A DNA stretch of 64,000 nt, taken from NCBI GenBank assembly GCA_038245905.1, contig JBBRRY010000001.1, positions 96,001-160,000 on the forward strand, in the 5' to 3' direction. The notes beneath the pieces are model-generated. The model was not told the DNA's origin. It worked only from the letters and a program-made list of their open reading frames with translations, and made no database searches. Shown here in pieces: positions 1 through 64,000 of the stretch. This DNA comes from Thermoanaerobaculia bacterium. GTDB lineage: Bacteria; Acidobacteriota; Thermoanaerobaculia; UBA5066. The position numbers and the translations under genes are program-made. Position 1 is the first letter of the stretch; each line of letters begins with the position of its first letter.

Positions 1-336
1 CTCGTCGCGATGATCGGTCCGGCAGAACGCCGAGACCATCACGTTCTCGAGGACCGTGAGGCGCGCGAGGGGCTTCACGACCTGAAAAGTCCGCGCGAGG
101 CCGCGATGGCAGACCTCGTAGGGTTTGAGGCCGTCGATGCGCTCGCCCTTGAAGATGATTTCGCCCGAAGTCAGCGGGAAATACCCGTTGATGAGATTGA
201 AGACCGTCGTCTTGCCGGCGCCATTCGGTCCGATGAGACCGAAGATCTCGCCTCGTTCGATCGTGAACGCCATGTTGCCCACGGCCTGGAGGCCGCCGAA
301 CCTCTTCGTGACGCCCTTCAGCTCGAGGAGACTCAT
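1..336 (-). CDS. livG: Branched-chain amino acid ABC transporter ATP-binding protein (runs off the window start)
   Basis: Hand translation from ATG at 336: MSLLELKGVTKRFGGLQAVG...IFGLIGPNGAGKTTVFNLING (Walker A). ATGA overlap with the livM stop. Confidence 0.9.
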   Translation of the reverse strand, partial: MSLLELKGVTKRFGGLQAVGNMAFTIERGEIFGLIGPNGAGKTTVFNLINGYFPLTSGEIIFKGERIDGLKPYEVCHRGLARTFQVVKPLARLTVLENVMVSAFCRTDHRDE

Positions 337-1298
337 GAGGCCTCCTTCGACGCGGCGCCCGCCGCGCGCCTGGCCCGGTAGCTCATCCAGTGCTCCCGGA
401 GTGTTCCGACGATGCCGTGGGGGAAGAAGATGATGATCACGATGATGAGAATCCCGAAAAAGAGCAGATGCCCCGACTTCAGGAAGACCCGGAAGGCCTC
501 CGAGAGAAGGATGTAGAGGACGGCGCCCACGGCCGGGCCCGCCATCGTGGCCGCGCCACCGAGCATCGTGACGAGAATCATCATGATCGAGATGTCCGAG
601 AGCGAGAACACGATGCCCGGGTCGATGAAGCCCATGTAGTTCATGTAGAACGCGCCTGCGACACCCGTGAAGAACGCGCTGATGAGGAGCGAGTAGAGCT
701 TGTACTTCGTCGTGTTGATCCCGAGCGATTCGGCGCAGTCCTGATCCTCGCGGATCGCGAGAAAGTAAAACCCGAGCTTGCTGCGCATGACCGCGCGGAT
801 CGTCAGGAAGCTCACGGCGGCGAGCGCGAGGATGATCCAGTAGTACGCGGCCTTCGAGTTGAAGGCCGGGATGTAAAGGATCCCTTCCGCGCCGTTCGTG
901 AGCTGCTTCCAGTTCACGGCGATCAGCCGCAGGACCTCGGCGAGGGCGAGGATCGAGAGGGAGAAATAGGGTCCGCGCAGGCGGAAGCAGATCCACCCGA
1001 GGACCGCGCCGACGAGGGCGGCGACGATCCCTCCGAGGAGAAGCCCCCACCATGCCGCCGCGGGTGAAAGGCCGAACTTCACCATGATGGCCGACGTGTA
1101 GGCGCCAACGCCGAAGAACGCGGCATGGCCGTAGGAAACCTGGCCCGTGTAGCCGCCGAGGAGGTTCCAGCTCTGCCCGAGGAGAACCCAGAGGAAGACC
1201 ATGACGAGCATGTGGAGAACGTAGGTATTCGAGACGAAGAGCGGGACGAGAGCGAGGCCGACGACGGACCCCGCGGCGAGAAGGAGCTTCCGCGTCAT
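333..1298 (-). CDS. livM: Branched-chain amino acid ABC transporter permease (LivM-like)
   Basis: GYTGQVSYGHAAFFGVGAY, RLRGPYF and AIREDQDCAESLGIN motifs; hydrophobic; operon context. Confidence 0.92.
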   Translation of the reverse strand: MTRKLLLAAGSVVGLALVPLFVSNTYVLHMLVMVFLWVLLGQSWNLLGGYTGQVSYGHAAFFGVGAYTSAIMVKFGLSPAAAWWGLLLGGIVAALVGAVLGWICFRLRGPYFSLSILALAEVLRLIAVNWKQLTNGAEGILYIPAFNSKAAYYWIILALAAVSFLTIRAVMRSKLGFYFLAIREDQDCAESLGINTTKYKLYSLLISAFFTGVAGAFYMNYMGFIDPGIVFSLSDISIMMILVTMLGGAATMAGPAVGAVLYILLSEAFRVFLKSGHLLFFGILIIVIIIFFPHGIVGTLREHWMSYRARRAAGAASKEAS

Positions 1299-1302
1299 CG
1301 GA

Positions 1303-2226
1303 TCACGCCCGTCCCTTTCCGAGGAGGCCCTTCGGCAGGAAGATGAGGACGAGAACGAAGATGATGAAGCCGAACGCGTCCTTGTAACCGAGCGAGATGT
1401 AGACGGATCCGAGCGACTCGGCGAGCCCGAGGACGAGGCCGCCGAGGACGGCGCCCGGGATGTTTCCGAGCCCGCCGAGGACCGTGATCACGAACGCCTT
1501 GCTCGTGAACGGCCCTCCGATCTGCGGGTAGAGGTAGTAGACGGGGTCGAGGAGAGCGCCCGCGGCGCCCACGAGGGCCGAGCCGAGGCCGAACGTGATG
1601 TACGTGATCCGCTTCGTGTTGATTCCCATGAGGGACGCGGCGCGCTTGTCCTGCGCCGTCGCGCGGATCATCCGGCCCGTGTCCGTCATCCCGAGAAAGA
1701 GGAACAGCGCCGCCCCGAGGGCGACCGCGATCCCGAACGCGACGAGGAACGGATAGCTGAAGGATAGCGAGATCGTCTGCCCGCCCATCTTCACGTCCCA
1801 GTAGATCGTCTTGGAGGCATACGAGACGGGCACCGACCGGTAGTTGGCGGAAAAGAGAAGGAGCGCGAGATTCGAGAGGACGAGGCCGATGCCCACCGTG
1901 AGGAGAACCTGATTCTGCGGGAGCACCGAGTCGGCGTTCATGACCGGAGTGATGAGGAACTTCTGGATGGCGACGCCGAGCAGGAACATCGCCGGACAGA
2001 CGACGAGGAGCGAAACGTACGGGTCCACCTTCGCGAGGGTGAACATCCAGTACGTCGCGTACATCGCGACCATCATCAGCTCGCCGTGTGCGAGGTTGAT
2101 GATCTTCATGACGCCCATGATCAGGGACATTCCGAGCCCGATCAGGGCGTAGAGCCCCCCGAGCAGGATCCCCGAGATGAGGACCTGCACGAGAAGCTCG
2201 ATCTGTCCGGCGACCTGAGGTGACAT
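1303..2226 (-). CDS. livH: Branched-chain amino acid ABC transporter permease (LivH-like)
   Basis: [27 protein letters not shown] and [11 protein letters not shown] motifs. Confidence 0.92.
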
Positions 2227-2246
2227 GTGCTCCGTCCGTGTCCCCG

Positions 2247-3452
2247 CTACTTGCGGTCGCGCCAGCGCGGGACCGGGTATACGTACTTCGCGGAGGCGCC
2301 TTCCGGCGGCCAGATGGTTTCGAACTTGCCCTTGATGACTTGGAGGACGAGTGTCTCCATGCTGTTCTGGTTCGTGAACTTGTCCCAGGCTTTGAACTTC
2401 ACGGGGCCAAAAGCCGTCATCATGTCCGTCGCGGCGAGAGCTTCGCGGAGGTCCTCGGGTGTGTTCGCCTTCGTGCGCTTGAGGACGTCGGCGAGGACGT
2501 AGGCGGCGGCGTAGGCCTCGACGCCGTGATAGTCCGGCTCCTTACCGTACTTCTTCTTGAAGTTGTCGAAGAACTCCTTCGCGCCGGGGTACTTCGCCTG
2601 CGGCGTCCAGAGGGTCGCGGACATGCAGAACTCCGAGGCGTCCGCAGCGTTCTGGAGGAACTCGGGAAGCGTGTGGCCCGCGCCGCCTCCGATGAAGGCC
2701 TGCGCGTTGAGGTCGAGCTCCTTGGACTGCCGCATGAGGAGCGAGGCGTCCATGAGGTACGACACCATGTAGACGATGTCGGGGCGGAGGGACTTCACCT
2801 TCTGGAGGATGGGCTTGAAATCCACGCCGCCGGACTGGTAGCCCTCGGAGAGGACGACGCTCACGCCGTGAGAGTCGCAGTATTCCTTCATCGCCTTCGA
2901 CGTCGAGTTCCCGAAGTCGGTGTTCTCGTAGAGGATCGCGATCGTCTTGGGCTTGGCGATCTTCTCGAAGAACCCGAAGACTCCCATGTTGTAGAGGCTC
3001 GCTGGCGGATTCAGGCGGTAGACGTATTTCCAGCCCTGCTGGGTGATCTTGTCGGCGGCGCCGGTGACCACGAGATACGGGACCTTGTACTTCTCGGCGA
3101 TGCCGGCGACGGCATACGAGCACTGGCTCGTGTACTCGCCGACTACGATCGGGTACTTGTTCGTCCCAATGAACTTCTCGACGATGGCCGTGGCGGTATC
3201 GGGCTTGCCGCCCGAGTCCTGGATGTCGAGGACGAGCTTGACGCCCTTGACGCCGCCCTTCGCGTTGATCTCCTCGACGGCCATCTCGTAGGCCTGCTTC
3301 TCCATCTCGCCGAACTTAGCCTCGGCGCCGGTCAGGGGAAGAGGAACCCCGACCGTGAAAGTCTTGCCCTGCGCGAGCAGCGGCGAGGCGGCGAGGCCTA
3401 CGGCGAGGAGCGCGAGCGTCGCCAGTTGCATGGGGCGTGGTTTCGTCATCAT
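2247..3452 (-). CDS. livK: Branched-chain amino acid ABC transporter substrate-binding protein
   Basis: Signal peptide, PLTG..A..G and [11 protein letters not shown] motifs; upstream GGAGG RBS. Confidence 0.88.
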
Positions 3453-3552
3453 CCACCTCCGTTAGTCCATTTGTTCGTAGCCGCGCATATTTGGCCCGTT
3501 GCCCGGTAACCTTGCGATGATTCGGATGAACTAATCTCGACAGGGGGGGGTC

Positions 3553-4362
3553 ATGCTGGCCAACAAGCGCATCGCGATCATCGGGTCCGGAACGATGGGA
3601 CGGACCATCGCCTCCGGTCTCCTCAAGTCCGGCCGGGTGAAGCCGAAGCAGGTCCGGGCCACGGCCCGCACGAGGGTGAGCGCCGAGAGGGTCGCGGCGG
3701 AGCTGTCCGTGAACTGCACCACCGCGAACGCGGAAGCGGCCGCGGGAGCCGACCTTGTGATCCTGTGCGTCAAGCCGACGGACATCGCGAAAGCCGTCGA
3801 GAGCCTCGGGCGAGGCGGAAAGCGGCCCCTCGTTCTTTCGATCGCCGCCGGCATCAGCACGAGCTTTCTGGAGGGTCTGTTCGGGGACGACACGCCGGTC
3901 CTCCGGGCAATGCCGAACACTCCCTGCCTGATCGGCAAGGGGATGACGGTGCTCGCCAAGGGCAGCCACGCGACCGATGCGCACATCGCGCTCGCGACCG
4001 AGGTCTTCGCTCCCCTCGGCCGCGTTCTCGAGCTGGAAGAGAAGCACATGGACACGGTCACCGGTCTCTCGGCCAGCGGGCCAGCCTTCGTATACATCAT
4101 CATCGAGGCGCTCGCGGATGGCGGCGTGATGCGGGGCCTGCCGCGAAGCGTGGCCACGACCCTCGTGGCCCAGATGACGCTGGGAGCCGCGGAGATGGTC
4201 CTGACCACCGGGCGGCATCCCGCAGCTCTCAAGGACGACGTCACGACGCCCGCCGGCTGTACGATCGCGGGAATTCTCGCGCTCGAGGACGGCCGGATCC
4301 GGTCGGTGCTGGCGCGGGGCGTCGAAACGGCGGCGCGTGTGGCCGGGGAGCTCGGGAAGTAG
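3553..4362 (+). CDS. proC: Pyrroline-5-carboxylate reductase
   Basis: IIGSGTMG, RAMPNTP, TGLSASGPAF and VTTPAGCT motifs. Confidence 0.95.
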   Translation: MLANKRIAIIGSGTMGRTIASGLLKSGRVKPKQVRATARTRVSAERVAAELSVNCTTANAEAAAGADLVILCVKPTDIAKAVESLGRGGKRPLVLSIAAGISTSFLEGLFGDDTPVLRAMPNTPCLIGKGMTVLAKGSHATDAHIALATEVFAPLGRVLELEEKHMDTVTGLSASGPAFVYIIIEALADGGVMRGLPRSVATTLVAQMTLGAAEMVLTTGRHPAALKDDVTTPAGCTIAGILALEDGRIRSVLARGVETAARVAGELGK

Positions 4363-4367
4363 GACCG

Positions 4368-5015
4368 CTAGTCGGTCTCGACGGCCACGTCGGACCAGGA
4401 CTTCGAAAGCTCGGCGCGGAGCGTCTCGGGCGGCGTGCCCTCGACGCGCATGACGAGCTCCCGCTTCCCCGCAGGGACCTTCGACGTGGACGTGAGAATC
4501 GAGAAGATCGTCCCGCCCTGTCCGCGTACCGCGTCCGCGACCTCGCGAATGCTGCCGGCGCGGTCGGGGATCACGAGATTCACGCGCGTGCGCTTCTTTC
4601 CGGCGCCCGTGACGTCGACGAGCGCCCTGAAGACGTCGCCCTCGGTCAGGATCCCGACGAGCGCTCCCTTTGCGTCGACGACCGGCAGGCCTTCGACCCT
4701 CTTCTCGAGCATGACCTGAGCGGCCCGCTCGATCGGCGTCTCGGGCGTGACCGTGACGGGCTTTTTCGTCATGATGTCGCCGATCTTCAGCTTGTCGAGG
4801 ACCGCGTGGAGCTCCCAGATGTCGAGCGTCGTGGCGCGGGACGGGGAGACGTCCTTGAGGTCCCGGTCGGACACGATTCCGACTAGCTTCCCGCCCTCGT
4901 TGACGATCGGGATCCTGCGAATCCGCTTCTCCTTCATGAGGTGAATCGCGGTCGAGATCGAGTCGGTCGGCTGGAGCGTGAGTACTTTCGGGGACATCCA
5001 CTTCGAGACGCGCAT
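4368..5015 (-). CDS. CBS pair plus ACT domain protein (AcuB-like)
   Basis: Two CBS repeats (IRRIPIV..GKLVGIVSDRD; LPVVD..GALVGILTEGD) and a C-terminal ACT domain (PDRAGSIREV). GGAGG RBS precedes ATG 5015. Confidence 0.85.
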   Translation of the reverse strand: MRVSKWMSPKVLTLQPTDSISTAIHLMKEKRIRRIPIVNEGGKLVGIVSDRDLKDVSPSRATTLDIWELHAVLDKLKIGDIMTKKPVTVTPETPIERAAQVMLEKRVEGLPVVDAKGALVGILTEGDVFRALVDVTGAGKKRTRVNLVIPDRAGSIREVADAVRGQGGTIFSILTSTSKVPAGKRELVMRVEGTPPETLRAELSKSWSDVAVETD

Positions 5016-5081
5016 GGGGAAACCTCCGTCGGCGGCTCGATTCAACCCGGAATGGCCGCGCGGAGCGATGATTCCCCTGAA

Positions 5082-7562
5082 TCAGGTCACGGGTCTCGAG
5101 GGGCGAACGGCCTCGAAGCCCGGCGGCACGGCGCCCAGGCCGAGCGTGACCTCGAGATCGTCGGCGGGCACCGGCCGGCCGAACAGGAAGCCCTGCACGT
5201 CCGCGCAACCCATATCGCCGAGAAGGGCGGCCTGTTCCTCCGTCTCGACACCCTCGGCGGTGACATCGAGACCGAGGTTGGCGGCAATCGCGATGATCGT
5301 GGCGACGATCGCCTTGTCCTTCTCGTCCTTGACCATGCCGGCCACGAAGGACTGGTCGATCTTCAGCCGCCGGATCGGGAAGTGCTTCAAATAGTTCAAA
5401 GACGAATGGCCCGTCCCGAAGTCGTCCATCGAGATATGGACGCCGAGGTCGTTCAGCTCGGAAAGGATGCGGCCCGTTTGCGTCACGTCCTGCATCGCGA
5501 TGCTCTCGGTAATCTCGAGCTCGAGGAACGCCGGAGCGAGGCCTGATTCCTCTACGATCCGGCGCACCGCGGCGGCGAAGTCCCGCTGATGAAACTGGCG
5601 CGCCGACACGTTCACGGAAATGCGGAGGCTCGAAGCGCCGCGCGCGTGCCACGCCACGAGCTGCTCGCAGGAGCGGCGGAGGACCCACTCGCCCACGCGG
5701 GTGATGAGGCCGACGTCCTCGGCGAGAGGGATGAACTCGCGTGGCGACAGGATCCCCTTCTCGGGATGCTGCCAGCGGACGAGCGCTTCCACGCCGATCG
5801 GGACGCGGGTCGCGAGGCGGAGGATCGGCTGGTAGTGGAGGATGAACTCGCCGCGGGGCAGCGCGCGCCTGAGTCCGCTCTCCATCACCGCGCGCTCCTG
5901 GGACTGCTCCTGCATCTTCTGCGTGAAAAACTGGAAGCTGTTGCGGCCCGTCTCCTTCGCGCGGTACATCGCGGTATCGACGTTCGCGACGAGCATCTCA
6001 GCGTTCTCGCCGTCGCCCGGGTAGAGGCCGATGCCGATGGACGCCTCGACGAAAAGCTCGCGCTTCTGGATCAGGAACGGCTCCGAGATCACCTGCAGGA
6101 TCTTCCGCGCCATCGTCGCCGCGTCGGCCTCGCGCCCGATTCCGTTCATGAGGAGAAGGAACTCGTCCCCACCTACGCGCGCCACGGTGTCGTCCGAGCG
6201 GATGCAGCGCCGAAGGCGGTCGGCCGCCTTCACGAGAAGCTCGTCGCCTGCCGAGTGGCCGAGCGTGTCGTTGACGCGCTTGAAGTGGTCGAGGTCGAGG
6301 AACATGACCGCGAGAGACTGGCGCCTCCTCTGTGCGTGAAGGATCGCGAGAGAGAGCCGGTCGTTGAAAAGAACCCGATTCGGCAGATCGGTCAAGGCGT
6401 CGTGATTCGCCTGATGCCAGCGCTGCTGCTCGGCATGTTTGCGGTCGGTGATGTCGATGAGGCTGCCTTCCATCACGGCCGCGCCCCCTCCCTCGGGCTC
6501 GAGGAGGCTCTCGTTCGCGAGCACCCAAACGGTCGAGCCGTCGCGGCGCTTCAGGCAGAGCTCGAAATTGACGAGCACCCGCTGGCGTGCCAGCCGCGCC
6601 AGGAAGGACTCGCGGTCCGAGGGGTCGGCGTAGAGGTCCAGTGCCGAAACCTTCAGGACATCGTCACGGGAGGAATATCCGAGGATGCGCGCGAATGCGG
6701 AATTGCAGTCGAGAATTCGGCCGTCCAGAGTTGTCCGGAAGAGGCCGGCGAGATTCCGCTCGAAGAGAAGCCGGTACCGTTGCTCCGACGAACGGAGAGC
6801 GTCGTCCCGGCGGCGCAGGAGGCGCGCGATCAGAGCCGACGCGCCGACCACGAGGGCTCCCAGAAGAACCGTCATGGCGAGAATCGCGACGATCAGGCGG
6901 CCGCGAACCCAGCGGGTCGCCTGCAGCATAGTCGCCGAGAAGGCATCCTCGAGGATCGTGGCGCGATCGTTGAGCCGGTCGATTTCCTTCGCGAAGCCCG
7001 CGTGCACGTCGGGTAACATCGGGGACGATGCCGCGTGGATGCGCGCGCCGAGCTCGAGCGTCTCGTCGACGAGCCCGTCCGCGCGCTCCCAGATCTCGAT
7101 CGCACGGGGAAAGACGGCAACGTTCTGGAACCGCAGGAAGAGGCGGATCATCTCGTCCACATTGGCTCCGCCATTGCGCCCCTCCAGGAAGCCCTGTTGG
7201 GCCGCCGCCAGGTCCGGCCGAGGTCGTTGCAGGGCCAGCCGCGCCTTGCGGTCTCCGAGCGGGACGCCGAGCCGGCCCACGAAGCGCCTGTAGTCCGACT
7301 CGTCCCCGGTATCGAGGTATCGCGAGAGGGCGAGCGACCCATCCTTCTGGCCCTTGGCCCAGTGGGACTCGGCGCTCACGAAAGACTGCAGGCCGGCGAG
7401 GACGTTCAGTCCGAAAGTGCCAACGGCCACGAGCGCGACGATGACGATGACGAAGAGGCCGACGAGGATCGCAATCCAGCGCGCAACCGGTAGAGCAGGT
7501 TTGGCGATCGCCGTTGCCCCTGAGCGAGGCCTCGACGCGTTCGCATTCACCGGGTTGGACAC
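5082..7562 (-). CDS. Membrane sensor with PAS, GGDEF and EAL domains (diguanylate cyclase/phosphodiesterase)
   Basis: Two TM helices, PAS, HDALTDLPNR, RSDD..RVGGDEF with an intact RxxD I-site, EALVRW, DDFGTGHS. Confidence 0.93.
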   Translation of the reverse strand: MSNPVNANASRPRSGATAIAKPALPVARWIAILVGLFVIVIVALVAVGTFGLNVLAGLQSFVSAESHWAKGQKDGSLALSRYLDTGDESDYRRFVGRLGVPLGDRKARLALQRPRPDLAAAQQGFLEGRNGGANVDEMIRLFLRFQNVAVFPRAIEIWERADGLVDETLELGARIHAASSPMLPDVHAGFAKEIDRLNDRATILEDAFSATMLQATRWVRGRLIVAILAMTVLLGALVVGASALIARLLRRRDDALRSSEQRYRLLFERNLAGLFRTTLDGRILDCNSAFARILGYSSRDDVLKVSALDLYADPSDRESFLARLARQRVLVNFELCLKRRDGSTVWVLANESLLEPEGGGAAVMEGSLIDITDRKHAEQQRWHQANHDALTDLPNRVLFNDRLSLAILHAQRRRQSLAVMFLDLDHFKRVNDTLGHSAGDELLVKAADRLRRCIRSDDTVARVGGDEFLLLMNGIGREADAATMARKILQVISEPFLIQKRELFVEASIGIGLYPGDGENAEMLVANVDTAMYRAKETGRNSFQFFTQKMQEQSQERAVMESGLRRALPRGEFILHYQPILRLATRVPIGVEALVRWQHPEKGILSPREFIPLAEDVGLITRVGEWVLRRSCEQLVAWHARGASSLRISVNVSARQFHQRDFAAAVRRIVEESGLAPAFLELEITESIAMQDVTQTGRILSELNDLGVHISMDDFGTGHSSLNYLKHFPIRRLKIDQSFVAGMVKDEKDKAIVATIIAIAANLGLDVTAEGVETEEQAALLGDMGCADVQGFLFGRPVPADDLEVTLGLGAVPPGFEAVRPSRPVT

Positions 7563-7568
7563 GAGCGA

Positions 7569-8315
7569 TTATAGCGGGTGCGATTCCGCGGGCGCCTCGC
7601 CGATGTTGAGGCCCATCGTGCCGAGGAGCCGGCTCTCGAATCGCGCGCCGCTCAGCCCCGCTTCGCCCATCAGCGTCCGCACGCCACGTTGGGCCGGGTA
7701 ACGCTCCAGCGACTCGGGAATGTAGAGATAGGTTTCGGGATCTCCGTGAAAGAGCCATCCCATGAGGGGCATGACCGTGCGCAGGAACACCTGATACAGG
7801 GCGCCCGCCACGGGGTTGTCCGGCTTTCCGAAGTCGAGGACGACGACGCGGCCCCCGGGCGAGAGGACGCGGCGCATCTCGCGGAGGGCGGCGAGCGGGT
7901 CGGCGATGTTCCGGAGGCCGTATCCGACGGTCACGGTATCGAAGGAGCAATCCGGGAACGGAAGGCGAAGGGCATCCCCTTGGGCGAATGCGCTCCGGCT
8001 TCGCACCTCGAGACGGCGGCGCGTCGCGACGCCGAGCATGGGAAGCGTGAAGTCGATCCCGGTGACGCGTGAGCCCGGGAGCGCTTTTTCCTCTGCGAGA
8101 AAGGAGAGGTCCCCCGTGCCGCAGCAAAGGTCGAGGATCCGTGTCGGATGCGTTCGTCCTTCGAGCGCGAGACGGATCGTGTCCTTCTTCCACTTCCGAT
8201 GGAGCCCGAAGCTCATGACGTCGTTCACGAGGTCGTAGCGCGCCGCCAGCCTCGAGAACATGGCCCGCACCTTAGGGGCGCGCTCGGCGTCGTACGAGAG
8301 ATACTTGTTCGCCAC
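7569..8315 (-). CDS. ubiE: Ubiquinone/menaquinone biosynthesis C-methyltransferase UbiE/MenG
   Basis: VRAMFSRLAARYDLVNDVMSFGLHRKWK, LDLCCGTGD and YLYIPESL motifs. GTG start at 8315 chosen over the longer ORF. Confidence 0.88.
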   Translation of the reverse strand: MANKYLSYDAERAPKVRAMFSRLAARYDLVNDVMSFGLHRKWKKDTIRLALEGRTHPTRILDLCCGTGDLSFLAEEKALPGSRVTGIDFTLPMLGVATRRRLEVRSRSAFAQGDALRLPFPDCSFDTVTVGYGLRNIADPLAALREMRRVLSPGGRVVVLDFGKPDNPVAGALYQVFLRTVMPLMGWLFHGDPETYLYIPESLERYPAQRGVRTLMGEAGLSGARFESRLLGTMGLNIGEAPAESHPL

Positions 8316-8328
8316 GGAGGGATTGTAG

Positions 8329-8964
8329 GTGGAGCGGTTTCTCTTCGACGGTCCTGCGCGCGCCGCGCGCACCCTCGTCCTCGCGCACGGCGCGGGAGCG
8401 CCGATGGATTCGCCGTTCATGGACGCCGTGTCCGCCGGAATCGCGTCCGCGGCCTTTCGCGTCGCGCGCTTCGAGTTCCCGTACATGCACGCGCGCCGGG
8501 CCGAGGGCCGCCGCAAGCCCCCCGACCGCGAGCCCGCGCTCCGAGCGGCCTGGCACGAGGCGATCGCGGCCGTCGCGGGGAAGAAGGGTCCGGCGTCGCT
8601 CGTGATTGGCGGCAAATCCATGGGCGGGCGGATCGCGAGCATGGTCGCGGACGAGGCGGGCGTCGCGGGCCTCGTCTGCCTCGGCTACCCGTTCCACCCG
8701 CCCGGGCAGCCGATGAAGCTGCGGGTGGCGCACCTCGAGCACCTGAAAACGCCGACGTTGATCGTTCAGGGGGAGCGGGATGCGTTCGGAACGCGCGCCG
8801 AGATCGCCGACTATTCCCTTTCGAAGAAAATCTCGGTCGTTCTCCTTCCGGACGGCGACCATTCCTTCAAGCCGCGGATTTCTTCGGGGCGAACCTGGGA
8901 GCAAAACCTCTCCGAAGCGGTCGCGCTCGTCACCGGGTTTCTCGAGTCTCTCCGATCCTCATGA
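8329..8964 (+). CDS. Alpha/beta-fold hydrolase (HGAGAPMDS / GGKSMGGR family)
   Basis: LAHGAGAPMDS, GGKSMGGR nucleophile elbow, LGYPFHPPG, DGDHS. Confidence 0.88.
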   Translation: MERFLFDGPARAARTLVLAHGAGAPMDSPFMDAVSAGIASAAFRVARFEFPYMHARRAEGRRKPPDREPALRAAWHEAIAAVAGKKGPASLVIGGKSMGGRIASMVADEAGVAGLVCLGYPFHPPGQPMKLRVAHLEHLKTPTLIVQGERDAFGTRAEIADYSLSKKISVVLLPDGDHSFKPRISSGRTWEQNLSEAVALVTGFLESLRSS

Positions 8965-9898
8965 CCCACGCGCGGCCATCGGGGTAGCCGGCACGATTCG
9001 CGGCGGCGCGGAACCGCCCCGGCGGTTCGAACGGCGGCTCGTCCGTGAGGACGATCGTCCCCCAGTGCATCGCGACGAGAGTCTTCGCGCGGACGTCGCG
9101 GCCGAGCGAGACAGCCTCCTCCGGGTCGAGGTGCACGGCCCGCATGATCGACGCAGGCTCGTAGGCGCCGATCGGCAGGAGGGCGACGTCGAACGGGCCG
9201 TGCGTGCGTCCAAGGTCGCCGAAAACGGGGCCGTAGCCGGTGTCACCGGCGAAGTAGAGGCGGAGGGAGGGCGAGGCGATCGACCAGGAGCACCAGAGCG
9301 TCGCGTTCCGGTCGAACGGCGTCCGGCCGGAGAAGTGGATGGCAGGAAGACAAGAGAGTGAGACGGAAGAGGAAGACGAAGAGGAAGATTTTCCTAGAAG
9401 GGTGCCCTCGCCCCATCCGAGCTCGCGGACGTCCGAGAAGCGCCGCACCGTGAAGAACGATCCCAGCCCCGAAGGCACGATGGCCGCCGGCGCCCTTCCC
9501 ACTTTCAGAGAAATCTTCCTTACGGAGCTCTCATCGAGATGATCGTAGTGATTGTGAGAGACGACAACCGCATCGAGCTCCGGGAGGTCGTCCACGCCGA
9601 GGCCGGGCGGGACATAGCGCTTCGGGCCGAGACCGGGGAGCGGGCTCGCGTAGTCGGACAGGAACGGGTCGGTGAGAATCGTGAAGCCTGCCGTGCGGAT
9701 GAGGAAGCACGCGTGCCCGAGCCACGTGAGACTCTCGGGACCCGCGGAACGCAGAGCGGCAACGGCCTCCGCCCTCGGAAGGACGTGGCCGCCAGGCACG
9801 GCCGGCGGCCGCTGGGCGATGCGGCGCACGAAGAACGGGAAGAAGTCGGACGGGCCCGCGGTCTGTGCCGGGCTGCCCGGAGGATTGCGAAAGCGCAC
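8930..9898 (-). CDS. MBL-fold metallo-hydrolase (NAPE-PLD-like)
   Basis: TWLGHA, SHNHYDHLD, FAGDTGY, LPIGAYEP and MHWGT motifs. GTG start before RFRNP. Confidence 0.88.
   Translation of the reverse strand: MRFRNPPGSPAQTAGPSDFFPFFVRRIAQRPPAVPGGHVLPRAEAVAALRSAGPESLTWLGHACFLIRTAGFTILTDPFLSDYASPLPGLGPKRYVPPGLGVDDLPELDAVVVSHNHYDHLDESSVRKISLKVGRAPAAIVPSGLGSFFTVRRFSDVRELGWGEGTLLGKSSSSSSSSVSLSCLPAIHFSGRTPFDRNATLWCSWSIASPSLRLYFAGDTGYGPVFGDLGRTHGPFDVALLPIGAYEPASIMRAVHLDPEEAVSLGRDVRAKTLVAMHWGTIVLTDEPPFEPPGRFRAAANRAGYPDGRAWVMRIGETRETR
9378..9520. repeat. Convergent pair of the dispersed GAAGATT motif, inside the MBL hydrolase gene
   Basis: + copy 9378-9402 GAAGAGGAAGATTTTCCTAGAAGGG; - copy 9493-9520 AGGAAGATTTCTCTGAAAGTGGGAAGGG. 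Confidence 0.7.
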
Positions 9899-9939
9899 GC
9901 GGCAGGATACCGGCGGCCCCACGGGTTAGCATCCGTTTC

Positions 9940-11034
9940 GTGCCACGGGTTCTCACGGCCGCGCTCCTCGCGGCGTCGTCCCTTTCCTTGGCGGCGCCGG
10001 AGGCGTTCGACGAGAAGGCGGCCGGCCGCTTCGCGGACCTCGCCCTGGCCTGCGTCGGAAGGGAGTATCCGAACAAGATCGCGCACGCGATGAACGGCGA
10101 CGAGGACGCGCGGCCGCCGCGGGCCCTGACGCCCGTCTTCTTCGGCTGCTACGACTGGCATTCCGCCGTGCACGGCCACTGGCTCCTCGCACGGGTCGCC
10201 CGGACGTTCCCTCGGGCACCGTTCGCGCCGCGGGCGCGGGCGGCGTTGCGCGCGTCGTTCACGCCGGAAAAGGTGGCGGGAGAGGTCGCTTACCTGTCGG
10301 CCCCCGGGCGCGCGACGTTCGAACGGCCCTACGGGCTCGCGTGGCTCCTCCAGCTCTCCGCCGAGCTGCGCGGCTGGGATGATCCCGAGGCGGCGGTCTG
10401 GGCGAAGACGCTCGAGCCCCTCGAGCGCGCCGCGGCGAAGCGTCTCGCGGATTGGCTCCCGAAGCTCGCGTACCCGATCCGCGAGGGCGAGCACGCGCAG
10501 ACGGCCTTCGCGTTCGGGCTCGTCCTCGACTGGGCGCGCGCCTCTGGGGATGCCGCGATGGAGCGTCTCGTGTCGGCGCGGACCCGCGACCTCTATGCGA
10601 AGGACCGCGCCTGCCCGATCGGCTACGAACCGTCCGGGCAGGACTTCCTGTCTCCCTGCCTCGCGGAAGCCGACCTGATGCGCCGTCTCCTCGCCCCGCC
10701 GGCCTTCGCGGGCTGGCTCTTCGGCTTCCTGCCCGGAGTCCCCGGCGACGGCGGGGCGGCGTGGCTGCCGGTTGGCACCGTCACGGATCCCACGGACGGC
10801 AAGCTCGCACACCTCGACGGCCTGAACCTCTCCCGGGCGTGGATGCTCGATGGCATCATCACCGGCCTGCCCGCGAAGGACGGGCGCCTGCCTGCGCTGC
10901 GCGCGGCGCGTGAGGCGCACGCGGCGGCGGGCCTTGCATCCGTGACGGGCGTCCACTACGAGGGCGGGCACTGGCTCGGCACGTTTGCGGCGTACCTCGC
11001 AACCCGTCGCGGCCTGCCGGAGGCCGCTCCGTGA
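9940..11034 (+). CDS. DUF2891 family protein (probably secreted)
   Basis: EYPNK, FFGCYDWHSAVHGHW, FERPYGLAW, HLDGLNLSRAW and YEGGHWLGTFA motifs; signal peptide after GTG 9940. Confidence 0.85.
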   Translation: MPRVLTAALLAASSLSLAAPEAFDEKAAGRFADLALACVGREYPNKIAHAMNGDEDARPPRALTPVFFGCYDWHSAVHGHWLLARVARTFPRAPFAPRARAALRASFTPEKVAGEVAYLSAPGRATFERPYGLAWLLQLSAELRGWDDPEAAVWAKTLEPLERAAAKRLADWLPKLAYPIREGEHAQTAFAFGLVLDWARASGDAAMERLVSARTRDLYAKDRACPIGYEPSGQDFLSPCLAEADLMRRLLAPPAFAGWLFGFLPGVPGDGGAAWLPVGTVTDPTDGKLAHLDGLNLSRAWMLDGIITGLPAKDGRLPALRAAREAHAAAGLASVTGVHYEGGHWLGTFAAYLATRRGLPEAAP

Positions 11035-11786
11035 CGCCCGGGACCGGGGCCCTCCTCTTCGGCTCGGCCGTCGCAGCCGGGATCATGAACGCGCTCGCGG
11101 GCGGCGGAACGATCCTGACCTTTCCGGCGCTCCTGCTCGCCGGGGTGCCCGCGATCCAGGCGAACGCGACGTCGACGGTGGCGCTCGTCCCGGGCGCGCT
11201 TTCGAGCCTGGCCGGTTACCGGCGCGAGGTCCTCACGCATCGCGAATGGTTCCGGCGCCTCCTCGTCCCGAGCCTCCTCGGCGGAGCCGTCGGGTCCGTC
11301 GCGCTCCTCCTGACGCCCGAAAAGACGTTCGCCCGCCTCGCGCCGTACCTCGTTCTTTTCGCGACCCTCCTCTTCATGTTCCAGATCGCATGGTCCCGGC
11401 GGCAGCCCGGGTCCGCGGGCCCGAGGACGACGTGGGGCGCCGCCGCCGTCGCGCAGTTCTTCGTCGCGATCTACGGGGGGTACTTCGGCGCCGGAGTCGG
11501 GATCCTGATGCTCGTGATCCTCGGATTTCTCGGCCTCGAGGACATCCACGCCATGAACGGGCTCAAGAACTTCTTCGGGATCTGCATCAACGGCGTCGCG
11601 TCCGCATGGTTCATCTTCCGCGGCGTCGTGATCTGGCCGCTCGCCCTCCTCATGATGGCCGGCGCGATCGCGGGCGGCTGGGTCGGCGCTCTTTTCGCGC
11701 GGCGAATCGGCAAGGAGAAGGCGCGCATCGCCGTCGTCGTAATCGGTCTCGGAATCACCGTCGTCCTCTTCCTTCAACGCCACTGA
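11031..11786 (+). CDS. TauE/SafE family (sulfite exporter-like) membrane protein
   Basis: NALAGGGTILTFPAL and YGGYFGAGVGI motifs; hydrophobic. Confidence 0.88.
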   Translation: MTPGTGALLFGSAVAAGIMNALAGGGTILTFPALLLAGVPAIQANATSTVALVPGALSSLAGYRREVLTHREWFRRLLVPSLLGGAVGSVALLLTPEKTFARLAPYLVLFATLLFMFQIAWSRRQPGSAGPRTTWGAAAVAQFFVAIYGGYFGAGVGILMLVILGFLGLEDIHAMNGLKNFFGICINGVASAWFIFRGVVIWPLALLMMAGAIAGGWVGALFARRIGKEKARIAVVVIGLGITVVLFLQRH

Positions 11787-11827
11787 ACACGAGCCGGGCA
11801 GAATGCCGGCCCGAAAGGAGACATCAC

Positions 11828-12253
11828 ATGCCGGCACGTACCGCCAGCGCCGTCTGGACCGGAGACCTCAAGAGCGGAAAGGGCACGATGAAGCTCGGGA
11901 GCGGAGCCTGGGAAGGCGCGTTCTCGTTCCAGTCGCGGTTCGAGGAAGGGACCGGGACGAATCCGGAGGAGCTCGCGGGAGCCGCCCACGCAGGCTGCTT
12001 CTCGATGGCGTTCTCGAACGAGCTCTCCAAGGCGGGTTTCGTCCCGACGCGCGTCGCGACGACCGCAAAGGTCCACCTCGAAAAGGGCGAGGCGGGGTTC
12101 GCGATCTCGCGGATCGACCTCGCCTGCGAAGCGCAGGTCCCGGGGATCGACAACGCGAAGTTCCAGGAGGTCGCCGCGGCCGCCAAGAAGGGCTGCCCGA
12201 TCTCGAAGCTCTTCACGGGGGCCCAGATCAACCTCGAGGCGAAGCTGGGTTAG
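11828..12253 (+). CDS. osmC: OsmC family peroxiredoxin
   Basis: SRFEEGTGTNPEEL.AAHAGCFSMA and AKKGCPISK; AAAGGAG RBS. Confidence 0.92.
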   Translation: MPARTASAVWTGDLKSGKGTMKLGSGAWEGAFSFQSRFEEGTGTNPEELAGAAHAGCFSMAFSNELSKAGFVPTRVATTAKVHLEKGEAGFAISRIDLACEAQVPGIDNAKFQEVAAAAKKGCPISKLFTGAQINLEAKLG

Positions 12254-12256
12254 GGG

Positions 12257-12410
12257 GAGAGAAGATTCCTAGAAGGTGAAGAGAGCAGGGGAGGGCGCCG
12301 AAACAATCGGCGCCTTCCGTGCGTACGGGGACCAAACGACTGATCAACAGGAGGCCCGAATGATGAAAGCGCGCCGCAGTATTCTTACCTTCGCAGGAAT
12401 TCTTTCTCTC
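12257..12410. repeat. Convergent pair of the dispersed GAAGATT motif (osmC-DUF1579 junction)
   Basis: + copy 12257-12285 GAGAGAAGATTCCTAGAAGGTGAAGAGAG (intergenic); degenerate - copy 12382-12410 GAGAGAAAGAATTCCTGCGAAGGTAAGAA. Confidence 0.6.
12291..12317 (+). terminator. GC-rich hairpin downstream of osmC (possible terminator; no clear U-tract)
   Basis: GAGGGCGCCG-AAACAAT-CGGCGCCTTC inverted repeat. Confidence 0.4.
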
Positions 12411-12977
12411 CTGCTCTCTTCAGCCGCCTTTTCCGACGACAAGGCGGCAAGCAAGCCCGCCGCGCCGAACCAGGACGAGATGATGAAGGCCTGGATCGCG
12501 TTCGCGACGCCCGGGGCGTCGCACAAGACGCTCGAGGCGATGGCCGGATCGTGGGACGTGAAGACGACGATGTGGATGGCGCCGGGTGCTCCCCCCCAGG
12601 AGACGCGCGGGACGTCGGAGAACAAGATGATCCTGGGCGGCCGCTACCTCGAGCAGCACTACGAGGGCTCGATGATGGGGCAGCCGTTCAGCGGGATCGG
12701 CGTGACGGGCTTCGACAACTACAAGAAGAAGTTCGTCTCCACATGGGTGGATTCGATGTCGACCGCCGTCATGGTCACGGCGGGGACGTCCGACAAGAGC
12801 GGCAAGGTCATCACGTCCTGGGGCACGATGAACGACGTCTCCGAAAAGAGGGCGATGAAGGTCAAAACAGTTGTCACGTTCGTCGACGCCGACCATCACA
12901 CGTACGACTCGTGGCACACGAATGCCGGCGGCAAATTCGTCAAGGACCTCGAGATCCACTACACGCGAAAAAAGTAG
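12360..12977 (+). CDS. Secreted DUF1579 family protein
   Basis: Signal peptide; PGASHKTLEAMAGSW, GGRYL and G.GVTGFDNYKKKFVSTWVDSMST motifs; GGAGG RBS. Confidence 0.8.
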   Translation: MMKARRSILTFAGILSLLLSSAAFSDDKAASKPAAPNQDEMMKAWIAFATPGASHKTLEAMAGSWDVKTTMWMAPGAPPQETRGTSENKMILGGRYLEQHYEGSMMGQPFSGIGVTGFDNYKKKFVSTWVDSMSTAVMVTAGTSDKSGKVITSWGTMNDVSEKRAMKVKTVVTFVDADHHTYDSWHTNAGGKFVKDLEIHYTRKK

Positions 12978-14702
12978 TCAGAGCCTCTTCAGGGCCTCGA
13001 GCGCCGGCTCGAGCGCTTGCCGCCGCCTGAAGAAGTCGGCCCATGGGTCGCTCTTCTGCAGGCGCGCGGCGAAGTTCCCGATCGTGAAGTCCTCGGCCTG
13101 GAGCGACGGCTTCACCTCGCTCCACGCGAGCGGCGTCGAGACGGGCGCGTGGGGGCGGCGCCTCACGGAGTAGGGCGAAACGACGGTCTGCCCGAACGCG
13201 TTCCGGAAGGAGTCGAGGAAGACGCGCCCCTTGCGGGCCGCGACGCGCATCTCCATCGTCAGGTTCTTCGGCCAGGCCGCCGCGAGACGCGTCCCGAGCG
13301 TCTTCGCGAACCACGTGACCTCCTCGGTGCCGGGGCCGCGCACGATCGGGACGAAGACGTGGAGACCCTTGCCTCCGGAGGTCTTCACATACGAGACGAG
13401 CTCGAGGGCGTCGAGCGCCTGCTTGACCTTCAGGGCGGCGGCCACGGCGTCGGCGATCAGGCCCGAGTCCGGGTCGAGGTCGAAGCAGACCCAGTCGGGC
13501 TTGTCGAGCTCGTCGGCGCGGCTGCCCCAGACGTGAACGGCGATGCACCCGAGGTTCGCGAGCGCGAGCTGCGTCTCGAGCGCCCCGCCCACGACCGTGT
13601 TCGTCACCTTCCGGTCCTTGCCGTGCCGCACGACCACCGTCGGAGTGCCGGGAGGCATGCTGGAGGGCTTCTCTTTCTGGTAGAAGCACTCGCCGCCGAG
13701 CCCGTCCGGGCAGCGCTCGAGGGAGAGCGGCCGGTCCTCGACCCACGGCCTCAGTTTGCCGAACACGTCCGCGTAGAACGCGACGAGATCGCCCTTCGTC
13801 CACCCTTCCTCGGGCCAGAAGACCTTGCGGGCGTTGGAGACAGGGACCGGGAAGACGGGGGAAGAAGAGGAAGATTTCTTAGAAGGTGAAGAGGGGAGGG
13901 GAGCCGCGGGTGCGCGCGTCGACTTCGGGCCACGCGCCGCCGCCGCTTTTCTTCCTTTCAAAGAAATCTTCTCTTCGTGCTCTTCGGACCGGGCCCCGCG
14001 GGGCCGCGAGTGCCAGACCGCGGGCTTCGCCCGCTGCGTGCGCTGGAGGAGCTTCGGGTTTGCGAGGAGCTTCTCGACCTCGGCGACGGGATCGCCCGTC
14101 GAGGCCTTCTCGACGTCGCCGCCCTCGTCGATCGCGATCTGGGTCAGGAGCCGATTTGAGACGACGGAGCGCGGGCGCGTCTCGGCCACGTCCTCGTCGG
14201 ACGCGAAGTCGTCGCGGTGCTTGATGAGGAGCCACGAGGGCTTCGACGAGCCGCCCCAGCCCTTCGTACGGACGAGGACCCAGGACCCCTTCAGCTTCTC
14301 GCCGTGGAGCGTGAACTTGAGATCTCCCTTCTTTAGCGCGGCGTCGACGTCAGGTGACTCCGGTGTCCAGGTGCCGCGATCCCAGACCATGACCGTCCCG
14401 CCGCCGTATTCGGCGACGGGGATGATCCCCTCGAAGGCGGCGTACTCCTGGGGGTGGTCCTCGACGTGGGAGGCCATGCGCTTGACGGCGGGATCGAGCG
14501 ACGGTCCCTTCGGTATGGCCCACGAGAGGAGCACTCCGTTCCACTCGAGTCGGAAGTCGTAGTGGAGGGCCGTCGCCCGGTGCTTCTGGACGACGTAGGC
14601 GAGAACCCGGCGCGCCGCGCGGCGCTTCGCGGGTGTCTTCGCGCCCGCGGGCTCCTTCGTCACGCCAAAGCGGCGTTTCCGGCGATATTCCTCGAGGGCC
14701 AT
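12978..14702 (-). CDS. ligD: LigD-family NHEJ protein with 3'-phosphoesterase and primase-polymerase domains only (no ligase domain)
   Basis: PE domain (LEEYRRKR, VVQKHRATALHYDFRLE, SWAIPKGPS, EDHP); POL domain (RCPDG, FYQK, FDLDP, KTSGGKGLHV). No KxDG ligase motif seen. Confidence 0.85.
   Translation of the reverse strand: MALEEYRRKRRFGVTKEPAGAKTPAKRRAARRVLAYVVQKHRATALHYDFRLEWNGVLLSWAIPKGPSLDPAVKRMASHVEDHPQEYAAFEGIIPVAEYGGGTVMVWDRGTWTPESPDVDAALKKGDLKFTLHGEKLKGSWVLVRTKGWGGSSKPSWLLIKHRDDFASDEDVAETRPRSVVSNRLLTQIAIDEGGDVEKASTGDPVAEVEKLLANPKLLQRTQRAKPAVWHSRPRGARSEEHEEKISLKGRKAAAARGPKSTRAPAAPLPSSPSKKSSSSSPVFPVPVSNARKVFWPEEGWTKGDLVAFYADVFGKLRPWVEDRPLSLERCPDGLGGECFYQKEKPSSMPPGTPTVVVRHGKDRKVTNTVVGGALETQLALANLGCIAVHVWGSRADELDKPDWVCFDLDPDSGLIADAVAAALKVKQALDALELVSYVKTSGGKGLHVFVPIVRGPGTEEVTWFAKTLGTRLAAAWPKNLTMEMRVAARKGRVFLDSFRNAFGQTVVSPYSVRRRPHAPVSTPLAWSEVKPSLQAEDFTIGNFAARLQKSDPWADFFRRRQALEPALEALKRL
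13857..13976. repeat. Convergent pair of the dispersed GAAGATT motif, in the ligD linker
   Basis: + copy GAAGAAGAGGAAGATTTCTTAGAAGGTGAAGAGGGG (13861-13896); - copy GAAGAGAAGATTTCTTTGAAAGGAAGAAAAG (13946-13976). Confidence 0.8.
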
Positions 14703-14752
14703 CGCCGCGACGATACGGGGCGGAGCGTCCGGATTCCAGCGTTGGCCGCGCG

Positions 14753-15706
14753 TCAGACCGCCGGGGTGGTCTGCCAGCGCGTGCTGCGATCCCAGAGATC
14801 CGACTCGAGGTCCTCCGCCTCCGAGTGAAACTCCTGCCCTGTCCCCTCGGTCAGGAAGCGGCCGAGGCTCTTGATGACGCTGGGCTCGCGCAGGATGCGG
14901 CGGTGCCCGAGCCCCGACGTGGCGTGGAGGCGCGAGCCGGGCCACGAGCGCAGGATCTCCTCCGCATCGGCAAACGGGACTTCGGCGTCGTCGCGATCGT
15001 GCACGACGAGGGCGGGGATGTGCCCGAGCGAGGAGACCGCCCTCCCGATATTCGCCTCGGCCCAGCGGAATGCGAACTTGCGCTCGATCCGGGCCATCGT
15101 CGCGGCGCGTCTGACGTCGTCGAATCCCACGATGTCAAGGAACCAGCGGAAGAAGTCGGTCGGGTCCGCTGCCGCCCCGATGAGGACGACGCGCTCGGCC
15201 GGCGCGCCTCCGGTGCACGCGATCACCGTTGCGGCGCCGCCGAGGGAGTGTCCGACGATCGCCCGAACCCGGCCCTCACGGCGGGCCAGCACGTCGATCA
15301 GTGCCGCGAATTCGAGCAGATCCGATCGTTTGCCCTGACTGCGACCGTGGCCGGGAGCGTCCCAGGTCAGGACCGAGAACCCCGCGGAGACGAAGGGCTC
15401 AACGAAGGCCGTAAGCTGCCCGCCTCGGCCCGACCAGCCATGGGCGAGGAGGATCGTCGGGCCATGGCCCCAGCGCCAGATTGCGATGCGCTTGCTACGG
15501 AACTCGATCCACTCGCGGGCCCCGGTCCTCAGGACCGCACGCTCCCGGGCAGGTGGGCGGCGCCGTGCGGGCGTGAAGAAAAGACGCTCTGCGGCCCGGG
15601 AAGCCAGCGCAGGGCTGACCGCCCCGAGGAGGCGAACCGACGGGATCAGGAGCCGTCGGGAAAGGGGAGCGGGTCGTCGCGATGGGGGGGCGATGGTGTG
15701 CGACAA
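14753..15706 (-). CDS. Alpha/beta-fold hydrolase co-transcribed with TetR
   Basis: LAHGWSGRG, DAPGHG, GHSLGG, HDRDDAEVP and GLGHRRIL motifs. Confidence 0.88.
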   Translation of the reverse strand: MSHTIAPPSRRPAPLSRRLLIPSVRLLGAVSPALASRAAERLFFTPARRRPPARERAVLRTGAREWIEFRSKRIAIWRWGHGPTILLAHGWSGRGGQLTAFVEPFVSAGFSVLTWDAPGHGRSQGKRSDLLEFAALIDVLARREGRVRAIVGHSLGGAATVIACTGGAPAERVVLIGAAADPTDFFRWFLDIVGFDDVRRAATMARIERKFAFRWAEANIGRAVSSLGHIPALVVHDRDDAEVPFADAEEILRSWPGSRLHATSGLGHRRILREPSVIKSLGRFLTEGTGQEFHSEAEDLESDLWDRSTRWQTTPAV

Positions 15707-15721
15707 ATTGCCCTCCGGGCG

Positions 15722-16321
15722 TCAGGCCTGTGGAACCCTCGCGGCCATTACGAGATTCTCGAAAGCGGCTCGGGCGCGGTGGCCCGCGTCCGGGTCTCCG
15801 AGGAGACGATGGGAGAAAAAACACGAAAGCATGACGCCGTAGAGGTCCTGTGCGAACTGTTCAGGCTCGACCTCCGCGCGGAAGTGCCCCTCAGCGACAG
15901 CGGCTCGAACCACGTTGGCAAGCAGCGCGAGCCACTGCCGCTGTTGCGCGACGAGATGCTCGCGGGCGGCTCCGGGTTGATCGTCGAGCTCCGCGGCCGC
16001 CGCCACGAAGAGACAGCCCCCGGGCATGCCGCTCTTCTTCGGCCAGTCCATCCAGAGCCGGAAAGCGGCGCGGATACGTGGCTCTCCGCGGGGAGCTGCG
16101 AGCGCCGGCCGGATCACAAGGTCCGCAAAGCGGACAGCGGCGTGCTCCAGCGTCTGGATCTGGAGCGACTCCTTGGACCGGAAATGGGCAAAGACGCCGC
16201 TCTTCGAGAGAGCCGTCTCCTCGGCGAGACGTCCGATCGTGAGCCCGTCCAGGCCCACTGTGCTCGCGAGCGAAACGGAGTGGTCCAGGATCGCCTGCCG
16301 CGTGACGTCTCCCTTACTCAT
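15722..16321 (-). CDS. TetR/AcrR family transcriptional regulator
   Basis: N-terminal HTH (GLDGLTIGRLAEETALSKSGVFAHFRSKE); GGCLF motif. Confidence 0.92.
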   Translation of the reverse strand: MSKGDVTRQAILDHSVSLASTVGLDGLTIGRLAEETALSKSGVFAHFRSKESLQIQTLEHAAVRFADLVIRPALAAPRGEPRIRAAFRLWMDWPKKSGMPGGCLFVAAAAELDDQPGAAREHLVAQQRQWLALLANVVRAAVAEGHFRAEVEPEQFAQDLYGVMLSCFFSHRLLGDPDAGHRARAAFENLVMAARVPQA

Positions 16322-16356
16322 TGCAGAATAATAGTACGATCGTTCGTCTCTGTCAA
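16322..16356 (-). promoter_or_regulatory. Sigma70-type leaderless promoter of the tetR gene with a probable operator in the spacer
   Basis: Minus strand reads TTGACA (16356-16351), 17 nt, TATTAT (16333-16328), 6 nt, ATG. The spacer contains the palindrome ACGATCGT. Confidence 0.75.
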
Positions 16357-16430
16357 GGCGGCGCGGACACGCCCGAGAGAACGTCGGGAAGAGGACCCGA
16401 TCCGCTTAAACTTCGGTACTTTCCCCTGAG

Positions 16431-19064
16431 ATGAGGAGCGCCATGAATCTCGCCACTCGTGTCCTCGCGACCCTCCTGTCTATCGCGCCCGCTCTCGCGC
16501 ACTCAGCCTCGCCGCCCACTCCCTCGGAGTTTCTCGGGATCAAGGTAGGCGCTGATCGGACGCTCGCGGACTACCGGCAGATCTCGTCTTACTTTCGCGA
16601 GCTCGAGAAGGCCTCGCCGCGCGTGAAGATCCAGAACCTCGGAAAGACGACGCTCGGGGAGGACATGCTTCTCGCCGTCATCACCAGCGAGGAGAACCAG
16701 CGAAACCTCCCGCGGCTTCAGGAGATCTCGCGCAAGCTTTCCGATCCGCGCGGGCTCTCGGATTCCGATGTCGCCGCCCTCACGAATGAGGGCAAGGTCG
16801 TCCTCCTCGTGACGTGCAACATCCACGCGAGCGAGATCGGCTCAACGCAGATGGCGATGGAGTGGGCGCACGCGCTGGCGACGTCGGACGACCAGGAGAC
16901 GAAGCGTCGCCTCGCGAACGTGGTGGTCCTCCTCCTGCCGTCCCTGAATCCCGACGGCCAGATCATGGAGACCGACTGGTATCGCAAGAACCTCGGAACG
17001 AAATACGAAGGGGGCCGGCTTCCCTGGCTGTACCACCACTACGTCGGGCACGACAACAACCGCGACTGGTACATGCTGACGCAGAAAGAGACGAAGGCCC
17101 TCAACCGGGCCGTGTACAAGGAGTGGCTCCCCCAGGTGTGGCTCGACGAGCACCAGATGGGAATCAACGGGCCGCGCATCTTCATGCCGCCCTATGCCGA
17201 ACCGGTCTCGTCCGACGTGCACCCCCTCGTTTGGCGCGACGTCAACCTGATCGGCGCGGCGATGGCTCTCCGGCTCGAACAGAGGGAGAAGTCGGGAGTC
17301 ATCTACGGCTATTCCTTCGACGCCTACTGGCCCGGCGGCACGAAGAACACGGGCTGGTGGAAAAACATCGCGGGACTTCTCACCGAAGTCGCGTCCGTGC
17401 GGCTGGCGTCCCCGGTTTACCTTCCGCTTGGCGAGCTCGCGGGGGGTCGGAAGGGCCTCATCGACTACCGCGCGCAGACGAATTTCCCGAACCCCTGGCC
17501 GGGCGGCTGGTGGCGGCTTCGCGACATCATGGATTACGAACGAATCGCCTCGGACGCGATCCTCGAGACCTGTGCAGACCGCCGCGAAGACTTCCTGAAG
17601 GACATGGCGACGCGGGCCCGCGCGAGCATCGCGGCCTTCCGTCCGGACGACGCCTACCGCATCCCGATGGGGCAAGGTCAGCGGGATCCGGCGACCGCCC
17701 TGGTTCTCGCCCGGATCATGGGCGAGCACGGAGTCGACGTGAGGTCCGGCCCGAACGGGGACGCGTTCATTCCCCTCGCACAGCCCTACGGAAAATTCGT
17801 ACGGGAGATGATGGAACCGCAGCGGTATCCCGAAGTGAAGCTGGTAGCCGGGAAGGACATTGTTCGTCCCTATGACGTCGCCACGTGGACGCTGCCCGCG
17901 ATGATGGGCGTGAGGGTCGAGCGCGCGACGCTGCCGGCCGGACTGACCGAATTCGATCCAGCAGGCGGAGGAGGAAGAGGAAAAGAGGGAGAGATTCTGA
18001 GAAGGGGGGCGCCGGCCGCCGCACTTCTCCCGGGAAGTCCCGAGAACGCAAAGGTCGTGAACGCAGCGTTGAAAGCGGGCGCCGTGGTCTCGATTCTGCG
18101 AGCGCCCGCGCCCTTCGAGGGCAGGGACTGGCCCGCGGGAACGATCATTCTCGGAAAATCCGCGCTCGATTCCGCGGAGGCGTCCCTCGTCGCGACGCGC
18201 GTCCCCCTCTTTCCTTTCAAAGAAATCCCCTCTTCTCCCTCTCTCTCTCGCCTGCGCGCCCCGCGCGTCGGCCTCTACAAGTCGTTTACGTCTTCCATGG
18301 ACGAGGGGTGGACGCGCTGGCTCCTCGAGCAATACGGCTTCGCGCCGGTTTCGCTCGAGAACAAGGCCGTTCGTGCGGGTTCCCTGGCTGAGAGGTTCGA
18401 CGTCATCGTCCTTCCGGACATGGAGGCCGAGGTCATCGCGACCGGCCGCCCGCGTCGCGAGGAAGGGGAGTCCCGCTACATCCCGGAGCTTCCGCCGGGA
18501 TACCAGGGAGGCCTCGAGAAGGAGGGCGCGAAGGCCCTGCGGGACTTCGTCGAGGCAGGGGGGACGCTCGTCGCGTTCGACTCCGCGACGGACTACGTCG
18601 CGAGCGAATTCTCGATTCCCGTCCGAAACACGCTCGCGCGCGCCAAGCGCGAGGAGTTTTTCTGCCCGGGTTCTCTCCTGCGCGTCCACGTGGACGCGTT
18701 GCACCCCGTGACATGGGGTCTGCCTTCCGAGGTGGCTGTGTTCCTGGACGACGCGACCGCCTTGCAAACGTCGCTTCCGGGAGCCGAGCTCGAGAGGTGG
18801 GTTCTCGCGTCTTACCCGGACGACGAGCGCGACGTACTCGTCTCCGGCTGGATTCATGGCGGAGACCGCCTCACGCGGCGCGCGGCGGCGGTCGCGACGA
18901 CGTTCGGCAAGGGGAAGCTCGTGCTCCTCGGCTTCCGGCCGCAGCACCGTGCCCAGACACACGCGACGTTCCCGTTTCTCTTCAATGCACTCTACTGGTC
19001 GGTCGAGGGACCGCCTCCCGGCGCGAAAAAAGACGGCGTGAAAGCTTCACCCGGAAGGGGGTGA
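16431..19064 (+). CDS. Secreted M14 family zinc carboxypeptidase with a C-terminal GATase1-like domain
   Basis: NIHASE (HxxE), NPDG, HDNNRD and DEHQMG motifs; C-terminal MDEGWTRW..FDVIVLP; signal peptide. Start may be 16443. Confidence 0.87.
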   Translation: MRSAMNLATRVLATLLSIAPALAHSASPPTPSEFLGIKVGADRTLADYRQISSYFRELEKASPRVKIQNLGKTTLGEDMLLAVITSEENQRNLPRLQEISRKLSDPRGLSDSDVAALTNEGKVVLLVTCNIHASEIGSTQMAMEWAHALATSDDQETKRRLANVVVLLLPSLNPDGQIMETDWYRKNLGTKYEGGRLPWLYHHYVGHDNNRDWYMLTQKETKALNRAVYKEWLPQVWLDEHQMGINGPRIFMPPYAEPVSSDVHPLVWRDVNLIGAAMALRLEQREKSGVIYGYSFDAYWPGGTKNTGWWKNIAGLLTEVASVRLASPVYLPLGELAGGRKGLIDYRAQTNFPNPWPGGWWRLRDIMDYERIASDAILETCADRREDFLKDMATRARASIAAFRPDDAYRIPMGQGQRDPATALVLARIMGEHGVDVRSGPNGDAFIPLAQPYGKFVREMMEPQRYPEVKLVAGKDIVRPYDVATWTLPAMMGVRVERATLPAGLTEFDPAGGGGRGKEGEILRRGAPAAALLPGSPENAKVVNAALKAGAVVSILRAPAPFEGRDWPAGTIILGKSALDSAEASLVATRVPLFPFKEIPSSPSLSRLRAPRVGLYKSFTSSMDEGWTRWLLEQYGFAPVSLENKAVRAGSLAERFDVIVLPDMEAEVIATGRPRREEGESRYIPELPPGYQGGLEKEGAKALRDFVEAGGTLVAFDSATDYVASEFSIPVRNTLARAKREEFFCPGSLLRVHVDALHPVTWGLPSEVAVFLDDATALQTSLPGAELERWVLASYPDDERDVLVSGWIHGGDRLTRRAAAVATTFGKGKLVLLGFRPQHRAQTHATFPFLFNALYWSVEGPPPGAKKDGVKASPGRG
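17967..18249. repeat. Convergent cluster of the dispersed GAAGATT motif, in the M14 peptidase gene
   Basis: + copy GAGGGAGAGATTCTGAGAAGGGGGG (about 17985-18009); - copies GGATTTTCCGAGAATG (about 18146-18161) and GAGAAGAGGGGATTTCTTTGAAAGGAAAGAGG (about 18206-18237). Confidence 0.7.
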
Positions 19065-19095
19065 GCCGCCGGAGATCCAGGGATCGCGTGCTAGC

Positions 19096-21747
19096 ATGAA
19101 ACATGTTCCCGTTGAGGAAGGTGCCTTTCGTGCCTCCGCGGCATGGGGTTCCGGGAGAGCTTCCAACTTGCCTAGGGAAGACGACCAGCAGCCGCTCGAT
19201 CCGGACGTCCGGGAGGCGCTCTTCGAGCTCCAGCGATACCTGTCCGACAGCCTCGCGCCTCTGATGGTTTCCGACGCGATCAATCTCCTCCTCGACTATC
19301 CCGCGGACCTTGCGGCGAACGAGATCCAGTCTTGGATAACCGCGCAATTTCAGAGCGCCAAGCCGGCCGCGGTCTCGGACTACCTCTATCACGCAGTCGA
19401 GAAGATCCACGCGATGGGTCATTACCAGCTCGTCCCGAAGGATTCGCTCCTGCGCTACCTAGAGGAGCTCAAGCCCTTCGTCCTGGCAAGCTGTCCGCCG
19501 ACCGACAGGGCTCTCCTGGAGCAAAACCTCGGTCGCCTCGGAAGGACGGAGAGCACCTTGTCGGCGCCGGTCGAGATCCTGAGGCGGCAAGCAGGCCTCG
19601 CGGGCGGAGAGACCGTGACGGCGAGCCGGGGCGGCGGAGGGATGCCCCATGCGGCTTCCCATCTGCAGGAACTCTCGCTCCTGTTCGAGCGCCTTGGGCC
19701 GCTGCTGGCGGCTGGTAGCTTCCCGGCGTCGGCCGAGGGGGCCGGTCAGGCTCCTCGCGGGGCCCGCGAGGAGCGCGGTAGGGAAGCCATTGTTGCCGCC
19801 GCCGGCGCGGCGCTCGTCGAGGGTGCGGCCACAACCGCTCTTCCGGGAGCCAGCGCGGAAAGGCGGGACGTCCTCCTTTCACAGATTCTCTCCGTGGCCG
19901 CAATGGCCGCGCGCACTGACGGCGAGCTGCGCGCCGCCCTCGACAAGCTTCGAAGTCTCGGGATCGACGTTCCAACCTCCGAGCTGTTTCGCACGCTCGG
20001 GCGATCCGTTCCCCAGTGGCCGGTGTCGTCTCCTTCCGCGCCGCTCGAGCAGGCTCTTTCGAATGCGAAGGGTGCGCCGACGGCGGCGATGCGGCGCATC
20101 GTCACTCTTCCGGACAATCCCGAGGAAATCGGACGCCGATTCAGCGAGATGGTGAACGCGGCTGTCGAGCAGCTCAACCAGGGCTCTCTCTCGCGTTCTT
20201 CCCGCATGTTGGACGCGGCCGAGAAGATCGTCTCCGAGAACCATGTCGAGGCCTCAACGGCCGAGAACGCACGCCGAAGGGCTCAGGAAACCGTGGACCT
20301 CGAGCGCATACGCTCCCTTGGCGAGGACGCGCGGAACCACGAGGCGCTCGGCCGAATCCTGTCGTTCTTTCCCGGCTTGAGCCCAAGCCGGCTCATCGCG
20401 GAACTGCATGGCGAGGAGAAGCGTGAGCGCCGGCGCATGCTGCTCTCCCTCCTCGAGATTCACGGCGCGGAGGCGCGTGCGAGGGCGCTGACCCTGCTGG
20501 AGGAGTCGCGGACGGGGGATCCCGCCCACGACTGGCATTTCAAGCGGAACCTCCTGTACCTCATCCGGCGCATTCCGCGCGCCACACCGGAGCCGACGGA
20601 CACCGAGCTCGACGTGCTCGTGGCCCTTTCCAACCCCGCCCTGCCTCCACCCCTCGTGAAGGAGGCCATCGCGAGTCTCGGAACCGCGCGCCATGAGAAG
20701 GCGGAAGCGGCGCTCGTGACGATCGTCCAGGGACTCGAAGGGATGCTCGCGAAGAAGATCGACGCGCCATTCGACGAGGCCGAGCTGCAGCCTCTCCTCG
20801 ATCGCGCCGTCTCGGCGCTGGCACGTTTCGGAAGCCATACCTCGCGCCGGATGGTCGTGGAGCACGGTCTCAAGCGGAAGGGAGGGCTGGGGGATGCCGG
20901 GGCCCGCCTCGCCGAGCTGTCGGGACAGGATCTCTCTACGGACGCCGACCTCGTCGGCGTCCTGCTCAAGAGCCTGAAGGCGGAGCTTCCATTCAAGGTG
21001 TTCGGCCTCACGCTCAAGAGACGGGACGAAAAAATAGGACCGATCATCGAGGCGCTCTCCTCGACGCCGCTGCCCCAGGTCCGGAGGGCGCTCGAGGAAG
21101 TCGTCGAGCGCCACGCCGGAACCGACTATGCGAAGGCCGCGGCGCGGACGCTGGCGGCGTTCGACGCACCGAAGGCCGACGAGGGCCCGGCCGCGAGCCT
21201 TTCCGGCGATCTCGCGACTTTCGAGCTGCCGTCCCTCCTACAGAGCCTCGCGGCCTCCGAGGTCACGGGGACGCTGACGCTCCGGAACGCACCCGGCGCC
21301 GTCACGGGGCGCCTCCTGATCGAATCCGGCCGGATTCGGTCAGCCGAGACCGGTGCGCTGCGCGGAGACGACGCGGCCTACCAACTCTTCGAGCGCCCCG
21401 GCGGAGGATCGTTCGCGTTCGTGAAGCAGCCGAACCAGCTGCCCCGTGCCGAGGGCGAACCGCCGACCCGAGAGGTCGTGTCGGTCCTGCTCGAGGGCAT
21501 GCGCCGTTACGACGAATTCCAGCGGTTTGCCGCGCTCGTTCCAGACGAAACCATTTTCAAGCAGACCGGTTCGAAACCCACTCCCGAGCCGGAAGAGCCG
21601 GACGCCGCTTTACAGCAGGGCGTCTGGGCGAAGGCCGTGTCGGGACTGAGCGCGCGCGCGATCGAAGCGGCCGTCGTCGCCGACGCGTTTCGGATCCGGA
21701 GGTTGCTCGCCCACTGGGTCGAGGACGGAAGCCTGAAGCCGGCCTGA
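19096..21747 (+). CDS. Large helical (HEAT/ARM-like) protein with a C-terminal DUF4388-like domain
   Basis: 883-aa ORF, Leu/Ala/Glu/Arg-rich and helical. C-terminal LSGDLATFELPSLLQSLAASEVTGTLTL...LLEGMRRYDE resembles DUF4388. The start may be further downstream (TTG at about 19168). Confidence 0.65.
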   Translation: MKHVPVEEGAFRASAAWGSGRASNLPREDDQQPLDPDVREALFELQRYLSDSLAPLMVSDAINLLLDYPADLAANEIQSWITAQFQSAKPAAVSDYLYHAVEKIHAMGHYQLVPKDSLLRYLEELKPFVLASCPPTDRALLEQNLGRLGRTESTLSAPVEILRRQAGLAGGETVTASRGGGGMPHAASHLQELSLLFERLGPLLAAGSFPASAEGAGQAPRGAREERGREAIVAAAGAALVEGAATTALPGASAERRDVLLSQILSVAAMAARTDGELRAALDKLRSLGIDVPTSELFRTLGRSVPQWPVSSPSAPLEQALSNAKGAPTAAMRRIVTLPDNPEEIGRRFSEMVNAAVEQLNQGSLSRSSRMLDAAEKIVSENHVEASTAENARRRAQETVDLERIRSLGEDARNHEALGRILSFFPGLSPSRLIAELHGEEKRERRRMLLSLLEIHGAEARARALTLLEESRTGDPAHDWHFKRNLLYLIRRIPRATPEPTDTELDVLVALSNPALPPPLVKEAIASLGTARHEKAEAALVTIVQGLEGMLAKKIDAPFDEAELQPLLDRAVSALARFGSHTSRRMVVEHGLKRKGGLGDAGARLAELSGQDLSTDADLVGVLLKSLKAELPFKVFGLTLKRRDEKIGPIIEALSSTPLPQVRRALEEVVERHAGTDYAKAAARTLAAFDAPKADEGPAASLSGDLATFELPSLLQSLAASEVTGTLTLRNAPGAVTGRLLIESGRIRSAETGALRGDDAAYQLFERPGGGSFAFVKQPNQLPRAEGEPPTREVVSVLLEGMRRYDEFQRFAALVPDETIFKQTGSKPTPEPEEPDAALQQGVWAKAVSGLSARAIEAAVVADAFRIRRLLAHWVEDGSLKPA

Positions 21748-21757
21748 GAGGCCGGCT
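21737..21757. terminator. Hairpin between convergent genes (possible bidirectional terminator)
   Basis: AGCCGGCCT-GAG-AGGCCGGCT perfect 9-bp inverted repeat spanning the stop at 21747. Confidence 0.4.
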
Positions 21758-21778
21758 CCGGCCTGCGCGTCGTTCCGG

Positions 21779-23785
<2,007 letters not shown>

Positions 23786-23877
23786 GTGCTTTCTCCTTCG
23801 GGGTTTGCGCTGGAAATAAAAGCGCTCCGGGCTCACGCGGAGCGCCGAGCGCCCCGCGGAGCCACGCAGAGATCGAG

Positions 23878-25020
23878 TCAGTAGTAGAAGACCTGGACCT
23901 GAACGGTGTACTGGTTCGTGGTTGCGACGAGAGGGTCGTTCGGGAATTCCTTCCGCGTGAAGCCGGCCTTGATGTTGAAGTTCGAGCCGTACGGGTACCA
24001 GCCGAATCCGACCTGGTAGAAGTTCTTGTTGAGCTTCTGGTTCACGTCGTCCTGGTACTTCTGGAGCTCGTAGCGGAGGAACGGCATGACCTTCAGGCCG
24101 CCGACGAAGACGCCGGCCTCGAGGAAGAGGTCGTCCTGCTTGAAGAGCGCGGCCGTGGGGAAGGTGGCGCCGCCGTCGTAGCGGATGTAGTCGGCCTGCG
24201 CCGTGAGACCGTTCCCCTTGCCGATCGGGTAGTCGAAGAACACGTCCGCGGCATAGGCGGTGTAGTCACCCTGGTTGTCGACGCTCGCGCCGAGGGCGAG
24301 GATCTTCTTCTTGCCGAAATACGTGCCGGGGTAGAACTGGACCTTTTCCACGTCGAAGACGTTGTACTGGGCCCGGGCTGTGAAGCGGAAAGAGTTCTTG
24401 ACGCCGGGGGCGCGGAAGCCCGAATAGACGCCCGCGCGGTATTCGAGGTGGTCGCCCGCGAGATAGCCCTTGGCCTGGAACCCCGTATCGCGCCCGACGG
24501 AGGACTGCGTGGAGGCGCTTTCCTGGAACGACCACGTCCCGTAGTCCATCGAAACCAGGTTCACCGCGCTCGAGTTGCAGTTGCGGCAGAGGGGAATGAG
24601 GATGAGGCCGCCCTGGATCCGGAACTCGTTTGCGACCGCCCATTCCATATAGGCATCCTGAACGATGAAGCCGGTCGCAGGCGCCTTGATGCCTGTCGTC
24701 CCGCTCGTGGCTGTCTGGGTCGACTTCCCGAGATTCGGGTTGTCGGTCATGAAGAAAAACGTGACGTCTTTCGCGACTTGTCCCCCGAGGAAGAACCTGG
24801 CCCGGCGCAGGAACAGGTTCTCCTGGAACCCGGCCGTGCTCCCCGCGGCGTCCGACTGGCCGTTCCAGTCCGCCCAGCCCTGCAGCAGGATGCCGAGCCG
24901 GAAGTTGACGGTGTCGTTCACCTTGATGATGGCCTGGGCATTCGCGATTCCCGGCAGGAGCGCGATGAGCAGGGCAAGGGAAACGAGAACGAAGCGATTC
25001 ACACTGATCCTTGAACGCAC
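23878..25020 (-). CDS. Outer-membrane porin (OprO/OprP-like beta-barrel)
   Basis: Signal peptide, FLRRARF motif, GRDTG, alternating beta-strands, aromatic C-terminus (QVFYY). GGAGG RBS before GTG 25020. Confidence 0.75.
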
Positions 25021-25357
25021 ACCATCCTCCTTCACGTCAGCACGCCAATGAGCGGCACGACCGGAGCGCATCTATGCGAAAACGATAGACATGAGGTGGA
25101 TTCCACGTCAACAGGAATCTTCTGCCGGGCGCTGATGCATTTGCGTTAACGCCGGCTTCTGGTTTTCGCTTGACTTGGGGCGAGAGTCTGAAAGACTTTC
25201 GCCAAGTTTTGCTTCGACTGAAGTCACGTTCCGGAGTCTGCTCCGCGCGAGGGTGCGGCGGCGCCTCAGCCTTCCCGAAGGCTCGTGCCGTCCGTCACAC
25301 GACACGGGGTGTTCTCCGTGCTCAAACGGCCGAAAGGCCACAGGATGGAGGGAATCG

Positions 25358-26974
25358 ATGAGTACTGCGGCACCCGCGGAAACCGGCGAACGGTCCATCT
25401 CCCCGGCCGAGGAACGGCGCGTCATCATCGCGTCGTCGGTCGGAACGGTCTTCGAGTGGTACGACTTTTACCTCTACGCGATCCTCGCGCCGTTCTTCGC
25501 CGCGCTGTTCTTCCCGCCCGGCAACCAGACCGCGGCGCTTCTGGGCGCGTTCGGCGCCTACGCGGCCGGGTTTCTCGTGCGGCCGTTCGGCGCCCTGATC
25601 TTCGGGCGCGTCGGCGACCTCGTCGGACGCAAGTACACGTTCCTCGTGACGATCGTCGTCATGGGTCTCTCGACGGTTTTCGTCGGTTTCCTGCCGACGT
25701 ACAAGTCGATCGGCTTCATGGCGGCCGTCCTCCTCGTGCTTCTCAGGCTCGCGCAGGGTCTCGCTCTCGGCGGTGAATATGGCGGCGCGGCGACGTACGT
25801 GGCCGAGCACGCGTCGGACTCGAAGCGCGGGTACGCGACCTCATGGATTCAGACGACCGCGACGGTCGGCATGCTCGCGTCGCTCATCATCATCCTCCTT
25901 TGCCGCGTCAACATGTCCGCGGACGCGTTCAAGAGCTGGGGCTGGCGCATTCCCTTCTGGCTCTCGATCCCGCTCCTCATCATCTCGATCTACATCCGCG
26001 TCAAGCTCAAGGAATCACCCATCTTCACGCGCATGAAGACGGCGGGGAAGCGCTCCACGTCGCCCCTCAAGGACAGCTTCCTCAAGTATCCCAACAACAA
26101 GTACGTGGCACTGGCGCTCTTCGGCGCGACCGCGGGCCAGGGAGTCGTCTGGTACACGGGCCAGTTTTACGCCCTGTTCTTCATCCTGATCTACCTCAAG
26201 CTCGACTTCGTGCCGACGTATCTCCTGATCGGCCTGTCGCTCCTGATCGGGACGCCGTTCTTCCTCGTGTTCGGAGCGCTCTCCGACAGGATCGGACGCA
26301 AGAAGATCATTCTCGCGGGCTGTCTGATCGCAGCGCTCACGTATTTCCCGCTCTTCAAGGGGCTGACGCACTACATCAACCCCGACCTCGAGGCCTACCA
26401 GCAGAACACGAAGATCACGGTCTCGGCGACGGCGTGCAACTTCCACATCTTCGTGATGCCGACCACGGTGTTCACGCCCTGTGACAAAGTGAAAGACTTC
26501 CTGGGTAAAGGCGGCCTGTCCTTCGAGTCGTTGCCCGCCGAAAGCGGCAAGGACGTCGTCACGAACATCGGGAGCATCCGCATCGAAGGCTGGGACCAGG
26601 CGAAGTTCACCGAGGCCCTCAAGACGACCGGCTATCCGGTGAAGGCCGACCCCGCCAAGGTCAACTGGTTCATGGCGGAGTTGATCCTCGTCATCATGGT
26701 CATCTACGTGACGATGGTCTACGGCCCGATCGCCGCGTTCCTCGTCGAGCTCTTCCCGGCGAGCATCCGATACACCTCGATGTCGCTGCCATACCACATC
26801 GGCAACGGGTGGTTCGGAGGAATGCTGCCGCTCCTCGCGACGGCGATGGTCGCCGCCGCGGGCAACATCTACCAGGGCCTCTGGTATCCGATCATCGTCG
26901 CGGCGATCACCTTCGTCATCGGAGGCCTGTTCCTCCGCGAGACGAAGGACGTCAAGATTCACGACGAGTTCTGA
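25358..26974 (+). CDS. MFS transporter, metabolite:H+ symporter (MHS) family
   Basis: ASSVGTVFEWYDF, RPFGA..FGRVGDLVGRK, QGLALGGEYGGA and ELFPASIRYT motifs; GGAGG RBS before ATG 25358. Confidence 0.92.
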   Translation: MSTAAPAETGERSISPAEERRVIIASSVGTVFEWYDFYLYAILAPFFAALFFPPGNQTAALLGAFGAYAAGFLVRPFGALIFGRVGDLVGRKYTFLVTIVVMGLSTVFVGFLPTYKSIGFMAAVLLVLLRLAQGLALGGEYGGAATYVAEHASDSKRGYATSWIQTTATVGMLASLIIILLCRVNMSADAFKSWGWRIPFWLSIPLLIISIYIRVKLKESPIFTRMKTAGKRSTSPLKDSFLKYPNNKYVALALFGATAGQGVVWYTGQFYALFFILIYLKLDFVPTYLLIGLSLLIGTPFFLVFGALSDRIGRKKIILAGCLIAALTYFPLFKGLTHYINPDLEAYQQNTKITVSATACNFHIFVMPTTVFTPCDKVKDFLGKGGLSFESLPAESGKDVVTNIGSIRIEGWDQAKFTEALKTTGYPVKADPAKVNWFMAELILVIMVIYVTMVYGPIAAFLVELFPASIRYTSMSLPYHIGNGWFGGMLPLLATAMVAAAGNIYQGLWYPIIVAAITFVIGGLFLRETKDVKIHDEF

Positions 26975-26996
26975 TCGACAACTCTTGTCGACCACC

Positions 26997-27031
26997 GGGG
27001 GCCGGGCGGAACTTCCGCCCGGCCCCTTTTT
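26997..27031 (+). terminator. Rho-independent terminator after the MFS gene
   Basis: GGGGCCGGGCGGAA-C-TTCCGCCCGGCCCC followed by TTTTT. Confidence 0.85.
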
Positions 27032-27064
27032 CCTGTCGAGATCTCGTTCGCTAGACTCGCAGGG

Positions 27065-28270
27065 ATGAACTGGGGATTGCCGCTCGTTCGCCCGGTTAGC
27101 GCGCTTCAGCAGTTCCTGAAGACCGAGGCCGCATCGGGTGTCCTGCTCCTGGCGGCCGCGGTCGCCGCGATCGCCCTCGCGAACTCTCCGGCCCGGAACG
27201 CCTACGCGCACGCGACACACCTGCCGATCCGTCTTGGGTCCGGCGCGTTCGGCGTCGACACGACCCTCACGCACGCGATCAACGACGCGCTCATGGCGGT
27301 GTTCTTCCTCGTCGTCGGCCTCGAGGTCAAGCGCGAGTTTCTGACGGGCGAGCTCTCCGGAAAGGGCGCCGCGATCCTCCCCGTGGCCGCGGCTTTCGGC
27401 GGCGCTGCCGTGCCTGCTCTCCTCTACGCGTTCCTCAATGCGGGGACACCGGCCATGCACGGATGGGGGATTCCGATGGCAACCGACATCGCCTTCGCGG
27501 TCGGCGTTCTCGGGCTTGTCGGCCGGTACGTCGCGCCGGTGTTCAAGGTCTTCCTGACGGCCGTCGCCGTCGTGGACGACCTCATCGCCGTCCTCGTGAT
27601 CGCGTTCTTCTACACGGCGGGCCTCGACCTCACGGCCCTGGCGGGCGTCGCGGTCGCTCTCGCGGTCCTCATCGCCCTCAACCGGGCGGGCGTCGACGCC
27701 CTCACCCCGTACCTCCTCGTCGGCGTCGTCCTGTGGGCCGCTATGGCGAAGTCGGGAGTCCACGCGACGATCGCGGGCGTCCTCCTCGGGATGTGCATCC
27801 CGGCGACGGGCACGGCAACATCGCCGCTCCGCCGCCTCGAGCATACCCTCCATCCGTGGGTCGCTTTTGGGGTCATGCCGGTCTTCGCGCTCGCGAACGC
27901 GGGCGTCTCGGTCGCACCCGGGCAGATCGGGAAGGTTCTCGCGTCCCCGATCGCACTCGGGATCATTCTCGGGCTGTTCGCCGGCAAGCAGATCGGGATC
28001 TTCGGAACGACCTTTCTTCTTGCGCGCGCCGGCGTCGGGAGCCTCCCGGTCGACAAGCGGGCGCGGCGCTCCCTCTGGGGCGTTGCCCTCCTCGGCGGGA
28101 TCGGCTTCACGATGTCGCTCTTCGTGAGCGGCCTGGCGTTCACGGACGAGGCCATGACGGACGTCTCGAAGGCCGCGATCGTCGCGGGCTCGCTGATATC
28201 GGGTCTCGCCGGGGCGGCGGTTCTCGCAAGCGTTCCGGCCCCGGTGGCGGGAGACGATTCCGCCGGTTAG
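27065..28270 (+). CDS. nhaA: Na+/H+ antiporter NhaA
   Basis: [46 protein letters not shown] and GIGFTMSLF motifs. Confidence 0.95.
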
Positions 28271-28284
28271 ACTCCCGGCGCGCG

Positions 28285-28683
28285 ATGGCGATCTTCGGAA
28301 AGAGAGGCGGTCCGGCGCCCGAAGGCTTCGGAGAGCCCGCTTCCCGGTCCTCCTTGATCGGCTCCAGGATCCGCATCCGGGGAGAGCTGCTGGGAGACGA
28401 GGACGTCCTCGTGGAAGGGCGCGTGGAGGGCCGTGTCGAGGTCTCGAAGGCCTTCCGGGTCGGTCCCGGCGGCGTCGTCGTGGCCGAGGTGGCCGCGGGC
28501 ACCGTGGCCATCGCAGGACACGTCGTCGGGAACGTGCGTGCCGCCGAACGCGTCGAGCTCCTTCCCACCGGAACCCTCGAAGGCAACATTCACGCTCCCC
28601 GCATCGTTATCGGCGAGGGGGCCCGATTCACGGGGCGCATCGACATGAGCGGCCGGACGGAGACTCTGCCGCCGTCCCGCTGA
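28285..28683 (+). CDS. Bactofilin (polymer-forming cytoskeletal protein, CcmA family)
   Basis: SLIG...IRGEL...[10 protein letters not shown]...[15 protein letters not shown]...[17 protein letters not shown] beta-helix pattern. Confidence 0.88.
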
Positions 28684-28709
28684 CCCGCAAGCGAAAGGAA
28701 AGCATCACC

Positions 28710-30242
28710 ATGGCCACCTCCGTACCCGTTCATGGAAACTGGATCGCCGGAAAAGTCGTTCCCGCCCGCTCGGGCCGATCGTTCGAAAACCGCAACCCCG
28801 CGGACGTCACGGATCTCATCGGTCGCTTCGCCGACTCGGACGAGCGCGACGCGAAGGATGCCGTCGACGTCGCGGCCGAAGCGTTCAAGTCCTGGCGCCT
28901 GGTGCCGGGTCCGCAGCGGGGAGAAATTCTCTACCGCCTGGGCGAGATCCTGCGCGACCGTAAAGAGCAGTACGCCCGCGACATGACGCGGGAGATGGGG
29001 AAGGTGCTCAAGGAGGCCCGCGGAGACGTCCAGGAAGCCATCGACATGGCGTTCCTGATGGGTGGCGAGGGCCGGCGCCTGCACGGACAGACGACTCCGT
29101 CGGAGCTGCCGAACAAGTTCGCGATGTCGGTGCGGTCGCCCATCGGCGTGTGCGCGTTCATCACTCCCTGGAACTTCCCGATGGCCATTCCGGCCTGGAA
29201 GACGACGGCCGCCCTCGTGTGCGGGAACACCGTGGTCATCAAGCCCGCCACGGACACGCCGCTCTCGGTCGTGAATTTCGCGCGCGCTCTCGAGGACGCG
29301 GGCCTTCCCCACGGCGTCTTCAACATGGTCACCGGCAGCGGCTCGAAGGTGGGGATGCCGCTCCTCAAGGACCCGCGCGTGAAGGTCGTGTCTTTCACCG
29401 GCTCGACGTCGGTGGGGCAGACGATCAACGAGGCGTGCGCCCCCACTTTCAAGCACGTCCACCTCGAGATGGGCGGCAAGAACCCGATCATCGTGATGGA
29501 CGACGCGAACATCGAGCTCGCCGTCGACGGGTCGATCTGGGGCGCTTTCGGAACGAGCGGCCAGCGCTGCACGGCGTCCTCCCGGCTCCTCGTGCACAAG
29601 AAGGTCGTCCGGAAGTTCACGGCGATGCTCGCCGAACGTGCGAACGCCCTCCGGGTTGGCAGCGGGCTCGACGAAAAGAACGAAATGGGGCCCTCCATCA
29701 ACGAGAGCCAGCTCGACACGGTCCTGGACTACATCTCGATCGGCAAGGCCGAAGGTGCGAAGTGCGTCGCCGGCGGCCGGCGCCTCGCGGGCAAGCCCCA
29801 CGAGAGGGGGTGGTTCGTGGCGCCCACGGTCTTTGCCGACTGCCACCGCACGATGCGCGTGGCGCGCGAGGAGATCTTCGGTCCCGTCACGTCCATCGTT
29901 CCGATCTCGTCTCTGGAAGAAGCCGTCGACGTCGCGAACGACAGCGAGTACGGCCTTTCGTCGGCGATCTTCACGCAGGACGTGAACAAGGCTTTCGTTG
30001 CGATGCGGGATCTCGAAGCCGGCATCTTCTACGTCAATCTCCCCACGATCGGCGCCGAGACTCATCTGCCGTTCGGCGGCACCAAGAAGACGGGAAACGG
30101 GCATCGCGAGGCGGGGCTCGCCGCGCTGGACGTTTTCAGCGAGTGGAAGTCTATTTACGTCGACTACTCGGGCACGATCCAGAAGGCCCAGATCGACGTG
30201 CCAGCTGGCCAGGCCGCCCGACCTTCTAAAAAGAGGACGTGA
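28710..30242 (+). CDS. Aldehyde dehydrogenase family protein
   Basis: [30 protein letters not shown] and EEIFGPV motifs. Confidence 0.93.
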
Positions 30243-31477
30243 CAGGGCTGGAGCGGATGGGCTCGTCCGTTCTCTGGCTCCTGCCTTTCGTCGGTCTCGT
30301 CCTCTCGATCGCGGTCCTGCCGCTCGTCGTCCCTGGGCGTTGGAGCCAGCCCGGCTTTCAGGCGATCGTGGTCTGTCTCGCGGCTTTGCCCGTCGTCGCG
30401 GTGCGGCCGCAAGTCCTCAGCCATGTCGCGCACGAGTACGTCGCGTTCGTCATGCTCCTCGGCTCGCTCTACGTCGTCGCCTCGGGCATCCGCGTCACGG
30501 GCGACGTCCCCGCGCAGCCCGCGACGAATACCTGGCTCCTCCTTCTTGGCGGAGTTCTGGCGTCGATCATCGGGACGACCGGAGCCTCGATCCTTCTCAT
30601 CGGATTCGTCCTCGAGGTCAATTCCGAGCGGAAGAACGTGTCGCACACGGTGCTCTTCTTCATCCTCGTGGTCTCCAACGTGGGCGGCTGTCTCACCCCG
30701 CTCGGCGATCCGCCGCTCTTCCTCGGATACCTCGCCGGCGTACCCTTCTTCTGGACGCTGCGCCTCGTCGAGGAGTGGGCCGTGGCGATGGGCCTCCTCC
30801 TCGGCGTCTACTACCTGGTCGAGCGGCGCGAGCACGCGCGAGAGTCTCCCACGGCGCTCCACGACGACGAGACGACGCTCCGCCCGATCCGCGTGACGGG
30901 CCGGTGGAACTTTCTGCTGCTCGCCGGCGTCGTCGGCGCCACGGCATTCCTCGGCTCGCCTTTCCGCGAGGCCGTCTACCTCGCGTGCGCGGCCGCCAGT
31001 TTTCCTCTGACGCCCCGGGGGCAGAGGAAGGAGGTCGGTTTCTCGTGGCACCCCATCGCCGAGGTGGCGATTCTCTTCGCGGGCATCTTCGTGGCGATGG
31101 AGCCGGCGCTCGTCGTGCTTCGCGAGAGGGCGCCGACGCTAGGCCTCACGCGTCCGTGGCATTTTTTCTGGGTGGCGGGGTCGCTCTCCGCGTGGCTCGA
31201 CAACGCACCCACGTACGCCGCGTTCTTGGCGGTCGCACGCGGCCTGGGCCGGCCGGAAGTGGCGGGCGTCCCGGCGAAGATCCTGGAGGCGATTTCTGTA
31301 GGGGCCGTCTTCTTCGGCGCGATGACGTACATCGGGAACGGCCCCAATTTCCTCGTCCGCTCCATCGCGGTCTCTCGCGGCGTGGCGATGCCATCGTTCT
31401 TCGGTTATGCAGCACGCGCCGCGGCCGTCCTTCTGCCGCTGTTCCTGCTTCTTACGCTAATTTTCTTTCGGGGCTGA
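30239..31477 (+). CDS. IT-superfamily secondary transporter (putative Na+:H+ antiporter / citrate transporter)
   Basis: [32 protein letters not shown] and [12 protein letters not shown] motifs. Confidence 0.82.
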
Positions 31478-31504
31478 GAAGTCGCACGGCGGCGCACCGG
31501 GGTC

Positions 31505-32731
31505 CTACGCGGTGAGGCCCTTCACCTTTCGATAGGCGGGGAGCGCCGCCGCGAGAATCCGCACGGAATCCCGGAGGTCGTCCTCCTTCAGGACATATGC
31601 GATGCGGACCTCGTCGAGCCCGAGGCCCGGGGTGACGTAGAAGCCGCTGGCGGGGGCGACCAGGACGGTCTTGCTCTCGAAGGCGAAGTCCGAGAGGAGC
31701 CAGGCGGCGAAGTCGTCGCTGTCCTGAACGGGCAGCCGCGCCACGAAGTAGAACGCGCCCTCGGGCTTTCGGAGGAAAACGCCGGGGATCTTCGAGAGCC
31801 CCTCGTACAGCGTGTCGCGCCTCTTCTGGTACTCGTTGATGATGCCCTGGTAGTACTCCGGCCCCAGCTCCAGTGCCCCGGGCGCGATGTATTGGGCGAG
31901 CCCCGGCGGCGAGAGGCGGCCCTGGGCCATGCGATTGCAGGCCCCTGCCACTTCGACGTTTCGGGTTACGAGGGAGCCGAGCCGAATCCCACAGGCCGAG
32001 AAACGCTTCGAGAGCGAGTCCACGACCACGACCTCGTCCTCGAATCCCGCAAGCGAGAGGGCACTCACGGTCTTCCGGTTGTCGTAGAGAAACTCCCGGT
32101 AGACCTCGTCGGACACGAAGAAGAGGCCGTGATCCCGGCAGAACTCGGCCGTGTGGACGATCTCCTCCTTCGAATAGACGGTCCCGGTCGGGTTGTTCGG
32201 ATTGCAGAGGAGGACGAGACGGGTCTTCGGCGTCAGCGCCTTCTCCCACTCGGCGCGAACCGGAAGGTGGAATCCATCCTCACCGCGCGTGACGATGGGC
32301 TTGAGCGTGAGGCCCGCCATTTGGGCGAACGAGCGATAGTTCGTGTACAGGGGCTCGACCGTCAGGATTTCGCCGCCGGGATCCGAGCACGCCATGAAGG
32401 CGAAAAGCAGCGCCTCGCTGCCGCCCGTCGTCGCGAGAATCTCTCGGGTCTCGAGCGCAATCCCGAGCTTCGCGTAGTACGCGCGAAGGAATGCCAGGTA
32501 CTCGGGCGTCCCGTTGGACGGCGAGTAGGCGTAGACCTTGTCCTTCAAGGCGGCGAGCCGGCGCCTCATCGGCTCGGGCGTCTCGAGGTCGGGCTGGCCG
32601 ATGTTCAGGTGCAGGACCTTCACCCCGCGCTTCTTCGCCTCTTCCGCCAGCGGCATTAGCTTGCGGATCGGCGAGGCCGGCATGTCGAGGCCGCGCTGGG
32701 AGACGCGGGCGGCTGTCTTGGTCGTGCTCAT
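31505..32731 (-). CDS. PLP-dependent class I/II aminotransferase (aspartate aminotransferase-like)
   Basis: LNIGQPD, CNPNNPTG, SDEVYREF and DSLSKRFSACGIRLG motifs. Confidence 0.92.
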   Translation of the reverse strand: MSTTKTAARVSQRGLDMPASPIRKLMPLAEEAKKRGVKVLHLNIGQPDLETPEPMRRRLAALKDKVYAYSPSNGTPEYLAFLRAYYAKLGIALETREILATTGGSEALLFAFMACSDPGGEILTVEPLYTNYRSFAQMAGLTLKPIVTRGEDGFHLPVRAEWEKALTPKTRLVLLCNPNNPTGTVYSKEEIVHTAEFCRDHGLFFVSDEVYREFLYDNRKTVSALSLAGFEDEVVVVDSLSKRFSACGIRLGSLVTRNVEVAGACNRMAQGRLSPPGLAQYIAPGALELGPEYYQGIINEYQKRRDTLYEGLSKIPGVFLRKPEGAFYFVARLPVQDSDDFAAWLLSDFAFESKTVLVAPASGFYVTPGLGLDEVRIAYVLKEDDLRDSVRILAAALPAYRKVKGLTA

Positions 32732-32737
32732 GGCCCG

Positions 32738-33745
32738 TCAGGTTAGCAAAAGAACGCCCGCCTCGAGCCCGGCTGCCGAGAGCAGACCAGCGATGTCCGC
32801 CGGGACGGGCGCCGTGAAGGTCATTTTCTCGCCCGTGGTCGGGTGCTTCAGCGTGAGTCGCCATGCGTGGAGCGCCTGCCGGGAGAAGGTCTTGCAGGCA
32901 TCGGCGAGCGTGACGTCCTTGAGGCCCTTCCAGCGGGGCGATCCATAGACGGGATCGCCGACGACGGGCAGGTTCATCGCCTTCAGGTGCACCCGGATCT
33001 GGTGCGTGCGGCCCGTGACGAGCGTGCACTTCAGGAGCGTGAGGCCGGAACATGAGCCCGAAGATTCGGATAGAATTTCATAAAAAGTGGAAGAGTCGCG
33101 GCCCTCGCTCTTCGAGACCGCCATGCGTTTGCGGTCGGCGGGATCGCGGAGGATCTTGAAGTCGATGCGCCCCTTTCGGAGAGGCGCCTTGCCGTAAACC
33201 ACGGCCAGATATTCCTTTTCAAGGAGTCTTTCCTTCATTGCCCGCCCGAGCACCGCCATCGCCCGCTCAGTCTTCGCGATCACGAGGACGCCCGACGTGT
33301 CCTTGTCCAGCCGGTGAACGAGACCGGGTCGGTCGGCGGGGCCGGCCCAGTCCTTCGAGCGAAAGAGCAGGGCGTTGACGAGAGTGCCGTCCCAGTGGCC
33401 GGCCGCGGGATGCACGACGAGACCGGGGGGCTTGTTCAGAACGAGGATTTCGGAGTCTTCGAAAAGGACGGAGAGCGGGATGTCCTGCGGGACGATTGCG
33501 GTCTTTGGCGGACGCGGCGGCGGCAACTCGATCTCGATTTCGTCTCCGGTTTTCACCTTCTCGGAAGTCTTCCCTGGTCTTTTTCCCGCGATGGTCACGT
33601 TCCCGTTTTCGATCCACTCCTGGATTCTCGTTCGCGAGGCCTCGGGCAGGTCGTTCAGGTGGCGGAGGAGGACGCGGTCGACGCGCTCGCCGGCATCCCC
33701 CCGATCGGCGCGAAAGGCACGCCGAGGCCGGGGCGCGTCGCTCAC
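32738..33745 (-). CDS. rluD: RluA/RluD family 23S rRNA pseudouridine synthase
   Basis: S4 domain, NKPPGLVVHP, VHRLDKDTSG, TGRTHQIRVH and RQALHA motifs. GTG start overlaps the lgt stop. Confidence 0.88.
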   Translation of the reverse strand: MSDAPRPRRAFRADRGDAGERVDRVLLRHLNDLPEASRTRIQEWIENGNVTIAGKRPGKTSEKVKTGDEIEIELPPPRPPKTAIVPQDIPLSVLFEDSEILVLNKPPGLVVHPAAGHWDGTLVNALLFRSKDWAGPADRPGLVHRLDKDTSGVLVIAKTERAMAVLGRAMKERLLEKEYLAVVYGKAPLRKGRIDFKILRDPADRKRMAVSKSEGRDSSTFYEILSESSGSCSGLTLLKCTLVTGRTHQIRVHLKAMNLPVVGDPVYGSPRWKGLKDVTLADACKTFSRQALHAWRLTLKHPTTGEKMTFTAPVPADIAGLLSAAGLEAGVLLLT

Positions 33746-34533
33746 GCCGCTCGAACGGCGGCCGGCGCGGGCGCCGTCTTGCGGCGCAGGGCCCAGATCG
33801 CGGCCGCCGTGGCGGCGAGGCACAAGGCGATGAACTGCGAAGTCGACAGAGCACCGAAGACCGAACCGCGCGGATCGCCGCGGAAGATCTCGATCGTGAA
33901 ACGGAGGACCGCGTACCCGAAGAGGTAGCGCACGAACGTCTCCCCGGAGTATCGGCGGCGCTCGAACGCGAGGAGGAGGAGACAGAGGGCGAGAGTGCCG
34001 ACGGCCTCGTAGATCTGCGTGGGATGGAGCGGGACTCCGAGCGGGACGCCGACATTTTCGTTCGCCTTCGGGTCGGAGAAGGTGATCGCCCAGGGCAGGT
34101 CGCAGTGGCGGCCCCAGCAGCAGCCCGCGAGGAGGCAGCCCACGCGGCCCAGGGACTGCCCGAGCGCGATCGACGGCGCCGCGCTGTCGGCGAATGTGAA
34201 GAAGGGGATCCGACGCTTCCGAAGGAGGATCGCCGTGCCCACGACCGCGCCGATCAGGCCGCCGTAGAAGACGCCGCCTGCCCGTGCGAGATCCTTCAGG
34301 CCGTCCCAGGACGACACGTAGTGCGGCCACTCGACGATGACGAGCAGCAGTTTTGCGCCCACGAGACCCGACAGAAGAAGCCAGATTCCGACGTCCGACG
34401 CTGCGTCCAGCGCGATCCCGAACCCGGGCGCCCGCTTTCGGAGGAGCCACAGCGCGGCGAGGAAGGCGAGCGCCATCATCAGGCCGTAGCTCGGCAACGC
34501 GAACGAACCGATGTGGATCAGTTCTGGGTGCAT
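33742..34533 (-). CDS. lgt: Prolipoprotein diacylglyceryl transferase
   Basis: MHPEL..IG, SYG, GGVFYGG, GRVGCLLAGCCWG, HPTQIYE and EIFRGD motifs. Confidence 0.93.
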   Translation of the reverse strand: MHPELIHIGSFALPSYGLMMALAFLAALWLLRKRAPGFGIALDAASDVGIWLLLSGLVGAKLLLVIVEWPHYVSSWDGLKDLARAGGVFYGGLIGAVVGTAILLRKRRIPFFTFADSAAPSIALGQSLGRVGCLLAGCCWGRHCDLPWAITFSDPKANENVGVPLGVPLHPTQIYEAVGTLALCLLLLAFERRRYSGETFVRYLFGYAVLRFTIEIFRGDPRGSVFGALSTSQFIALCLAATAAAIWALRRKTAPAPAAVRAA

Positions 34534-35018
34534 GTCTCGGGCTCTTTCCCCGGATGGCGCCAGATGTCCCAGGCGAGAAGGACGACGCCCACGCTGATGG
34601 CGCTGTCGGCTACGTTGAACGAGGGCCATTCCCAGCGACCCACGTAAAATCGCAGGAAGTCCGTCACCGACTGGAACCGGACCCGGTCGATCAGGTTTCC
34701 GACCGCTCCCCCGAGGACGAGCGCCAGAGCCGTCTGGAGCCGCGTGAGCGTCGCGGGCGAAGAGAGGGACCAGGCGAGAACGGAAAGAAACACGCCGCCG
34801 GCCACTAGCGTCAGGATCGTCGCCCGCGCGGGCGAGCTGAACGACGCAAAAATGCCGAACGCCGCGCCGGGGTTTCGCACGTGCGTCAGGTCGAAGAAGC
34901 CCCGAATCACGGGAATCGTGTCGTGAAGCGGGATGCGCGCCGACACGACCGCCTTCGTGATCTGGTCCAGAACCACGACGGCGATGGAAATTCCGAAATA
35001 GACGAGCCGGCGCGGCAC
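34518..35018 (-). CDS. lspA: Lipoprotein signal peptidase II
   Basis: DQITK, NPGAAFG, GAVGNLIDRV and FNVADSAI motifs. Confidence 0.95.
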   Translation of the reverse strand: MPRRLVYFGISIAVVVLDQITKAVVSARIPLHDTIPVIRGFFDLTHVRNPGAAFGIFASFSSPARATILTLVAGGVFLSVLAWSLSSPATLTRLQTALALVLGGAVGNLIDRVRFQSVTDFLRFYVGRWEWPSFNVADSAISVGVVLLAWDIWRHPGKEPETCTQN

Positions 35019-35027
35019 GGGAGGATT

Positions 35028-37985
35028 CTACTCCCCGACGACGCGCCGGCAGCGCGCGCAGATTCCGTCGTCTCCGGGCTCGACGTCCTTCCGGACCTGC
35101 CAGCAGCGCGGGCACTTCAGGCCATCGGCGGGGCGGACCGCGAAGATCTCCGTCCCGCCCTCCCGCACGACCGATGGCGTTCCGAAGAGGTCCGCGAGTT
35201 TTTCTTCTGAAAGGGAAAGAATGGCGAGCGCCTCGTCGACCTCGCCGCCCCGGCCCACGACGGGCGTCGCCTGAGAGGCGGAGCCGACCTTTCCTTCCCG
35301 GCGAAGGGGTTCGAGCTGCGCGAGGAAGTTCGCTCGGAGCGCGAGCATCGTCCCCCAGGCCTTCCTCTCATTCACAGAAATCTCCGGTAGCCGGAGGTCG
35401 CTCCAGCTCTTCAGGAAGAGCGCGGACGAATCCCCCGCGTACCCTGGGACGGCCTCCCAGATCTCCTCGGCCGTGAACGGGCAGATCGGCGAGAGCGCAA
35501 GTGCGATCGTCTCGACGAGTTTCCAGGCGGCCGTCTGGGCGGAGCGCCGGACGGAATCGTTCGCCGCGAGGACGTAGAAGGCGTCCTTGCGGACGTCGCA
35601 CCAGAAGGCCGAGAGGTCGATCGTGACGAGGTCCAGGAGCCGGCGCGCGACCGCATGGAACTCGTAGCGCGCGTACGCGTCGCGCGCCTCGGCCGCGAAC
35701 CGGGCCGCGGCGTCGAGCACCCAGCGGTCGAGCGGCTCCATGCTCGCGGCCGGCACCGCATCCGTCGCCGGATCAAAATCGAAGAGGTTCGAGAGGAGGA
35801 AGCGCGCCGTGTTCCGGATCTTCCGGTAGGCCTCGGCGGTGCGCAGCAGGATCTCCTTCGAGAGCGGGTCGTCGCTCGTGTAGTCGAGCGAGGCGACCCA
35901 GAGGCGGATCACGTCCGCGCCGTCCGTCTTGAGGAGCTCCTGCGGCTCGATCGTATTGCCGAGAGACTTCGACATTTTTCGGCCGTCGCCCGCGACGACG
36001 AATCCATGGGTAAGAACGACGTCGTACGGCGCGCGGCCGGTCAGCGCGACGGACGTGAGGAGCGACGACTGGAACCACCCGCGGTGCTGGTCGTGCCCTT
36101 CGAGGTACATGACCGGCACCGGCGGCTGAGAAAGGTACGGATCGGCGAGGCCGTAGTCGCCCGAACGCAACACCGCGGCGTGCGAAACGCCGGAGTCGAA
36201 CCATACGTCGAGGATATCCTTGAGCTTCTCGAACGACGTTCCGCCGCAGCGCGAGCACGCTGGAGAAACAGAAGAGGAAGATTTGCTTAGGAAGTAAGAG
36301 GGAGGGAACGCATCGTCATACCAGGCATTCGCACCGTGCTCTCGGAAAGTACCTCTTACACCTTCAAAGAAATCTTCTCTTTCTTTCTTGTCTTTGTCGG
36401 GTATGTCGCCTACGACCCGCGGGAAGTGGCTGACGACGCCCTTCTCCTTGCAGTCGACGCACCGGAGAAACGTGATCGGCGACCCCCAGCGGCGCTGGCG
36501 GGAGATCGTCCACTCCAGACGGTTGTCCACCATGGCACCGATGCGGTTCTCGCTGTACGACGGGATCCACTCAACATGGCCGCGGATCTCCGACATCGCC
36601 GTCTCGCGGAGCGCCCCGAGGTCGATGAACCATTGATGCGTCGCCCGGAAGATGACCGGGTTCTTGCAGCGCCAGCAATGGGGATAGGAGTGAGGGGATT
36701 TCTTCGAGCTGAGAAGAAGAGCGCCAGACGCTTCTCCCTTCGTCAACTCTTCGAGAACTGCCGCATTCGCGTCGTCGGCAGGCGTCTTCGGTGTGACGAC
36801 GCGCTTTCCCCGAAACTGCTCGGGGGCGTTCGCGTCGAAGTACCCGCCCTCGTCGACCGGGCAGAGCGCCGGGTCGTCTACCTTCTTACCGGCCCGTTTG
36901 ACGACCTCGTAGTCGTCGCGGCCGTGGCCGGGCGCCGTGTGGACGAGGCCCGTGCCGTCCGACGTCGAGACGTGCTCGCCGAGGAGGAACCCGAAATTGT
37001 CGAATGGATCGGACGCGAACGGGCGGGCGTATCGCAATGCGGGCGTTGCCGCGGCAATCGATTCGCCGCTCTTTTTCGAAAGGGGAAGAGGGGTGGCGTC
37101 GCGCCATCCCAGCGCGGCCGTCACTTGCGGCACGAGCGCGTGGGCGACGAGGTAGGCGGCGCCCGGCTCGGATTCCCTTCTCAGAAGAACATATTCGATC
37201 TTCGGACCCAGCGCGATGGCCCTGTTGGCGGGCAACGTCCACGGCGTCGTCGTCCAGACGAGGGCGTAGACGCGCGGCGATCCGACGGCCTCCAGCGCGT
37301 CGCCCCACGTACCCCTCGAAGAAATCTCTTCCACAGGCATTCCGACGTAGATCGACCAGTCCGTCTTGTCTTCGTACTCGATCTCCGCCTCGGCGAGCGC
37401 CGTGCGGTCGTGGACGCACCAGAGGACGGCCTTGAAGCCGAACGAGACGAGGCCCTTCTCGACGAACCGGCCGAACGCCCGCGCGATCTCGGACTGGTAC
37501 GAGAAGTCCATCGTCTTGTACGGTGACTGCCAGGCCCCGAGGACGCCGAGGCGCATGAAGTCGGTCCGCTGGACGTCGATCCACTTCTCCGCGTACGCCC
37601 GGCAGGCGTCGCGGACCGCGACGTCGGTCATCGCGCGCTTCTTCGGGCCCAGCTCCTTGTCGACCTTGATCTCGATCGGCAGGCCGTGGCAGTCCCAGCC
37701 CGGCACATAGGGCGCGTCGAAGCCGGCGAGCGTTTTCGAGCGGACGACGAGATCCTTGAGGATTTTGTTCATCGCCGTCCCCATGTGAATCCGGCCGTTC
37801 GCGTAGGGCGGTCCGTCGTGCAGGAGAAACTGCGGGGCGCCCTTGCGGGCGGCGCGGATGCGGCCGTAGAGGTCCCCGTCCACCCAGCGCGCGAGTCGCG
37901 CGGGCTCCCGCTTCGGGAGGTCCGCTCTCATGGGGAACTCCGTCTGCGGGAGCAGGAGGGTGGATTTCCAGTCGCGTCCGCTCAT
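35028..37985 (-). CDS. ileS: Isoleucine--tRNA ligase (type 1)
   Basis: [47 protein letters not shown], and a C-terminal CPRC..CARC Zn finger. ATG at 37985. Confidence 0.96.
35196..35385. repeat. Degenerate convergent pair of the GAAGATT motif (ileS 3' part)
   Basis: + GAGTTTTTCTTCTGAAAGGGAAAGA (about 35196-35220); - GGAGATTTCTGTGAATGAGAGGAAG (about 35361-35385). Confidence 0.45.
36271..36395. repeat. Convergent pair of the dispersed GAAGATT motif, in ileS
   Basis: + GAAGAGGAAGATTTGCTTAGGAAGTAAGAGGGAGGG (36271-36306); - AAGAAAGAAAGAGAAGATTTCTTTGAAGGTGTAAGAGG (36352-36389). Confidence 0.8.
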
Positions 37986-38081
37986 GTGAGCCGCGGAGGT
38001 TACGCGGTCGCCCCGCGCGCGGCAACCCGGCGAGGCACGCGCGGGTTGCTTCCGCGTGGCTTCCTTTACACTCCGGCCCGC

Positions 38082-39026
38082 ATGGTGAAGATCCGCACAG
38101 GCATCGTCGGCTGCGGCTATCTCGGCCGGCACCACGCGCGGATCCTGACCGAGCTCGAAGGTTCGGAGCCCGTCGGCTTCGTCGACGGAGACGACGCCAC
38201 GGCCCGGGCAATCGAAGCCGCGCACGGAGCAAAGGGTCTCGTGAGGAGAAGCTCCGTGAAGGAGCTTCTCGACGCGGGCGCTCGCGCGGTCGTCGTCGCG
38301 TCGCCGACCTCCACGCACGCGGAGGTGGCGGAGGAGCTTCTCGAAGGAGGCGCCGACGTGATGGTCGAAAAGCCCATCACCGTGACGCTCGCGGACGCCG
38401 ACCGGCTCGTCGCCCTCGCACGGGCCAAGGGGCGCGTCCTGCAAGTGGGCCACATCGAGCGTTTCAACCCCGCCGTCGTCGCCGTTCGCCCGCTCGTGAC
38501 CAACGTGAAGTTCATCGAGGCGCACCGGCTCGGGGTGTTCGTGCCGCGCGCTCTCGACGTGGACGTGGTCCTCGACCTCCTCGTGCACGACCTCGACATC
38601 GCGCTCGACCTCGTGGGCCGGCCCGTCACCGAAATTCGGGCAGTCGGCGTTCCGATCCTGAGCGAGAAGATCGACATTGCCTCCGTGCGTCTGTCGTTCG
38701 AAGGCGGCTGCGTCGCGAACCTGACGGCCTCGCGCGTCTCGCAGGAGAAGACCCGAAAGTTCCGGTTCTTCCAGCCCGACTGGTATTTCTCGATCGACAC
38801 GCAGAATCGCGACGTGACGGCCTTCCGTCTCGATCGGCTGAGCGGCCCGCCGCGCATCGTGCCGTGGCCCGTGGCGGTCGAGCCCGCGGACGCGCTCACC
38901 GCCGAGGATGCCGCGTTCCTGAAGGCCTGCGCCGAACGCAGCGAGCCCGAAGTCACGGGAGAAGCCGGCCGCGCGGCGCTGAAGCTCGCTCTCGACATCC
39001 TCGAGGAGATGGGGCGGGGGAGATGA
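38082..39026 (+). CDS. Gfo/Idh/MocA family oxidoreductase
   Basis: [34 protein letters not shown] and ANLTASRVS motifs. Confidence 0.88.
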
Positions 39027-39883
39027 CGAAAGAGATTCACCGCATCGGCCTCATCGGAGGATCGGGCCTGTATTCGCTGCCCGGTCTCGAGGTCACCCGC
39101 GAGATCAGGCTTCGGACTCCCTTCGGCTCCCCGTCCGACTCTTTCATTCTAGGAAATCTCTCTTCGGTCCCCGTGGCGTTCCTCGCCCGCCACGGCCGCC
39201 ATCACTTGCTCCTGCCGGGTGAGGTCAACTACCGCGCGAACATCTGGGGCTTCCGGAAGCTTGGCTGCTCGTGGCTGATCTCGGCTTCCGCCTGCGGCTC
39301 GATGAAGGAGGCGTACAAGCCGGCCGACATCGTCCTTCCGGACCAGTTCATCGACCTGACGAAGCACCGGGTCTCGACGTTTTTCGGCGGCGGCTGCGTG
39401 GGTCACGTCTCGTTCGCATACCCGGTCTCGACCGTCCTGCTCGATGCCCTCGCAGCGGCCGCAAAAGTTGAGGGCGCGGTATGTCACGGCGGCGGGACGT
39501 ACCTTTGCATCGAAGGACCCCAGTTTTCCACGAAGGCCGAGTCGTCGCTCTACCGCTCGTGGGGTGTCGACGTGATCGGCATGACGAACGCCACCGAAGC
39601 AAAGCTCTGCCGGGAGGCCGGAATCGGCTACGCCTCCATGGCCCTCGTCACCGACTATGACTGCTGGCACGAGGAGGAGGCCGCCGTCTCGGTGGAGGCC
39701 GTCCTCGCCGTCCTCAAGCAGAACGCGGGCACCGCGAACCGCGTCCTCGCGAACGCCGTGCGGCACCTCGATCCCGATCGGCCGAGCGACTGTGCGGATG
39801 CTCTCGCGTGGGCCGTCCTCACGGCGGAAGAACGCATTTTACCCGCCGCCGCGAGGCGCCTCGCGCTGTTCCTGAAGAAATGA
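39023..39883 (+). CDS. mtnP: S-methyl-5'-thioadenosine phosphorylase
   Basis: [38 protein letters not shown] and TDYDCW motifs. Confidence 0.92.
39138..39165 (-). repeat. Single copy of the GAAGATT motif, in mtnP
   Basis: Minus strand reads GAAGAGAGATTTCCTAGAATGAAAGAG. Confidence 0.65.
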
Positions 39884-39899
39884 AGAAGAAAGAGGTCAG

Positions 39900-40910
39900 A
39901 TGACTGCACGCCGCATCGTCGTCACTGGTTCCGTCGCCTACGACTACCTCATGACGTTCCCGGGGAAATTCCTCGATGTCGTCGTGCCCGACCGAATGGA
40001 CCGACTCTCCGTCTCCTTTCTCGTGGATTCGATGCGGAAAGTGCGGGGTGGGGTAGCCCCGAACATTGCCTACACGCTCGCGCTCCTCGGCCACAGGCCC
40101 GTCATCATGGCAACCGCGGGCGTCGACGCGCTCGACTACAGCCGCTGGCTGGCCGAGCAGGGCGTGGACACCTCGAGTCTCCACATCTGCGACGACCTCT
40201 ACACAGCCTCGTTCTTCGTCTCTACGGACCAATGCCAGAACCAGATCGCGACGTTCTATACGGGGGCCATGGCTCGCGCGGCGACGCTCTCATTCCGCGA
40301 TCTCTCCCTGAGCGCCGTGAGTCTTGCCGTCATTTCGCCGAACGACCCGGAGGCGATGGCGAAGTACGCGAAGGAGTGTCGCGAGCTGCACATCTCCTAT
40401 GTCTACGATCCGAGCCAGCAGGTCGCGCGACTCTCGGGCAGCGACCTCCTCGCCGGGCTGAGAGGCGCCGCCCTCCTGATCGCGAACGAGTACGAGTTCG
40501 GCGTCATCGAGAAGAAGACAGGCCTTTCGGAAGCCCAGATGCTCGACGAGGTGCCCGCCCTGATCGTGACGCGAGGCGCCGAAGGCTCCACGATCGCCCT
40601 CCAGGGCGGACAACCCGAGGCGGCCGCGGGCGCCACCACCTTACGGATCCCGCCGGCCAGCTTGCGCGGTCCCGCAGTCGACCCGACGGGCGTGGGCGAC
40701 GCCTTCCGGGGCGGGCTCCTCGCGGCAAGGCACCTCGGGCTACCGTGGGAGGTTGCGGGCCGGGTCGGCAGCGTCGCCGCCGTCTATACGCTCGAAGCCC
40801 TCGGTCCGCAGCCGGCGCGCTACGCGCTCGCCGACTTCGTCGCCCGCTATCGCGAGAATTTCGGCTTCGAGGGACCTCACGCGCGAGTCGGCGAGCTCCT
40901 GCCACGCTGA
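39900..40910 (+). CDS. PfkB-family carbohydrate kinase (adenosine kinase-like)
   Basis: VTGSVAYDYLM, GGVAPNIAY, NEYE and DPTGVGDAFRGG motifs. Confidence 0.88.
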   Translation: MTARRIVVTGSVAYDYLMTFPGKFLDVVVPDRMDRLSVSFLVDSMRKVRGGVAPNIAYTLALLGHRPVIMATAGVDALDYSRWLAEQGVDTSSLHICDDLYTASFFVSTDQCQNQIATFYTGAMARAATLSFRDLSLSAVSLAVISPNDPEAMAKYAKECRELHISYVYDPSQQVARLSGSDLLAGLRGAALLIANEYEFGVIEKKTGLSEAQMLDEVPALIVTRGAEGSTIALQGGQPEAAAGATTLRIPPASLRGPAVDPTGVGDAFRGGLLAARHLGLPWEVAGRVGSVAAVYTLEALGPQPARYALADFVARYRENFGFEGPHARVGELLPR

Positions 40911-40932
40911 GGCTGATACAATCTCCGGTCCC

Positions 40933-41430
40933 ATGAACGTGATCGAAGGCCACCTCTCTTCCGCAGGACGCCGATTCGGCATCGTGGCCGCTAGGACGAA
41001 CGACCTCGTGGTGTCGCGCCTCGTCGACGGAGCCCTCGATGCGTTCCGCCGGACCGGCGCAGCCGACCAGGACGTCGTCCTCGTCCGCGCTCCCGGCGCC
41101 TGGGAGATCCCGCTCGTCCTCCGCGATCTCGCACGTTCGGGCAGGTTCGACGCGCTCGTGGCGCTGGGTGCCGTGCTGCGCGGCGGTACGCCGCATTTCG
41201 ACTACGTGGCGGGGGAGACGGCGAAGGGCGTGTTTCAGGTCTCCCTCGAGATCGACCTTCCCGTCGCGTTCGGCGTCCTCACCTGCGATACGCTCGAACA
41301 GGCGCTCGAGCGCTCCGGTGCAAAGGGCGGGAACAAGGGCTTCGAAGCGGCCATGGCCGCCGTCGAGTCCGCGAGCCTTCGCGCGAACCTGAAGCAGGCT
41401 CCCGCCAAGTCTTCGCGCCCCGCGCGCTGA
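40933..41430 (+). CDS. ribH: 6,7-dimethyl-8-ribityllumazine synthase
   Basis: PGAWEIP, GAVLRGGTPHFDYV, FGVLTCDT and GNKG motifs. Confidence 0.95.
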   Translation: MNVIEGHLSSAGRRFGIVAARTNDLVVSRLVDGALDAFRRTGAADQDVVLVRAPGAWEIPLVLRDLARSGRFDALVALGAVLRGGTPHFDYVAGETAKGVFQVSLEIDLPVAFGVLTCDTLEQALERSGAKGGNKGFEAAMAAVESASLRANLKQAPAKSSRPAR

Positions 41431-41452
41431 CGGCCGGGCGAAAGGGACGCGT

Positions 41453-41890
41453 GTGAGCGGCCGCCGGCGGAAGTCCCGAGAGCTGGCGCTTCAGCTCCTC
41501 TATCAGAACGACCTCGCGGGAACGCCGCCCGAGGAGATGTTCACGCGCACCGAGGAATACGTCCTTGCGCGTCCCGAGGTCCAGGAATACGCCCAGCGCC
41601 TCGTCCTGGGGACGCTCGCGAGGCGCGACGAGCTGGACGTGAAACTGTCCGAGCGGTCCGAGCACTGGCGGCTCGGCCGGATGGCGGCGGTCGACCGCAA
41701 TCTCCTCAGGCTCGCCCTCTACGAGCTTCTCTTCGAGGAAGACATTCCGGACGCCGTCGTGATCGACGAAGCCGTCGAGATCGCGAAGAAGTTCTCGACA
41801 CCGTCGTCCGGCCCCTTCGTGAACGGCGTCCTCGACGCGATCCGCCGCGCCACGTTCGGCCCGCGGATTCCCGCCCGAGAGGGCGGCTGA
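41453..41890 (+). CDS. nusB: Transcription antitermination factor NusB
   Basis: RRKSRELALQLLYQ, DRNLLRLA, DEAVEIAKKF and FVNGVLD motifs. Confidence 0.95.
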   Translation: MSGRRRKSRELALQLLYQNDLAGTPPEEMFTRTEEYVLARPEVQEYAQRLVLGTLARRDELDVKLSERSEHWRLGRMAAVDRNLLRLALYELLFEEDIPDAVVIDEAVEIAKKFSTPSSGPFVNGVLDAIRRATFGPRIPAREGG

Positions 41891-42792
41891 TGCGGCGCCA
41901 CGCGCCGCTCTGGGTCTTCGCCCTCGCGTGTGCCAGCATCGCCGCCGCGGCCGAGAAGGCTCCGTCTCCGGGGGAATGGGCCCGCTACCGCCTAGAGGGA
42001 GTCGCACCGTGGCGCTATGCGCGCCCCGTGGAGGGCGCCGGATATCGCATCGCTCTCTCCTCGCTGGACGGGCGTTCGCTGGAAGCGCGCGTCGAGGTCG
42101 ACGCGGCCCCGCTCATCTCGGACGCCCCGTTTCCTCCGCCGCCGGCGACCCTCTCTACGGAAGGCCGGGCGGTGCTCGCGGATTCGCTCCCGGAGGATTC
42201 CGAGCTGGATTCGCTATCCCGGCGACTCCTCTCGGACACGAAGACGACGCTCGAGGCCGTCGAGCGCGTGATCGCCTTCACCGCCAATCGCATCCGCTAT
42301 GTGCTGCCGGACGGATCCTCCGAATCCGCGTCGGCCACCCTCCGCTCCCGCCGGGGTTCCTGCGTGGGGCGTTCGCTCCTCGCGGCCGAGCTGCTGCTTC
42401 GGGCTGGGGTTCCCGCCCGGCAGGTCACGGGCATCCTCGCCGCCCGGCGTGCCCGGGAGCTCACGCCCGACTCCCGAAACGTCTTCAACGCGGAGCTCGG
42501 CGGTGTCCGTCATCGCTGGATCGAGGTCTTCGTTCCGGGGCTGGGCTGGGTGCCCTCGGATCCCGGTGGACTCGCGAACACGGTCACGGCGCGGCACCTT
42601 GCGCTCGACCGACAGCCGCCCGCAGGCTTCCACGTGGACAGCGCCGAGCGTTCGGCCGAGATGAAGCGGCCCGTCCTCGAGACGGCCGAAGGTGGCCTGA
42701 CCCTCTACCGCCCGCGGGGCGCGAGCGTCGTGGAGGCCGTCGAGGGCGCGCCCCTCGATCCGCGGGCTCTCGCGGCACGCCCGCGCCGCTGA
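41890..42792 (+). CDS. Secreted transglutaminase-like domain protein
   Basis: Signal peptide; GSCVGRS (Cys), [18 protein letters not shown] (His) and GWVPSDP (Asp). Confidence 0.78.
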
Positions 42793-42829
42793 CGCGAGGC
42801 CGTCCTTGTCGTTTACACTCGCCGGCTCG

Positions 42830-45382
42830 ATGAGCAGCACGACGACGAAGAGCGACGAAATCCACCGGATCGAAGCCAAGTGGCGCGAGCGCTGGGAAGC
42901 GGATCGCGCCGCCTTCGTGGACACGGGAAAGCCCGCGGGCGAAGGAACGTACCTCCTCGTCATGCTCCCTTACCCGTCGGGCGACCGCCTGCACGTCGGG
43001 CACGCCCGGACGTACTTTCTGACCGACGCTCTCCACCGCTTTCTCAGGCAGACCGGCGTGACCGTGTTCTGTCCCATGGGCTGGGACGCCTTTGGCCTTC
43101 CCGCGGAGAACTACGCGATCCAGAAGGGGATTCATCCCCGCATCTCCACGCTTGCGAACATCGCGGCGATGAAGGAACAGTTCCGGGCGTGGGGAGTTCT
43201 CTACGACTGGACGAAGGAAGTCACGACCTGCGAGCCCGAGTACTACCGCTGGAACCAGTGGTTCTTCCTCAGGCTCCTCGAGAAGGGTCTCGCGGTCCGG
43301 AAGAAATCGGCGGTCAACTGGTGCCCCTCGTGCCTCACGGTTCTCGCGAACGAGCAGGCCGAGGGGGGCGTCTGCGAACGCTGCAAGACGCCGGTCGTCC
43401 AGCGCGAGCTGGAGCAGTGGTTCCTGAAGATCACCGACTACGCCGAGCGGCTCCTGGAAGGCCTCGACACGCTCGGCGCATGGCCCGAGAAAGTCGTCAC
43501 GATGCAGCGCAACTGGATCGGCAAGTCCACGGGCGCCGATCTCGACTTCGCGATTCCGTCGCTCGGGGAGACGGTGCGCGTCTTCACGACGCGTCCGGAC
43601 ACCGTGTTCGGCGCGACGGCGCTCATCCTTGCCCCCGAGCACGCGCTCGTGCCGCGCCTGCTCGACAAGCACCCGAAGCGCGCCGAGCTCCAGGCGTGGG
43701 TCAAGTCCGTACGCGACCAGGAGCGCATCGCTCGCGAGGCTGAGGGCGCCGAGAAGGACGGCCGGGACACGGGCGTCAAGGCGGTCAACCCGTTCACCGG
43801 GCAGGAGATTCCTGTATGGATCGCGAACTTCGTGATCGCGAGCTACGGCACAGGCGCCCTCATGGCTGTCCCGGCGCACGACACGCGCGACTTCGAGTTC
43901 GCGAAGAAGTACGACATTCCGATCGTGAAGGTCATCGAGGAGGAGAGGAAAGAAGAAGAGGAAGAAGATTTGCTTAGAAGGGAGGAGGGGGAGGGGCGCG
44001 CGCCGGGAGCGGAAAGCCTCGGCGGGTCGACTGCCTCCGCTTATACGGGCGAAGGCCGCCTCATCGCCTCCGGACCATTCTCAGCAAAATCTTCCTCTTC
44101 CGCTCGCGAGCTGATTGCGGCGGAAGCGGCTCGCCGAGGGATCGGCGGGCCGCGCGTGCGCTACCGGTTGCGCGACTGGCTCATTTCCCGCCAGCGCTAC
44201 TGGGGCACCCCGATCCCCATGATCCACTGCGAGAAGGACGGCTGGCTCCCCGTCCCCGAGAAGGACCTGCCCGTGGTCCTGCCCGCCGACGCGCCGTTCA
44301 CGGGCACGGGAGGCAACCCGCTGGAGAAAGTCGCCTCGTTCGTGAACACGACGTGCCCCCGATGCTCCGGCCCCGCGCGCCGCGAGACGGACACGATGGA
44401 CACCTTCGTGGACTCGTCCTGGTACTACCTGAGGTACCTCGACCCGAAAAACGCCCGGGCGCCGTTCGACCCCGCCATCGCGAAGGAGTGGGCGCCCGTC
44501 GACCAGTACATCGGCGGGATCGAGCACGCGATCCTGCATCTCCTGTACGCGCGCTTTTTCGCGCGCATCCTGAAGGACCTTGGCCTCGTGACGTTCGAGG
44601 AGCCGTTTTCCGCGCTCTTCAACCAGGGCATGATCACGCGCCAGTCCCCGACCGGGCGCGTCGAGAAGATGTCCAAGTCGCGCGGCAATGCGGTGTCGCT
44701 CGACCCGCTCATCGCCGAGAAGGGTGCCGACGCCGTCCGCGCGTTCATCCTCTTCCTCGGACCGCCGGAGAAGGACTCCGAGTGGAGCGACGAGGGGATC
44801 AGCGGCCCCGAGCGTTTCCTCTGGCGGGTGCGGGCCACAGTCGACCGGTTCCTTCAGGCAGGCTCCGATCCGAAGGGCCAGCCTGCGAAGGTCGACACGC
44901 CCGCGGCGCGCGCGCGCCATATGGCTGTGAAGAGGGTCACGGAGGACTTCCGGGCGTTTTCTTTCCACACGGCCGTGGCGCATCTCATGGAATTCCACAA
45001 CCATGCGACGAGTCTCGCCGGCGACGCCGACGCGGACGTGGGGGAGACCGCGACGACCCTCCGGACGCTCGTCACCCTGCTCCATCCCATTGCGCCTCAT
45101 CTGTCCGAGGAGCTTCACGAGCGGATGGGCGGCGCGAAGAGCCTCCTCTTGTCGGGCTGGCCGGCCTTCGATGCGGCGCTCGCGGTGGAGGAATTCGCGT
45201 CGATCGCCGTGCAGATTTCCGGGAAGGTCCGGGCGGAGATCAGGCTCCGACGAGGATCTTCTGAGAAGGAAGCCGTGACCGAGGCGGAATCGAACGGGAT
45301 CATCGTGAAGTGGCTCGACGGCAAGCAACGTGTGAAGACCATCTGGGTGCAGGACCGCCTGCTGAACATCGTGGTGAAGTGA
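42830..45382 (+). CDS. leuS: Leucine--tRNA ligase
   Basis: [47 protein letters not shown] and KMSKS motifs. Confidence 0.97.
43937..44101. repeat. Convergent pair of the dispersed GAAGATT motif, in leuS
   Basis: + GAGGAGGAGAGGAAAGAAGAAGAGGAAGAAGATTTGCTTAGAAGGGAGGAGGGGGAGGGG (43937-43996); - GGAAGAGGAAGATTTTGCTGAGAATGG (44075-44101). Confidence 0.8.
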
Positions 45383-45900
45383 AACTCTCTGTCTTCTTCT
45401 TTGTCTTTCTGTTCGCGCTGTCATCTTCGAGTTGCGGCTATGGGTTGGTCGGGACTGGGTCGAGCGCGCTTCCCGCGGCCGTCAAGACCGTTTACGTGGC
45501 GCAGTTCGTCAACGACACGACGGCCGTCGGCCTGGAGCAGCGCCTCACGGACGCCGTCATCCGCGAGTTGTCTGCGCGCGGGCGCCTAAAATCGGTTTCG
45601 GACCGGTCGGCAGCGGACTCGGAGCTCGTTGGGCATCTGACGTCCTGCAACGTCGCGCCCGTGCGCTTCGACGCGAACGGGATCGCGGTCGAGTATCAGG
45701 TGACTGTGACGGGAAAGTTCGTCCTCACGGATAAGGCGACGGACAAGCCGATTTTCGCGGAGCCCGCTTACCTGTTCCGGCAGCCGTACACGGTGCCGTC
45801 GAGCGCGAGCTCGTACTACGACCGGGAGCGGGAGGCCATCGACGCCATGGCCCGCCCGTTCGCGCAGAACCTCGTCACGACGATTCTGGAAGGGTTCTAA
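45379..45900 (+). CDS. lptE: LPS assembly lipoprotein LptE
   Basis: Lipoprotein signal ending SSSCGYG; canonical position after leuS; GTGA overlap with the leuS stop. Confidence 0.82.
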
Positions 45901-45918
45901 CCGGCGAGCCGCCCGCGT

Positions 45919-46197
45919 TTACTTTTTCGCGACGGACTTCTTCGCCTTGTTCACGGTCTTCGAAATGCGTGATTTCAGGCGGGATGCTGTCTTCCTGTGG
46001 AGGACGCCCTTGCGGACGGCGACGTCGAGGTCGGAGACTGCGTTCGAGAGGAGATTGCCTGCTTTCTCGGCCTCGGTCTCCGCCGTCTTGCGCAGGTTCT
46101 TCACGAGATTACGGACCTTCGTCACGACGGAGCGGTTGCGGACCCTGCGGCGATCGCTCTGCGCGGCGCGTTTCTTGGCTTGCTTGGTGTTGGCCAT
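45919..46197 (-). CDS. rpsT: 30S ribosomal protein S20
   Basis: MANTKQAKKR...RN...KGVLHRKTASRLKSR. Confidence 0.96.
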   Translation of the reverse strand: MANTKQAKKRAAQSDRRRVRNRSVVTKVRNLVKNLRKTAETEAEKAGNLLSNAVSDLDVAVRKGVLHRKTASRLKSRISKTVNKAKKSVAKK

Positions 46198-46221
46198 GGG
46201 AGTTCGGGTGTACCTTTCTGT

Positions 46222-47124
46222 TCAGCGGGAATCGCCGCCGAGGGACTTGAGGCGCTGGCGCGCGCTCTTGGCCTCGTCGGAGCCAGGAAACTGGTTGACG
46301 ACAAAATTCAACTCGACCATGCCCTGAGCCTTCTCTCCCAGTTCGAGGTGGGCGATGCCCTTCTTGAGGTGGGCGGCCGGGGCCTTGTCGCTCTGGGGGT
46401 AGGAGCGGAAGAGCTTGTCGAACGCGGCGATCGCTTCCCGCGGCTTCTTCTGTGCCGACCAGCATTCGCCGGCCCAGTAGAGGGCGTCATCCGACAGGTC
46501 GGTGTGCGGGAACTTATCGGCGTAATCCTCGAAACCCTGCCGCGAGAGGTCGTATCGGCCCCGCTGGTAGTCGGCCGTCGCCTGAGCGAAGAGGTCGGCG
46601 GGCGTGATGCCGCCGCCGCGCGGCGCGGTGCCTGCTCCGGGCGCGGCAGCGAGACCCGCACCCACAGGAGGCGTTCCGCCGAGCGCCGAAGCGGCCGAGG
46701 GAGCGGAGGTGGGCGCGGAGGGGTTGCCCACGGTGGTACCCGCGGGCGCGGTCGAGGTATGCGTCTGCGATTCGGCGATCTGCTGCGAGAGCTGAGTCAG
46801 GCGCCGGTTGGCGTCCTCGAGCTTGCCCGCGAGAGCCTGCATCTCGCGCGTCAAGTCGTCAAATTTCGTTCCGAGATCGGCATTCGAGCGCAGCAGAGTC
46901 TCCGCCTGTCTGGCGAGCCTCTCGCTCAGCTTCGCGACCTCGTCCTTGGAAGACGATTGCTTGGCGACCACGTCGACTTCCTTCTCGACTGTCGAAAGGT
47001 GCTTGTGAAGGCCGTCGATGTCGCTCCCGCTGACGCACCCGACGGCCGCCGCGAGAAACCCCGCGGCGGCGACGGAACGAATGGCGCGCGAGGCGCGCTC
47101 CCCGTTCACTTCCTCCCCGTTCAT
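46222..47124 (-). CDS. cpoB: Tol-Pal system protein CpoB/YbgF (coiled coil plus TPR)
   Basis: Lipoprotein-like signal, coiled coil, TPRs (DDALYWAGE, YPQSDKAPAA); lies downstream of pal. Confidence 0.85.
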   Translation of the reverse strand: MNGEEVNGERASRAIRSVAAAGFLAAAVGCVSGSDIDGLHKHLSTVEKEVDVVAKQSSSKDEVAKLSERLARQAETLLRSNADLGTKFDDLTREMQALAGKLEDANRRLTQLSQQIAESQTHTSTAPAGTTVGNPSAPTSAPSAASALGGTPPVGAGLAAAPGAGTAPRGGGITPADLFAQATADYQRGRYDLSRQGFEDYADKFPHTDLSDDALYWAGECWSAQKKPREAIAAFDKLFRSYPQSDKAPAAHLKKGIAHLELGEKAQGMVELNFVVNQFPGSDEAKSARQRLKSLGGDSR

Positions 47125-47675
47125 TTACCGGTGACGACGAAGTGGGCGCGGCGGTTCTTCTGCCACGAGTCTTCGTCGTGTCCGGTGGCGAAGGGACGCT
47201 CTTTGCCGTACGAAACGGTCTTGACCCGGGACGCGTCGACGCCGAGGGAGACGAGGTAGTCCTTCGCGGCGTTCGCGCGGCGGTCGCCGAGGGCGAGGTT
47301 GTACTGCGCCGTGCCGCGATCGTCGGTGTGGCCTTCAATCGTGAACTGAACGGAGGGGTACTTCTTCAGCCAGGTCGCGTTCGTGGCGAGGACGTCGCGA
47401 GAGTCGCCACGGATGTCGGCCTTGTCGTAGTCGAAGAACGCGGGCTTGAGCATGCCGCTCAGCTCGTTGATCGACCTCCCCGAAATGTCCGCATCAATCT
47501 TCGGCGTCGGCTTCGGCGTGGGCGTGGCGACCGGCTCGACCGTGACGACGGTGGGCGTCGAAACGGGCGCGGGCGTCGGCGCGGGCATCGGCGCGGCGGG
47601 TGGTTTGCTGGAACACGCCACGACGAATGCGACGGCAGCAAGGGTGATGGAACCGGCCTTGAGGGAATGCTTCAT
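47121..47675 (-). CDS. pal: Peptidoglycan-associated lipoprotein Pal
   Basis: Lipobox VVAC; FFDYDKA, IEGHTDDRG, YNLALGDRRA, SYGKERP and NRRAHF motifs. Confidence 0.94.
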   Translation of the reverse strand: MKHSLKAGSITLAAVAFVVACSSKPPAAPMPAPTPAPVSTPTVVTVEPVATPTPKPTPKIDADISGRSINELSGMLKPAFFDYDKADIRGDSRDVLATNATWLKKYPSVQFTIEGHTDDRGTAQYNLALGDRRANAAKDYLVSLGVDASRVKTVSYGKERPFATGHDEDSWQKNRRAHFVVTGK

Positions 47676-47737
47676 GGATCGAGCCTCCGTTAGTTGCAGG
47701 ATGGGGGGAAAGCCGGGCGGCGCTCCCCGTGGGGTCA

Positions 47738-49144
47738 CTATTCTAGCGTCTTGACCCACGAGGGGGAATAATTGTTCCCGGAAGACGTCACGTTGCGCGC
47801 CGTTCCACTTCCGTCGGCGTTTCCGACGGCAATCTGGGTCGAGCTGCCGCGCTGCACTTCCCAGGCGATCTTCGAGCCGTCCGGGGACCACGTGGGCCCT
47901 TCGTGGGCGCCGGGCCCGCTGGAAATCTGCACCGTCCGGCCTGAGGAGAGATCCATGACGCAGATCTGAAAATCGCCCTCGTTCCGGCAGGCGAACGCAA
48001 GGCGCCCGCCGTCCGGGGAGAACGCGGCCTCGTCGTTCCAGTTTCCGGCCAACGTCACGCGCCGGACGTTCGCGCCCTCGAGGTCCATCATGAAGATCTG
48101 CGGCGAGCCCTGCCGATTGGACGTGAACGCGAGCTCCCGGCCGTTCGGGGACCAGCGGGGCGTGGAGTCGATCGCCGCGTTCTCGGTGAGGCGCTTCAGA
48201 GAGGAGCCGTCCGTCTGGACGGTGAAGATCTCCGTGTTACCCCGCACGCTGCCACAGAACGCAATCGTCCTGCCGTCGGGGGAGAACGACGGGGACGCAT
48301 TGAGCTGCGTCGGGACCGGAATGGGCCGCTTGTCGGTCCCGTCCTTGCCGATGAGCCACAGACCCGGCGTGTCCTTCTCGTAGGACTGGTAGACGATCTT
48401 CGTCCCGTCGGGCGACCAGTCGGGAGCGAGCGACAGCGTGCGCGAGCTCGTGATGCGCCGTTGGTTCTCACCGTCGAAGTCCATCGTGTAGATCTCCTTG
48501 ACGCGCGGCTCGTCGCGGTCGGAGGAGAAGGCGAGCTTCGTGAGGAACGGCCCGGGCTTGCCGGTGAACTGGCGCACGAGGTCGCTCGCCAGCGTATGGG
48601 CAATGCGGCGCGCGGCGCGGTTCTCGCCCGTGTACTTCTTGCTCAGGATGGACCTGAGCGTGCCGAGGTCCCACAGCAGCGCCTCGACGATCACGTTCCC
48701 GCCGTCCGGCGACATGTGCGTGTCGAGGAGGAACTGGGCAGACGTGGCTTTCCACGCGTCGCCCTCTTCGCGGTTCTGCGGAGGGCGCATCGCCTTCGGG
48801 TAGAGCGTCGGATCGGCCACGACGAAGACCCCCGAACCCGCGAGGTCGTCGGACAGCGTCGTGTAGAACGGATCGACGGCCCTCGTCTGGAGATCCGTCT
48901 GGAGCGGCGCGATCGTCATCGGGATCGCGAGCGGGCGGCGCGCGTTCGAGCTGCCCGTGATCGTGATGTCGATGTTGGAGGCCTGCGGGAAACCGGAGGG
49001 AGTCGAGGATGTCGAGGACGTCGCCGGGGCGGGCGCCGAGGGCCGAGTCGCCGACTTCGGCGCCTGCCCGAGGACGGGAGCGGCACAGACGAGAGCAGCC
49101 GCAAGCATCAGCGCGCCGGCTCTCCTGAATCCCTCGAAGAACAT
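47738..49144 (-). CDS. tolB: Tol-Pal beta-propeller protein TolB
   Basis: Signal peptide, TolB-N (RRIAH), multiple PD40 repeats (PDWSPDG, PSFSPDG, PRWSPNG). ATG 49144 preferred over GTG 49216. Confidence 0.88.
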   Translation of the reverse strand: MFFEGFRRAGALMLAAALVCAAPVLGQAPKSATRPSAPAPATSSTSSTPSGFPQASNIDITITGSSNARRPLAIPMTIAPLQTDLQTRAVDPFYTTLSDDLAGSGVFVVADPTLYPKAMRPPQNREEGDAWKATSAQFLLDTHMSPDGGNVIVEALLWDLGTLRSILSKKYTGENRAARRIAHTLASDLVRQFTGKPGPFLTKLAFSSDRDEPRVKEIYTMDFDGENQRRITSSRTLSLAPDWSPDGTKIVYQSYEKDTPGLWLIGKDGTDKRPIPVPTQLNASPSFSPDGRTIAFCGSVRGNTEIFTVQTDGSSLKRLTENAAIDSTPRWSPNGRELAFTSNRQGSPQIFMMDLEGANVRRVTLAGNWNDEAAFSPDGGRLAFACRNEGDFQICVMDLSSGRTVQISSGPGAHEGPTWSPDGSKIAWEVQRGSSTQIAVGNADGSGTARNVTSSGNNYSPSWVKTLE

Positions 49145-49213
49145 CTTCTCTCTCTGTCTTACCTTCAAAGTAATCTCTTCTTCTCTTTCTTCTTCTCTCA
49201 ACAACTTCCCCTT
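49131..49213 (-). repeat. Tandem copies of the GAAGATT motif in a purine tract between tolA and tolB
   Basis: Minus strand reads AGGGGAAGTTGTTGAGAGAAGAAGAAAGAGAAGAAGAGATTACTTTGAAGGTAAGACAGAGAGAGAAGATGTTCTTCGAGGG. Confidence 0.7.
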
Positions 49214-49992
49214 CACTGGAATTTCAGATGCACGCCGAGCGAATCGTTGCGGTAGTCGGGCGGCAACGGCGGGAGCGGGTTCGCGGCGTACACGGCGCGC
49301 GCCGCGGCCCGGTCGTAGTAGCTCACGCCCGACGTGGAATCTACCTTGACCTCCGTCACCTGTCCGGAGCGGAGGACGCGAAAAGAGACGACACAGCTCA
49401 CGCTTTCGGCCGACTCCGGCTTGAACCAGTTCGCGCCGATGAGGGACAGCAGCTGTTCGACGTAATAGGCGAAGGGAAAGTCGGCGTCAAGGGACGTCAC
49501 CGACGCCCCGAAAGAGATGCCGGCGCCCGACGTCGAGCCGTTGGCGACCCCGGCGGCGCTCGGCAGCTCGAGCGCCGGCCCGGTTGCCCTCGGAGCGGCG
49601 GCCGGCAGCTTCGCTTTCTCCGGCTTCGCAGGCTTCTTCGGCTCGGGCAACGCCTTCGCTGAAGGGAGGATCTTCTCCGCGGGTTTCTCGATTGCGGGCC
49701 TGGCCTTGACGCGCGCGGGCAGCGCTTCCGCTGGCGCCGGCGCGGGCGCGGGTGCCGCCTCGGGCCGGCCGAGGAACGCCGGGCTCACGACGCGGACGGG
49801 TAGAGACATCGGCATGAAGACGGGAGTCTTCCGGGGGCGGCCAACGAGGAGCAGCATCGCGAGGAAGCCTGCGTGCGCGAAGACGGAAACGGCAGCCGTC
49901 AGGCCCCGGGGTGCCCGCCCGCCTTTCGCGCGCCGCTCGAGGATGTCCGAGACGGTCGGCGGCCCGGCAAGAGCGGCCGCAGGCGTCGTCAA
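49213..49992 (-). CDS. TolA/TonB family energy transducer
   Basis: TM helix with SVFAH (SxxxH), Pro/Ala/Lys-rich linker, TonB_C-like domain (SGVSYYDRAA.RAV..ANPLPPLP). Confidence 0.82.
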   Translation of the reverse strand: MTTPAAALAGPPTVSDILERRAKGGRAPRGLTAAVSVFAHAGFLAMLLLVGRPRKTPVFMPMSLPVRVVSPAFLGRPEAAPAPAPAPAEALPARVKARPAIEKPAEKILPSAKALPEPKKPAKPEKAKLPAAAPRATGPALELPSAAGVANGSTSGAGISFGASVTSLDADFPFAYYVEQLLSLIGANWFKPESAESVSCVVSFRVLRSGQVTEVKVDSTSGVSYYDRAAARAVYAANPLPPLPPDYRNDSLGVHLKFQ

Positions 49993-50411
49993 GGAGCGCC
50001 CTCGCTCTTGAGCTCGGTGACCATCCCGAGGCTCTCGACGCCCAGCCGGTTCAGCGTGTCCATGGTCTCGACGACGACGCCATATGCGAGGTTGCGGTCC
50101 GCCTTCAGGTACACGGCTTTGTCGCGCCGGCGCGAGAGGATGAGCTTGAGCCTCTCCTTGAGCTGCGTCTTCGGAATGGGAGTCTCGTTAAGGTAGTAGT
50201 TCCCGTTCTTCGTGATCGAGAGGATGAGCGGGTCTTCGGGCGTCTTCGGAAGGTTCTGGGCGACGGACTTCGGGAGCTGGACCTCGACGCCCTGGTGCAG
50301 GAGCGGCGCGGTGACCATGAAGATGACGAGGAGGACGAGCATGACGTCGACGAGCGGCGTCACGTTGATGTCCGAGAAGGTGTCCGCGTCGTCGTCGAGC
50401 TTGAAAGCCAC
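49989..50411 (-). CDS. tolR: TolR/ExbD biopolymer transport protein
   Basis: INVTPLVDVMLVLLVIFMVTAP and KADR..YG motifs. Confidence 0.9.
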   Translation of the reverse strand: MAFKLDDDADTFSDINVTPLVDVMLVLLVIFMVTAPLLHQGVEVQLPKSVAQNLPKTPEDPLILSITKNGNYYLNETPIPKTQLKERLKLILSRRRDKAVYLKADRNLAYGVVVETMDTLNRLGVESLGMVTELKSEGAP

Positions 50412-50421
50412 GTTCCGCCCT

Positions 50422-51117
50422 CTAGGTGAAGTGGCGCTCGGCCAGGTTCATGAACTCGAGAGCGAAGTCGCGCATTTCCGCGCGCGCGATGCGCATCTTT
50501 CCGCCGAAGTTGTTGTACGCGATGAGCGCTGGCACGGCCGCCACGAGGCCGGCCGCCGTGTTGATCAAGGCCTCGGCGATGCCGGGCGCGACGACGACGA
50601 TCGACGTCGAGCCCTTCTGGGCGATCTGCGAGAACGCGATCATGATGCCCATCACCGTCCCGAAGAGGCCGATGAAGGGCGTCGCGGAGGCCGTCGTTGC
50701 GAGAAAAGGCAGCCCGCGCGTGAGGCGAGTCGTCTCGACCCCGGCGGCGCGCTCCAGCGCGCGCTCGATCGACGCGAGACTCTTGACGAAAAGGCGGCCG
50801 GTGTCGGCGGGCGCCACCTCGCGGCCGTCCTTCACCTGCTGGTCCAGCTCGGCGTAGCCCGCGCGAAAAATGCCGACGAGCGGACTCGATTCGCACTTGT
50901 CGCAGATCCCGAGCACGTCGGCGAACTTCCGGCTCTTCCGAAAGTGGTTCAGGAACGCCCGCGAGTCGGATGCGGCGCGTGAGAAACTCCAGATTCGGCC
51001 GATGATGATTGCCCACGACACCAGTGAGAAGAACGCGAGAACGAGCAGGACGGCTTTGGCCGTCGGTCCCGCTGCGGTGAAAAGCTGGACAATGTTCGAG
51101 CCGCCGGTTTCCGTCAT
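50422..51117 (-). CDS. tolQ: TolQ/ExbB proton channel protein
   Basis: LATTASATPFIGLFGTVMGIM and VAPGIAEALINTAAGL..AVPA motifs. Confidence 0.9.
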   Translation of the reverse strand: MTETGGSNIVQLFTAAGPTAKAVLLVLAFFSLVSWAIIIGRIWSFSRAASDSRAFLNHFRKSRKFADVLGICDKCESSPLVGIFRAGYAELDQQVKDGREVAPADTGRLFVKSLASIERALERAAGVETTRLTRGLPFLATTASATPFIGLFGTVMGIMIAFSQIAQKGSTSIVVVAPGIAEALINTAAGLVAAVPALIAYNNFGGKMRIARAEMRDFALEFMNLAERHFT

Positions 51118-51187
51118 GGGTTCTCGTGACTCCCTCTCGGGATGCGTTCCGCGACGGACCCGTCTCGGGCCGTCCCGTCAAGGTAGC

Positions 51188-53062
51188 ATGGAATCTTCAA
51201 GAGGGTCAAAGGGTTGGCTGCTCCGCGCGGCGGCTCTCGCGCTTCTCGCGACGAGCGCAGACGGGTACGCGCCGGCCGCGCCGCTCGCGGCCGACATCCT
51301 GCCGCTCTCGGCCGTCCGGACGGGAATGAAAGGCTACGGTCTGACCGTGCTTCGCGGCTCCCTCGTGGAGCGTTTCGACGTCGAAGTCCTCGGGATCGTG
51401 CCGAACACCCTCGGGCGTTCGCAGATCATCGTCCGCGTCGGCGGGCTCGGTCTCGAAAAGACAGGCATTCTCGCGGGGATGAGCGGCAGCCCCGTCTACT
51501 TCGAGGGCCGCCTCGCCGGGGCTGTGGCCTCCACGTGGGGCTTCGCGAAGGAGCCCATCGGCGCGGTCACGCCGATCGAATCGATGCTTGCAATCGACGG
51601 CGGGGAAGACGTTCCGCGCGTCGGCGCCGGAACAGCTTCGCGCGTGCCGGTCGCGCCCTTCACGGGCGGATTCAGCGAATTCGCAGCGGCCCTGGCCCTC
51701 CCGGAAGATGAAAGGCTTCTCGCCCTTCGCCGGATCGTGGACGCGCGTCCGGGATGGCCCGCGCACGCCTCCTCCTCGCTCCTGGCCCCCGCCTGCACGG
51801 GTTTCCCGGTCGACACGCTCGGGCGATGGAGCACCGACCTCGCCCGGCTCGGGATCCCTCTCGAGTCGGGAACGCTGCCGGCTCTTCCGGGAACCGCCCT
51901 TCAGGCGACCGAACGGGCACGCCCCGCGGCGCCGCTCGCGCCCGGTTCCGCCCTGACGGCCCTCCTCATCGACGGCGACCTCCAGCTCGGCGCGACCGGG
52001 ACCGTCACGCGCGTGGACGGAGACGGACGGTTCCTCGCGTTCGGGCACCCGTTCCTCGGAGCGGGACCCATCGACCTGCCGGCCGCTCCGGCGGAAGTCG
52101 TGACGGTCTTCCCGAGCGCGATGCTCTCGTTCAAGGTGGCCTACGCTCTAGCCCCGGCTTATCGCCTGACGCACGACCGCGACAGCGGCGTGGCCGGGCG
52201 CACGGACCGGACCGTGCCCCTCGTCCCCGTGCGGTTCCGGCTCGAGTCGGGCGGGGGAAGCGTCCGCACGCTGTCCTGGGGCGTCGCGCGCGAAACGGCG
52301 CTGCTTCCGATCCTCCTCTCGATCTCGCTGGATGCGGCGCTTACGACGCTCGACGCGACGCCCGTCGACCGGACGCTTCGCCTCCGCGTGGCCGTCGACA
52401 CGAAGACAGGGCCCTTCGTGTACGCCGACCAGATGACGGGCCCGCGCGCCAAGGAGCTCGCCCTCATGACGGCGAACGTCCTGACCGGTCTCGTCGCCCA
52501 GAACGAGTACGAGGATCCCGGGATCACCGGCGTGGACGTCTCGATCGTGAGCACTCCCGGTGAGAGGAGGCTGCGGATCGTGGAGGCGGCTCTCTCCACG
52601 CGGAAGGCCGTACCGGGCGAGACGCTGCATGCAACGGTTCGGCTCGTGGATCGCCGCGGCTCCCCCTCGACGCGCGTCCTGTCCCTCACCGTGCCGAAGG
52701 AGACGCCCGAAGGCCGCGCGATCGTTCTCGTCGGAGACGGCAACGCGGCCTCGAGCGCGCATCTTGCGGCCGATCCGGCCGAGCCGCGCAGCCTCGCGGG
52801 TCTCCGCGCCGCGATCGGGCGGCTCGTTCCCGCGGACCGGCTCGCGGCGTTGCTGCTCGTCCCCGCGCGGGGGGCCACGACGGGGGACGGCACCCTTTCG
52901 GCGCTTCCTCCTTCCTTCGCGATGGTCCTCACCGAGGGTAGCGAGGGAAACCCGCGCCCGTCCGTTCCGTCCCGCATCCTCGCCGAAGAAATCCTCGTCC
53001 TCGACCGGCCCGCGTCCGGTGCCGTGCGCCTCGAGCTCGAGATAGAAAGGCCCCGCTCCTGA
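51188..53062 (+). CDS. SpoIVB-like peptidase S55 domain protein (secreted)
   Basis: GMKGYGLTV, GILAGMSGSPVY (catalytic Ser), GTVT..D...FLAFGHP motifs; signal peptide. Confidence 0.85.
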   Translation: MESSRGSKGWLLRAAALALLATSADGYAPAAPLAADILPLSAVRTGMKGYGLTVLRGSLVERFDVEVLGIVPNTLGRSQIIVRVGGLGLEKTGILAGMSGSPVYFEGRLAGAVASTWGFAKEPIGAVTPIESMLAIDGGEDVPRVGAGTASRVPVAPFTGGFSEFAAALALPEDERLLALRRIVDARPGWPAHASSSLLAPACTGFPVDTLGRWSTDLARLGIPLESGTLPALPGTALQATERARPAAPLAPGSALTALLIDGDLQLGATGTVTRVDGDGRFLAFGHPFLGAGPIDLPAAPAEVVTVFPSAMLSFKVAYALAPAYRLTHDRDSGVAGRTDRTVPLVPVRFRLESGGGSVRTLSWGVARETALLPILLSISLDAALTTLDATPVDRTLRLRVAVDTKTGPFVYADQMTGPRAKELALMTANVLTGLVAQNEYEDPGITGVDVSIVSTPGERRLRIVEAALSTRKAVPGETLHATVRLVDRRGSPSTRVLSLTVPKETPEGRAIVLVGDGNAASSAHLAADPAEPRSLAGLRAAIGRLVPADRLAALLLVPARGATTGDGTLSALPPSFAMVLTEGSEGNPRPSVPSRILAEEILVLDRPASGAVRLELEIERPRS

Positions 53063-55284
53063 TGCGACGTTCCGCGCTGACTCTCGCCTTTTTCGCCGCC
53101 GCTGTCCTCGTCGCGTCGCGGCTCCTCGGTGGGACTTCCCGCATCGCCGTCACGGCGGGAGCGCGCGACTTCCTCGCGGGCGACTCAAAGGGCGTCGCCG
53201 TCTCCGCCGACGGAAGGCTCACGCTCGGCGCGGCCCTCGCGGCCCGCTCGTGGCCCGATGACGCGGCGGATGCCGCCGTCTTCGCCGCGGCGGGGAATGG
53301 TGCCGGCAGCATCTTCGTGGCCACGGGCGGTGGGCTGGGCCGGCTCTTCGTTTCGGATGGTGCGAACGTGAAGCTCCTTTTCAGCGCGCCCGAACCGAAC
53401 ATCACGGCGGTCGCCGTGGCGCCGGACGGTGCGGTCGTGTGCGCGTCTTCCCCGAACGGGAAGATCTATCGCGTCGACCCGAAGGCGACGGACGCGGCAA
53501 AGTCCGGTACGTTCGTCGGCGACCCGAAGGAGGCCGCCATCTGGGCTCTCGCCTTCGCGAAGGACGGCACGCTTTACGCGGGGACTGGGAACAAGGGCCG
53601 CATCTATCGCAAGGCTCCCTCGGGCACGCTCGAGCTCTTCCACGAGATCGAGGACGTTCACATCCGTACGCTCGCGGTCGGCCCGGACGGGACCGTTTAT
53701 GCGGGCACCTCCGATCGCGGTCTCGTGGTCGCATTTCCGGTCCACGGCGGTCCGCGCACGCTTTACGATTTCTCCCGCCCTGAGGTCACGGGCCTCGCCG
53801 TGGACGCACGAGGCGTCCTCTATGCCGCGGCTTCGCAGCTCGATCCGTCCTCGGGCCGGCCCGCGTTGACGGACGTTCGGCTCCGGCCCACCCCCACGCC
53901 CACGCCGCCGCCCGCGGGAACAGAGGAAGCGCCGCGCGGATCGGTATCCGTGTCCGCCTCGACTTCCGTGGTTCGACCCCCGGTCGAGCCCCGCTCGGCG
54001 AGCAGCTCGGAGATCGCCGTCATTCAGCCGGATGGCTTCGTGGAGCCCGGCTGGCTCTTCCCGGAGGAGTCGATCCTCGGCCTCCGGCTTGACGGAAACG
54101 GGGCGCTTCTCGTCGCCACGGGCTCCAAGGGGCGCATATACGAGTGGAAGGACCGGCGCGTCCGCCTCGTGGCCTCGACCGGCGAGAAGCTCGCGCTCGC
54201 GGTTCCCGCCGTGGGATCGGGATTCGCCATCGTGACGATGGGCGCGGCGGGAATACTGAGACCCGACGCAGGGAGCCCCCAGGCGGGCACGTTCACGTCG
54301 GCCGTGAAGGACGCCTTGCGTCTGTCGATGTTCGGACGCCTCCGCTGGGAGGGGGAGGTGCCCGCGGGAGCGGCCCTGTCGCTCTCCGTGCGGGCCGGGA
54401 ATTCGGACAAGCCGGACGCCACGTGGTCGGCCTGGATGCCCGTCGGCGCGGACGGAGGCGCACGCCCGCCGGTCGCCCGCTTCTTTCAGTGGAAAGCCGA
54501 CCTGAAGGCTTCGCCGAAGGGCGCATCCCCGGTTCTCGAGCGCGTGGAGCTTGCTTATGCCGAGCGCAACTCCCGTCCGGTCCTCGAGAATCTGACTCTC
54601 CTCGAGCCGGGAGCGGTCTTCGCCCGCGGCGGAACGGGCGTGGGCGTCCTCTCCGTGGCAAATCCCGACGAATCGGGAATCTATTCCGGGCTCGAAACGC
54701 CGCGCGACGGCGTGGGGGAGGGGCCCGGAAAGCGACTTTTCCGGAAGGGATACCGGACCCTCACGTGGAAGGGGACGGATCCGAATGGTGACACCCTGCG
54801 GTACGAGGTGGAGGCGCGGCGGGAAGAGAGCTCGACGTGGTTTCCGGTCCGCAAGGACCTCGAAGACACGTACCTGTCCTTCGACACGACGGCTCTCTCC
54901 GACGGCCGATACCGCTTTCGGGTCACCGCGTCGGACCGGCTCTCGCAGCCCGAAAGCGAAGCGCTCACGGCGCGCGAGGAGACCGGCGTCGTCCTCGTCG
55001 ACAACACGCCGCCCGTCCTGAAGGTGGAGTCGAAGAAGGTCGAAGGGGACGCGGTCGTCGTGACGGTTCTCGCGACGGACGCCCTTTCGCCCGTGACGAA
55101 GGGCGAGGGCGCCGTGAACGCGGATCGGTGGCGCCTCCTTCCTGCGGAGGACGGCGCCGCGGACTCACCGGTCGAGAAGTTCGTCTTCCGGATTCCGAAG
55201 CCCGCTGGACCGGCCGTTCTCTCGGTGCGAGTCCTCGACGCGATGGGCAACGTCGCGGCGGTTTCCGTGGAGTGGCCGTTTTGA
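53062..55284 (+). CDS. Secreted beta-propeller (WD40/NHL-like) protein with C-terminal Ig/FnIII-like domains
   Basis: Repeats IWALAFAKDGTLYAGTG and LAVGPDGTVYAGTS; C-terminal DPNGDTLRY, DGRYRFRVTASD, VDNTPP. Translationally coupled to the S55 gene. Confidence 0.75.
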   Translation: MRRSALTLAFFAAAVLVASRLLGGTSRIAVTAGARDFLAGDSKGVAVSADGRLTLGAALAARSWPDDAADAAVFAAAGNGAGSIFVATGGGLGRLFVSDGANVKLLFSAPEPNITAVAVAPDGAVVCASSPNGKIYRVDPKATDAAKSGTFVGDPKEAAIWALAFAKDGTLYAGTGNKGRIYRKAPSGTLELFHEIEDVHIRTLAVGPDGTVYAGTSDRGLVVAFPVHGGPRTLYDFSRPEVTGLAVDARGVLYAAASQLDPSSGRPALTDVRLRPTPTPTPPPAGTEEAPRGSVSVSASTSVVRPPVEPRSASSSEIAVIQPDGFVEPGWLFPEESILGLRLDGNGALLVATGSKGRIYEWKDRRVRLVASTGEKLALAVPAVGSGFAIVTMGAAGILRPDAGSPQAGTFTSAVKDALRLSMFGRLRWEGEVPAGAALSLSVRAGNSDKPDATWSAWMPVGADGGARPPVARFFQWKADLKASPKGASPVLERVELAYAERNSRPVLENLTLLEPGAVFARGGTGVGVLSVANPDESGIYSGLETPRDGVGEGPGKRLFRKGYRTLTWKGTDPNGDTLRYEVEARREESSTWFPVRKDLEDTYLSFDTTALSDGRYRFRVTASDRLSQPESEALTAREETGVVLVDNTPPVLKVESKKVEGDAVVVTVLATDALSPVTKGEGAVNADRWRLLPAEDGAADSPVEKFVFRIPKPAGPAVLSVRVLDAMGNVAAVSVEWPF

Positions 55285-56864
55285 AGAAGCTCGGGCTTCT
55301 CGCCGCCGCGATTCTTCTTGCCGCCTGCGGGGTTCGCGGAAAGAGCCAGGACAGCATCGTCCGCCGCCGCCTCGAAGGCGAACCGAAGACGCTCAACCCG
55401 ATCCTCGCCACTTTGGATCCCGAGCAGATCGTCATCGCGCTCCTCGAGCGCAACCTGCTGGATTACGACGAGAAGCTGAACCTCGTGCCGGGCCTCGCGG
55501 AGGAGGTCTCCGATTCTCCCGACCATCTCGTCTACACGATCCGCCTCCGCAAAGACGCGCGCTGGGAGGACGGCACGCCCGTCACCTCGACGGACGTCGT
55601 ATTCACCTTGACGACGCTCCTCGACCCCAAGGCACCCGCGCTCACACGCCGGGCGCTCTTCGATGGCTTCGTGAGTGCCGAGGCCGTGGACGCCCGCACC
55701 GCGCGCGTCGTCTTCAAATTGGCCGCGGCCGGCCGGCGCGACGCCTTCAACCTGCCGCTTCTCTCCGCCGCCGTGTTTGCAGGCGGCGCTGTGGCGACGC
55801 ATCCGCGCAACCGGAGCCCGCTTGCGAACGGCCCTTACCGGCTGGGCTCCTGGGATGCCGGCCGGACGATCACGCTCGTGCGCAACACGCAATACTTCGG
55901 CGAGAAGGCGGGCCCCGAGCAGGTGATTTTCCGCGTCGTCCCGGAGACGACGCCCTCTTTCGCGGCCCTCGGGACAGGGGACATCGACGAGATGCGCCTG
56001 ACGGCGGCGCAGAAGAAGGACCTGGACGCGAAGGCGGGCACGGCCGGCGCTCCGCGCGTCATCACGTTCGACGAGCTCTCGTACTCCTACCTCGGCTGGA
56101 ACAACCGGCTGCCGGTCTTCGCCGACCGCCGCGTGAGGCGCGCCCTCACGATGCTCGTGGACCGCGAGAGCATCAACCGTAACCTGTACGGGGGCCTCGC
56201 GAAAATCGCGAACGGACCGCTCCCGCCGGCGCACTGGGCGTGGGATGCCTCCCTCGCGCCGTGGCCGTACGACCCGAAGGCCGCCGAGGCGCTACTCGAC
56301 GACGCCGGGTTTCGAAGGGCTCCGGACGGGACGCGGCGAAACGGAAACGTACGCCTCGCCTTCACACTCTCGCTCGGCATGGGCAGCGACATCCAGCGCC
56401 AGCTCGTGGAGCTCGTCCAGCAGTCGTTCCGGAAGGCGGGCATCGAGATGGCGATCCAGCCGCTGGAGTGGGCGACCTTCGGGGCGAGAATGGACGCGGG
56501 AGAGCTCGACGCCTGGGCGGCCGCGCTGATCCTCGATCCGAACCCGGATCTCGCCGTGAGCTGGCATTCCGGCCAGACGCCTCCGACCGGCTTGAATTCC
56601 GCGTTCTACAGGAATGCCGAGGTGGACGGGCTCCTCGACCGCCTCAAGACGACGTTCGACAGGGAGCAGACGCGCACGCTGCTCGCGCGCGTGCAGGCCC
56701 TGATCCACGAGGACGAGCCGGTGACGTTCCTGAACGTTCCGCTGACCAAGTGGGGGATCTCCTCGCGCCTGACGAACGTGAAGACGTCACCGATCGGGCT
56801 CTTCATGTTCTGGCCGGGAGCGGCCGGCTGGCGCACGAGCGCGACCAGGGGTCCGATCTCGTAA
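55281..56864 (+). CDS. Peptide/nickel ABC transporter substrate-binding lipoprotein (family 5)
   Basis: Lipobox LAAC; EPKTLNP, PGLAE, WEDGTPVTSTDVVFT, NGPYRL and FADRRVRRAL motifs. TTG start overlaps the upstream stop. Confidence 0.9.
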   Translation: MKKLGLLAAAILLAACGVRGKSQDSIVRRRLEGEPKTLNPILATLDPEQIVIALLERNLLDYDEKLNLVPGLAEEVSDSPDHLVYTIRLRKDARWEDGTPVTSTDVVFTLTTLLDPKAPALTRRALFDGFVSAEAVDARTARVVFKLAAAGRRDAFNLPLLSAAVFAGGAVATHPRNRSPLANGPYRLGSWDAGRTITLVRNTQYFGEKAGPEQVIFRVVPETTPSFAALGTGDIDEMRLTAAQKKDLDAKAGTAGAPRVITFDELSYSYLGWNNRLPVFADRRVRRALTMLVDRESINRNLYGGLAKIANGPLPPAHWAWDASLAPWPYDPKAAEALLDDAGFRRAPDGTRRNGNVRLAFTLSLGMGSDIQRQLVELVQQSFRKAGIEMAIQPLEWATFGARMDAGELDAWAAALILDPNPDLAVSWHSGQTPPTGLNSAFYRNAEVDGLLDRLKTTFDREQTRTLLARVQALIHEDEPVTFLNVPLTKWGISSRLTNVKTSPIGLFMFWPGAAGWRTSATRGPIS

Positions 56865-56911
56865 TTCCATCCGGAATCTTTTTCCCGCCGTAGTGTAAGG
56901 AGTCGACGGAG

Positions 56912-58177
56912 GTGCGTCTGGAAATCGCGGTGATCGGAACGGGGATCTCGGGCCTGTCGGCGGCCTGGCTACTGTCGCGGCGCCATGAGGTCCGCGTCTT
57001 CGAGCGTGAGCCGCGCGCGGGCGGGCACGCCCACACCCAGGACGCGCCCGCCCCGGGGGGAAGAAACGTCGCGGTCGACACGGGATTCCTCGTCTTCAAC
57101 CGCGAGACATACCCGAACCTCTGCCGGCTCTTCGAAACGCTTGGGACTCCGCACCACGAAAGCGACATGTCGTTCTCCGTCCGCTGCGACGCGTGCGACC
57201 TCGAATGGTGCGGAACGGGATTCTCCGGCCTCTTCGCGCAGCCGTCGAACCTCGTGTCGCCGTCGTTCCACGGAATGCTCCGCGACATCGTGCGCTTCAA
57301 TCGCGAGGCCCCACTCCTCCTCGATCGAGCCGACGCGGACGTCCTGACTCTCGGCGCTTTCCTTCGCGAGGGCGGCTTCGGCGACGCGATGAAGCGGTAT
57401 TACCTCGCGCCCATGGCAGCCGCGGTGTGGTCGTCGGGCACGCTCGGGATCGAGGCATTCCCGGCCGCCCTCCTCGTGCGCTTCTTCAAGAACCACGGTT
57501 TCCTCGGTCTGACCACCCAGCTCCGCTGGCGCACGGTCACGGGCGGCAGTCGTCGTTACGTGGAGGCGCTCACCGCGCCCTATCGCGAGAGGATCCATCT
57601 CGCGATGCCGGTGAGATCCCTCTCTCGCGACGGGGCGGGCGTGACGCTGCGCTTTGCCGACGGCGGGACGCAGAGCTTCGGCGCCGCCGTCGTCGCGACG
57701 CACGCGGACGAAGCACTCGCCGTGCTGGCCGACCCGTCCGCGGAGGAAACGCGCCTCCTCGGCGCCTGGACCTATTCGGAGAACGACACGTTCCTGCACT
57801 CGGACGAATCCTTCCTGCCGTCGCGGCGAAAGGCGCGCGCCTCGTGGAACTACCACCTCGCGGATTGCCGCGCCCCGGCGCAGCGGGCCATCGTGACCTA
57901 CGACCTGAATCTTCTCCAGTCCGTTCCGGGTCCGGCCCGGTATCTCGTCACTCTGAATCCCGAGCGCCCTCTCGCCGAGGGAACAAGCCTTCGGAAGATG
58001 GTCTACACGCATCCCGTCTACACGACGAAGAGTCTCGCGACGCAGCCGGAGCTTCCGAAGCTGAACGGCCCGAGACGCACGTATTTCGCGGGCGCGTATT
58101 TCGGAAACGGCTTCCACGAAGACGGACTCAATTCCGGAATCGCCGCGGCCGGCGCCCTCGGAGCAGCCTTTCCGTGA
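56912..58177 (+). CDS. FAD-dependent amine-oxidase-like oxidoreductase (UfaD-like)
   Basis: IGTGISGL, GGHAHT, VDTGFLVFN..TYPN, SDMSFS and GFHEDG motifs. Confidence 0.88.
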   Translation: MRLEIAVIGTGISGLSAAWLLSRRHEVRVFEREPRAGGHAHTQDAPAPGGRNVAVDTGFLVFNRETYPNLCRLFETLGTPHHESDMSFSVRCDACDLEWCGTGFSGLFAQPSNLVSPSFHGMLRDIVRFNREAPLLLDRADADVLTLGAFLREGGFGDAMKRYYLAPMAAAVWSSGTLGIEAFPAALLVRFFKNHGFLGLTTQLRWRTVTGGSRRYVEALTAPYRERIHLAMPVRSLSRDGAGVTLRFADGGTQSFGAAVVATHADEALAVLADPSAEETRLLGAWTYSENDTFLHSDESFLPSRRKARASWNYHLADCRAPAQRAIVTYDLNLLQSVPGPARYLVTLNPERPLAEGTSLRKMVYTHPVYTTKSLATQPELPKLNGPRRTYFAGAYFGNGFHEDGLNSGIAAAGALGAAFP

Positions 58178-59016
58178 GCCTTCCCGTCCCCGCCATCTAC
58201 ACCGGCGTCGTCCGGCACGAGCGCTTCTCGCCGAAGCCGCACCGTTTCCAGTACCGCGTCTACGAAGTCCTCGTGGACGTCGACGACCTCGACGGGCTCG
58301 CGCAGCGGATTCCGTTCTTCTCGCACGGCCGCGCGAACGTCACGAGCCTCGACGACCGTGACTACATGGGGAACGGCGGCGGGTCGATCCGCGAGAAGGT
58401 GAACGGCTGGCTCGCCGGGCGCGGCGTGGCCCCTCCGGCACGCCTGTTCCTCCTGACGCACCTTCGCGTCTTCGGCTACGCGTTCAACCCCGTGAGCTAC
58501 TACTATGCGTTCGACGAGGCCGGGACGTTCGCGTTCGCTATCGCCGAGATCAACAACACGTTCGGTGAAGGGTATGCCTACCTGATCGAGCGCCCGCCGG
58601 GGGAGAACGGGGAAAACATCGCGGCGCGCTTCCCGAAGGCCTTCCACATTTCGCCGTTCATCGGCATGGACTCGACCTACACCTTTACCGTGACGCCGCC
58701 GGCGGAGTCCCTCCGCACGCACGTGGACGAGTTCGGGGCAGGGCCCGGAGGCGCGAAGTTCTTCGAGGCCTTTTTCGCGGGCCGGCGTTCGCCGTTAACG
58801 GCGCGCTCCCTCGCGGGCGCGCTTCTCCGGCACCCCCTGATGCCGTTTCGAGTCATGGCGTGGATCCATCTCCACGCGTTCTTTCTCCTCCTGAAACGCG
58901 TCCCGTCTTTCACGAAGCCTGCGCCACCCCAGGGAGCGCTTTACACCGGAGGCGCCCCCCCTTCACCGCTTGCCCGGAGAGCTCGGCCAGCCGGGAGAGC
59001 GAGGAACATCGCGTGA
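58174..59016 (+). CDS. DUF1365 family protein (UfaO-like)
   Basis: YTGVVRHER..P..HRF.Y, FGYAFNPVS, AEINNTFGE and KAFHISPF motifs; GTGA overlap. Confidence 0.88.
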   Translation: MSLPVPAIYTGVVRHERFSPKPHRFQYRVYEVLVDVDDLDGLAQRIPFFSHGRANVTSLDDRDYMGNGGGSIREKVNGWLAGRGVAPPARLFLLTHLRVFGYAFNPVSYYYAFDEAGTFAFAIAEINNTFGEGYAYLIERPPGENGENIAARFPKAFHISPFIGMDSTYTFTVTPPAESLRTHVDEFGAGPGGAKFFEAFFAGRRSPLTARSLAGALLRHPLMPFRVMAWIHLHAFFLLLKRVPSFTKPAPPQGALYTGGAPPSPLARRARPAGRARNIA

Positions 59017-60308
59017 GCTCGACCCCTTTCGCCGAAGATCGCTCTCTCGCCCCGGGAGCCGCGGGGCCGTCCGCCGCCGATCGGATCGCGGCGCGTGTCG
59101 TGCTCCATCAGCTCGCCGGGCTGAAGGGGGGCGCGATCCGCCTCGTCCTGCCCGACGGCACCGTCCTCCGCTTCGGGGACTCGTCCACGGGCCTCTCCGC
59201 CCGCATCGCAGTAGCCCGATGGCGGGCCTTTCGCCGGCTCGTCACGGGCGGCGATCTCGCCGCGGCTGAGGGCTTCATGGACGGCGACTGGGACACGGAC
59301 GACCTCGTCGCCGTCGTCAGGCTCTTCATTCTGAACGCGGGGCGTTTCGACCGCGACACTCCGCTCGCGCGCGTCACGAACTGGGGCAATTGCCTGCTGC
59401 ACGCCGCCCGGCGTAATACCCTCACCGGCTCGCGCCGGAACATCGAGGCGCACTACGATCTCGGAAACGCGTTCTACGCGCTCTTCCTCGACGAGACGAT
59501 GACGTACTCCTGTGCGCTCTTCTCCCACGCGGACGAGACGCTCGAGGAGGCGCAGCGAAACAAATGGCGGCGCGTCGCTGATCTCGCGCGCCTCCGTCCG
59601 GGCCTCTCCGTGCTGGAGATCGGATGTGGATGGGGCGGCTTCGCGGCTTACGCGGCGAAAGAGTACGGCTGCCGCGTCACGGGTCTCACGCTTTCGACGG
59701 AGCAGATGGCACGCGCGAAAGAGCACGCGAAAGAGGAAGGCGTCGCCCCTCTCGTGGACATCCGCCTGACGGACTACCGATCCCTGCCCGAAGAGGGGCG
59801 CACGTTCGACCGCATCGTGTCGATCGAGATGCTCGAGGCCGTCGGCCACGAGTACCTCGGCCGCTTCTTCGAGACCTGCGAGGCTCTTCTCTCGCGTGAC
59901 GGCCTCGCCGTGTTCCAGGCCATCACGGTGCCGGACCACAGGCACGACAGGCTCCTTTCGCGGCCCGATTTCATCAAGAAGCACGTCTTTCCCGGCAGCC
60001 ACGTTCCCTCTCTCGCCGCAATCGCGGCCGCGCTCGCCCGGAGCACGACCCTGTTCGTGGACCGCCTCGAGGAGATCGGACCGCATTACGGCGAGACGCT
60101 CCGGCGCTGGCGGACACGCTTCCTCGCGCGCCGAGCCGAGGCGGCGGCACTGGGCTTCGACGAGCGCTTCCTGAGGATGTGGGAGTACTACCTCGCGTAC
60201 TGCGAGGGGGGCTTCGTCGAGCGCTACGTGAACGACATTCAATTCGTCCTCACGCGCTCGGGCAACCGGTCGCTCGGGCAGCTGCCGGCCTACCGGGGAA
60301 CGCCGTGA
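59013..60308 (+). CDS. cfa: Cyclopropane-fatty-acyl-phospholipid synthase family SAM methyltransferase
   Basis: NIEAHYDLGN.FY, MTYSCA, LEIGCGWG, SIEMLEAVG and RMWEYYLAYCEGGF motifs. Confidence 0.88.
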   Translation: MSSTPFAEDRSLAPGAAGPSAADRIAARVVLHQLAGLKGGAIRLVLPDGTVLRFGDSSTGLSARIAVARWRAFRRLVTGGDLAAAEGFMDGDWDTDDLVAVVRLFILNAGRFDRDTPLARVTNWGNCLLHAARRNTLTGSRRNIEAHYDLGNAFYALFLDETMTYSCALFSHADETLEEAQRNKWRRVADLARLRPGLSVLEIGCGWGGFAAYAAKEYGCRVTGLTLSTEQMARAKEHAKEEGVAPLVDIRLTDYRSLPEEGRTFDRIVSIEMLEAVGHEYLGRFFETCEALLSRDGLAVFQAITVPDHRHDRLLSRPDFIKKHVFPGSHVPSLAAIAAALARSTTLFVDRLEEIGPHYGETLRRWRTRFLARRAEAAALGFDERFLRMWEYYLAYCEGGFVERYVNDIQFVLTRSGNRSLGQLPAYRGTP

Positions 60309-60326
60309 GCGGGGAAGAGCTTCCGG

Positions 60327-61139
60327 ATGCCGACTGAGGCCATTCGTCTCCTTCTCCTCGGGACGGGCCTCACCCTCACGATGATGGCGGCGCTCTGGGC
60401 GTGGCATCTCGAGCTGAAGAACGCCGGAGTCGTGGACCCGGGATGGGCGGCGGGGATCGGCCTCGTCTCGCTCCTGTATGCGTTTCTCGGTCCCGGCTGG
60501 CAGCCGCGCCGCGCGGCCGTAGCCGCAATGGGACTCATCTGGTCGGTGCGGCTCACAGTCCATCTCATCCGGCGCATGCGCGGCAAGCCCGAGGAGGGCC
60601 GCTATCAGGCGCTGCGGGCGGAGTGGGCGCGTGGTGGCGCGAACGTCCCCCGGAGGTTCCTGTTCTTCTTCCTCCTTCAGGGGCTGCTGGACGTCTTCCT
60701 GGGCCTGCCGATGCTGCTCGCGGTCCTCAACCCCGAGCCGCGCTTCTCGGGATGGGAGATCGCGGGAGCGGCTCTGTGGCTCGCCTCCCTCGCGGGGGAG
60801 ACGCTCGCCGACACCCAGCTCGACGCGTTCAAACGGGATCCGGCGAACCGGGGCAGGACTTGCGACGTCGGGCTCTGGCGGTATTCACGCCATCCGAACT
60901 ACTTCTTCGAATGGCTCGTCTGGATGGCGTGGCTCGTCTTCGCGCTCGGCTCGCCGTTGGGTCCCGTCGCCGCCCTCTGTCCGGCGCTCATGTTGTTCTT
61001 CCTGCTCCGCGTGACCGGCATCCCGGCCACGGAGGAGCAGGCGCTGAGGTCGCGCGGCGAGGAATATCGGCGCTATCAGCGCACGACGAGCGCGTTCCTC
61101 CCATGGTTCCCGAAGCCGGGTCCCGGTCCGGCGCGTTGA
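60327..61139 (+). CDS. DUF1295 family (steroid 5-alpha-reductase-like) membrane protein
   Basis: VDPGW, EEGRY, ADTQL..FK, GLWRYSRHPNYFFE and YQRTTSAFLPW motifs. Confidence 0.88.
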   Translation: MPTEAIRLLLLGTGLTLTMMAALWAWHLELKNAGVVDPGWAAGIGLVSLLYAFLGPGWQPRRAAVAAMGLIWSVRLTVHLIRRMRGKPEEGRYQALRAEWARGGANVPRRFLFFFLLQGLLDVFLGLPMLLAVLNPEPRFSGWEIAGAALWLASLAGETLADTQLDAFKRDPANRGRTCDVGLWRYSRHPNYFFEWLVWMAWLVFALGSPLGPVAALCPALMLFFLLRVTGIPATEEQALRSRGEEYRRYQRTTSAFLPWFPKPGPGPAR

Positions 61140-61158
61140 CGCCGGACGGGATGACGCC

Positions 61159-62208
61159 ATGAATGTCGATCGAATCATCGGCTCGGGCCTCGTGCCGGAC
61201 CTCCTCCTGCGCGCCGCCATCCGACGGCTGTGCGCCGGCCGGCTCGCCGAAGAGCATGTCGGCGACGCAGAAGCCCTACAGGAGCGGCACGCTGCGTTCG
61301 TCGCGGCGATGCGGCAGGGCCCGATCGGCCTCGAGACGCGGGCGGCGAACGACCAGCACTACGAAGTCTCGCCCGCGTTCTTCCGCCTCGCGCTCGGGAA
61401 GCGCCTCAAGTACTCCAGTGCGCTCTTTTCCCCCGGTGTAACCGGGCTGGACGCCGCCGAAGAGGCGATGCTCGATCTCACGTGCCGCCGAGCCCGCCTC
61501 GAAGACGGGCAGGACATCCTCGAGCTGGGTTGCGGCTGGGGCTCGCTGTCGCTGTTCATGGCAGAGCAGTTTCCGAACGCGCGAATCCTCGCGGTGTCGA
61601 ATTCCCGCGACCAGCGCGCCGCCATCGAAGAAGAAGCGCGCCGCCGCGGCGTCGCGAACCTCCGCGTCGTCACGGCCGACATGAACGTGTTCGACCCGGC
61701 GGCGGCATTCGACCGCGTCGTCTCGATCGAGATGTTCGAGCACATGCGCAACTGGGAAGCGCTCCTGGCCCGCGTCGCGACGTGGATGCGGCCCGAGGCG
61801 CGGCTCTTCCTCCACGTGTTCTCGCACCGCGAGGCCGCTTATCCGTTCGTCCCGGACGGCGGAGCCGACTGGATGGCCCGCAACTTCTTCACGGGCGGCC
61901 TCATGCCATCCGATCGCCTCGTCTTCTGCTTCGCGGATGACCTCACCGTGGAGGAGCACTGGCGCGTGAACGGCACGCATTACGCGCGGACGGCCGAGGC
62001 GTGGCTCGAGAACCTCGACGCGCGCCGGGCGGAGGCGCTCGCCGTCTTCGCGGCGGCGGAGGGGGCGCCGGCGGACGCGAAGGCGCGCGTCGAGGCGTGG
62101 CGCGTTTTCTTCATGGCCTGTGCCGAGCTGTTTGGGTTTCGCGGCGGCAACGAGTGGTTCGTGTCGCACTACCTCCTGAAACGACGCGAAGCGAGGCGAG
62201 CCACGTAA
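61159..62208 (+). CDS. Second Cfa-family SAM-dependent methyltransferase
   Basis: ANDQHYEV, LKYSS, LELGCGWGSL, SIEMFEHMRN, FFTGGLMPS and ACAELFG motifs. Confidence 0.88.
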   Translation: MNVDRIIGSGLVPDLLLRAAIRRLCAGRLAEEHVGDAEALQERHAAFVAAMRQGPIGLETRAANDQHYEVSPAFFRLALGKRLKYSSALFSPGVTGLDAAEEAMLDLTCRRARLEDGQDILELGCGWGSLSLFMAEQFPNARILAVSNSRDQRAAIEEEARRRGVANLRVVTADMNVFDPAAAFDRVVSIEMFEHMRNWEALLARVATWMRPEARLFLHVFSHREAAYPFVPDGGADWMARNFFTGGLMPSDRLVFCFADDLTVEEHWRVNGTHYARTAEAWLENLDARRAEALAVFAAAEGAPADAKARVEAWRVFFMACAELFGFRGGNEWFVSHYLLKRREARRAT

Positions 62209-62217
62209 CATCTCGCC

Positions 62218-63189
62218 ATGGTCCCCTATCTGCTGCGGCGGGCGGCCTCGGCCGTCCTCACGCTGCTCGGCGTCCTCGTTCTCGTCTTTGGCCTGGTGAC
62301 GGCCGCTCCCGGCGATGCGGCCGCCCTCGCGGCCCGGGCAGGCGGGAACCGCGCCGTCTCGGTCTCGCCTGAAGCGCTTGCGGCGTTCCGGCATCTCTAT
62401 GGACTCGACCGCCCCGTAGCCGAACGATTCGTCACGTGGACCTGGCGCGCGCTCCGCCTGGACTTCGGTCGATCCCTCGTGGACGGCCAGCCCGTGACGG
62501 CGCGGGTCGCCCGCGTCCTCCCCACGACGCTCGCCTTGAACTTCGCAGCTCTGTTTCTGGCCTGTCTCGTCGGCGTGCCCCTCGGGGTCGGGGCGGCCCG
62601 ACGGCCGGGCGGGCACCTGGACCGGATCTCGGGATTCGTCTGCGATGCGCTCTTTGCGACGCCGACGTTCGTCCTCGGCCTTCTCCTTCTTCTCGTCTTC
62701 TCCGGATGGCTGCGCGTCACGCCTTTCTTCGCCGACGCGGAAACCGGAATTCTGGGCTTCGTGCTGCCTGTCGTCACCCTGACGCTCGCGTCCCTCGCCC
62801 TCGTGGCTCGCTTCGTGAGAGTTTGCGTCGCGGCAGCCCTTGCCGATCCGGCGGCGCGCGCGGGGCGGGCCCGGGGGGAAGGGCCGACCGCGGAGATCCG
62901 GCGCGCCCTCCGCCGTTCGTCGGCTCCGTTCGCCGCAATGGGGGCGGCTCTCGTGCCGGCCGTCGTGTCCGGCTCGATCCTCGTGGAGCGCGTCTTCTCG
63001 CTTCCCGGAGCGGGCGGCCTGCTCGCGGAGGCGGTTTTCGCGCGCGATCTGCCCACCGTACTCGCCCTCACTCTCCTGTCGGCGGCCGTCGTCGTGACCG
63101 CATCGCTGGCGGCGGACCTCGTCACCGCCGCGCTCGATCCCCGCACCGCGCGCGCGGACGACGTCGTGGCGCGAGGAGCCGCCGGATGA
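62218..63189 (+). CDS. Peptide ABC transporter permease (OppB/DppB-like)
   Basis: YLLRR, APGD, YGLDRP, LDFGRS and GSILVERVFSLPGAG motifs. Confidence 0.85.
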   Translation: MVPYLLRRAASAVLTLLGVLVLVFGLVTAAPGDAAALAARAGGNRAVSVSPEALAAFRHLYGLDRPVAERFVTWTWRALRLDFGRSLVDGQPVTARVARVLPTTLALNFAALFLACLVGVPLGVGAARRPGGHLDRISGFVCDALFATPTFVLGLLLLLVFSGWLRVTPFFADAETGILGFVLPVVTLTLASLALVARFVRVCVAAALADPAARAGRARGEGPTAEIRRALRRSSAPFAAMGAALVPAVVSGSILVERVFSLPGAGGLLAEAVFARDLPTVLALTLLSAAVVVTASLAADLVTAALDPRTARADDVVARGAAG

Positions 63190-64000
63190 CCGGGGCCCCG
63201 AGCGCTCTCCGCCGCGCCGGCATCGCCTTCGCGTTGTTTCCATTGCTCGCGCTCCTTGCTCCGCTCATCGCGCGCGAGAAGCCGTGGGTCTCCGGCCGCA
63301 CGGGAGAGACGATTCTCAGCGCTCCGGTGCCCTTCGATCCGGACGGCGTGGATCTGGACCGGCGCCTCTCTCCTCCCGGCAGGCGGCATCTCCTCGGCAC
63401 GGACGAGCTTGGCCGCGACGTCCTCGCGCGCGTTCTCCACGGGGCACGGCTCTCCGTCGCGGCCGGCCTCCTGGCGTCCGCGCTCGCGCTCGGATTCGGA
63501 GCGGCGCTCGGGACGCTGGCGGGCTGGGCGGGTGGCCGCGTCGATCGAGCGATCCTGCTCGTTCTGCAAATCGTCCAGGCGCTTCCGGCCCTCGTCCTCG
63601 TCATCGCGGGCGCGGCGTTCCTACGGCCTTCGTTCCTGATCGCGGCGCTCCTCATCGCCCTGACCGGCTGGACGGACGCCGCCCGCCTCGTGCGTGCCGG
63701 CACGCAGCGCCTTCGAAGTGAAGCCTTCGTGGACGCGGCCCGTGCCTCGGGCGCTTCGGACGCGAGGCTCCTGTTCGTGCACGTGCTTCCGCACGCGCTT
63801 CCGCCTGCGATCGCGACGCTGCCGTACGTCCTCGGGTCGGCGGTGCTGACCGAGGCGGGGTTGTCGTTTCTCGGGCTGGGGGCGCCTCCGCCCGCCGCCT
63901 CCTGGGGGCGCGCGCTTGCAGAGGCGCGCAACCTCCTGCCGGGAGCCTGGTGGTGCGTCCTTCCTCCAGGCATCGCGCTTTTCCTCCTCGTCTTTTCGGC
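63186..64000 (+). CDS. Peptide ABC transporter permease (OppC/DppC-like), truncated by the window end
   Basis: Hand translation from ATG 63186: ...HLLGTDELGRDVLARVLHGARLS...FVDAARASGAS..RLLFVHVLPH...EAGLSFLGLG...WG. Confidence 0.88.
   Translation, partial: MTGAPSALRRAGIAFALFPLLALLAPLIAREKPWVSGRTGETILSAPVPFDPDGVDLDRRLSPPGRRHLLGTDELGRDVLARVLHGARLSVAAGLLASALALGFGAALGTLAGWAGGRVDRAILLVLQIVQALPALVLVIAGAAFLRPSFLIAALLIALTGWTDAARLVRAGTQRLRSEAFVDAARASGASDARLLFVHVLPHALPPAIATLPYVLGSAVLTEAGLSFLGLGAPPPAASWGRALAEARNLLPGAWWCVLPPGIALFLLVFS

Follow-up and report, generated by a model that had tools for sequence, protein, structure and literature searches.

A long, asymmetric DNA motif is repeated across the genomes of a single genus of Thermoanaerobaculia, where many of its copies face each other in convergent pairs and where it persists in coding sequence against the codon habits of the genome. 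It was studied in a window of 64,000 nucleotides (the whole stretch of DNA analysed, window coordinates being those of contig C1 minus 96000), in the complete set of contigs and in related genomes. Each copy, here called an arm, may be the recognition sequence of a putative DNA-binding factor, spread by a drive similar to that of DNA uptake sequences and not carried by a transposon; the probability of this reading is put at roughly 35%.

Architecture, abundance and distribution of the arms

The arm is an asymmetric unit of ~45 nt consisting of (GAR)n, then GAAGATTTCTTWGAAGG, then (T)GAAGAGGGG, with a core of 15-17 nt between purine flanks. It is built as an array of GAAGAR hexamers in which one unit is flipped, and is nearly a mirror repeat. 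TTCnnnGAA is the sole dyad embedded in it, and on the outside it ends not in a defined terminus but in a purine tract that varies in length. Facing arms combine into convergent inverted pairs that span 80-460 bp (49 such pairs, versus 4 divergent ones), the two arms lying 30-300 nt apart at variable spacing, also inside genes; about two-thirds of all arms are unpaired singles found on either strand. Identity between partner arms (0.405) does not exceed that between non-partners (0.411), the observed value being reached in 3716 of 5000 permutations, so the second arm is not a copy of the first; each of the two fits the consensus on its own. The two facing arms appear to be read together by the proposed factor.

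An nhmmer profile built from 13 copies in the window and run on the whole genome identified 275 arms in 3.80 Mb, or one per 14 kb. The strict 15-mer AGATTTCTTWGAAGG, at no more than one mismatch, occurs 109 times (one per 35 kb; 57 forward and 52 reverse, i.e. equally on the two strands) versus 0 for the reversed pattern. The 3179 predicted genes contain 69 of these strict sites, whereas ten shuffles of synonymous codons within genes left 0-2 each, a control that an earlier note on this DNA had called for. In the window, GAAGATT is found 14 times, versus 5.6 ± 2.6 in 100 shuffles, none of which reaches 14. The reversed-pattern control and the codon shuffles thus confirm the motif and place it far beyond chance expectation. 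On the gene map predicted in this analysis, 188 of the 275 arms are genic, as expected from the earlier note, which had placed the copies mostly within genes, and in 35 of the 49 pairs both arms sit within the same predicted gene. There is at the same time a 4-fold intergenic excess (87/275 arms versus 421/5000 random positions).

The arms of the window and their hosts are listed in Table 1. All 13 copies described at the outset as clear were recovered by the profile, a circular result since the same 13 were used to build it; independent support comes from the genome-wide and cross-genome counts. Nine further copies had been proposed as weaker ones, and a single one of them (12382-12416) was recovered; the other eight (35196, 36692, 45252, 8812, 18146, 33212, 35361 and 37312) gave no match at E<10 and are treated as chance partial matches. 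The stretches reported as empty are indeed so, with no matches at window positions 1-9371, 18236-36266 or 49201-64000. No Rfam family matches the motif and it was not found in the literature, by sequence string or by topic, which agrees with the first impression that it is not a described repeat. The earlier note had mentioned neither the convergent pairs nor the purine-flanked arm of ~45 nt, the restriction to a genus, the origin in place or the maintenance of A/T sites.

Table 1. Arms in the 64,000-nt window, with profile scores, convergent pairs, hosts and encoded peptides
Position	Strand	nhmmer bits	Convergent pair	Location	Peptide and comparison with homologs
9372..9406	+	20.4	9372/9524	downstream arm (antisense) of the pair in the MBL-fold/NAPE-PLD-like gene 8930-9898(-), a Lactamase_B_2 host by Pfam	...LLGKSSSSSSSS; 5-aa gain versus 4qn9
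9485..9524	-	24.7	9372/9524	upstream arm (sense) of the MBL-gene pair	SVRKISLKVGR; ungapped to human NAPE-PLD 4qn9; in-place series in 16 congeners
12258..12288	+	9.3		intergenic, between the OsmC-like gene 11828-12253, whose stop is 4 nt away, and the DUF1579 gene 12360-12977, which follows after about 70 nt (Pfam)	
12382..12416	-	10.2		weak, doubtful arm-like match where the DUF1579 gene encodes its signal peptide	
13861..13899	+	20.8	13861/13982	antisense in the LigD-like gene 12978-14702(-) (Pfam), linker between the phosphoesterase and primase-polymerase domains	PSSPSKKSSSSS
13938..13982	-	22.2	13861/13982	sense in the LigD-like gene	EEKISLKGRK
17977..18020	+	9.9	17977/18235	sense in the M14-like peptidase gene 16443-19064(+) (Pfam)	
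18199..18235	-	16.8	17977/18235	antisense in the M14-like gene	LFPFKEIPSS
36267..36302	+	13.0	36267/36385	antisense in the IleRS gene 35028-37985(-) (alignment to 8c9e)	
36348..36385	-	19.0	36267/36385	sense in the IleRS gene	core over residues aligned to 8c9e; outer purine tract in a 17-aa gain
39131..39170	-	15.4		single arm, antisense in the PNP_UDP_1 (MTA-phosphorylase-like) gene 39023-39883(+) (Pfam)	
43954..43991	+	15.6	43954/44105	sense in the LeuRS gene 42830-45382(+), editing-domain loop	gain of about 21 aa versus T. thermophilus LeuRS
44065..44105	-	15.6	43954/44105	antisense in the LeuRS gene	PFSAKSSSS; ungapped versus 1h3n, length unchanged
49131..49200	-	10.6 (at 49154)		intergenic arm and second degenerate core over a start codon, flanked by the TonB_C gene 49213-49992(-) and the TolB-like gene 47738-49144(-) (Pfam)	

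The motif is dense in only one genus of Acidobacteriota (Thermoanaerobaculia) and sparse in its sister genus. All 29 genomes of the former carry it, in 40-216 copies; in the sister genus 6 of 8 genomes have 2-17 copies (0-17 over all eight), and eight other genera have 0-2. Copy number varies 5-fold among congeners, and arms are gained and lost locus by locus. Among LigD orthologs, for example, those of G016 and G003 have the two arms, G001 and G015 keep a single one and G004 lacks both cores, and the left loop of LeuRS contains 0, 1, 2 or 3 arms depending on the congener. Along the chromosome, sites occur almost everywhere, with a density about twice as high around the terminus and dif. Contig C1, which has a GC-skew switch and a candidate dif, carries 48 arms versus 25.1 expected, and the dnaA contig, C3, 2 versus 12.2. 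In genome G011, 18 of 36 exact-core matches lie within ±0.5 Mb of the predicted terminus, that is, in 21% of the genome; the bias is weaker in G003.

Origin in place and maintenance as DNA

The DNA between facing arms is native, locus-specific coding sequence (LeuRS, IleRS, DnaE, HisA, DHPS and others). Solved homologs of the host proteins can be aligned with these interiors, and 31 of the 35 pair-host proteins were assigned to Pfam families. When interiors of at least 30 nt (49 pairs) were compared with the genome by blastn, only 12 short non-self matches were returned, four of them from one locus.

Alignments of orthologs indicate that point substitutions create arms in place without changing protein length and that the later growth of arms is an expansion of purine hexamers; the polarity of these series is given by outgroups and poorly resolved single-gene trees, and the related genomes are not independent of each other. 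In the MBL gene, the region HxHxDH..AGDT measures 97 aa (96 in one case) in the 10 recovered outgroup rows and in the armless G017, G009 and G003. With half-formed cores it measures 97 aa in G016 and 96 aa in G013, with both cores 98 aa in G015 and G008, and 102-115 aa where (TCTTCC)n has expanded, such tracts ranging from 0 to about 10 units among orthologs. The right arm of LeuRS forms a graded series of constant length from the outgroup to G000 (PFTGLPSGKG, PFTGLSSDEG, PFTGMSSSPA, PFSEMSSSLA and a further step). Compared with solved homologs in MBL, HisA, DHPS, RsmH and IleRS, arm cores are ungapped or longer by 1 to 3 aa. The exception is the left loop of LeuRS, in which arms add 15-50 aa relative to armless congeners and occur in tandem and paired forms; gains of 5-21 aa also accompany several arms. 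The suggestion in the earlier note that the motif could be the footprint of a tiny insertion element is at odds with these native interiors and with an origin in place that leaves protein length constant. Within domains of DnaE, HisA, DHPS, RsmH and aminoacyl-tRNA synthetases, native residues are overwritten by arms, a cost that a selected site could avoid.

A/T third positions of the MBL gene, followed in 9 species, are retained in 72 of 93 comparisons within arms versus 39 of 176 in flanks, and those of LeuRS, in 16 species, in 71 of 90 versus 62 of 195, i.e. 77-79% in arms versus 22-32% in flanks. GC3 is 0.41 in arms versus 0.86 in flanks. Because A/T third positions are retained across species, the arms are, to judge from these two genes, actively maintained as DNA against the genome's own codon habits.

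A proposed recognition sequence spread by drive, and its alternatives

It is proposed that a sequence-specific DNA-binding factor of one Thermoanaerobaculia genus, and partly of its sister genus, would recognise the arm. Ordinary point substitutions would shift native DNA, coding or not, towards the consensus, and the flanking purine hexamers (GAAGAG / TCTTCC) would then expand by slippage. Better matches would be preferentially transmitted or retained, so that the motif would accumulate and be held against GC-biased codon pressure. Such a preference would amount to a molecular drive through biased uptake and/or biased recombination of motif-bearing kin DNA, indifferent to the cost for the host protein until it becomes severe, and arms would be kept by transmission bias rather than by a benefit to the cell. 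In favour of the proposal stand the origin in place, the maintenance at the DNA level, a distribution resembling that of uptake sequences (equal strands, many genic copies, one lineage), the turnover among congeners and the cost to host proteins. ComEC and DprA are present, which says little because most bacteria have both. A tentative and rather doubtful extension is that the arms represent a new class of genome-wide element, namely a paired asymmetric recognition signal of ~45 nt imposed on its own chromosome by a lineage-specific DNA-handling machine. This machine would differ from transposases and from known uptake receptors; it might organise the terminus domain, or process or repair DNA by reading two facing arms. 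Its pressure would be strong enough for point mutations to replace conserved residues of DnaE, aminoacyl-tRNA synthetases, DHPS and HisA and for rare A/T codons to be kept there throughout the genus.

The arms could instead be under selection as binding sites of a protein that organises the chromosome in this lineage, as a functional counterpart of matS/MatP or of Noc or SlmA sites. A two-site protein would then bind facing arms, with a preference for the terminus half, and bridge or loop the intervening ~100-150 bp. This reading is unlikely, although no other alternative carries as much weight. About 50 pairs plus singles per genome fall within the NBS/SBS range, sites of the matS, NBS and SBS type evolve in place inside genes, and the density excess around the terminus, the strict convergence of pairs, the independent match of each arm to the consensus and the maintenance at the DNA level all speak for it. 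The matS- or Noc-like idea of the earlier note, whose interpretation as a whole is partly supported, thus stays alive as regards copy number and terminus density. Several features count against selected sites, however: conserved residues of essential enzymes are overwritten although neutral positions lie nearby, copy number varies 5-fold and turnover is locus-specific among congeners, and the excess near the terminus amounts to only some 2-fold, less still in G003. Moreover, matS/MatP, NBS/Noc and SBS/SlmA are short dyads bound by dimers, and the long, asymmetric arm is not such a dyad with a cognate dimeric protein; a candidate protein was not found. Further from the data is the reading that a mobile, non-autonomous palindromic element (MITE-, RPE- or REPIN-like) was inserted in frame and has left decaying remnants. 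Though improbable, it would account for the long hairpins into which short pairs of 103-135 nt fold (the two LigD arms form a near-perfect one of 122 nt, at -82.6 kcal/mol), the length gains in the LeuRS loop and elsewhere, and the in-frame location inside genes, as in the RPEs of Rickettsia. RPEs are, however, insertions with a conserved full-length sequence, whereas here interiors are unique and are not shared over their whole length, cores replace residues at constant length in place of an insertion with defined ends and target duplication, the outer end is a variable purine tract, and A/T synonymous sites are retained rather than decaying. G000 (96.4% complete) has 0 matches to the Y1/RAYT transposase family PF01797, for which the control was positive in 6 of 14 named genomes. 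No high-GC viral contig matches the motif, 0 of 80 loci being above 60% GC.

Slightly less probable again is a by-product of a lineage-specific mutational or structural process without a trans-acting reader, such as purine-hexamer slippage combined with quasi-palindrome template switching, or H-DNA-forming mirror repeats. The nearly mirror-symmetric GAAGAR array and the variable (TCTTCC)n tracts would fit, but about 100 unrelated loci, and 29 genomes, share the same 15-17-nt core, partner arms are not especially alike, and A/T synonymous sites would not be retained without continued pressure. Intragenic invertons, substrates of a site-specific recombinase in which the segment between arms would flip and switch the host gene off or recode it, are very improbable, even though inverted repeats 80-460 bp apart share a consensus at many loci and most pairs have both arms in the same gene. 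A search confined to serine recombinases (Resolvase) found none in G000 or in 10 of 18 congeners, and the native orientation is seen in every ortholog examined (LeuRS, LigD and MBL series). The interiors are segments of essential enzymes, and several arms would read a stop after a flip; in LigD, for example, the upstream frame AAG ATT TCT TTG would become ...TAG. The least probable alternative is an element at the RNA level, the arms pairing in mRNA as a long stem for an RNase or other RNA-binding factor. Whole pairs do form more stable folds than shuffled sequences (mean z -3.2, 47 pairs). Within pairs, however, there is no covariation or other compensatory change, and in the sense transcript G·U-compatible differences are not in excess over A·C differences (105 versus 111, p=0.73, 35 pairs), which argues against an RNA hairpin. 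In addition, pair interiors are unstructured (mean z -0.49), Rfam gives no match, and the numerous single arms lie on either strand. The motif is best described as a cis-element at the level of DNA and not of protein or RNA, in line with the chromosome-level element proposed in the earlier note.

Comparison with known systems

Like RPEs and MITEs, the pairs are palindromic units of about 100-150 bp, in frame in essential genes and translated; unlike them, they share only the arms, the middle being the native gene and residues being replaced at constant length. REP/REPIN doublets are likewise inverted doublets of a short conserved repeat, hairpin-forming and present in hundreds of copies, but the arms differ from REP/REPIN-RAYT systems in the lack of a Y1/RAYT gene in G000, their mostly genic location (188/275) and their origin in place. 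Membership in the REP/REPIN-RAYT group was rejected on the RAYT gene and on the extragenic location. Intragenic invertons also have inverted repeats around a short segment in coding sequence, but in the present case about 50 loci share one consensus, a conserved serine invertase is lacking, flipping would destroy essential enzymes and orthologs show no orientation variants. With matS, NBS and SBS sites the arms have in common tens of copies, a frequently genic location, evolution in place and an uneven distribution from origin to terminus, and they are set apart by being long, asymmetric and facing, by variable spacing and high turnover and by a terminus bias of about 2-fold.

The closest comparison under the preferred reading, that of a recognition sequence spread by drive, is with the USS of Pasteurellaceae and the DUS of Neisseriaceae. 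The arms occur in a different phylum, and their core is 17 nt long within ~45 nt in all, as against 9-12 nt for the cores of uptake sequences. In the accounts cited here, uptake sequences lie about 1-1.5 kb apart (PMC2397512), and the arms, at one per 14-35 kb, are 10-50 times sparser. Paired DUS are at most 21 nt apart and act as terminators, one DUS being sufficient (PMC2397512); strictly convergent pairs 30-300 nt apart (49 versus 4) are not predicted by uptake, nor are the roughly 2-fold terminus excess and the dearth near dnaA. Uptake sequences are reportedly absent from recently acquired genes (PMC2817400, PMC2397512), whereas the M14-like gene, missing from the syntenic place in five congeners, carries a pair nonetheless. 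In these accounts (PMC2817400, PMC2397512) uptake sequences, too, are over-represented, lineage-specific and present on both strands, in genic (35-65% in ORFs; PMC2817400) and intergenic positions; inverted pairs occur among them; and they arise and persist in place at permissive positions, imposing odd peptides and codons. The arms share with them a strong over-representation on both strands in one lineage and, to judge from the MBL and LeuRS series, an origin in place by point substitution followed by conservation.

Detection and taxonomic range of the motif

A lineage-specific, paired and asymmetric DNA motif, maintained at the DNA level, is dispersed through the genome of this Thermoanaerobaculia bacterium (G000; 3.80 Mb in 113 contigs, 67.8% GC). 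Independent support for it comes from two counts. Allowing at most one mismatch, the strict 15-mer AGATTTCTTWGAAGG has 109 genomic occurrences versus 0 for the reversed pattern, and 69 sites lie in 3179 predicted genes versus 0–2 per shuffle in 10 within-gene synonymous-codon shuffles. The word GAAGATT, part of the shared core described in the earlier note, is over-represented in the window (14 copies versus 5.6 ± 2.6 in shuffles). An nhmmer profile made from the alignment of the 13 copies that the note had called clear gave 275 matches over the whole genome at E<10 (140 on + and 135 on −). Fourteen of these fall in the window, namely all 13 clear copies, whose recovery is circular since the same copies built the profile, and one of the nine copies considered weak; the other eight weak copies were not recovered. 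The motif recurs in orthologous positions of 29 genomes that were assembled separately, which rules out an assembly or polishing artefact.

Every genome of the genus (29, G000 included) has 40–216 strict copies, and six of the eight genomes of the sister genus carry 2–17. Copies number 0–2 in eight other genera of the family (26 genomes) and 0–1 in two other families of the order (12 genomes); two of the 12 order-level outgroup rows, as well as two outgroup rows of the MBL-fold series described below, come from the unpublished genomes G019 and G024, without which these statements are unchanged. Reversed-pattern controls gave 0–1 in every genome group scanned. Among named records, the closest is a Thermoanaerobaculia MAG (81% LeuRS identity). 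In viral contigs, the strict 15-mer yields chance matches only, in AT-rich phages (80 kept loci of median GC 0.35, 0/80 above 0.60; four weak nhmmer matches of at most 13.4 bits). Searches of open-access literature by motif strings and by taxon found no description of the motif, the single string match being a chance one in a human-cell paper. Among sequencing runs, the matches listed comprise one DNA run, possibly the source of the genome, and no RNA run.

Arm anatomy, facing pairs and host genes

Each copy, or arm, is asymmetric, spans about 45 nt around its core, and can be read as a series of GAAGAR hexamers, one of which is flipped (TTTCTT). Matches less than 500 bp apart are mostly convergent (49 + then −, 4 divergent, 13 same-strand; binomial p 7e-11), forming facing pairs with an inner distance mostly of 0–150 nt, and pairs of 103–135 nt fold into long hairpins. 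The same convergent bias is seen by eye among the strict matches listed for two congeners, G003 and G011.

Position relative to genes was assessed on a greedy map of 3224 genes (92% of the genome), which probably over-calls and was obtained from a codon log-odds model trained on 1024 long ORFs. On this map, the earlier description of the copies as mostly within genes stands, with 188 of 275 arms in predicted genes and 87 intergenic, the latter a 4-fold excess (87/275 versus 421/5000 random positions). Thirty-five of the 49 pairs lie inside one predicted gene, and 31 of these 35 host proteins have a Pfam family, including DnaE, LeuRS, IleRS, CysRS, LigD-like, alanine racemase, DHPS, HisA, RsmH, ABC-F, MeaB, M1 and M14 peptidases and transporters. 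A separate flank-based classification places 22/49 pairs in frame in one gene, on a test where random segments reach 40.5%. Promoter, terminator and SD readings were dropped because arms sit within domains of real genes. A protein-level motif is ruled out as well, as arms are read in at least two sense and three antisense frames, with peptides such as ISLKG, DFLEG, SKKSSS, FKEI and LRRNL.

Two hosts in the window deserve separate mention. The M14-like peptidase gene (16443–19064), which hosts a pair, may be accessory, since none of the five congeners searched has a match to it in syntenic position and its flanks are adjacent in one of them (G016). In the LigD-like protein (12978–14702), Pfam finds 3′-phosphoesterase and primase-polymerase domains and reports no ligase domain at E<=1e-5.

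Features of the arms, their distribution over G000 contigs, and their history in the MBL-fold and LeuRS genes (A/T retention: third-codon positions A or T in G000, same base counted in other species; Fisher p-values overstate the evidence, since related genomes are not independent)
Feature	Position or scope	Observation	Basis or comparison
Purine tract	about -20 to -1 relative to core start	70-90% purine	logo of 109 strict sites
Core	0 to 14 relative to core start		logo of 109 strict sites
T or G	+15 relative to core start		logo of 109 strict sites
Purine/G-rich tail	about +16 to +30 relative to core start	RAAGAGGGG...	logo of 109 strict sites
Arm count	C1	48	expected 25.1
Arm count	C3	2	expected 12.2
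Arm count	C4	24	expected 10.3
Arm count	C14	17	expected 6.1
MBL A/T retention	9 species	arms 72/93 (77%)	flanks 39/176 (22%); Fisher p 1e-18
LeuRS right arm A/T retention	16 species	arms 71/90 (79%)	flanks 62/195 (32%); Fisher p 8e-14
MBL stretch	10 outgroup rows recovered	97 aa (one of 96)	no arms
MBL stretch	G017, G009, G003	97 aa	no arms; GC-rich
MBL stretch	G016	97 aa	half-formed core (GAAGGACTTTCTTCGAAAGAAAGG)
MBL stretch	G013	96 aa	half-formed core
MBL stretch	G015, G008	98 aa	both cores
MBL stretch	8 other congeners, G000 among them	102-115 aa	lengthened by (TCTTCC)n, translated as poly-Ser

Origin in place and maintenance

Comparison of orthologs shows that the motif originates in place. 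In the MBL-fold enzyme, measured from HxHxDH to AGDT, the same stretch is found without arms, with a half-formed core, with both cores and in expanded form (Table). In the right arm of LeuRS, a constant-length series leads from the GC-rich PFTGLPSGKG of motif-free sister-genus genomes through PFTGLSSDEG, PFTGMSSSPA and PFSEMSSSLA to the G000 form. Against solved homologs, arm cores align with no or almost no gaps: the HisA arm cores add one and three residues, the DHPS core lies on a conserved EVSxEEE stretch with seven additional residues outside the core, and in RsmH the upstream arm is ungapped and the downstream arm adds eight. The single arm at 39131–39170, in the MTA-phosphorylase-like gene, presumably overlies, with length unchanged, a conserved SDxxILG stretch of the human enzyme. 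Genuine gains of length occur as well. The left loop of LeuRS ranges from 79 to 138 aa among congeners, which have no arm there, one, two in tandem or as many as three. The LigD linker has both arms in three genomes, a single arm in two others and neither core in a sixth. The polarity of gain rather than loss rests on outgroups, since the single tree, a quick one of the LeuRS C-terminal region, poorly resolves the genus. Beside the MBL arm, at window positions 9290–9372 and at orthologous loci, a (TCTTCC/TCTTCG)n tract has anything from 0 to about 10 units, depending on the congener, and is translated into poly-Ser runs whose length in this one enzyme differs widely.

Third-position A/T bases are retained far more often in arms than in flanks (Table), and GC3 is 0.41 in arms versus 0.86 in flanks. 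Rare A/T-ending codons (such as ATT, TCT, AGA and GTA) are held there by something that acts on the DNA.

Chromosomal position and candidate readings

The cumulative GC skew of C1, the contig that contains the window (C1:96,001–160,000), peaks at about 140–150 kb (window about 44,000–54,000; more narrowly 145–150 kb, near window 50 kb), with skew positive before and negative after, which places the window in the replication-terminus region. Outside it, a candidate dif, GGTCCGATAA-GATTTA-TTATGTTAAAT, at C1:218,160–218,200 (about 218.17 kb), is the sole exact genome match to ATAA-N6-TTATGT, and we take it to resemble E. coli dif; at a distance of about 75 nt there is an arm-like core, GGGGTTTTCTTAGAAAGG. 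In G000, dnaA is on C3, and arm counts per contig are listed in the Table. In G011 (C1 3,878,252 bp, C2 871,796 bp; dnaA at C2:326 kb, the opposite point being C1 1.83 or 2.05 Mb), the fully listed exact-core set was used, as 100 of the 132 strict matches are among the matches listed; 18/36 exact-core matches fall in the ±0.5 Mb around 2.05 Mb (21% of the genome), or 15/33 without three repeats of one tandem family. G003 gives a weaker contrast, with 33 matches on the window-syntenic contig versus 19 on the longer dnaA contig. Same-strand, same-variant cores 2–8 kb apart at G011:C1:2.199–2.209 Mb and 2.299–2.320 Mb suggest a tandemly repeated gene family carrying the motif, which explains the strand imbalance of that genome (49 versus 83). 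Single arms are found 51 times on the leading and 45 times on the lagging strand, and this lack of preference rules out a KOPS- or Chi-like polar motif. In B. subtilis, the terminus inverted repeats TerI and TerII form polar fork-barrier pairs; such a reading fails here on the same parity, and on the block to replication that about 50 two-way traps would impose. With arms masked, the most strand-skewed octamers of G000, CGGGGGAG, GCGGGGGA and GGGGGAGG, are 81–83% on the GC-skew-defined leading strand and are a candidate KOPS-like polar motif; they resemble the arm's G-rich inner tail.

The motif is independent of any transposon, RAYT, serine invertase or RNA pairing. An RPE-like in-frame MITE, our first hypothesis, was abandoned because the DNA between arms is unique within the genome and native, and because the MBL arms arise in place: the LeuRS, IleRS and MBL-fold interiors align as native protein to T. 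thermophilus 1h3n, to 8c9e and to NAPE-PLD 4qn9, respectively. No Y1/RAYT transposase was found in G000, and Resolvase (serine recombinase) is absent from G000 and 10 of 18 congeners. An attC-like folded site is ruled out, the interiors showing no more structure than shuffled sequence (mean z −0.49). The RNA-stem reading is opposed by three results. Partner arms resemble each other no more than non-partners do (0.405 versus 0.411; 3716/5000 permutations reach the observed value), differences between upstream and downstream arms lack a G·U bias in the sense transcript (105 versus 111, p=0.73), and no Rfam family reaches its gathering score within the window, the one sub-threshold match being to a miRNA at 13884–13969 (21.3 bits versus 63.5). 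Between the arms of one pair (G000:C25:29,600–29,650), a repeat of about 47 nt outside the arm family recurs with 78–90% identity at four other places, with matches on C11, C20 and C24.

We infer that a sequence-specific reader of the arms exists. The preferred reading, held at a probability of roughly 0.35, is an uptake-sequence-like drive (compared with PMC2817400 and PMC2397512), in which arms would spread because better matches are preferentially transmitted. High turnover, 5-fold copy-number variation, near-random placement relative to genes and the overwriting of conserved residues favour it. That the arms are selected chromosome-organising sites is a less probable proposition which stays close behind, because a drive accounts poorly for the facing-pair rule, the low density of arms, the great length of the motif and their excess near the terminus.

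In this uncultured genus, individual enzymes show absent, half-formed, complete and expanded stages at identical residues, so that the origin of such motifs and their cost to the proteome become testable by comparative genomics alone. In housekeeping genes the arms also give rise to inserts of low complexity (poly-Ser, Glu/Lys-rich) and to islands of rare codons, which will mislead annotation, codon-based gene-transfer tests and alignments for this lineage. Outside Pasteurellaceae and Neisseriaceae, we know of no well-documented case in which coding sequence has acquired a long DNA motif by such a drive in place. Neither the facing-pair rule nor the terminus excess has a match in any described system among those compared (including matS, Noc, SlmA, KOPS, REPIN, RPE/MITE, invertons and the B. 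subtilis terminus repeats), so that identifying the reader protein might uncover a new DNA-uptake specificity, chromosome-organising factor or DNA-processing activity.

Follow-up and report, generated by a model that had tools for sequence, protein, structure and literature searches.

Facing motifs in a Thermoanaerobaculia genome are paired arms of a short inverted-repeat family not described before

A 64,000-nt stretch of a Thermoanaerobaculia genome (hereafter the window) carries a recurrent motif in and around genes as dissimilar as those for an MBL-fold/NAPE-PLD-like protein, a DUF1579 protein, LigD, an M14-peptidase-like protein and the aminoacyl-tRNA synthetases IleRS and LeuRS. It occurs as five strong convergent pairs, two weak ones and three solo arms (Table 1), a density of about one arm per 4–5 kb. 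A first-pass annotation had placed the strong pairs by their GATT starts (9387, 13873, 36280, 43967 and 17993) and matching AATC ends (9515, 13968, 36374, 44091 and 18160/18227). These positions were borne out, and nhmmer anchors concur (9387+, 13873+, 36280+/36374-, 43967+/44091-). Each pair is indeed an imperfect long-range inverted repeat, the example quoted for this (13864–13886 on the plus strand versus 13954–13976 on the minus strand) being exact, and the weaker pairs at 12254–12415 (DUF1579 leader region) and 35184–35387 (3' part of ileS) are genuine though degenerate. That the purine copy comes first irrespective of gene strand is true but trivial, because an inverted repeat with a purine-rich left arm reads purine-first on both strands. 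With up to three mismatches, the 17-mer core occurs five times in the window versus 0.04 expected, and none of 100 shuffles reached five. An HMM built from ten arms placed all ten within the twelve best window matches (E 2.5e-5 to 1.4), a ranking that is circular for these source arms; 8817–8833 (E 0.42) and 39147–39160 (E 1.4) outranked the weakest of them.

Table 1. Arms of the repeat in the window and their host genes.
Feature	Position	Host gene or context	Remarks
Pair 1, left (purine) arm	9361..9404	MBL-fold/NAPE-PLD-like gene (8930-9922, minus strand)	Second arm in mRNA; translated LLGKSSSSSSSS
Pair 1, right (pyrimidine) arm	9494..9527		First arm in mRNA; translated SVRKISLKVGRAP
Weak pair, left arm	12254..12293	5' leader of DUF1579 gene (12276-12977, plus strand)	Directly past upstream stop codon
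Weak pair, right arm	12385..12415	DUF1579 signal-peptide codons	SILTFAGILSLLLSS
Pair 2, left arm	13848..13903	LigD gene (12978-14945, minus strand)	Best consensus copy; in linker between phosphoesterase and primase-polymerase domains
Pair 2, right arm	13946..13993		Outer terminus CTCTTCGGACC at its end
Pair 5, left arm	17968..18008	M14-peptidase-like gene (16431-19064, plus strand)	Weak, E 1.4
Pair 5, first right arm	18143..18163		Degenerate (ILGKS); E 57, doubtful alone
Pair 5, second right arm	18205..18249		Long pyrimidine tail; E 0.009; different reading frame (FPFKEIPSS)
ileS 3' weak pair, left arm	35184..35222		Outer terminus TCCGAAGAG
ileS 3' weak pair, right arm	35358..35387		E 21
Pair 3, left arm	36262..36304	ileS (annotated protein 985 aa, minus strand)	Second arm in mRNA
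Pair 3, right arm	36352..36396	ileS	First arm in mRNA
Pair 4, left arm	43937..43993	leuS (42806-45382, plus strand)	True insertion
Pair 4, right arm	44074..44105	leuS	Length unchanged versus other LeuRS
Solo arm	39138..39171	Purine/MTA-phosphorylase-family gene (38864-39883, plus strand)	
Two tandem arm-like copies	49128..49200	5' end of TolB-like gene (47738-49216, minus strand)	Long tail; no clear partner
Weak solo arm	8814..8851	Alpha/beta-hydrolase gene (8329-8964, plus strand)	E 0.42

An arm is 40–60 nt long and comprises a variable (GAR)n tail, whose length differs by triplet steps, a core ATTT(N)CTTAGAAGG and an inner TGAAGAGGGG; both arms of a pair are copies of one consensus. The core is AT-rich in a host genome of 67% GC and holds a 9-bp dyad, TTCTnAGAA. 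Judged by its sequence, an individual arm is rich in purines and unable to self-fold. Roughly half of all pairs are intragenic and translated in frame, a long coding-like ORF spanning 26 of 49. Peptides from purine arms are rich in E, K, R and G (EDFLRREEG or KISLK, for example), and pyrimidine arms encode (P)SKKSSS followed by poly-Ser; the second arm reads K-S-S-S in 16 of 17 long-ORF cases, orthologues included.

Each facing pair constitutes both arms of a short inverted repeat, from a family that has not been described before and that occurs across a single group of uncultured bacteria of soil and sediment. In an exact-pattern scan, at least 117 stretches matched; MAGs with a Thermoanaerobaculia, Acidobacteriota or Acidobacteria label accounted for at least 114. 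An inverted partner scoring at least 22 lay downstream of 48 of 75 one-arm seeds versus 8 of 225 controls, the 75 being those of 121 unique seeds that had full 400-nt flanks free of N; for roughly a third (27 of 75) the partner fell below threshold. Convergent orientation, claimed initially for the window, also holds beyond it: for arms separated from every seed by over 700 nt, neighbors within 400 nt were convergent in 21 cases, tandem in three and divergent in two. Core-to-core spacing ranged from 84 to 311 bp with a mode at 84–114 bp (26 of 49 pairs). Interiors were unrelated between copies. Among 29 canonical copies, non-orthologous interiors had a mean score of 8.8 versus 8.2 for shuffled sequence and none was shared; thus there is no sign of recent copying. 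Among orthologues, the 17–18-nt core is better conserved than flanks or interior, and the arm was kept in 162 of 223 arm-orthologue comparisons. For the right-arm core, which lies outside the selection of the search pattern (left-arm conservation is biased by locus finding), identity was 0.83–0.86, as compared with 0.73 for interiors and 0.77–0.80 for flanks (Wilcoxon p ~0.001–0.002, core versus interior), a modest excess over 39 phylogenetically non-independent orthologue pairs.

Pairing and spacing bear directly on a dimeric or looping DNA-binding protein that, as first proposed for these motifs, would bridge or wrap ~100 bp; it would serve chromosome organization or regulation. Head-to-head sites that share one conserved sequence, the narrow spacing mode, the dyad within the core and several intergenic copies just upstream of or around start codons are all consistent with such a protein. 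However, the 49 spacings show no helical phasing, lacking 10–11 bp periodicity (Rayleigh R 0.06–0.10, p 0.6–0.85). Moreover, spacing extends to 311 bp, many seeds are without a detectable partner, a candidate protein is wanting, and variable tails and unit indels are left unexplained. We consider this explanation very doubtful.

What separates the ileS arms is authentic IleRS sequence of ancestral origin, aligning to FREHG(S/A)(N/D)xW(F/Y) in solved IleRS and more than 100 relatives; therefore, the pair is not a MITE with internal cargo, as had been surmised. Interiors were likewise host sequence in LeuRS and the MBL-fold hydrolase, making all three window genes with good homologue alignments ancestral between the arms. 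Net gains in these genes are 5, ~14 and ~34 aa, where a whole unit would give ~47 aa. Furthermore, every pair in a conserved window gene has one arm that sits on ancestral codons and alters the length little or not at all, as judged from protein alignments and, for one locus (L008), from the DNA of a relative. In IleRS (net gain ~14 aa), the left-arm peptide joins host YFL to a poly-Ser insertion whose length varies among relatives, and the right arm sits on the ancestral motif RxxFF(E/D)xV; 13 of the 17 codons in this arm have A or T at the third position, the ORF having a GC3 of 0.82. The arm departs from the consensus at positions where F and V are required by the host. The leuS left arm is an insertion of ~19–21 aa; the right arm is without indel and is also found in relatives that lack the left. 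All four presence/absence combinations of the two leuS arm sites occur among relatives, and the leuS pair is thus not an obligatory unit. In the MBL gene, the right arm aligns indel-free to host SVIALNERFGNEL of 4qn9, and the left arm adds ~5 aa relative to human NAPE-PLD. Among 120 relatives, the site of the first arm in the mRNA shows intermediate forms, in the series LPGKER, FSSKER, ISSKVR and ISLKVR. The left arm of this pair is conserved at the syntenic locus L008, where the orthologue of the DUF1579 left arm fits the exact seed pattern. On this sequence evidence, the arms lie atop working gene sequence and are not simple insertions, an unusual arrangement.

A classical non-autonomous transposon of the MITE or Rickettsia palindromic element (RPE) type would have a whole ~140 bp unit pasted by a trans-acting transposase, with the arms as terminal inverted repeats and the remainder ascribed to neutral decay and selection against disruptive copies. 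At one intergenic orthologous site, a whole unit is present in L057 and L034 but absent from L006, and in L034 the two arms adjoin as a minimal hairpin. A ~50-aa block of left arm, interior and right arm is found in eight LeuRS relatives and is absent from others, the size distribution has a canonical peak, and in-frame palindromic elements are known from Rickettsia (PMC10969869). Against whole-unit transposition stand the ancestral interiors with gains short of a unit, the ileS pair that combines canonical spacing with a host interior, interiors that differ from copy to copy, and retention of an AT-rich core, more conserved than its flanks, in a GC-rich genome. In addition, the sole unit-insertion site has no clean target-site duplication, the window showed neither transposase nor RAYT nor recombinase, and across 1.37 Mb of loci no gene recurs near the arms of a single genome. 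Transposition of whole units is, in our estimation, an unlikely explanation. Correia elements are an example of classical bacterial MITEs. With these, the family shares terminal inverted repeats, small size, absence of coding capacity and presence/absence polymorphism (PMC10969869); it differs in that no target-site duplication was seen and no partner transposon found, in the lack of a conserved interior, in the gain and loss of single arms, and in arms that overlie host codons.

Overlay of codons without length change raises the alternative of a sequence signal that is built up in place through molecular drive or selection, as with DNA uptake sequences (USS/DUS) and cyanobacterial HIP1, and is recognized as head-to-head pairs. 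Overlay occurs at core-like sites with intermediates, departures from consensus coincide with residues required by the protein, and orthologous sites are conserved. Uptake sequences are themselves reported to occur in coding sequence in preferred frames and at tolerant, poorly conserved positions, to be conserved across relatives and to be thought to accumulate in place (PMC2817400); HIP1 is grouped with them as a coding-sequence motif of this kind (PMC5861425). Those signals, however, are 8–12 nt (to ~29 nt with flanks), unpaired or closely paired, and without tails or large indels, whereas the arms here are 40–60 nt, have variable tails, frequently differ by 30–150 nt indels, are sparser and pair at ~100 bp. 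We consider an in-place signal of this kind quite unlikely.

The first-pass annotation had also suggested a functional stem in mRNA or single-stranded DNA around a coding loop, which might slow ribosomes or serve as an RNase site. Arms pair with each other in all five minimum-energy folds, with z scores of -3.3, -1.4, -5.5, -0.7 and -3.3 (below -3 in three of five). The DUF1579 arms pair in their fold with a z of -3.3; this pair extends from the 5' leader across the start codon into the signal peptide, with the ribosome-binding site and start codon located between the arms. Selection on a stem nonetheless appears highly improbable. Same-pair arms were no more alike than arms from different loci, whether inner arms (true 10.5 versus permuted 10.5, p 0.35) or whole arms of 21 non-seed pairs (6.8 versus 8.4) were compared. 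Copies occur regardless of transcription direction and in intergenic DNA, and no Rfam family matched. What is conserved is one sequence, beyond mere complementarity. Of the original interpretation, the inverted repeat, host interior and absence of cargo stand; looping with helical phasing and the stem as selected entity are not supported in the form proposed.

Template-switch (quasipalindrome) mutation, a replication error that replaces a stretch with a nearby reverse complement, likewise creates inverted repeats around unchanged sequence without requiring length change (PMC8794818). It predicts arms that are copies of each other. Here, arms within a pair are no closer to each other than to arms of other loci, and a consensus is common to all loci, which local copying alone does not explain.

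Invertons, in which a site-specific recombinase flips the segment between arms, have been reported within genes (PMC10028968). With inverted repeats in common, interiors that are unrelated, and positions close to gene starts or within genes, the pairs do resemble motif-sharing inverton families. Yet inverted interiors were found in none of 58 orthologue comparisons, weak evidence because consensus assemblies hide minority orientations; the window is without a recombinase, and inversion of a conserved IleRS or LeuRS segment would destroy the function of an essential enzyme. We judge invertons exceedingly improbable.

The reading we tentatively favor, and rate as just short of probable, is a paired-arm element akin to REPIN/BIME and RPE, whose arms are gained one by one, in part in place, and retained as sites that a putative factor recognizes by sequence. 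Each convergent pair would represent a single copy of an inverted-repeat element that is dispersed and confined to Thermoanaerobaculia (Acidobacteriota), of the general kind of REPIN/BIME, MITEs and RPE. Single-arm gain or loss is seen as a 30-nt difference in L084/L018 and an 81-nt difference in L039, and also in L050 and L072/L023. Some arms probably come in as 30–150 nt insertions; others may be short same-length replacements where sequence already resembled the core, as with the host's FFE (IleRS) and FSSKE (MBL gene), and tails would lengthen later through slippage. The retained entity would be a head-to-head pair of sites for a trans-acting factor, because all arms converge on one sequence without pair-specific covariation, and not base-paired RNA. 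Such a factor, itself possible and part of this reading, would act on DNA, in duplex form or as a folded single strand, and most economically would be an enzyme that spreads the arms.

REPs are extragenic, each is a small palindrome, and they are accompanied by a RAYT transposase. Here, in contrast, about half of the pairs are intragenic, the single arm does not self-fold, and the window shows no RAYT. The likeness to REPIN/BIME lies in hundreds of copies and vertical persistence (PMC3337134, PMC3116915). RPE are short palindromic repeats in many unrelated genes and also outside genes, where coding copies add an in-frame peptide in tolerant protein parts (PMC10969869), much as observed here. 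RPE copies, however, are whole-element insertions with a conserved peptide, whereas here interiors are unrelated and, in the window's conserved genes, are host sequence with arms on host codons; the taxon differs also, and the comparison is by description only. Within genes, survivors would be only those copies whose translation the host protein tolerates. At L008, the left arm of the LigD pair is conserved and the right arm degenerate.

Pairing is a property of the whole repeat family. The DNA analysed amounted to 1.43 Mb around seeds, arms that match the exact search pattern; 121 seeds were unique, and the 75 with N-free 400-nt flanks were used in a partner test. An inverted partner lay downstream of 48 of the 75 seeds at an alignment score of at least 22, versus 8 of 225 controls, which comprised upstream-inverted partners and direct copies on either side. 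The convergent arrangement claimed for the window by the first-pass annotation was borne out in loci around seeds. Among arms separated by over 700 nt from every seed, which were not pattern-selected, neighbours no more than 400 nt apart were convergent in 21 cases, tandem in 3 and divergent in 2 at E≤1 (9, 2 and 2, respectively, at E≤0.1). Outer core-to-core distance peaked at 84–114 bp (26 of 49 pairs) with a tail to 311 bp. Convergent arms at a favored distance could be bridged by a looping protein, a rival reading for which a helical periodicity of ~10.5 bp would be expected; the 49 spacings showed no 10–11 bp period (R 0.06–0.10, p 0.6–0.85). A long ORF spanned 26 of the 49 pairs, so about half are genic, and 19 of these 26 fell in one period-3 class, a sample that includes orthologues. 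Period-3 spacing of genic pairs is attributed to reading-frame limits.

Direct inspection of the window sequence found the five strong pairs exactly where the first-pass annotation had placed them, and located its quoted inverted example at 13864-13886 (+) and 13954-13976 (-). The 17-nt core, allowing no more than 3 mismatches, occurs five times in the window versus 0.04 expected, and 0 of 100 shuffles reached five. Both weaker pairs are also real, though degenerate. All five strong pairs are intragenic with reading frames open across them, in DNA of bacterial composition (63–72% GC) carrying ordinary housekeeping genes. The purine copy does come first whatever the gene strand, but this order is uninformative, as a purine-rich left arm imposes it on any inverted repeat. 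In 6 of 6 window pairs YTAGAAGG is the left-arm form and CTTTGAAAGG the right-arm form; where an arm is read in a gene, these variants remove a stop codon, TAG or TGA depending on the frame. A tie between left or right arm type and chromosome strand was rejected, since every variant also occurs among partners at other loci.

Table. Paired arms, solo arms and two additional genes of the window
Feature	Position in window	Setting
Strong pair 1		MBL-fold/NAPE-PLD-like hydrolase gene
Strong pair 2		LigD, inter-domain linker
Strong pair 3		ileS
Strong pair 4		leuS
Strong pair 5		M14-peptidase-like gene
Weak pair	12254-12415	Flanks ribosome-binding site, start codon and signal peptide of DUF1579 gene
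Weak pair	35184-35387	Within 3' part of ileS
Solo arm	8814-8851	
Solo arm	39138-39171	
Solo arm	49128-49200	
Gene	19096-21747	883-aa protein; sole family assignment C-terminal DUF4388
Gene	23878-25071	397-aa protein; no Pfam match

Relatives' DNA for comparison comprised fetched loci and L008, a locus syntenic with the window at ~78% nucleotide identity. A segment of ~4.4 kb (window 14720-19176) is missing from L008 (12370-12493); it contains the host of pair 5, the M14-peptidase-like gene, together with a gene for an alpha/beta-hydrolase. The arrangement of the DUF1579 pair is common to both genomes (L008 ~10000-10160), where the arms also surround a terminator-like GC hairpin; the pyrimidine arm encodes the hydrophobic core of the signal peptide. 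The open frame of ileS (35028-38588, minus strand) extends to 1186 aa, compared with 985 aa for the protein in the collection, with homology from ~residue 206. Thus, the long ORF overshoots the true start.

Across species-representative genomes, the exact one-arm pattern matched at least 117 stretches; 114 of the matches listed were from MAGs labelled Thermoanaerobaculia, Acidobacteriota or Acidobacteria. The arm model detected no partner arm in three matches outside Acidobacteriota (L014, L067 and L116, the last also read directly), which look like chance and were rejected as family members. In an arm, an unbroken purine run of 6 to 48 nt, six bases of which are fixed by the search pattern, precedes the core, (G)ATTT(N)CTTAGAAGG. 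The inner part reads TGAAGAGGGG, with signal fading after ~15 nt, and some copies have the outer terminus TCCGAAGAG.

As had been proposed, DNA between the arms in ileS is normal IleRS coding sequence, and a host interior was likewise present in LeuRS and the MBL-fold gene. No interior sequence is shared across 29 canonical copies: their central parts are GC-rich and unrelated, with a non-orthologous mean score of 8.8 versus 8.2 for shuffled sequence. Net gain relative to homologues is ~34 aa in LeuRS, ~14 aa in IleRS and 5 aa in the MBL-fold gene, and at the protein level all three carry same-length overlays on host codons. In LeuRS, the Thermus enzyme has AYEEPGIMVNSGPF at the position aligned with the inter-arm segment (14 residues); the left arm inserts ~19–21 aa, and the right arm brings no change in length. 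The left site varies widely among 84 distinct LeuRS relatives: it may be empty, show tail remnants, carry a single arm or two arms in tandem, or contain a full left-arm-interior-right-arm block of ~50 aa, the last in eight relatives. Relatives that lack the left arm (P0059, P0062, P0065, P0068) still have the right-arm peptide, and the deeper relatives P0066 and P0067 combine a left arm with a host-type right site.

The first IleRS arm, in mRNA order, overlies the motif RxxFF(E/D)xV, present in all relatives including those free of arms, and its departures from consensus coincide exactly with the F and V that the enzyme requires. Of its 17 codons, 13 have A or T at the third position; GC3 of the ORF is 0.82. 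Six residues of the IleRS gain lie at this arm and ~8 at the other, which consists of host YFL plus a poly-Ser run of 0 to ~25 residues among relatives. Compared with human NAPE-PLD, the MBL-fold gene has no indel at the first arm and 5 additional residues at the second. In 120 relatives the first arm forms a graded series (LPGKER, FSSKER, ISSKVR, ISLKVR), as does the second (WWEETRV-GDD, then GEGTLLRES, then GEGTLLRKSSSSSS), and either arm is also found alone. Quick trees of LeuRS and the MBL gene, with leaf orders too noisy to order gains and losses, were used solely to establish that every combination of arms exists. Arms likewise flank recognizable host segments in an FG-GAP repeat protein and in AlaRS. 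Exactly one FG-GAP repeat lies between the arms of the former (L059, L063, L065), the first arm falling on the host G-D-F motif. In AlaRS (L047, L053) the arms flank part of the C-terminal coiled coil; together with IleRS and LeuRS, at least three aminoacyl-tRNA synthetases of the lineage thus have arm pairs. AlaRS of L053 was dropped as a fourth test case, as solved structures cover the N-terminal part only.

Both whole units and single arms vary among orthologous sites. At one site, L057 carries left arm, 66 nt and right arm, L034 has the arms abutting, and L006 is empty; L034 versus L006 indicates that a unit can collapse to its tails. This site, the one clean unit insertion, displays no clean direct repeat of the kind a target-site duplication would leave, a possible TTCGG being unconvincing. 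Single arms are gained or lost in L084 versus L018 (30 nt), L039 (81 nt), L050, and L072 versus L023. A donor for the extra segment of L039 was sought and rejected, with only its 20-nt core recurring elsewhere. Tails change length in triplet or hexamer steps. Of 223 arm-orthologue comparisons, the arm was kept in 162 and 28 were indel gains. An automated tally of same-length arm loss (15 rows) was discarded; several rows were anchor-offset artefacts, and L055/L016 carries both arms once aligned. The pairs resemble a plain MITE in having terminal inverted repeats around a short non-coding unit and in whole-unit presence or absence (L057/L034 versus L006, and the LeuRS block), although here single arms also vary. 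Against this rival, the 29 interiors are unrelated rather than shared, and the window contains no transposase.

Conservation was measured on the right-arm core because the left arm, but not the right, was pattern-selected. In 39 orthologue pairs, identity was 0.83–0.86 in the right-arm core, 0.77–0.80 in flanks and 0.73 in the interior. Treating orthologue pairs that are non-independent, Wilcoxon tests gave p ~0.001–0.002 for core versus interior, and p 0.002 (genic pairs) and 0.08 (the rest) for core versus flanks. Persistence of an AT-rich core in a 67% GC genome would also argue for constraint. Genome-wide homogenization was rejected: core-spacer variants are locus-specific and common to orthologues, indicating vertical inheritance.

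Similarity between the two arms of a pair does not exceed that between arms taken from different loci. Neither covariation nor a sign of local copying is therefore seen, and pair-specific copying by template switching or homogenization was rejected. Template switches that make hairpins are known (PMC8794818). An RNA stem, suggested by the first-pass annotation, is a rival reading: the arms do pair in folds, as any inverted repeat must, and show no covariation; Rfam gave 0 matches to its curated covariance models at gathering score across the whole window. Intragenic invertons are known (PMC10028968), and the inverted arms would suit one, but both interior orientations are expected of an inverton and 0 of 58 orthologue comparisons of assemblies showed an inverted interior. 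No transposase, recombinase, RAYT or invertase was found among window genes, and in 1.37 Mb of loci no gene recurred close to arms of the same genome. With one sequence conserved everywhere and no covariation, what is conserved is most likely two recognition sites, arranged head to head, for a putative DNA-acting factor.

On the tentatively favored reading, each pair would make up a paired-arm element of REPIN/BIME/RPE-like type with singly added arms and putative recognition sites; its rivals are a plain MITE, an uptake-signal-like drive, a looping protein, an RNA stem and an inverton. Arms would be added singly, partly via same-length replacement where the host already resembled the core, after which tails would grow and the core be kept. 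REPINs are known (PMC3337134, PMC3116915), and REPIN/BIME elements likewise comprise two inverted short repeats plus spacer of ~100 bp; they are extragenic, whereas about half of pairs here are genic, and they have a single-copy RAYT transposase, with none in the window. In-frame, translated placement in genes is shared with RPE, and in-frame palindromic elements are known in Rickettsia (PMC10969869); an RPE is wholly extra relative to homologues, in contrast to the host interior of LeuRS, IleRS and the MBL gene. Uptake sequences within coding regions are known (PMC2817400), and an uptake-signal-like drive would write its motif in place in coding sequence. Same-length overlays are present at the protein level in three genes here, and indel gains in 28 of 223 comparisons. 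Among the systems compared, and as far as the cited accounts describe them, in no known one do paired arms occur together with host interiors and overlaid codons. A literature search on Thermoanaerobaculia and inverted repeats found no paper, and one on repeats returned, among the matches listed, only ecological or unrelated papers.

It is rather doubtful, yet conceivable, that the arms are a sequence-specific signal written into existing DNA by a directed or driven process, head to head ~100 bp apart, and then selected, constituting a new non-transposon class of paired signal on coding sequence. Targets of such writing would include codons of the essential genes ileS, leuS and alaS; candidate writers would be an uptake-like drive or a lineage-specific enzyme that binds either DNA or hairpins of single strands. 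Arms written in place would provide a tractable case of nucleotide signal and protein sequence on the same bases, and would point to a new enzyme or drive within this little-studied, uncultured lineage. Dispersed palindromic repeats typically lie outside genes or are inserted as whole units, whereas these arms flank working, conserved segments of essential enzymes, partly reuse host codons, and are kept across a whole bacterial class. They also account for the odd Glu/Lys-rich and poly-Ser inserts of these proteins.

Several additional features of the arms were observed. The left-arm core (e.g., window 13873-13895) contains the Shine-Dalgarno-like AGAAGGTGA, the complement of which in the right arm resembles the usual 16S rRNA 3' end. 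Each arm is also a near mirror repeat of purines around TTTCTT. In L013 (~10100-10150), ~7 copies of the hexamer CCGAAT replace the tail beside the right arm, and in the orthologous site of L073 these are partly swapped for CCTCAT units; arm outer ends are thus slippage-prone. At least one scaffold gap adjoins an arm pair: L021 (~9150-9250) has a run of N within an element with identical sequence on either side of the gap, which suggests that such inverted repeats trip up assemblers.
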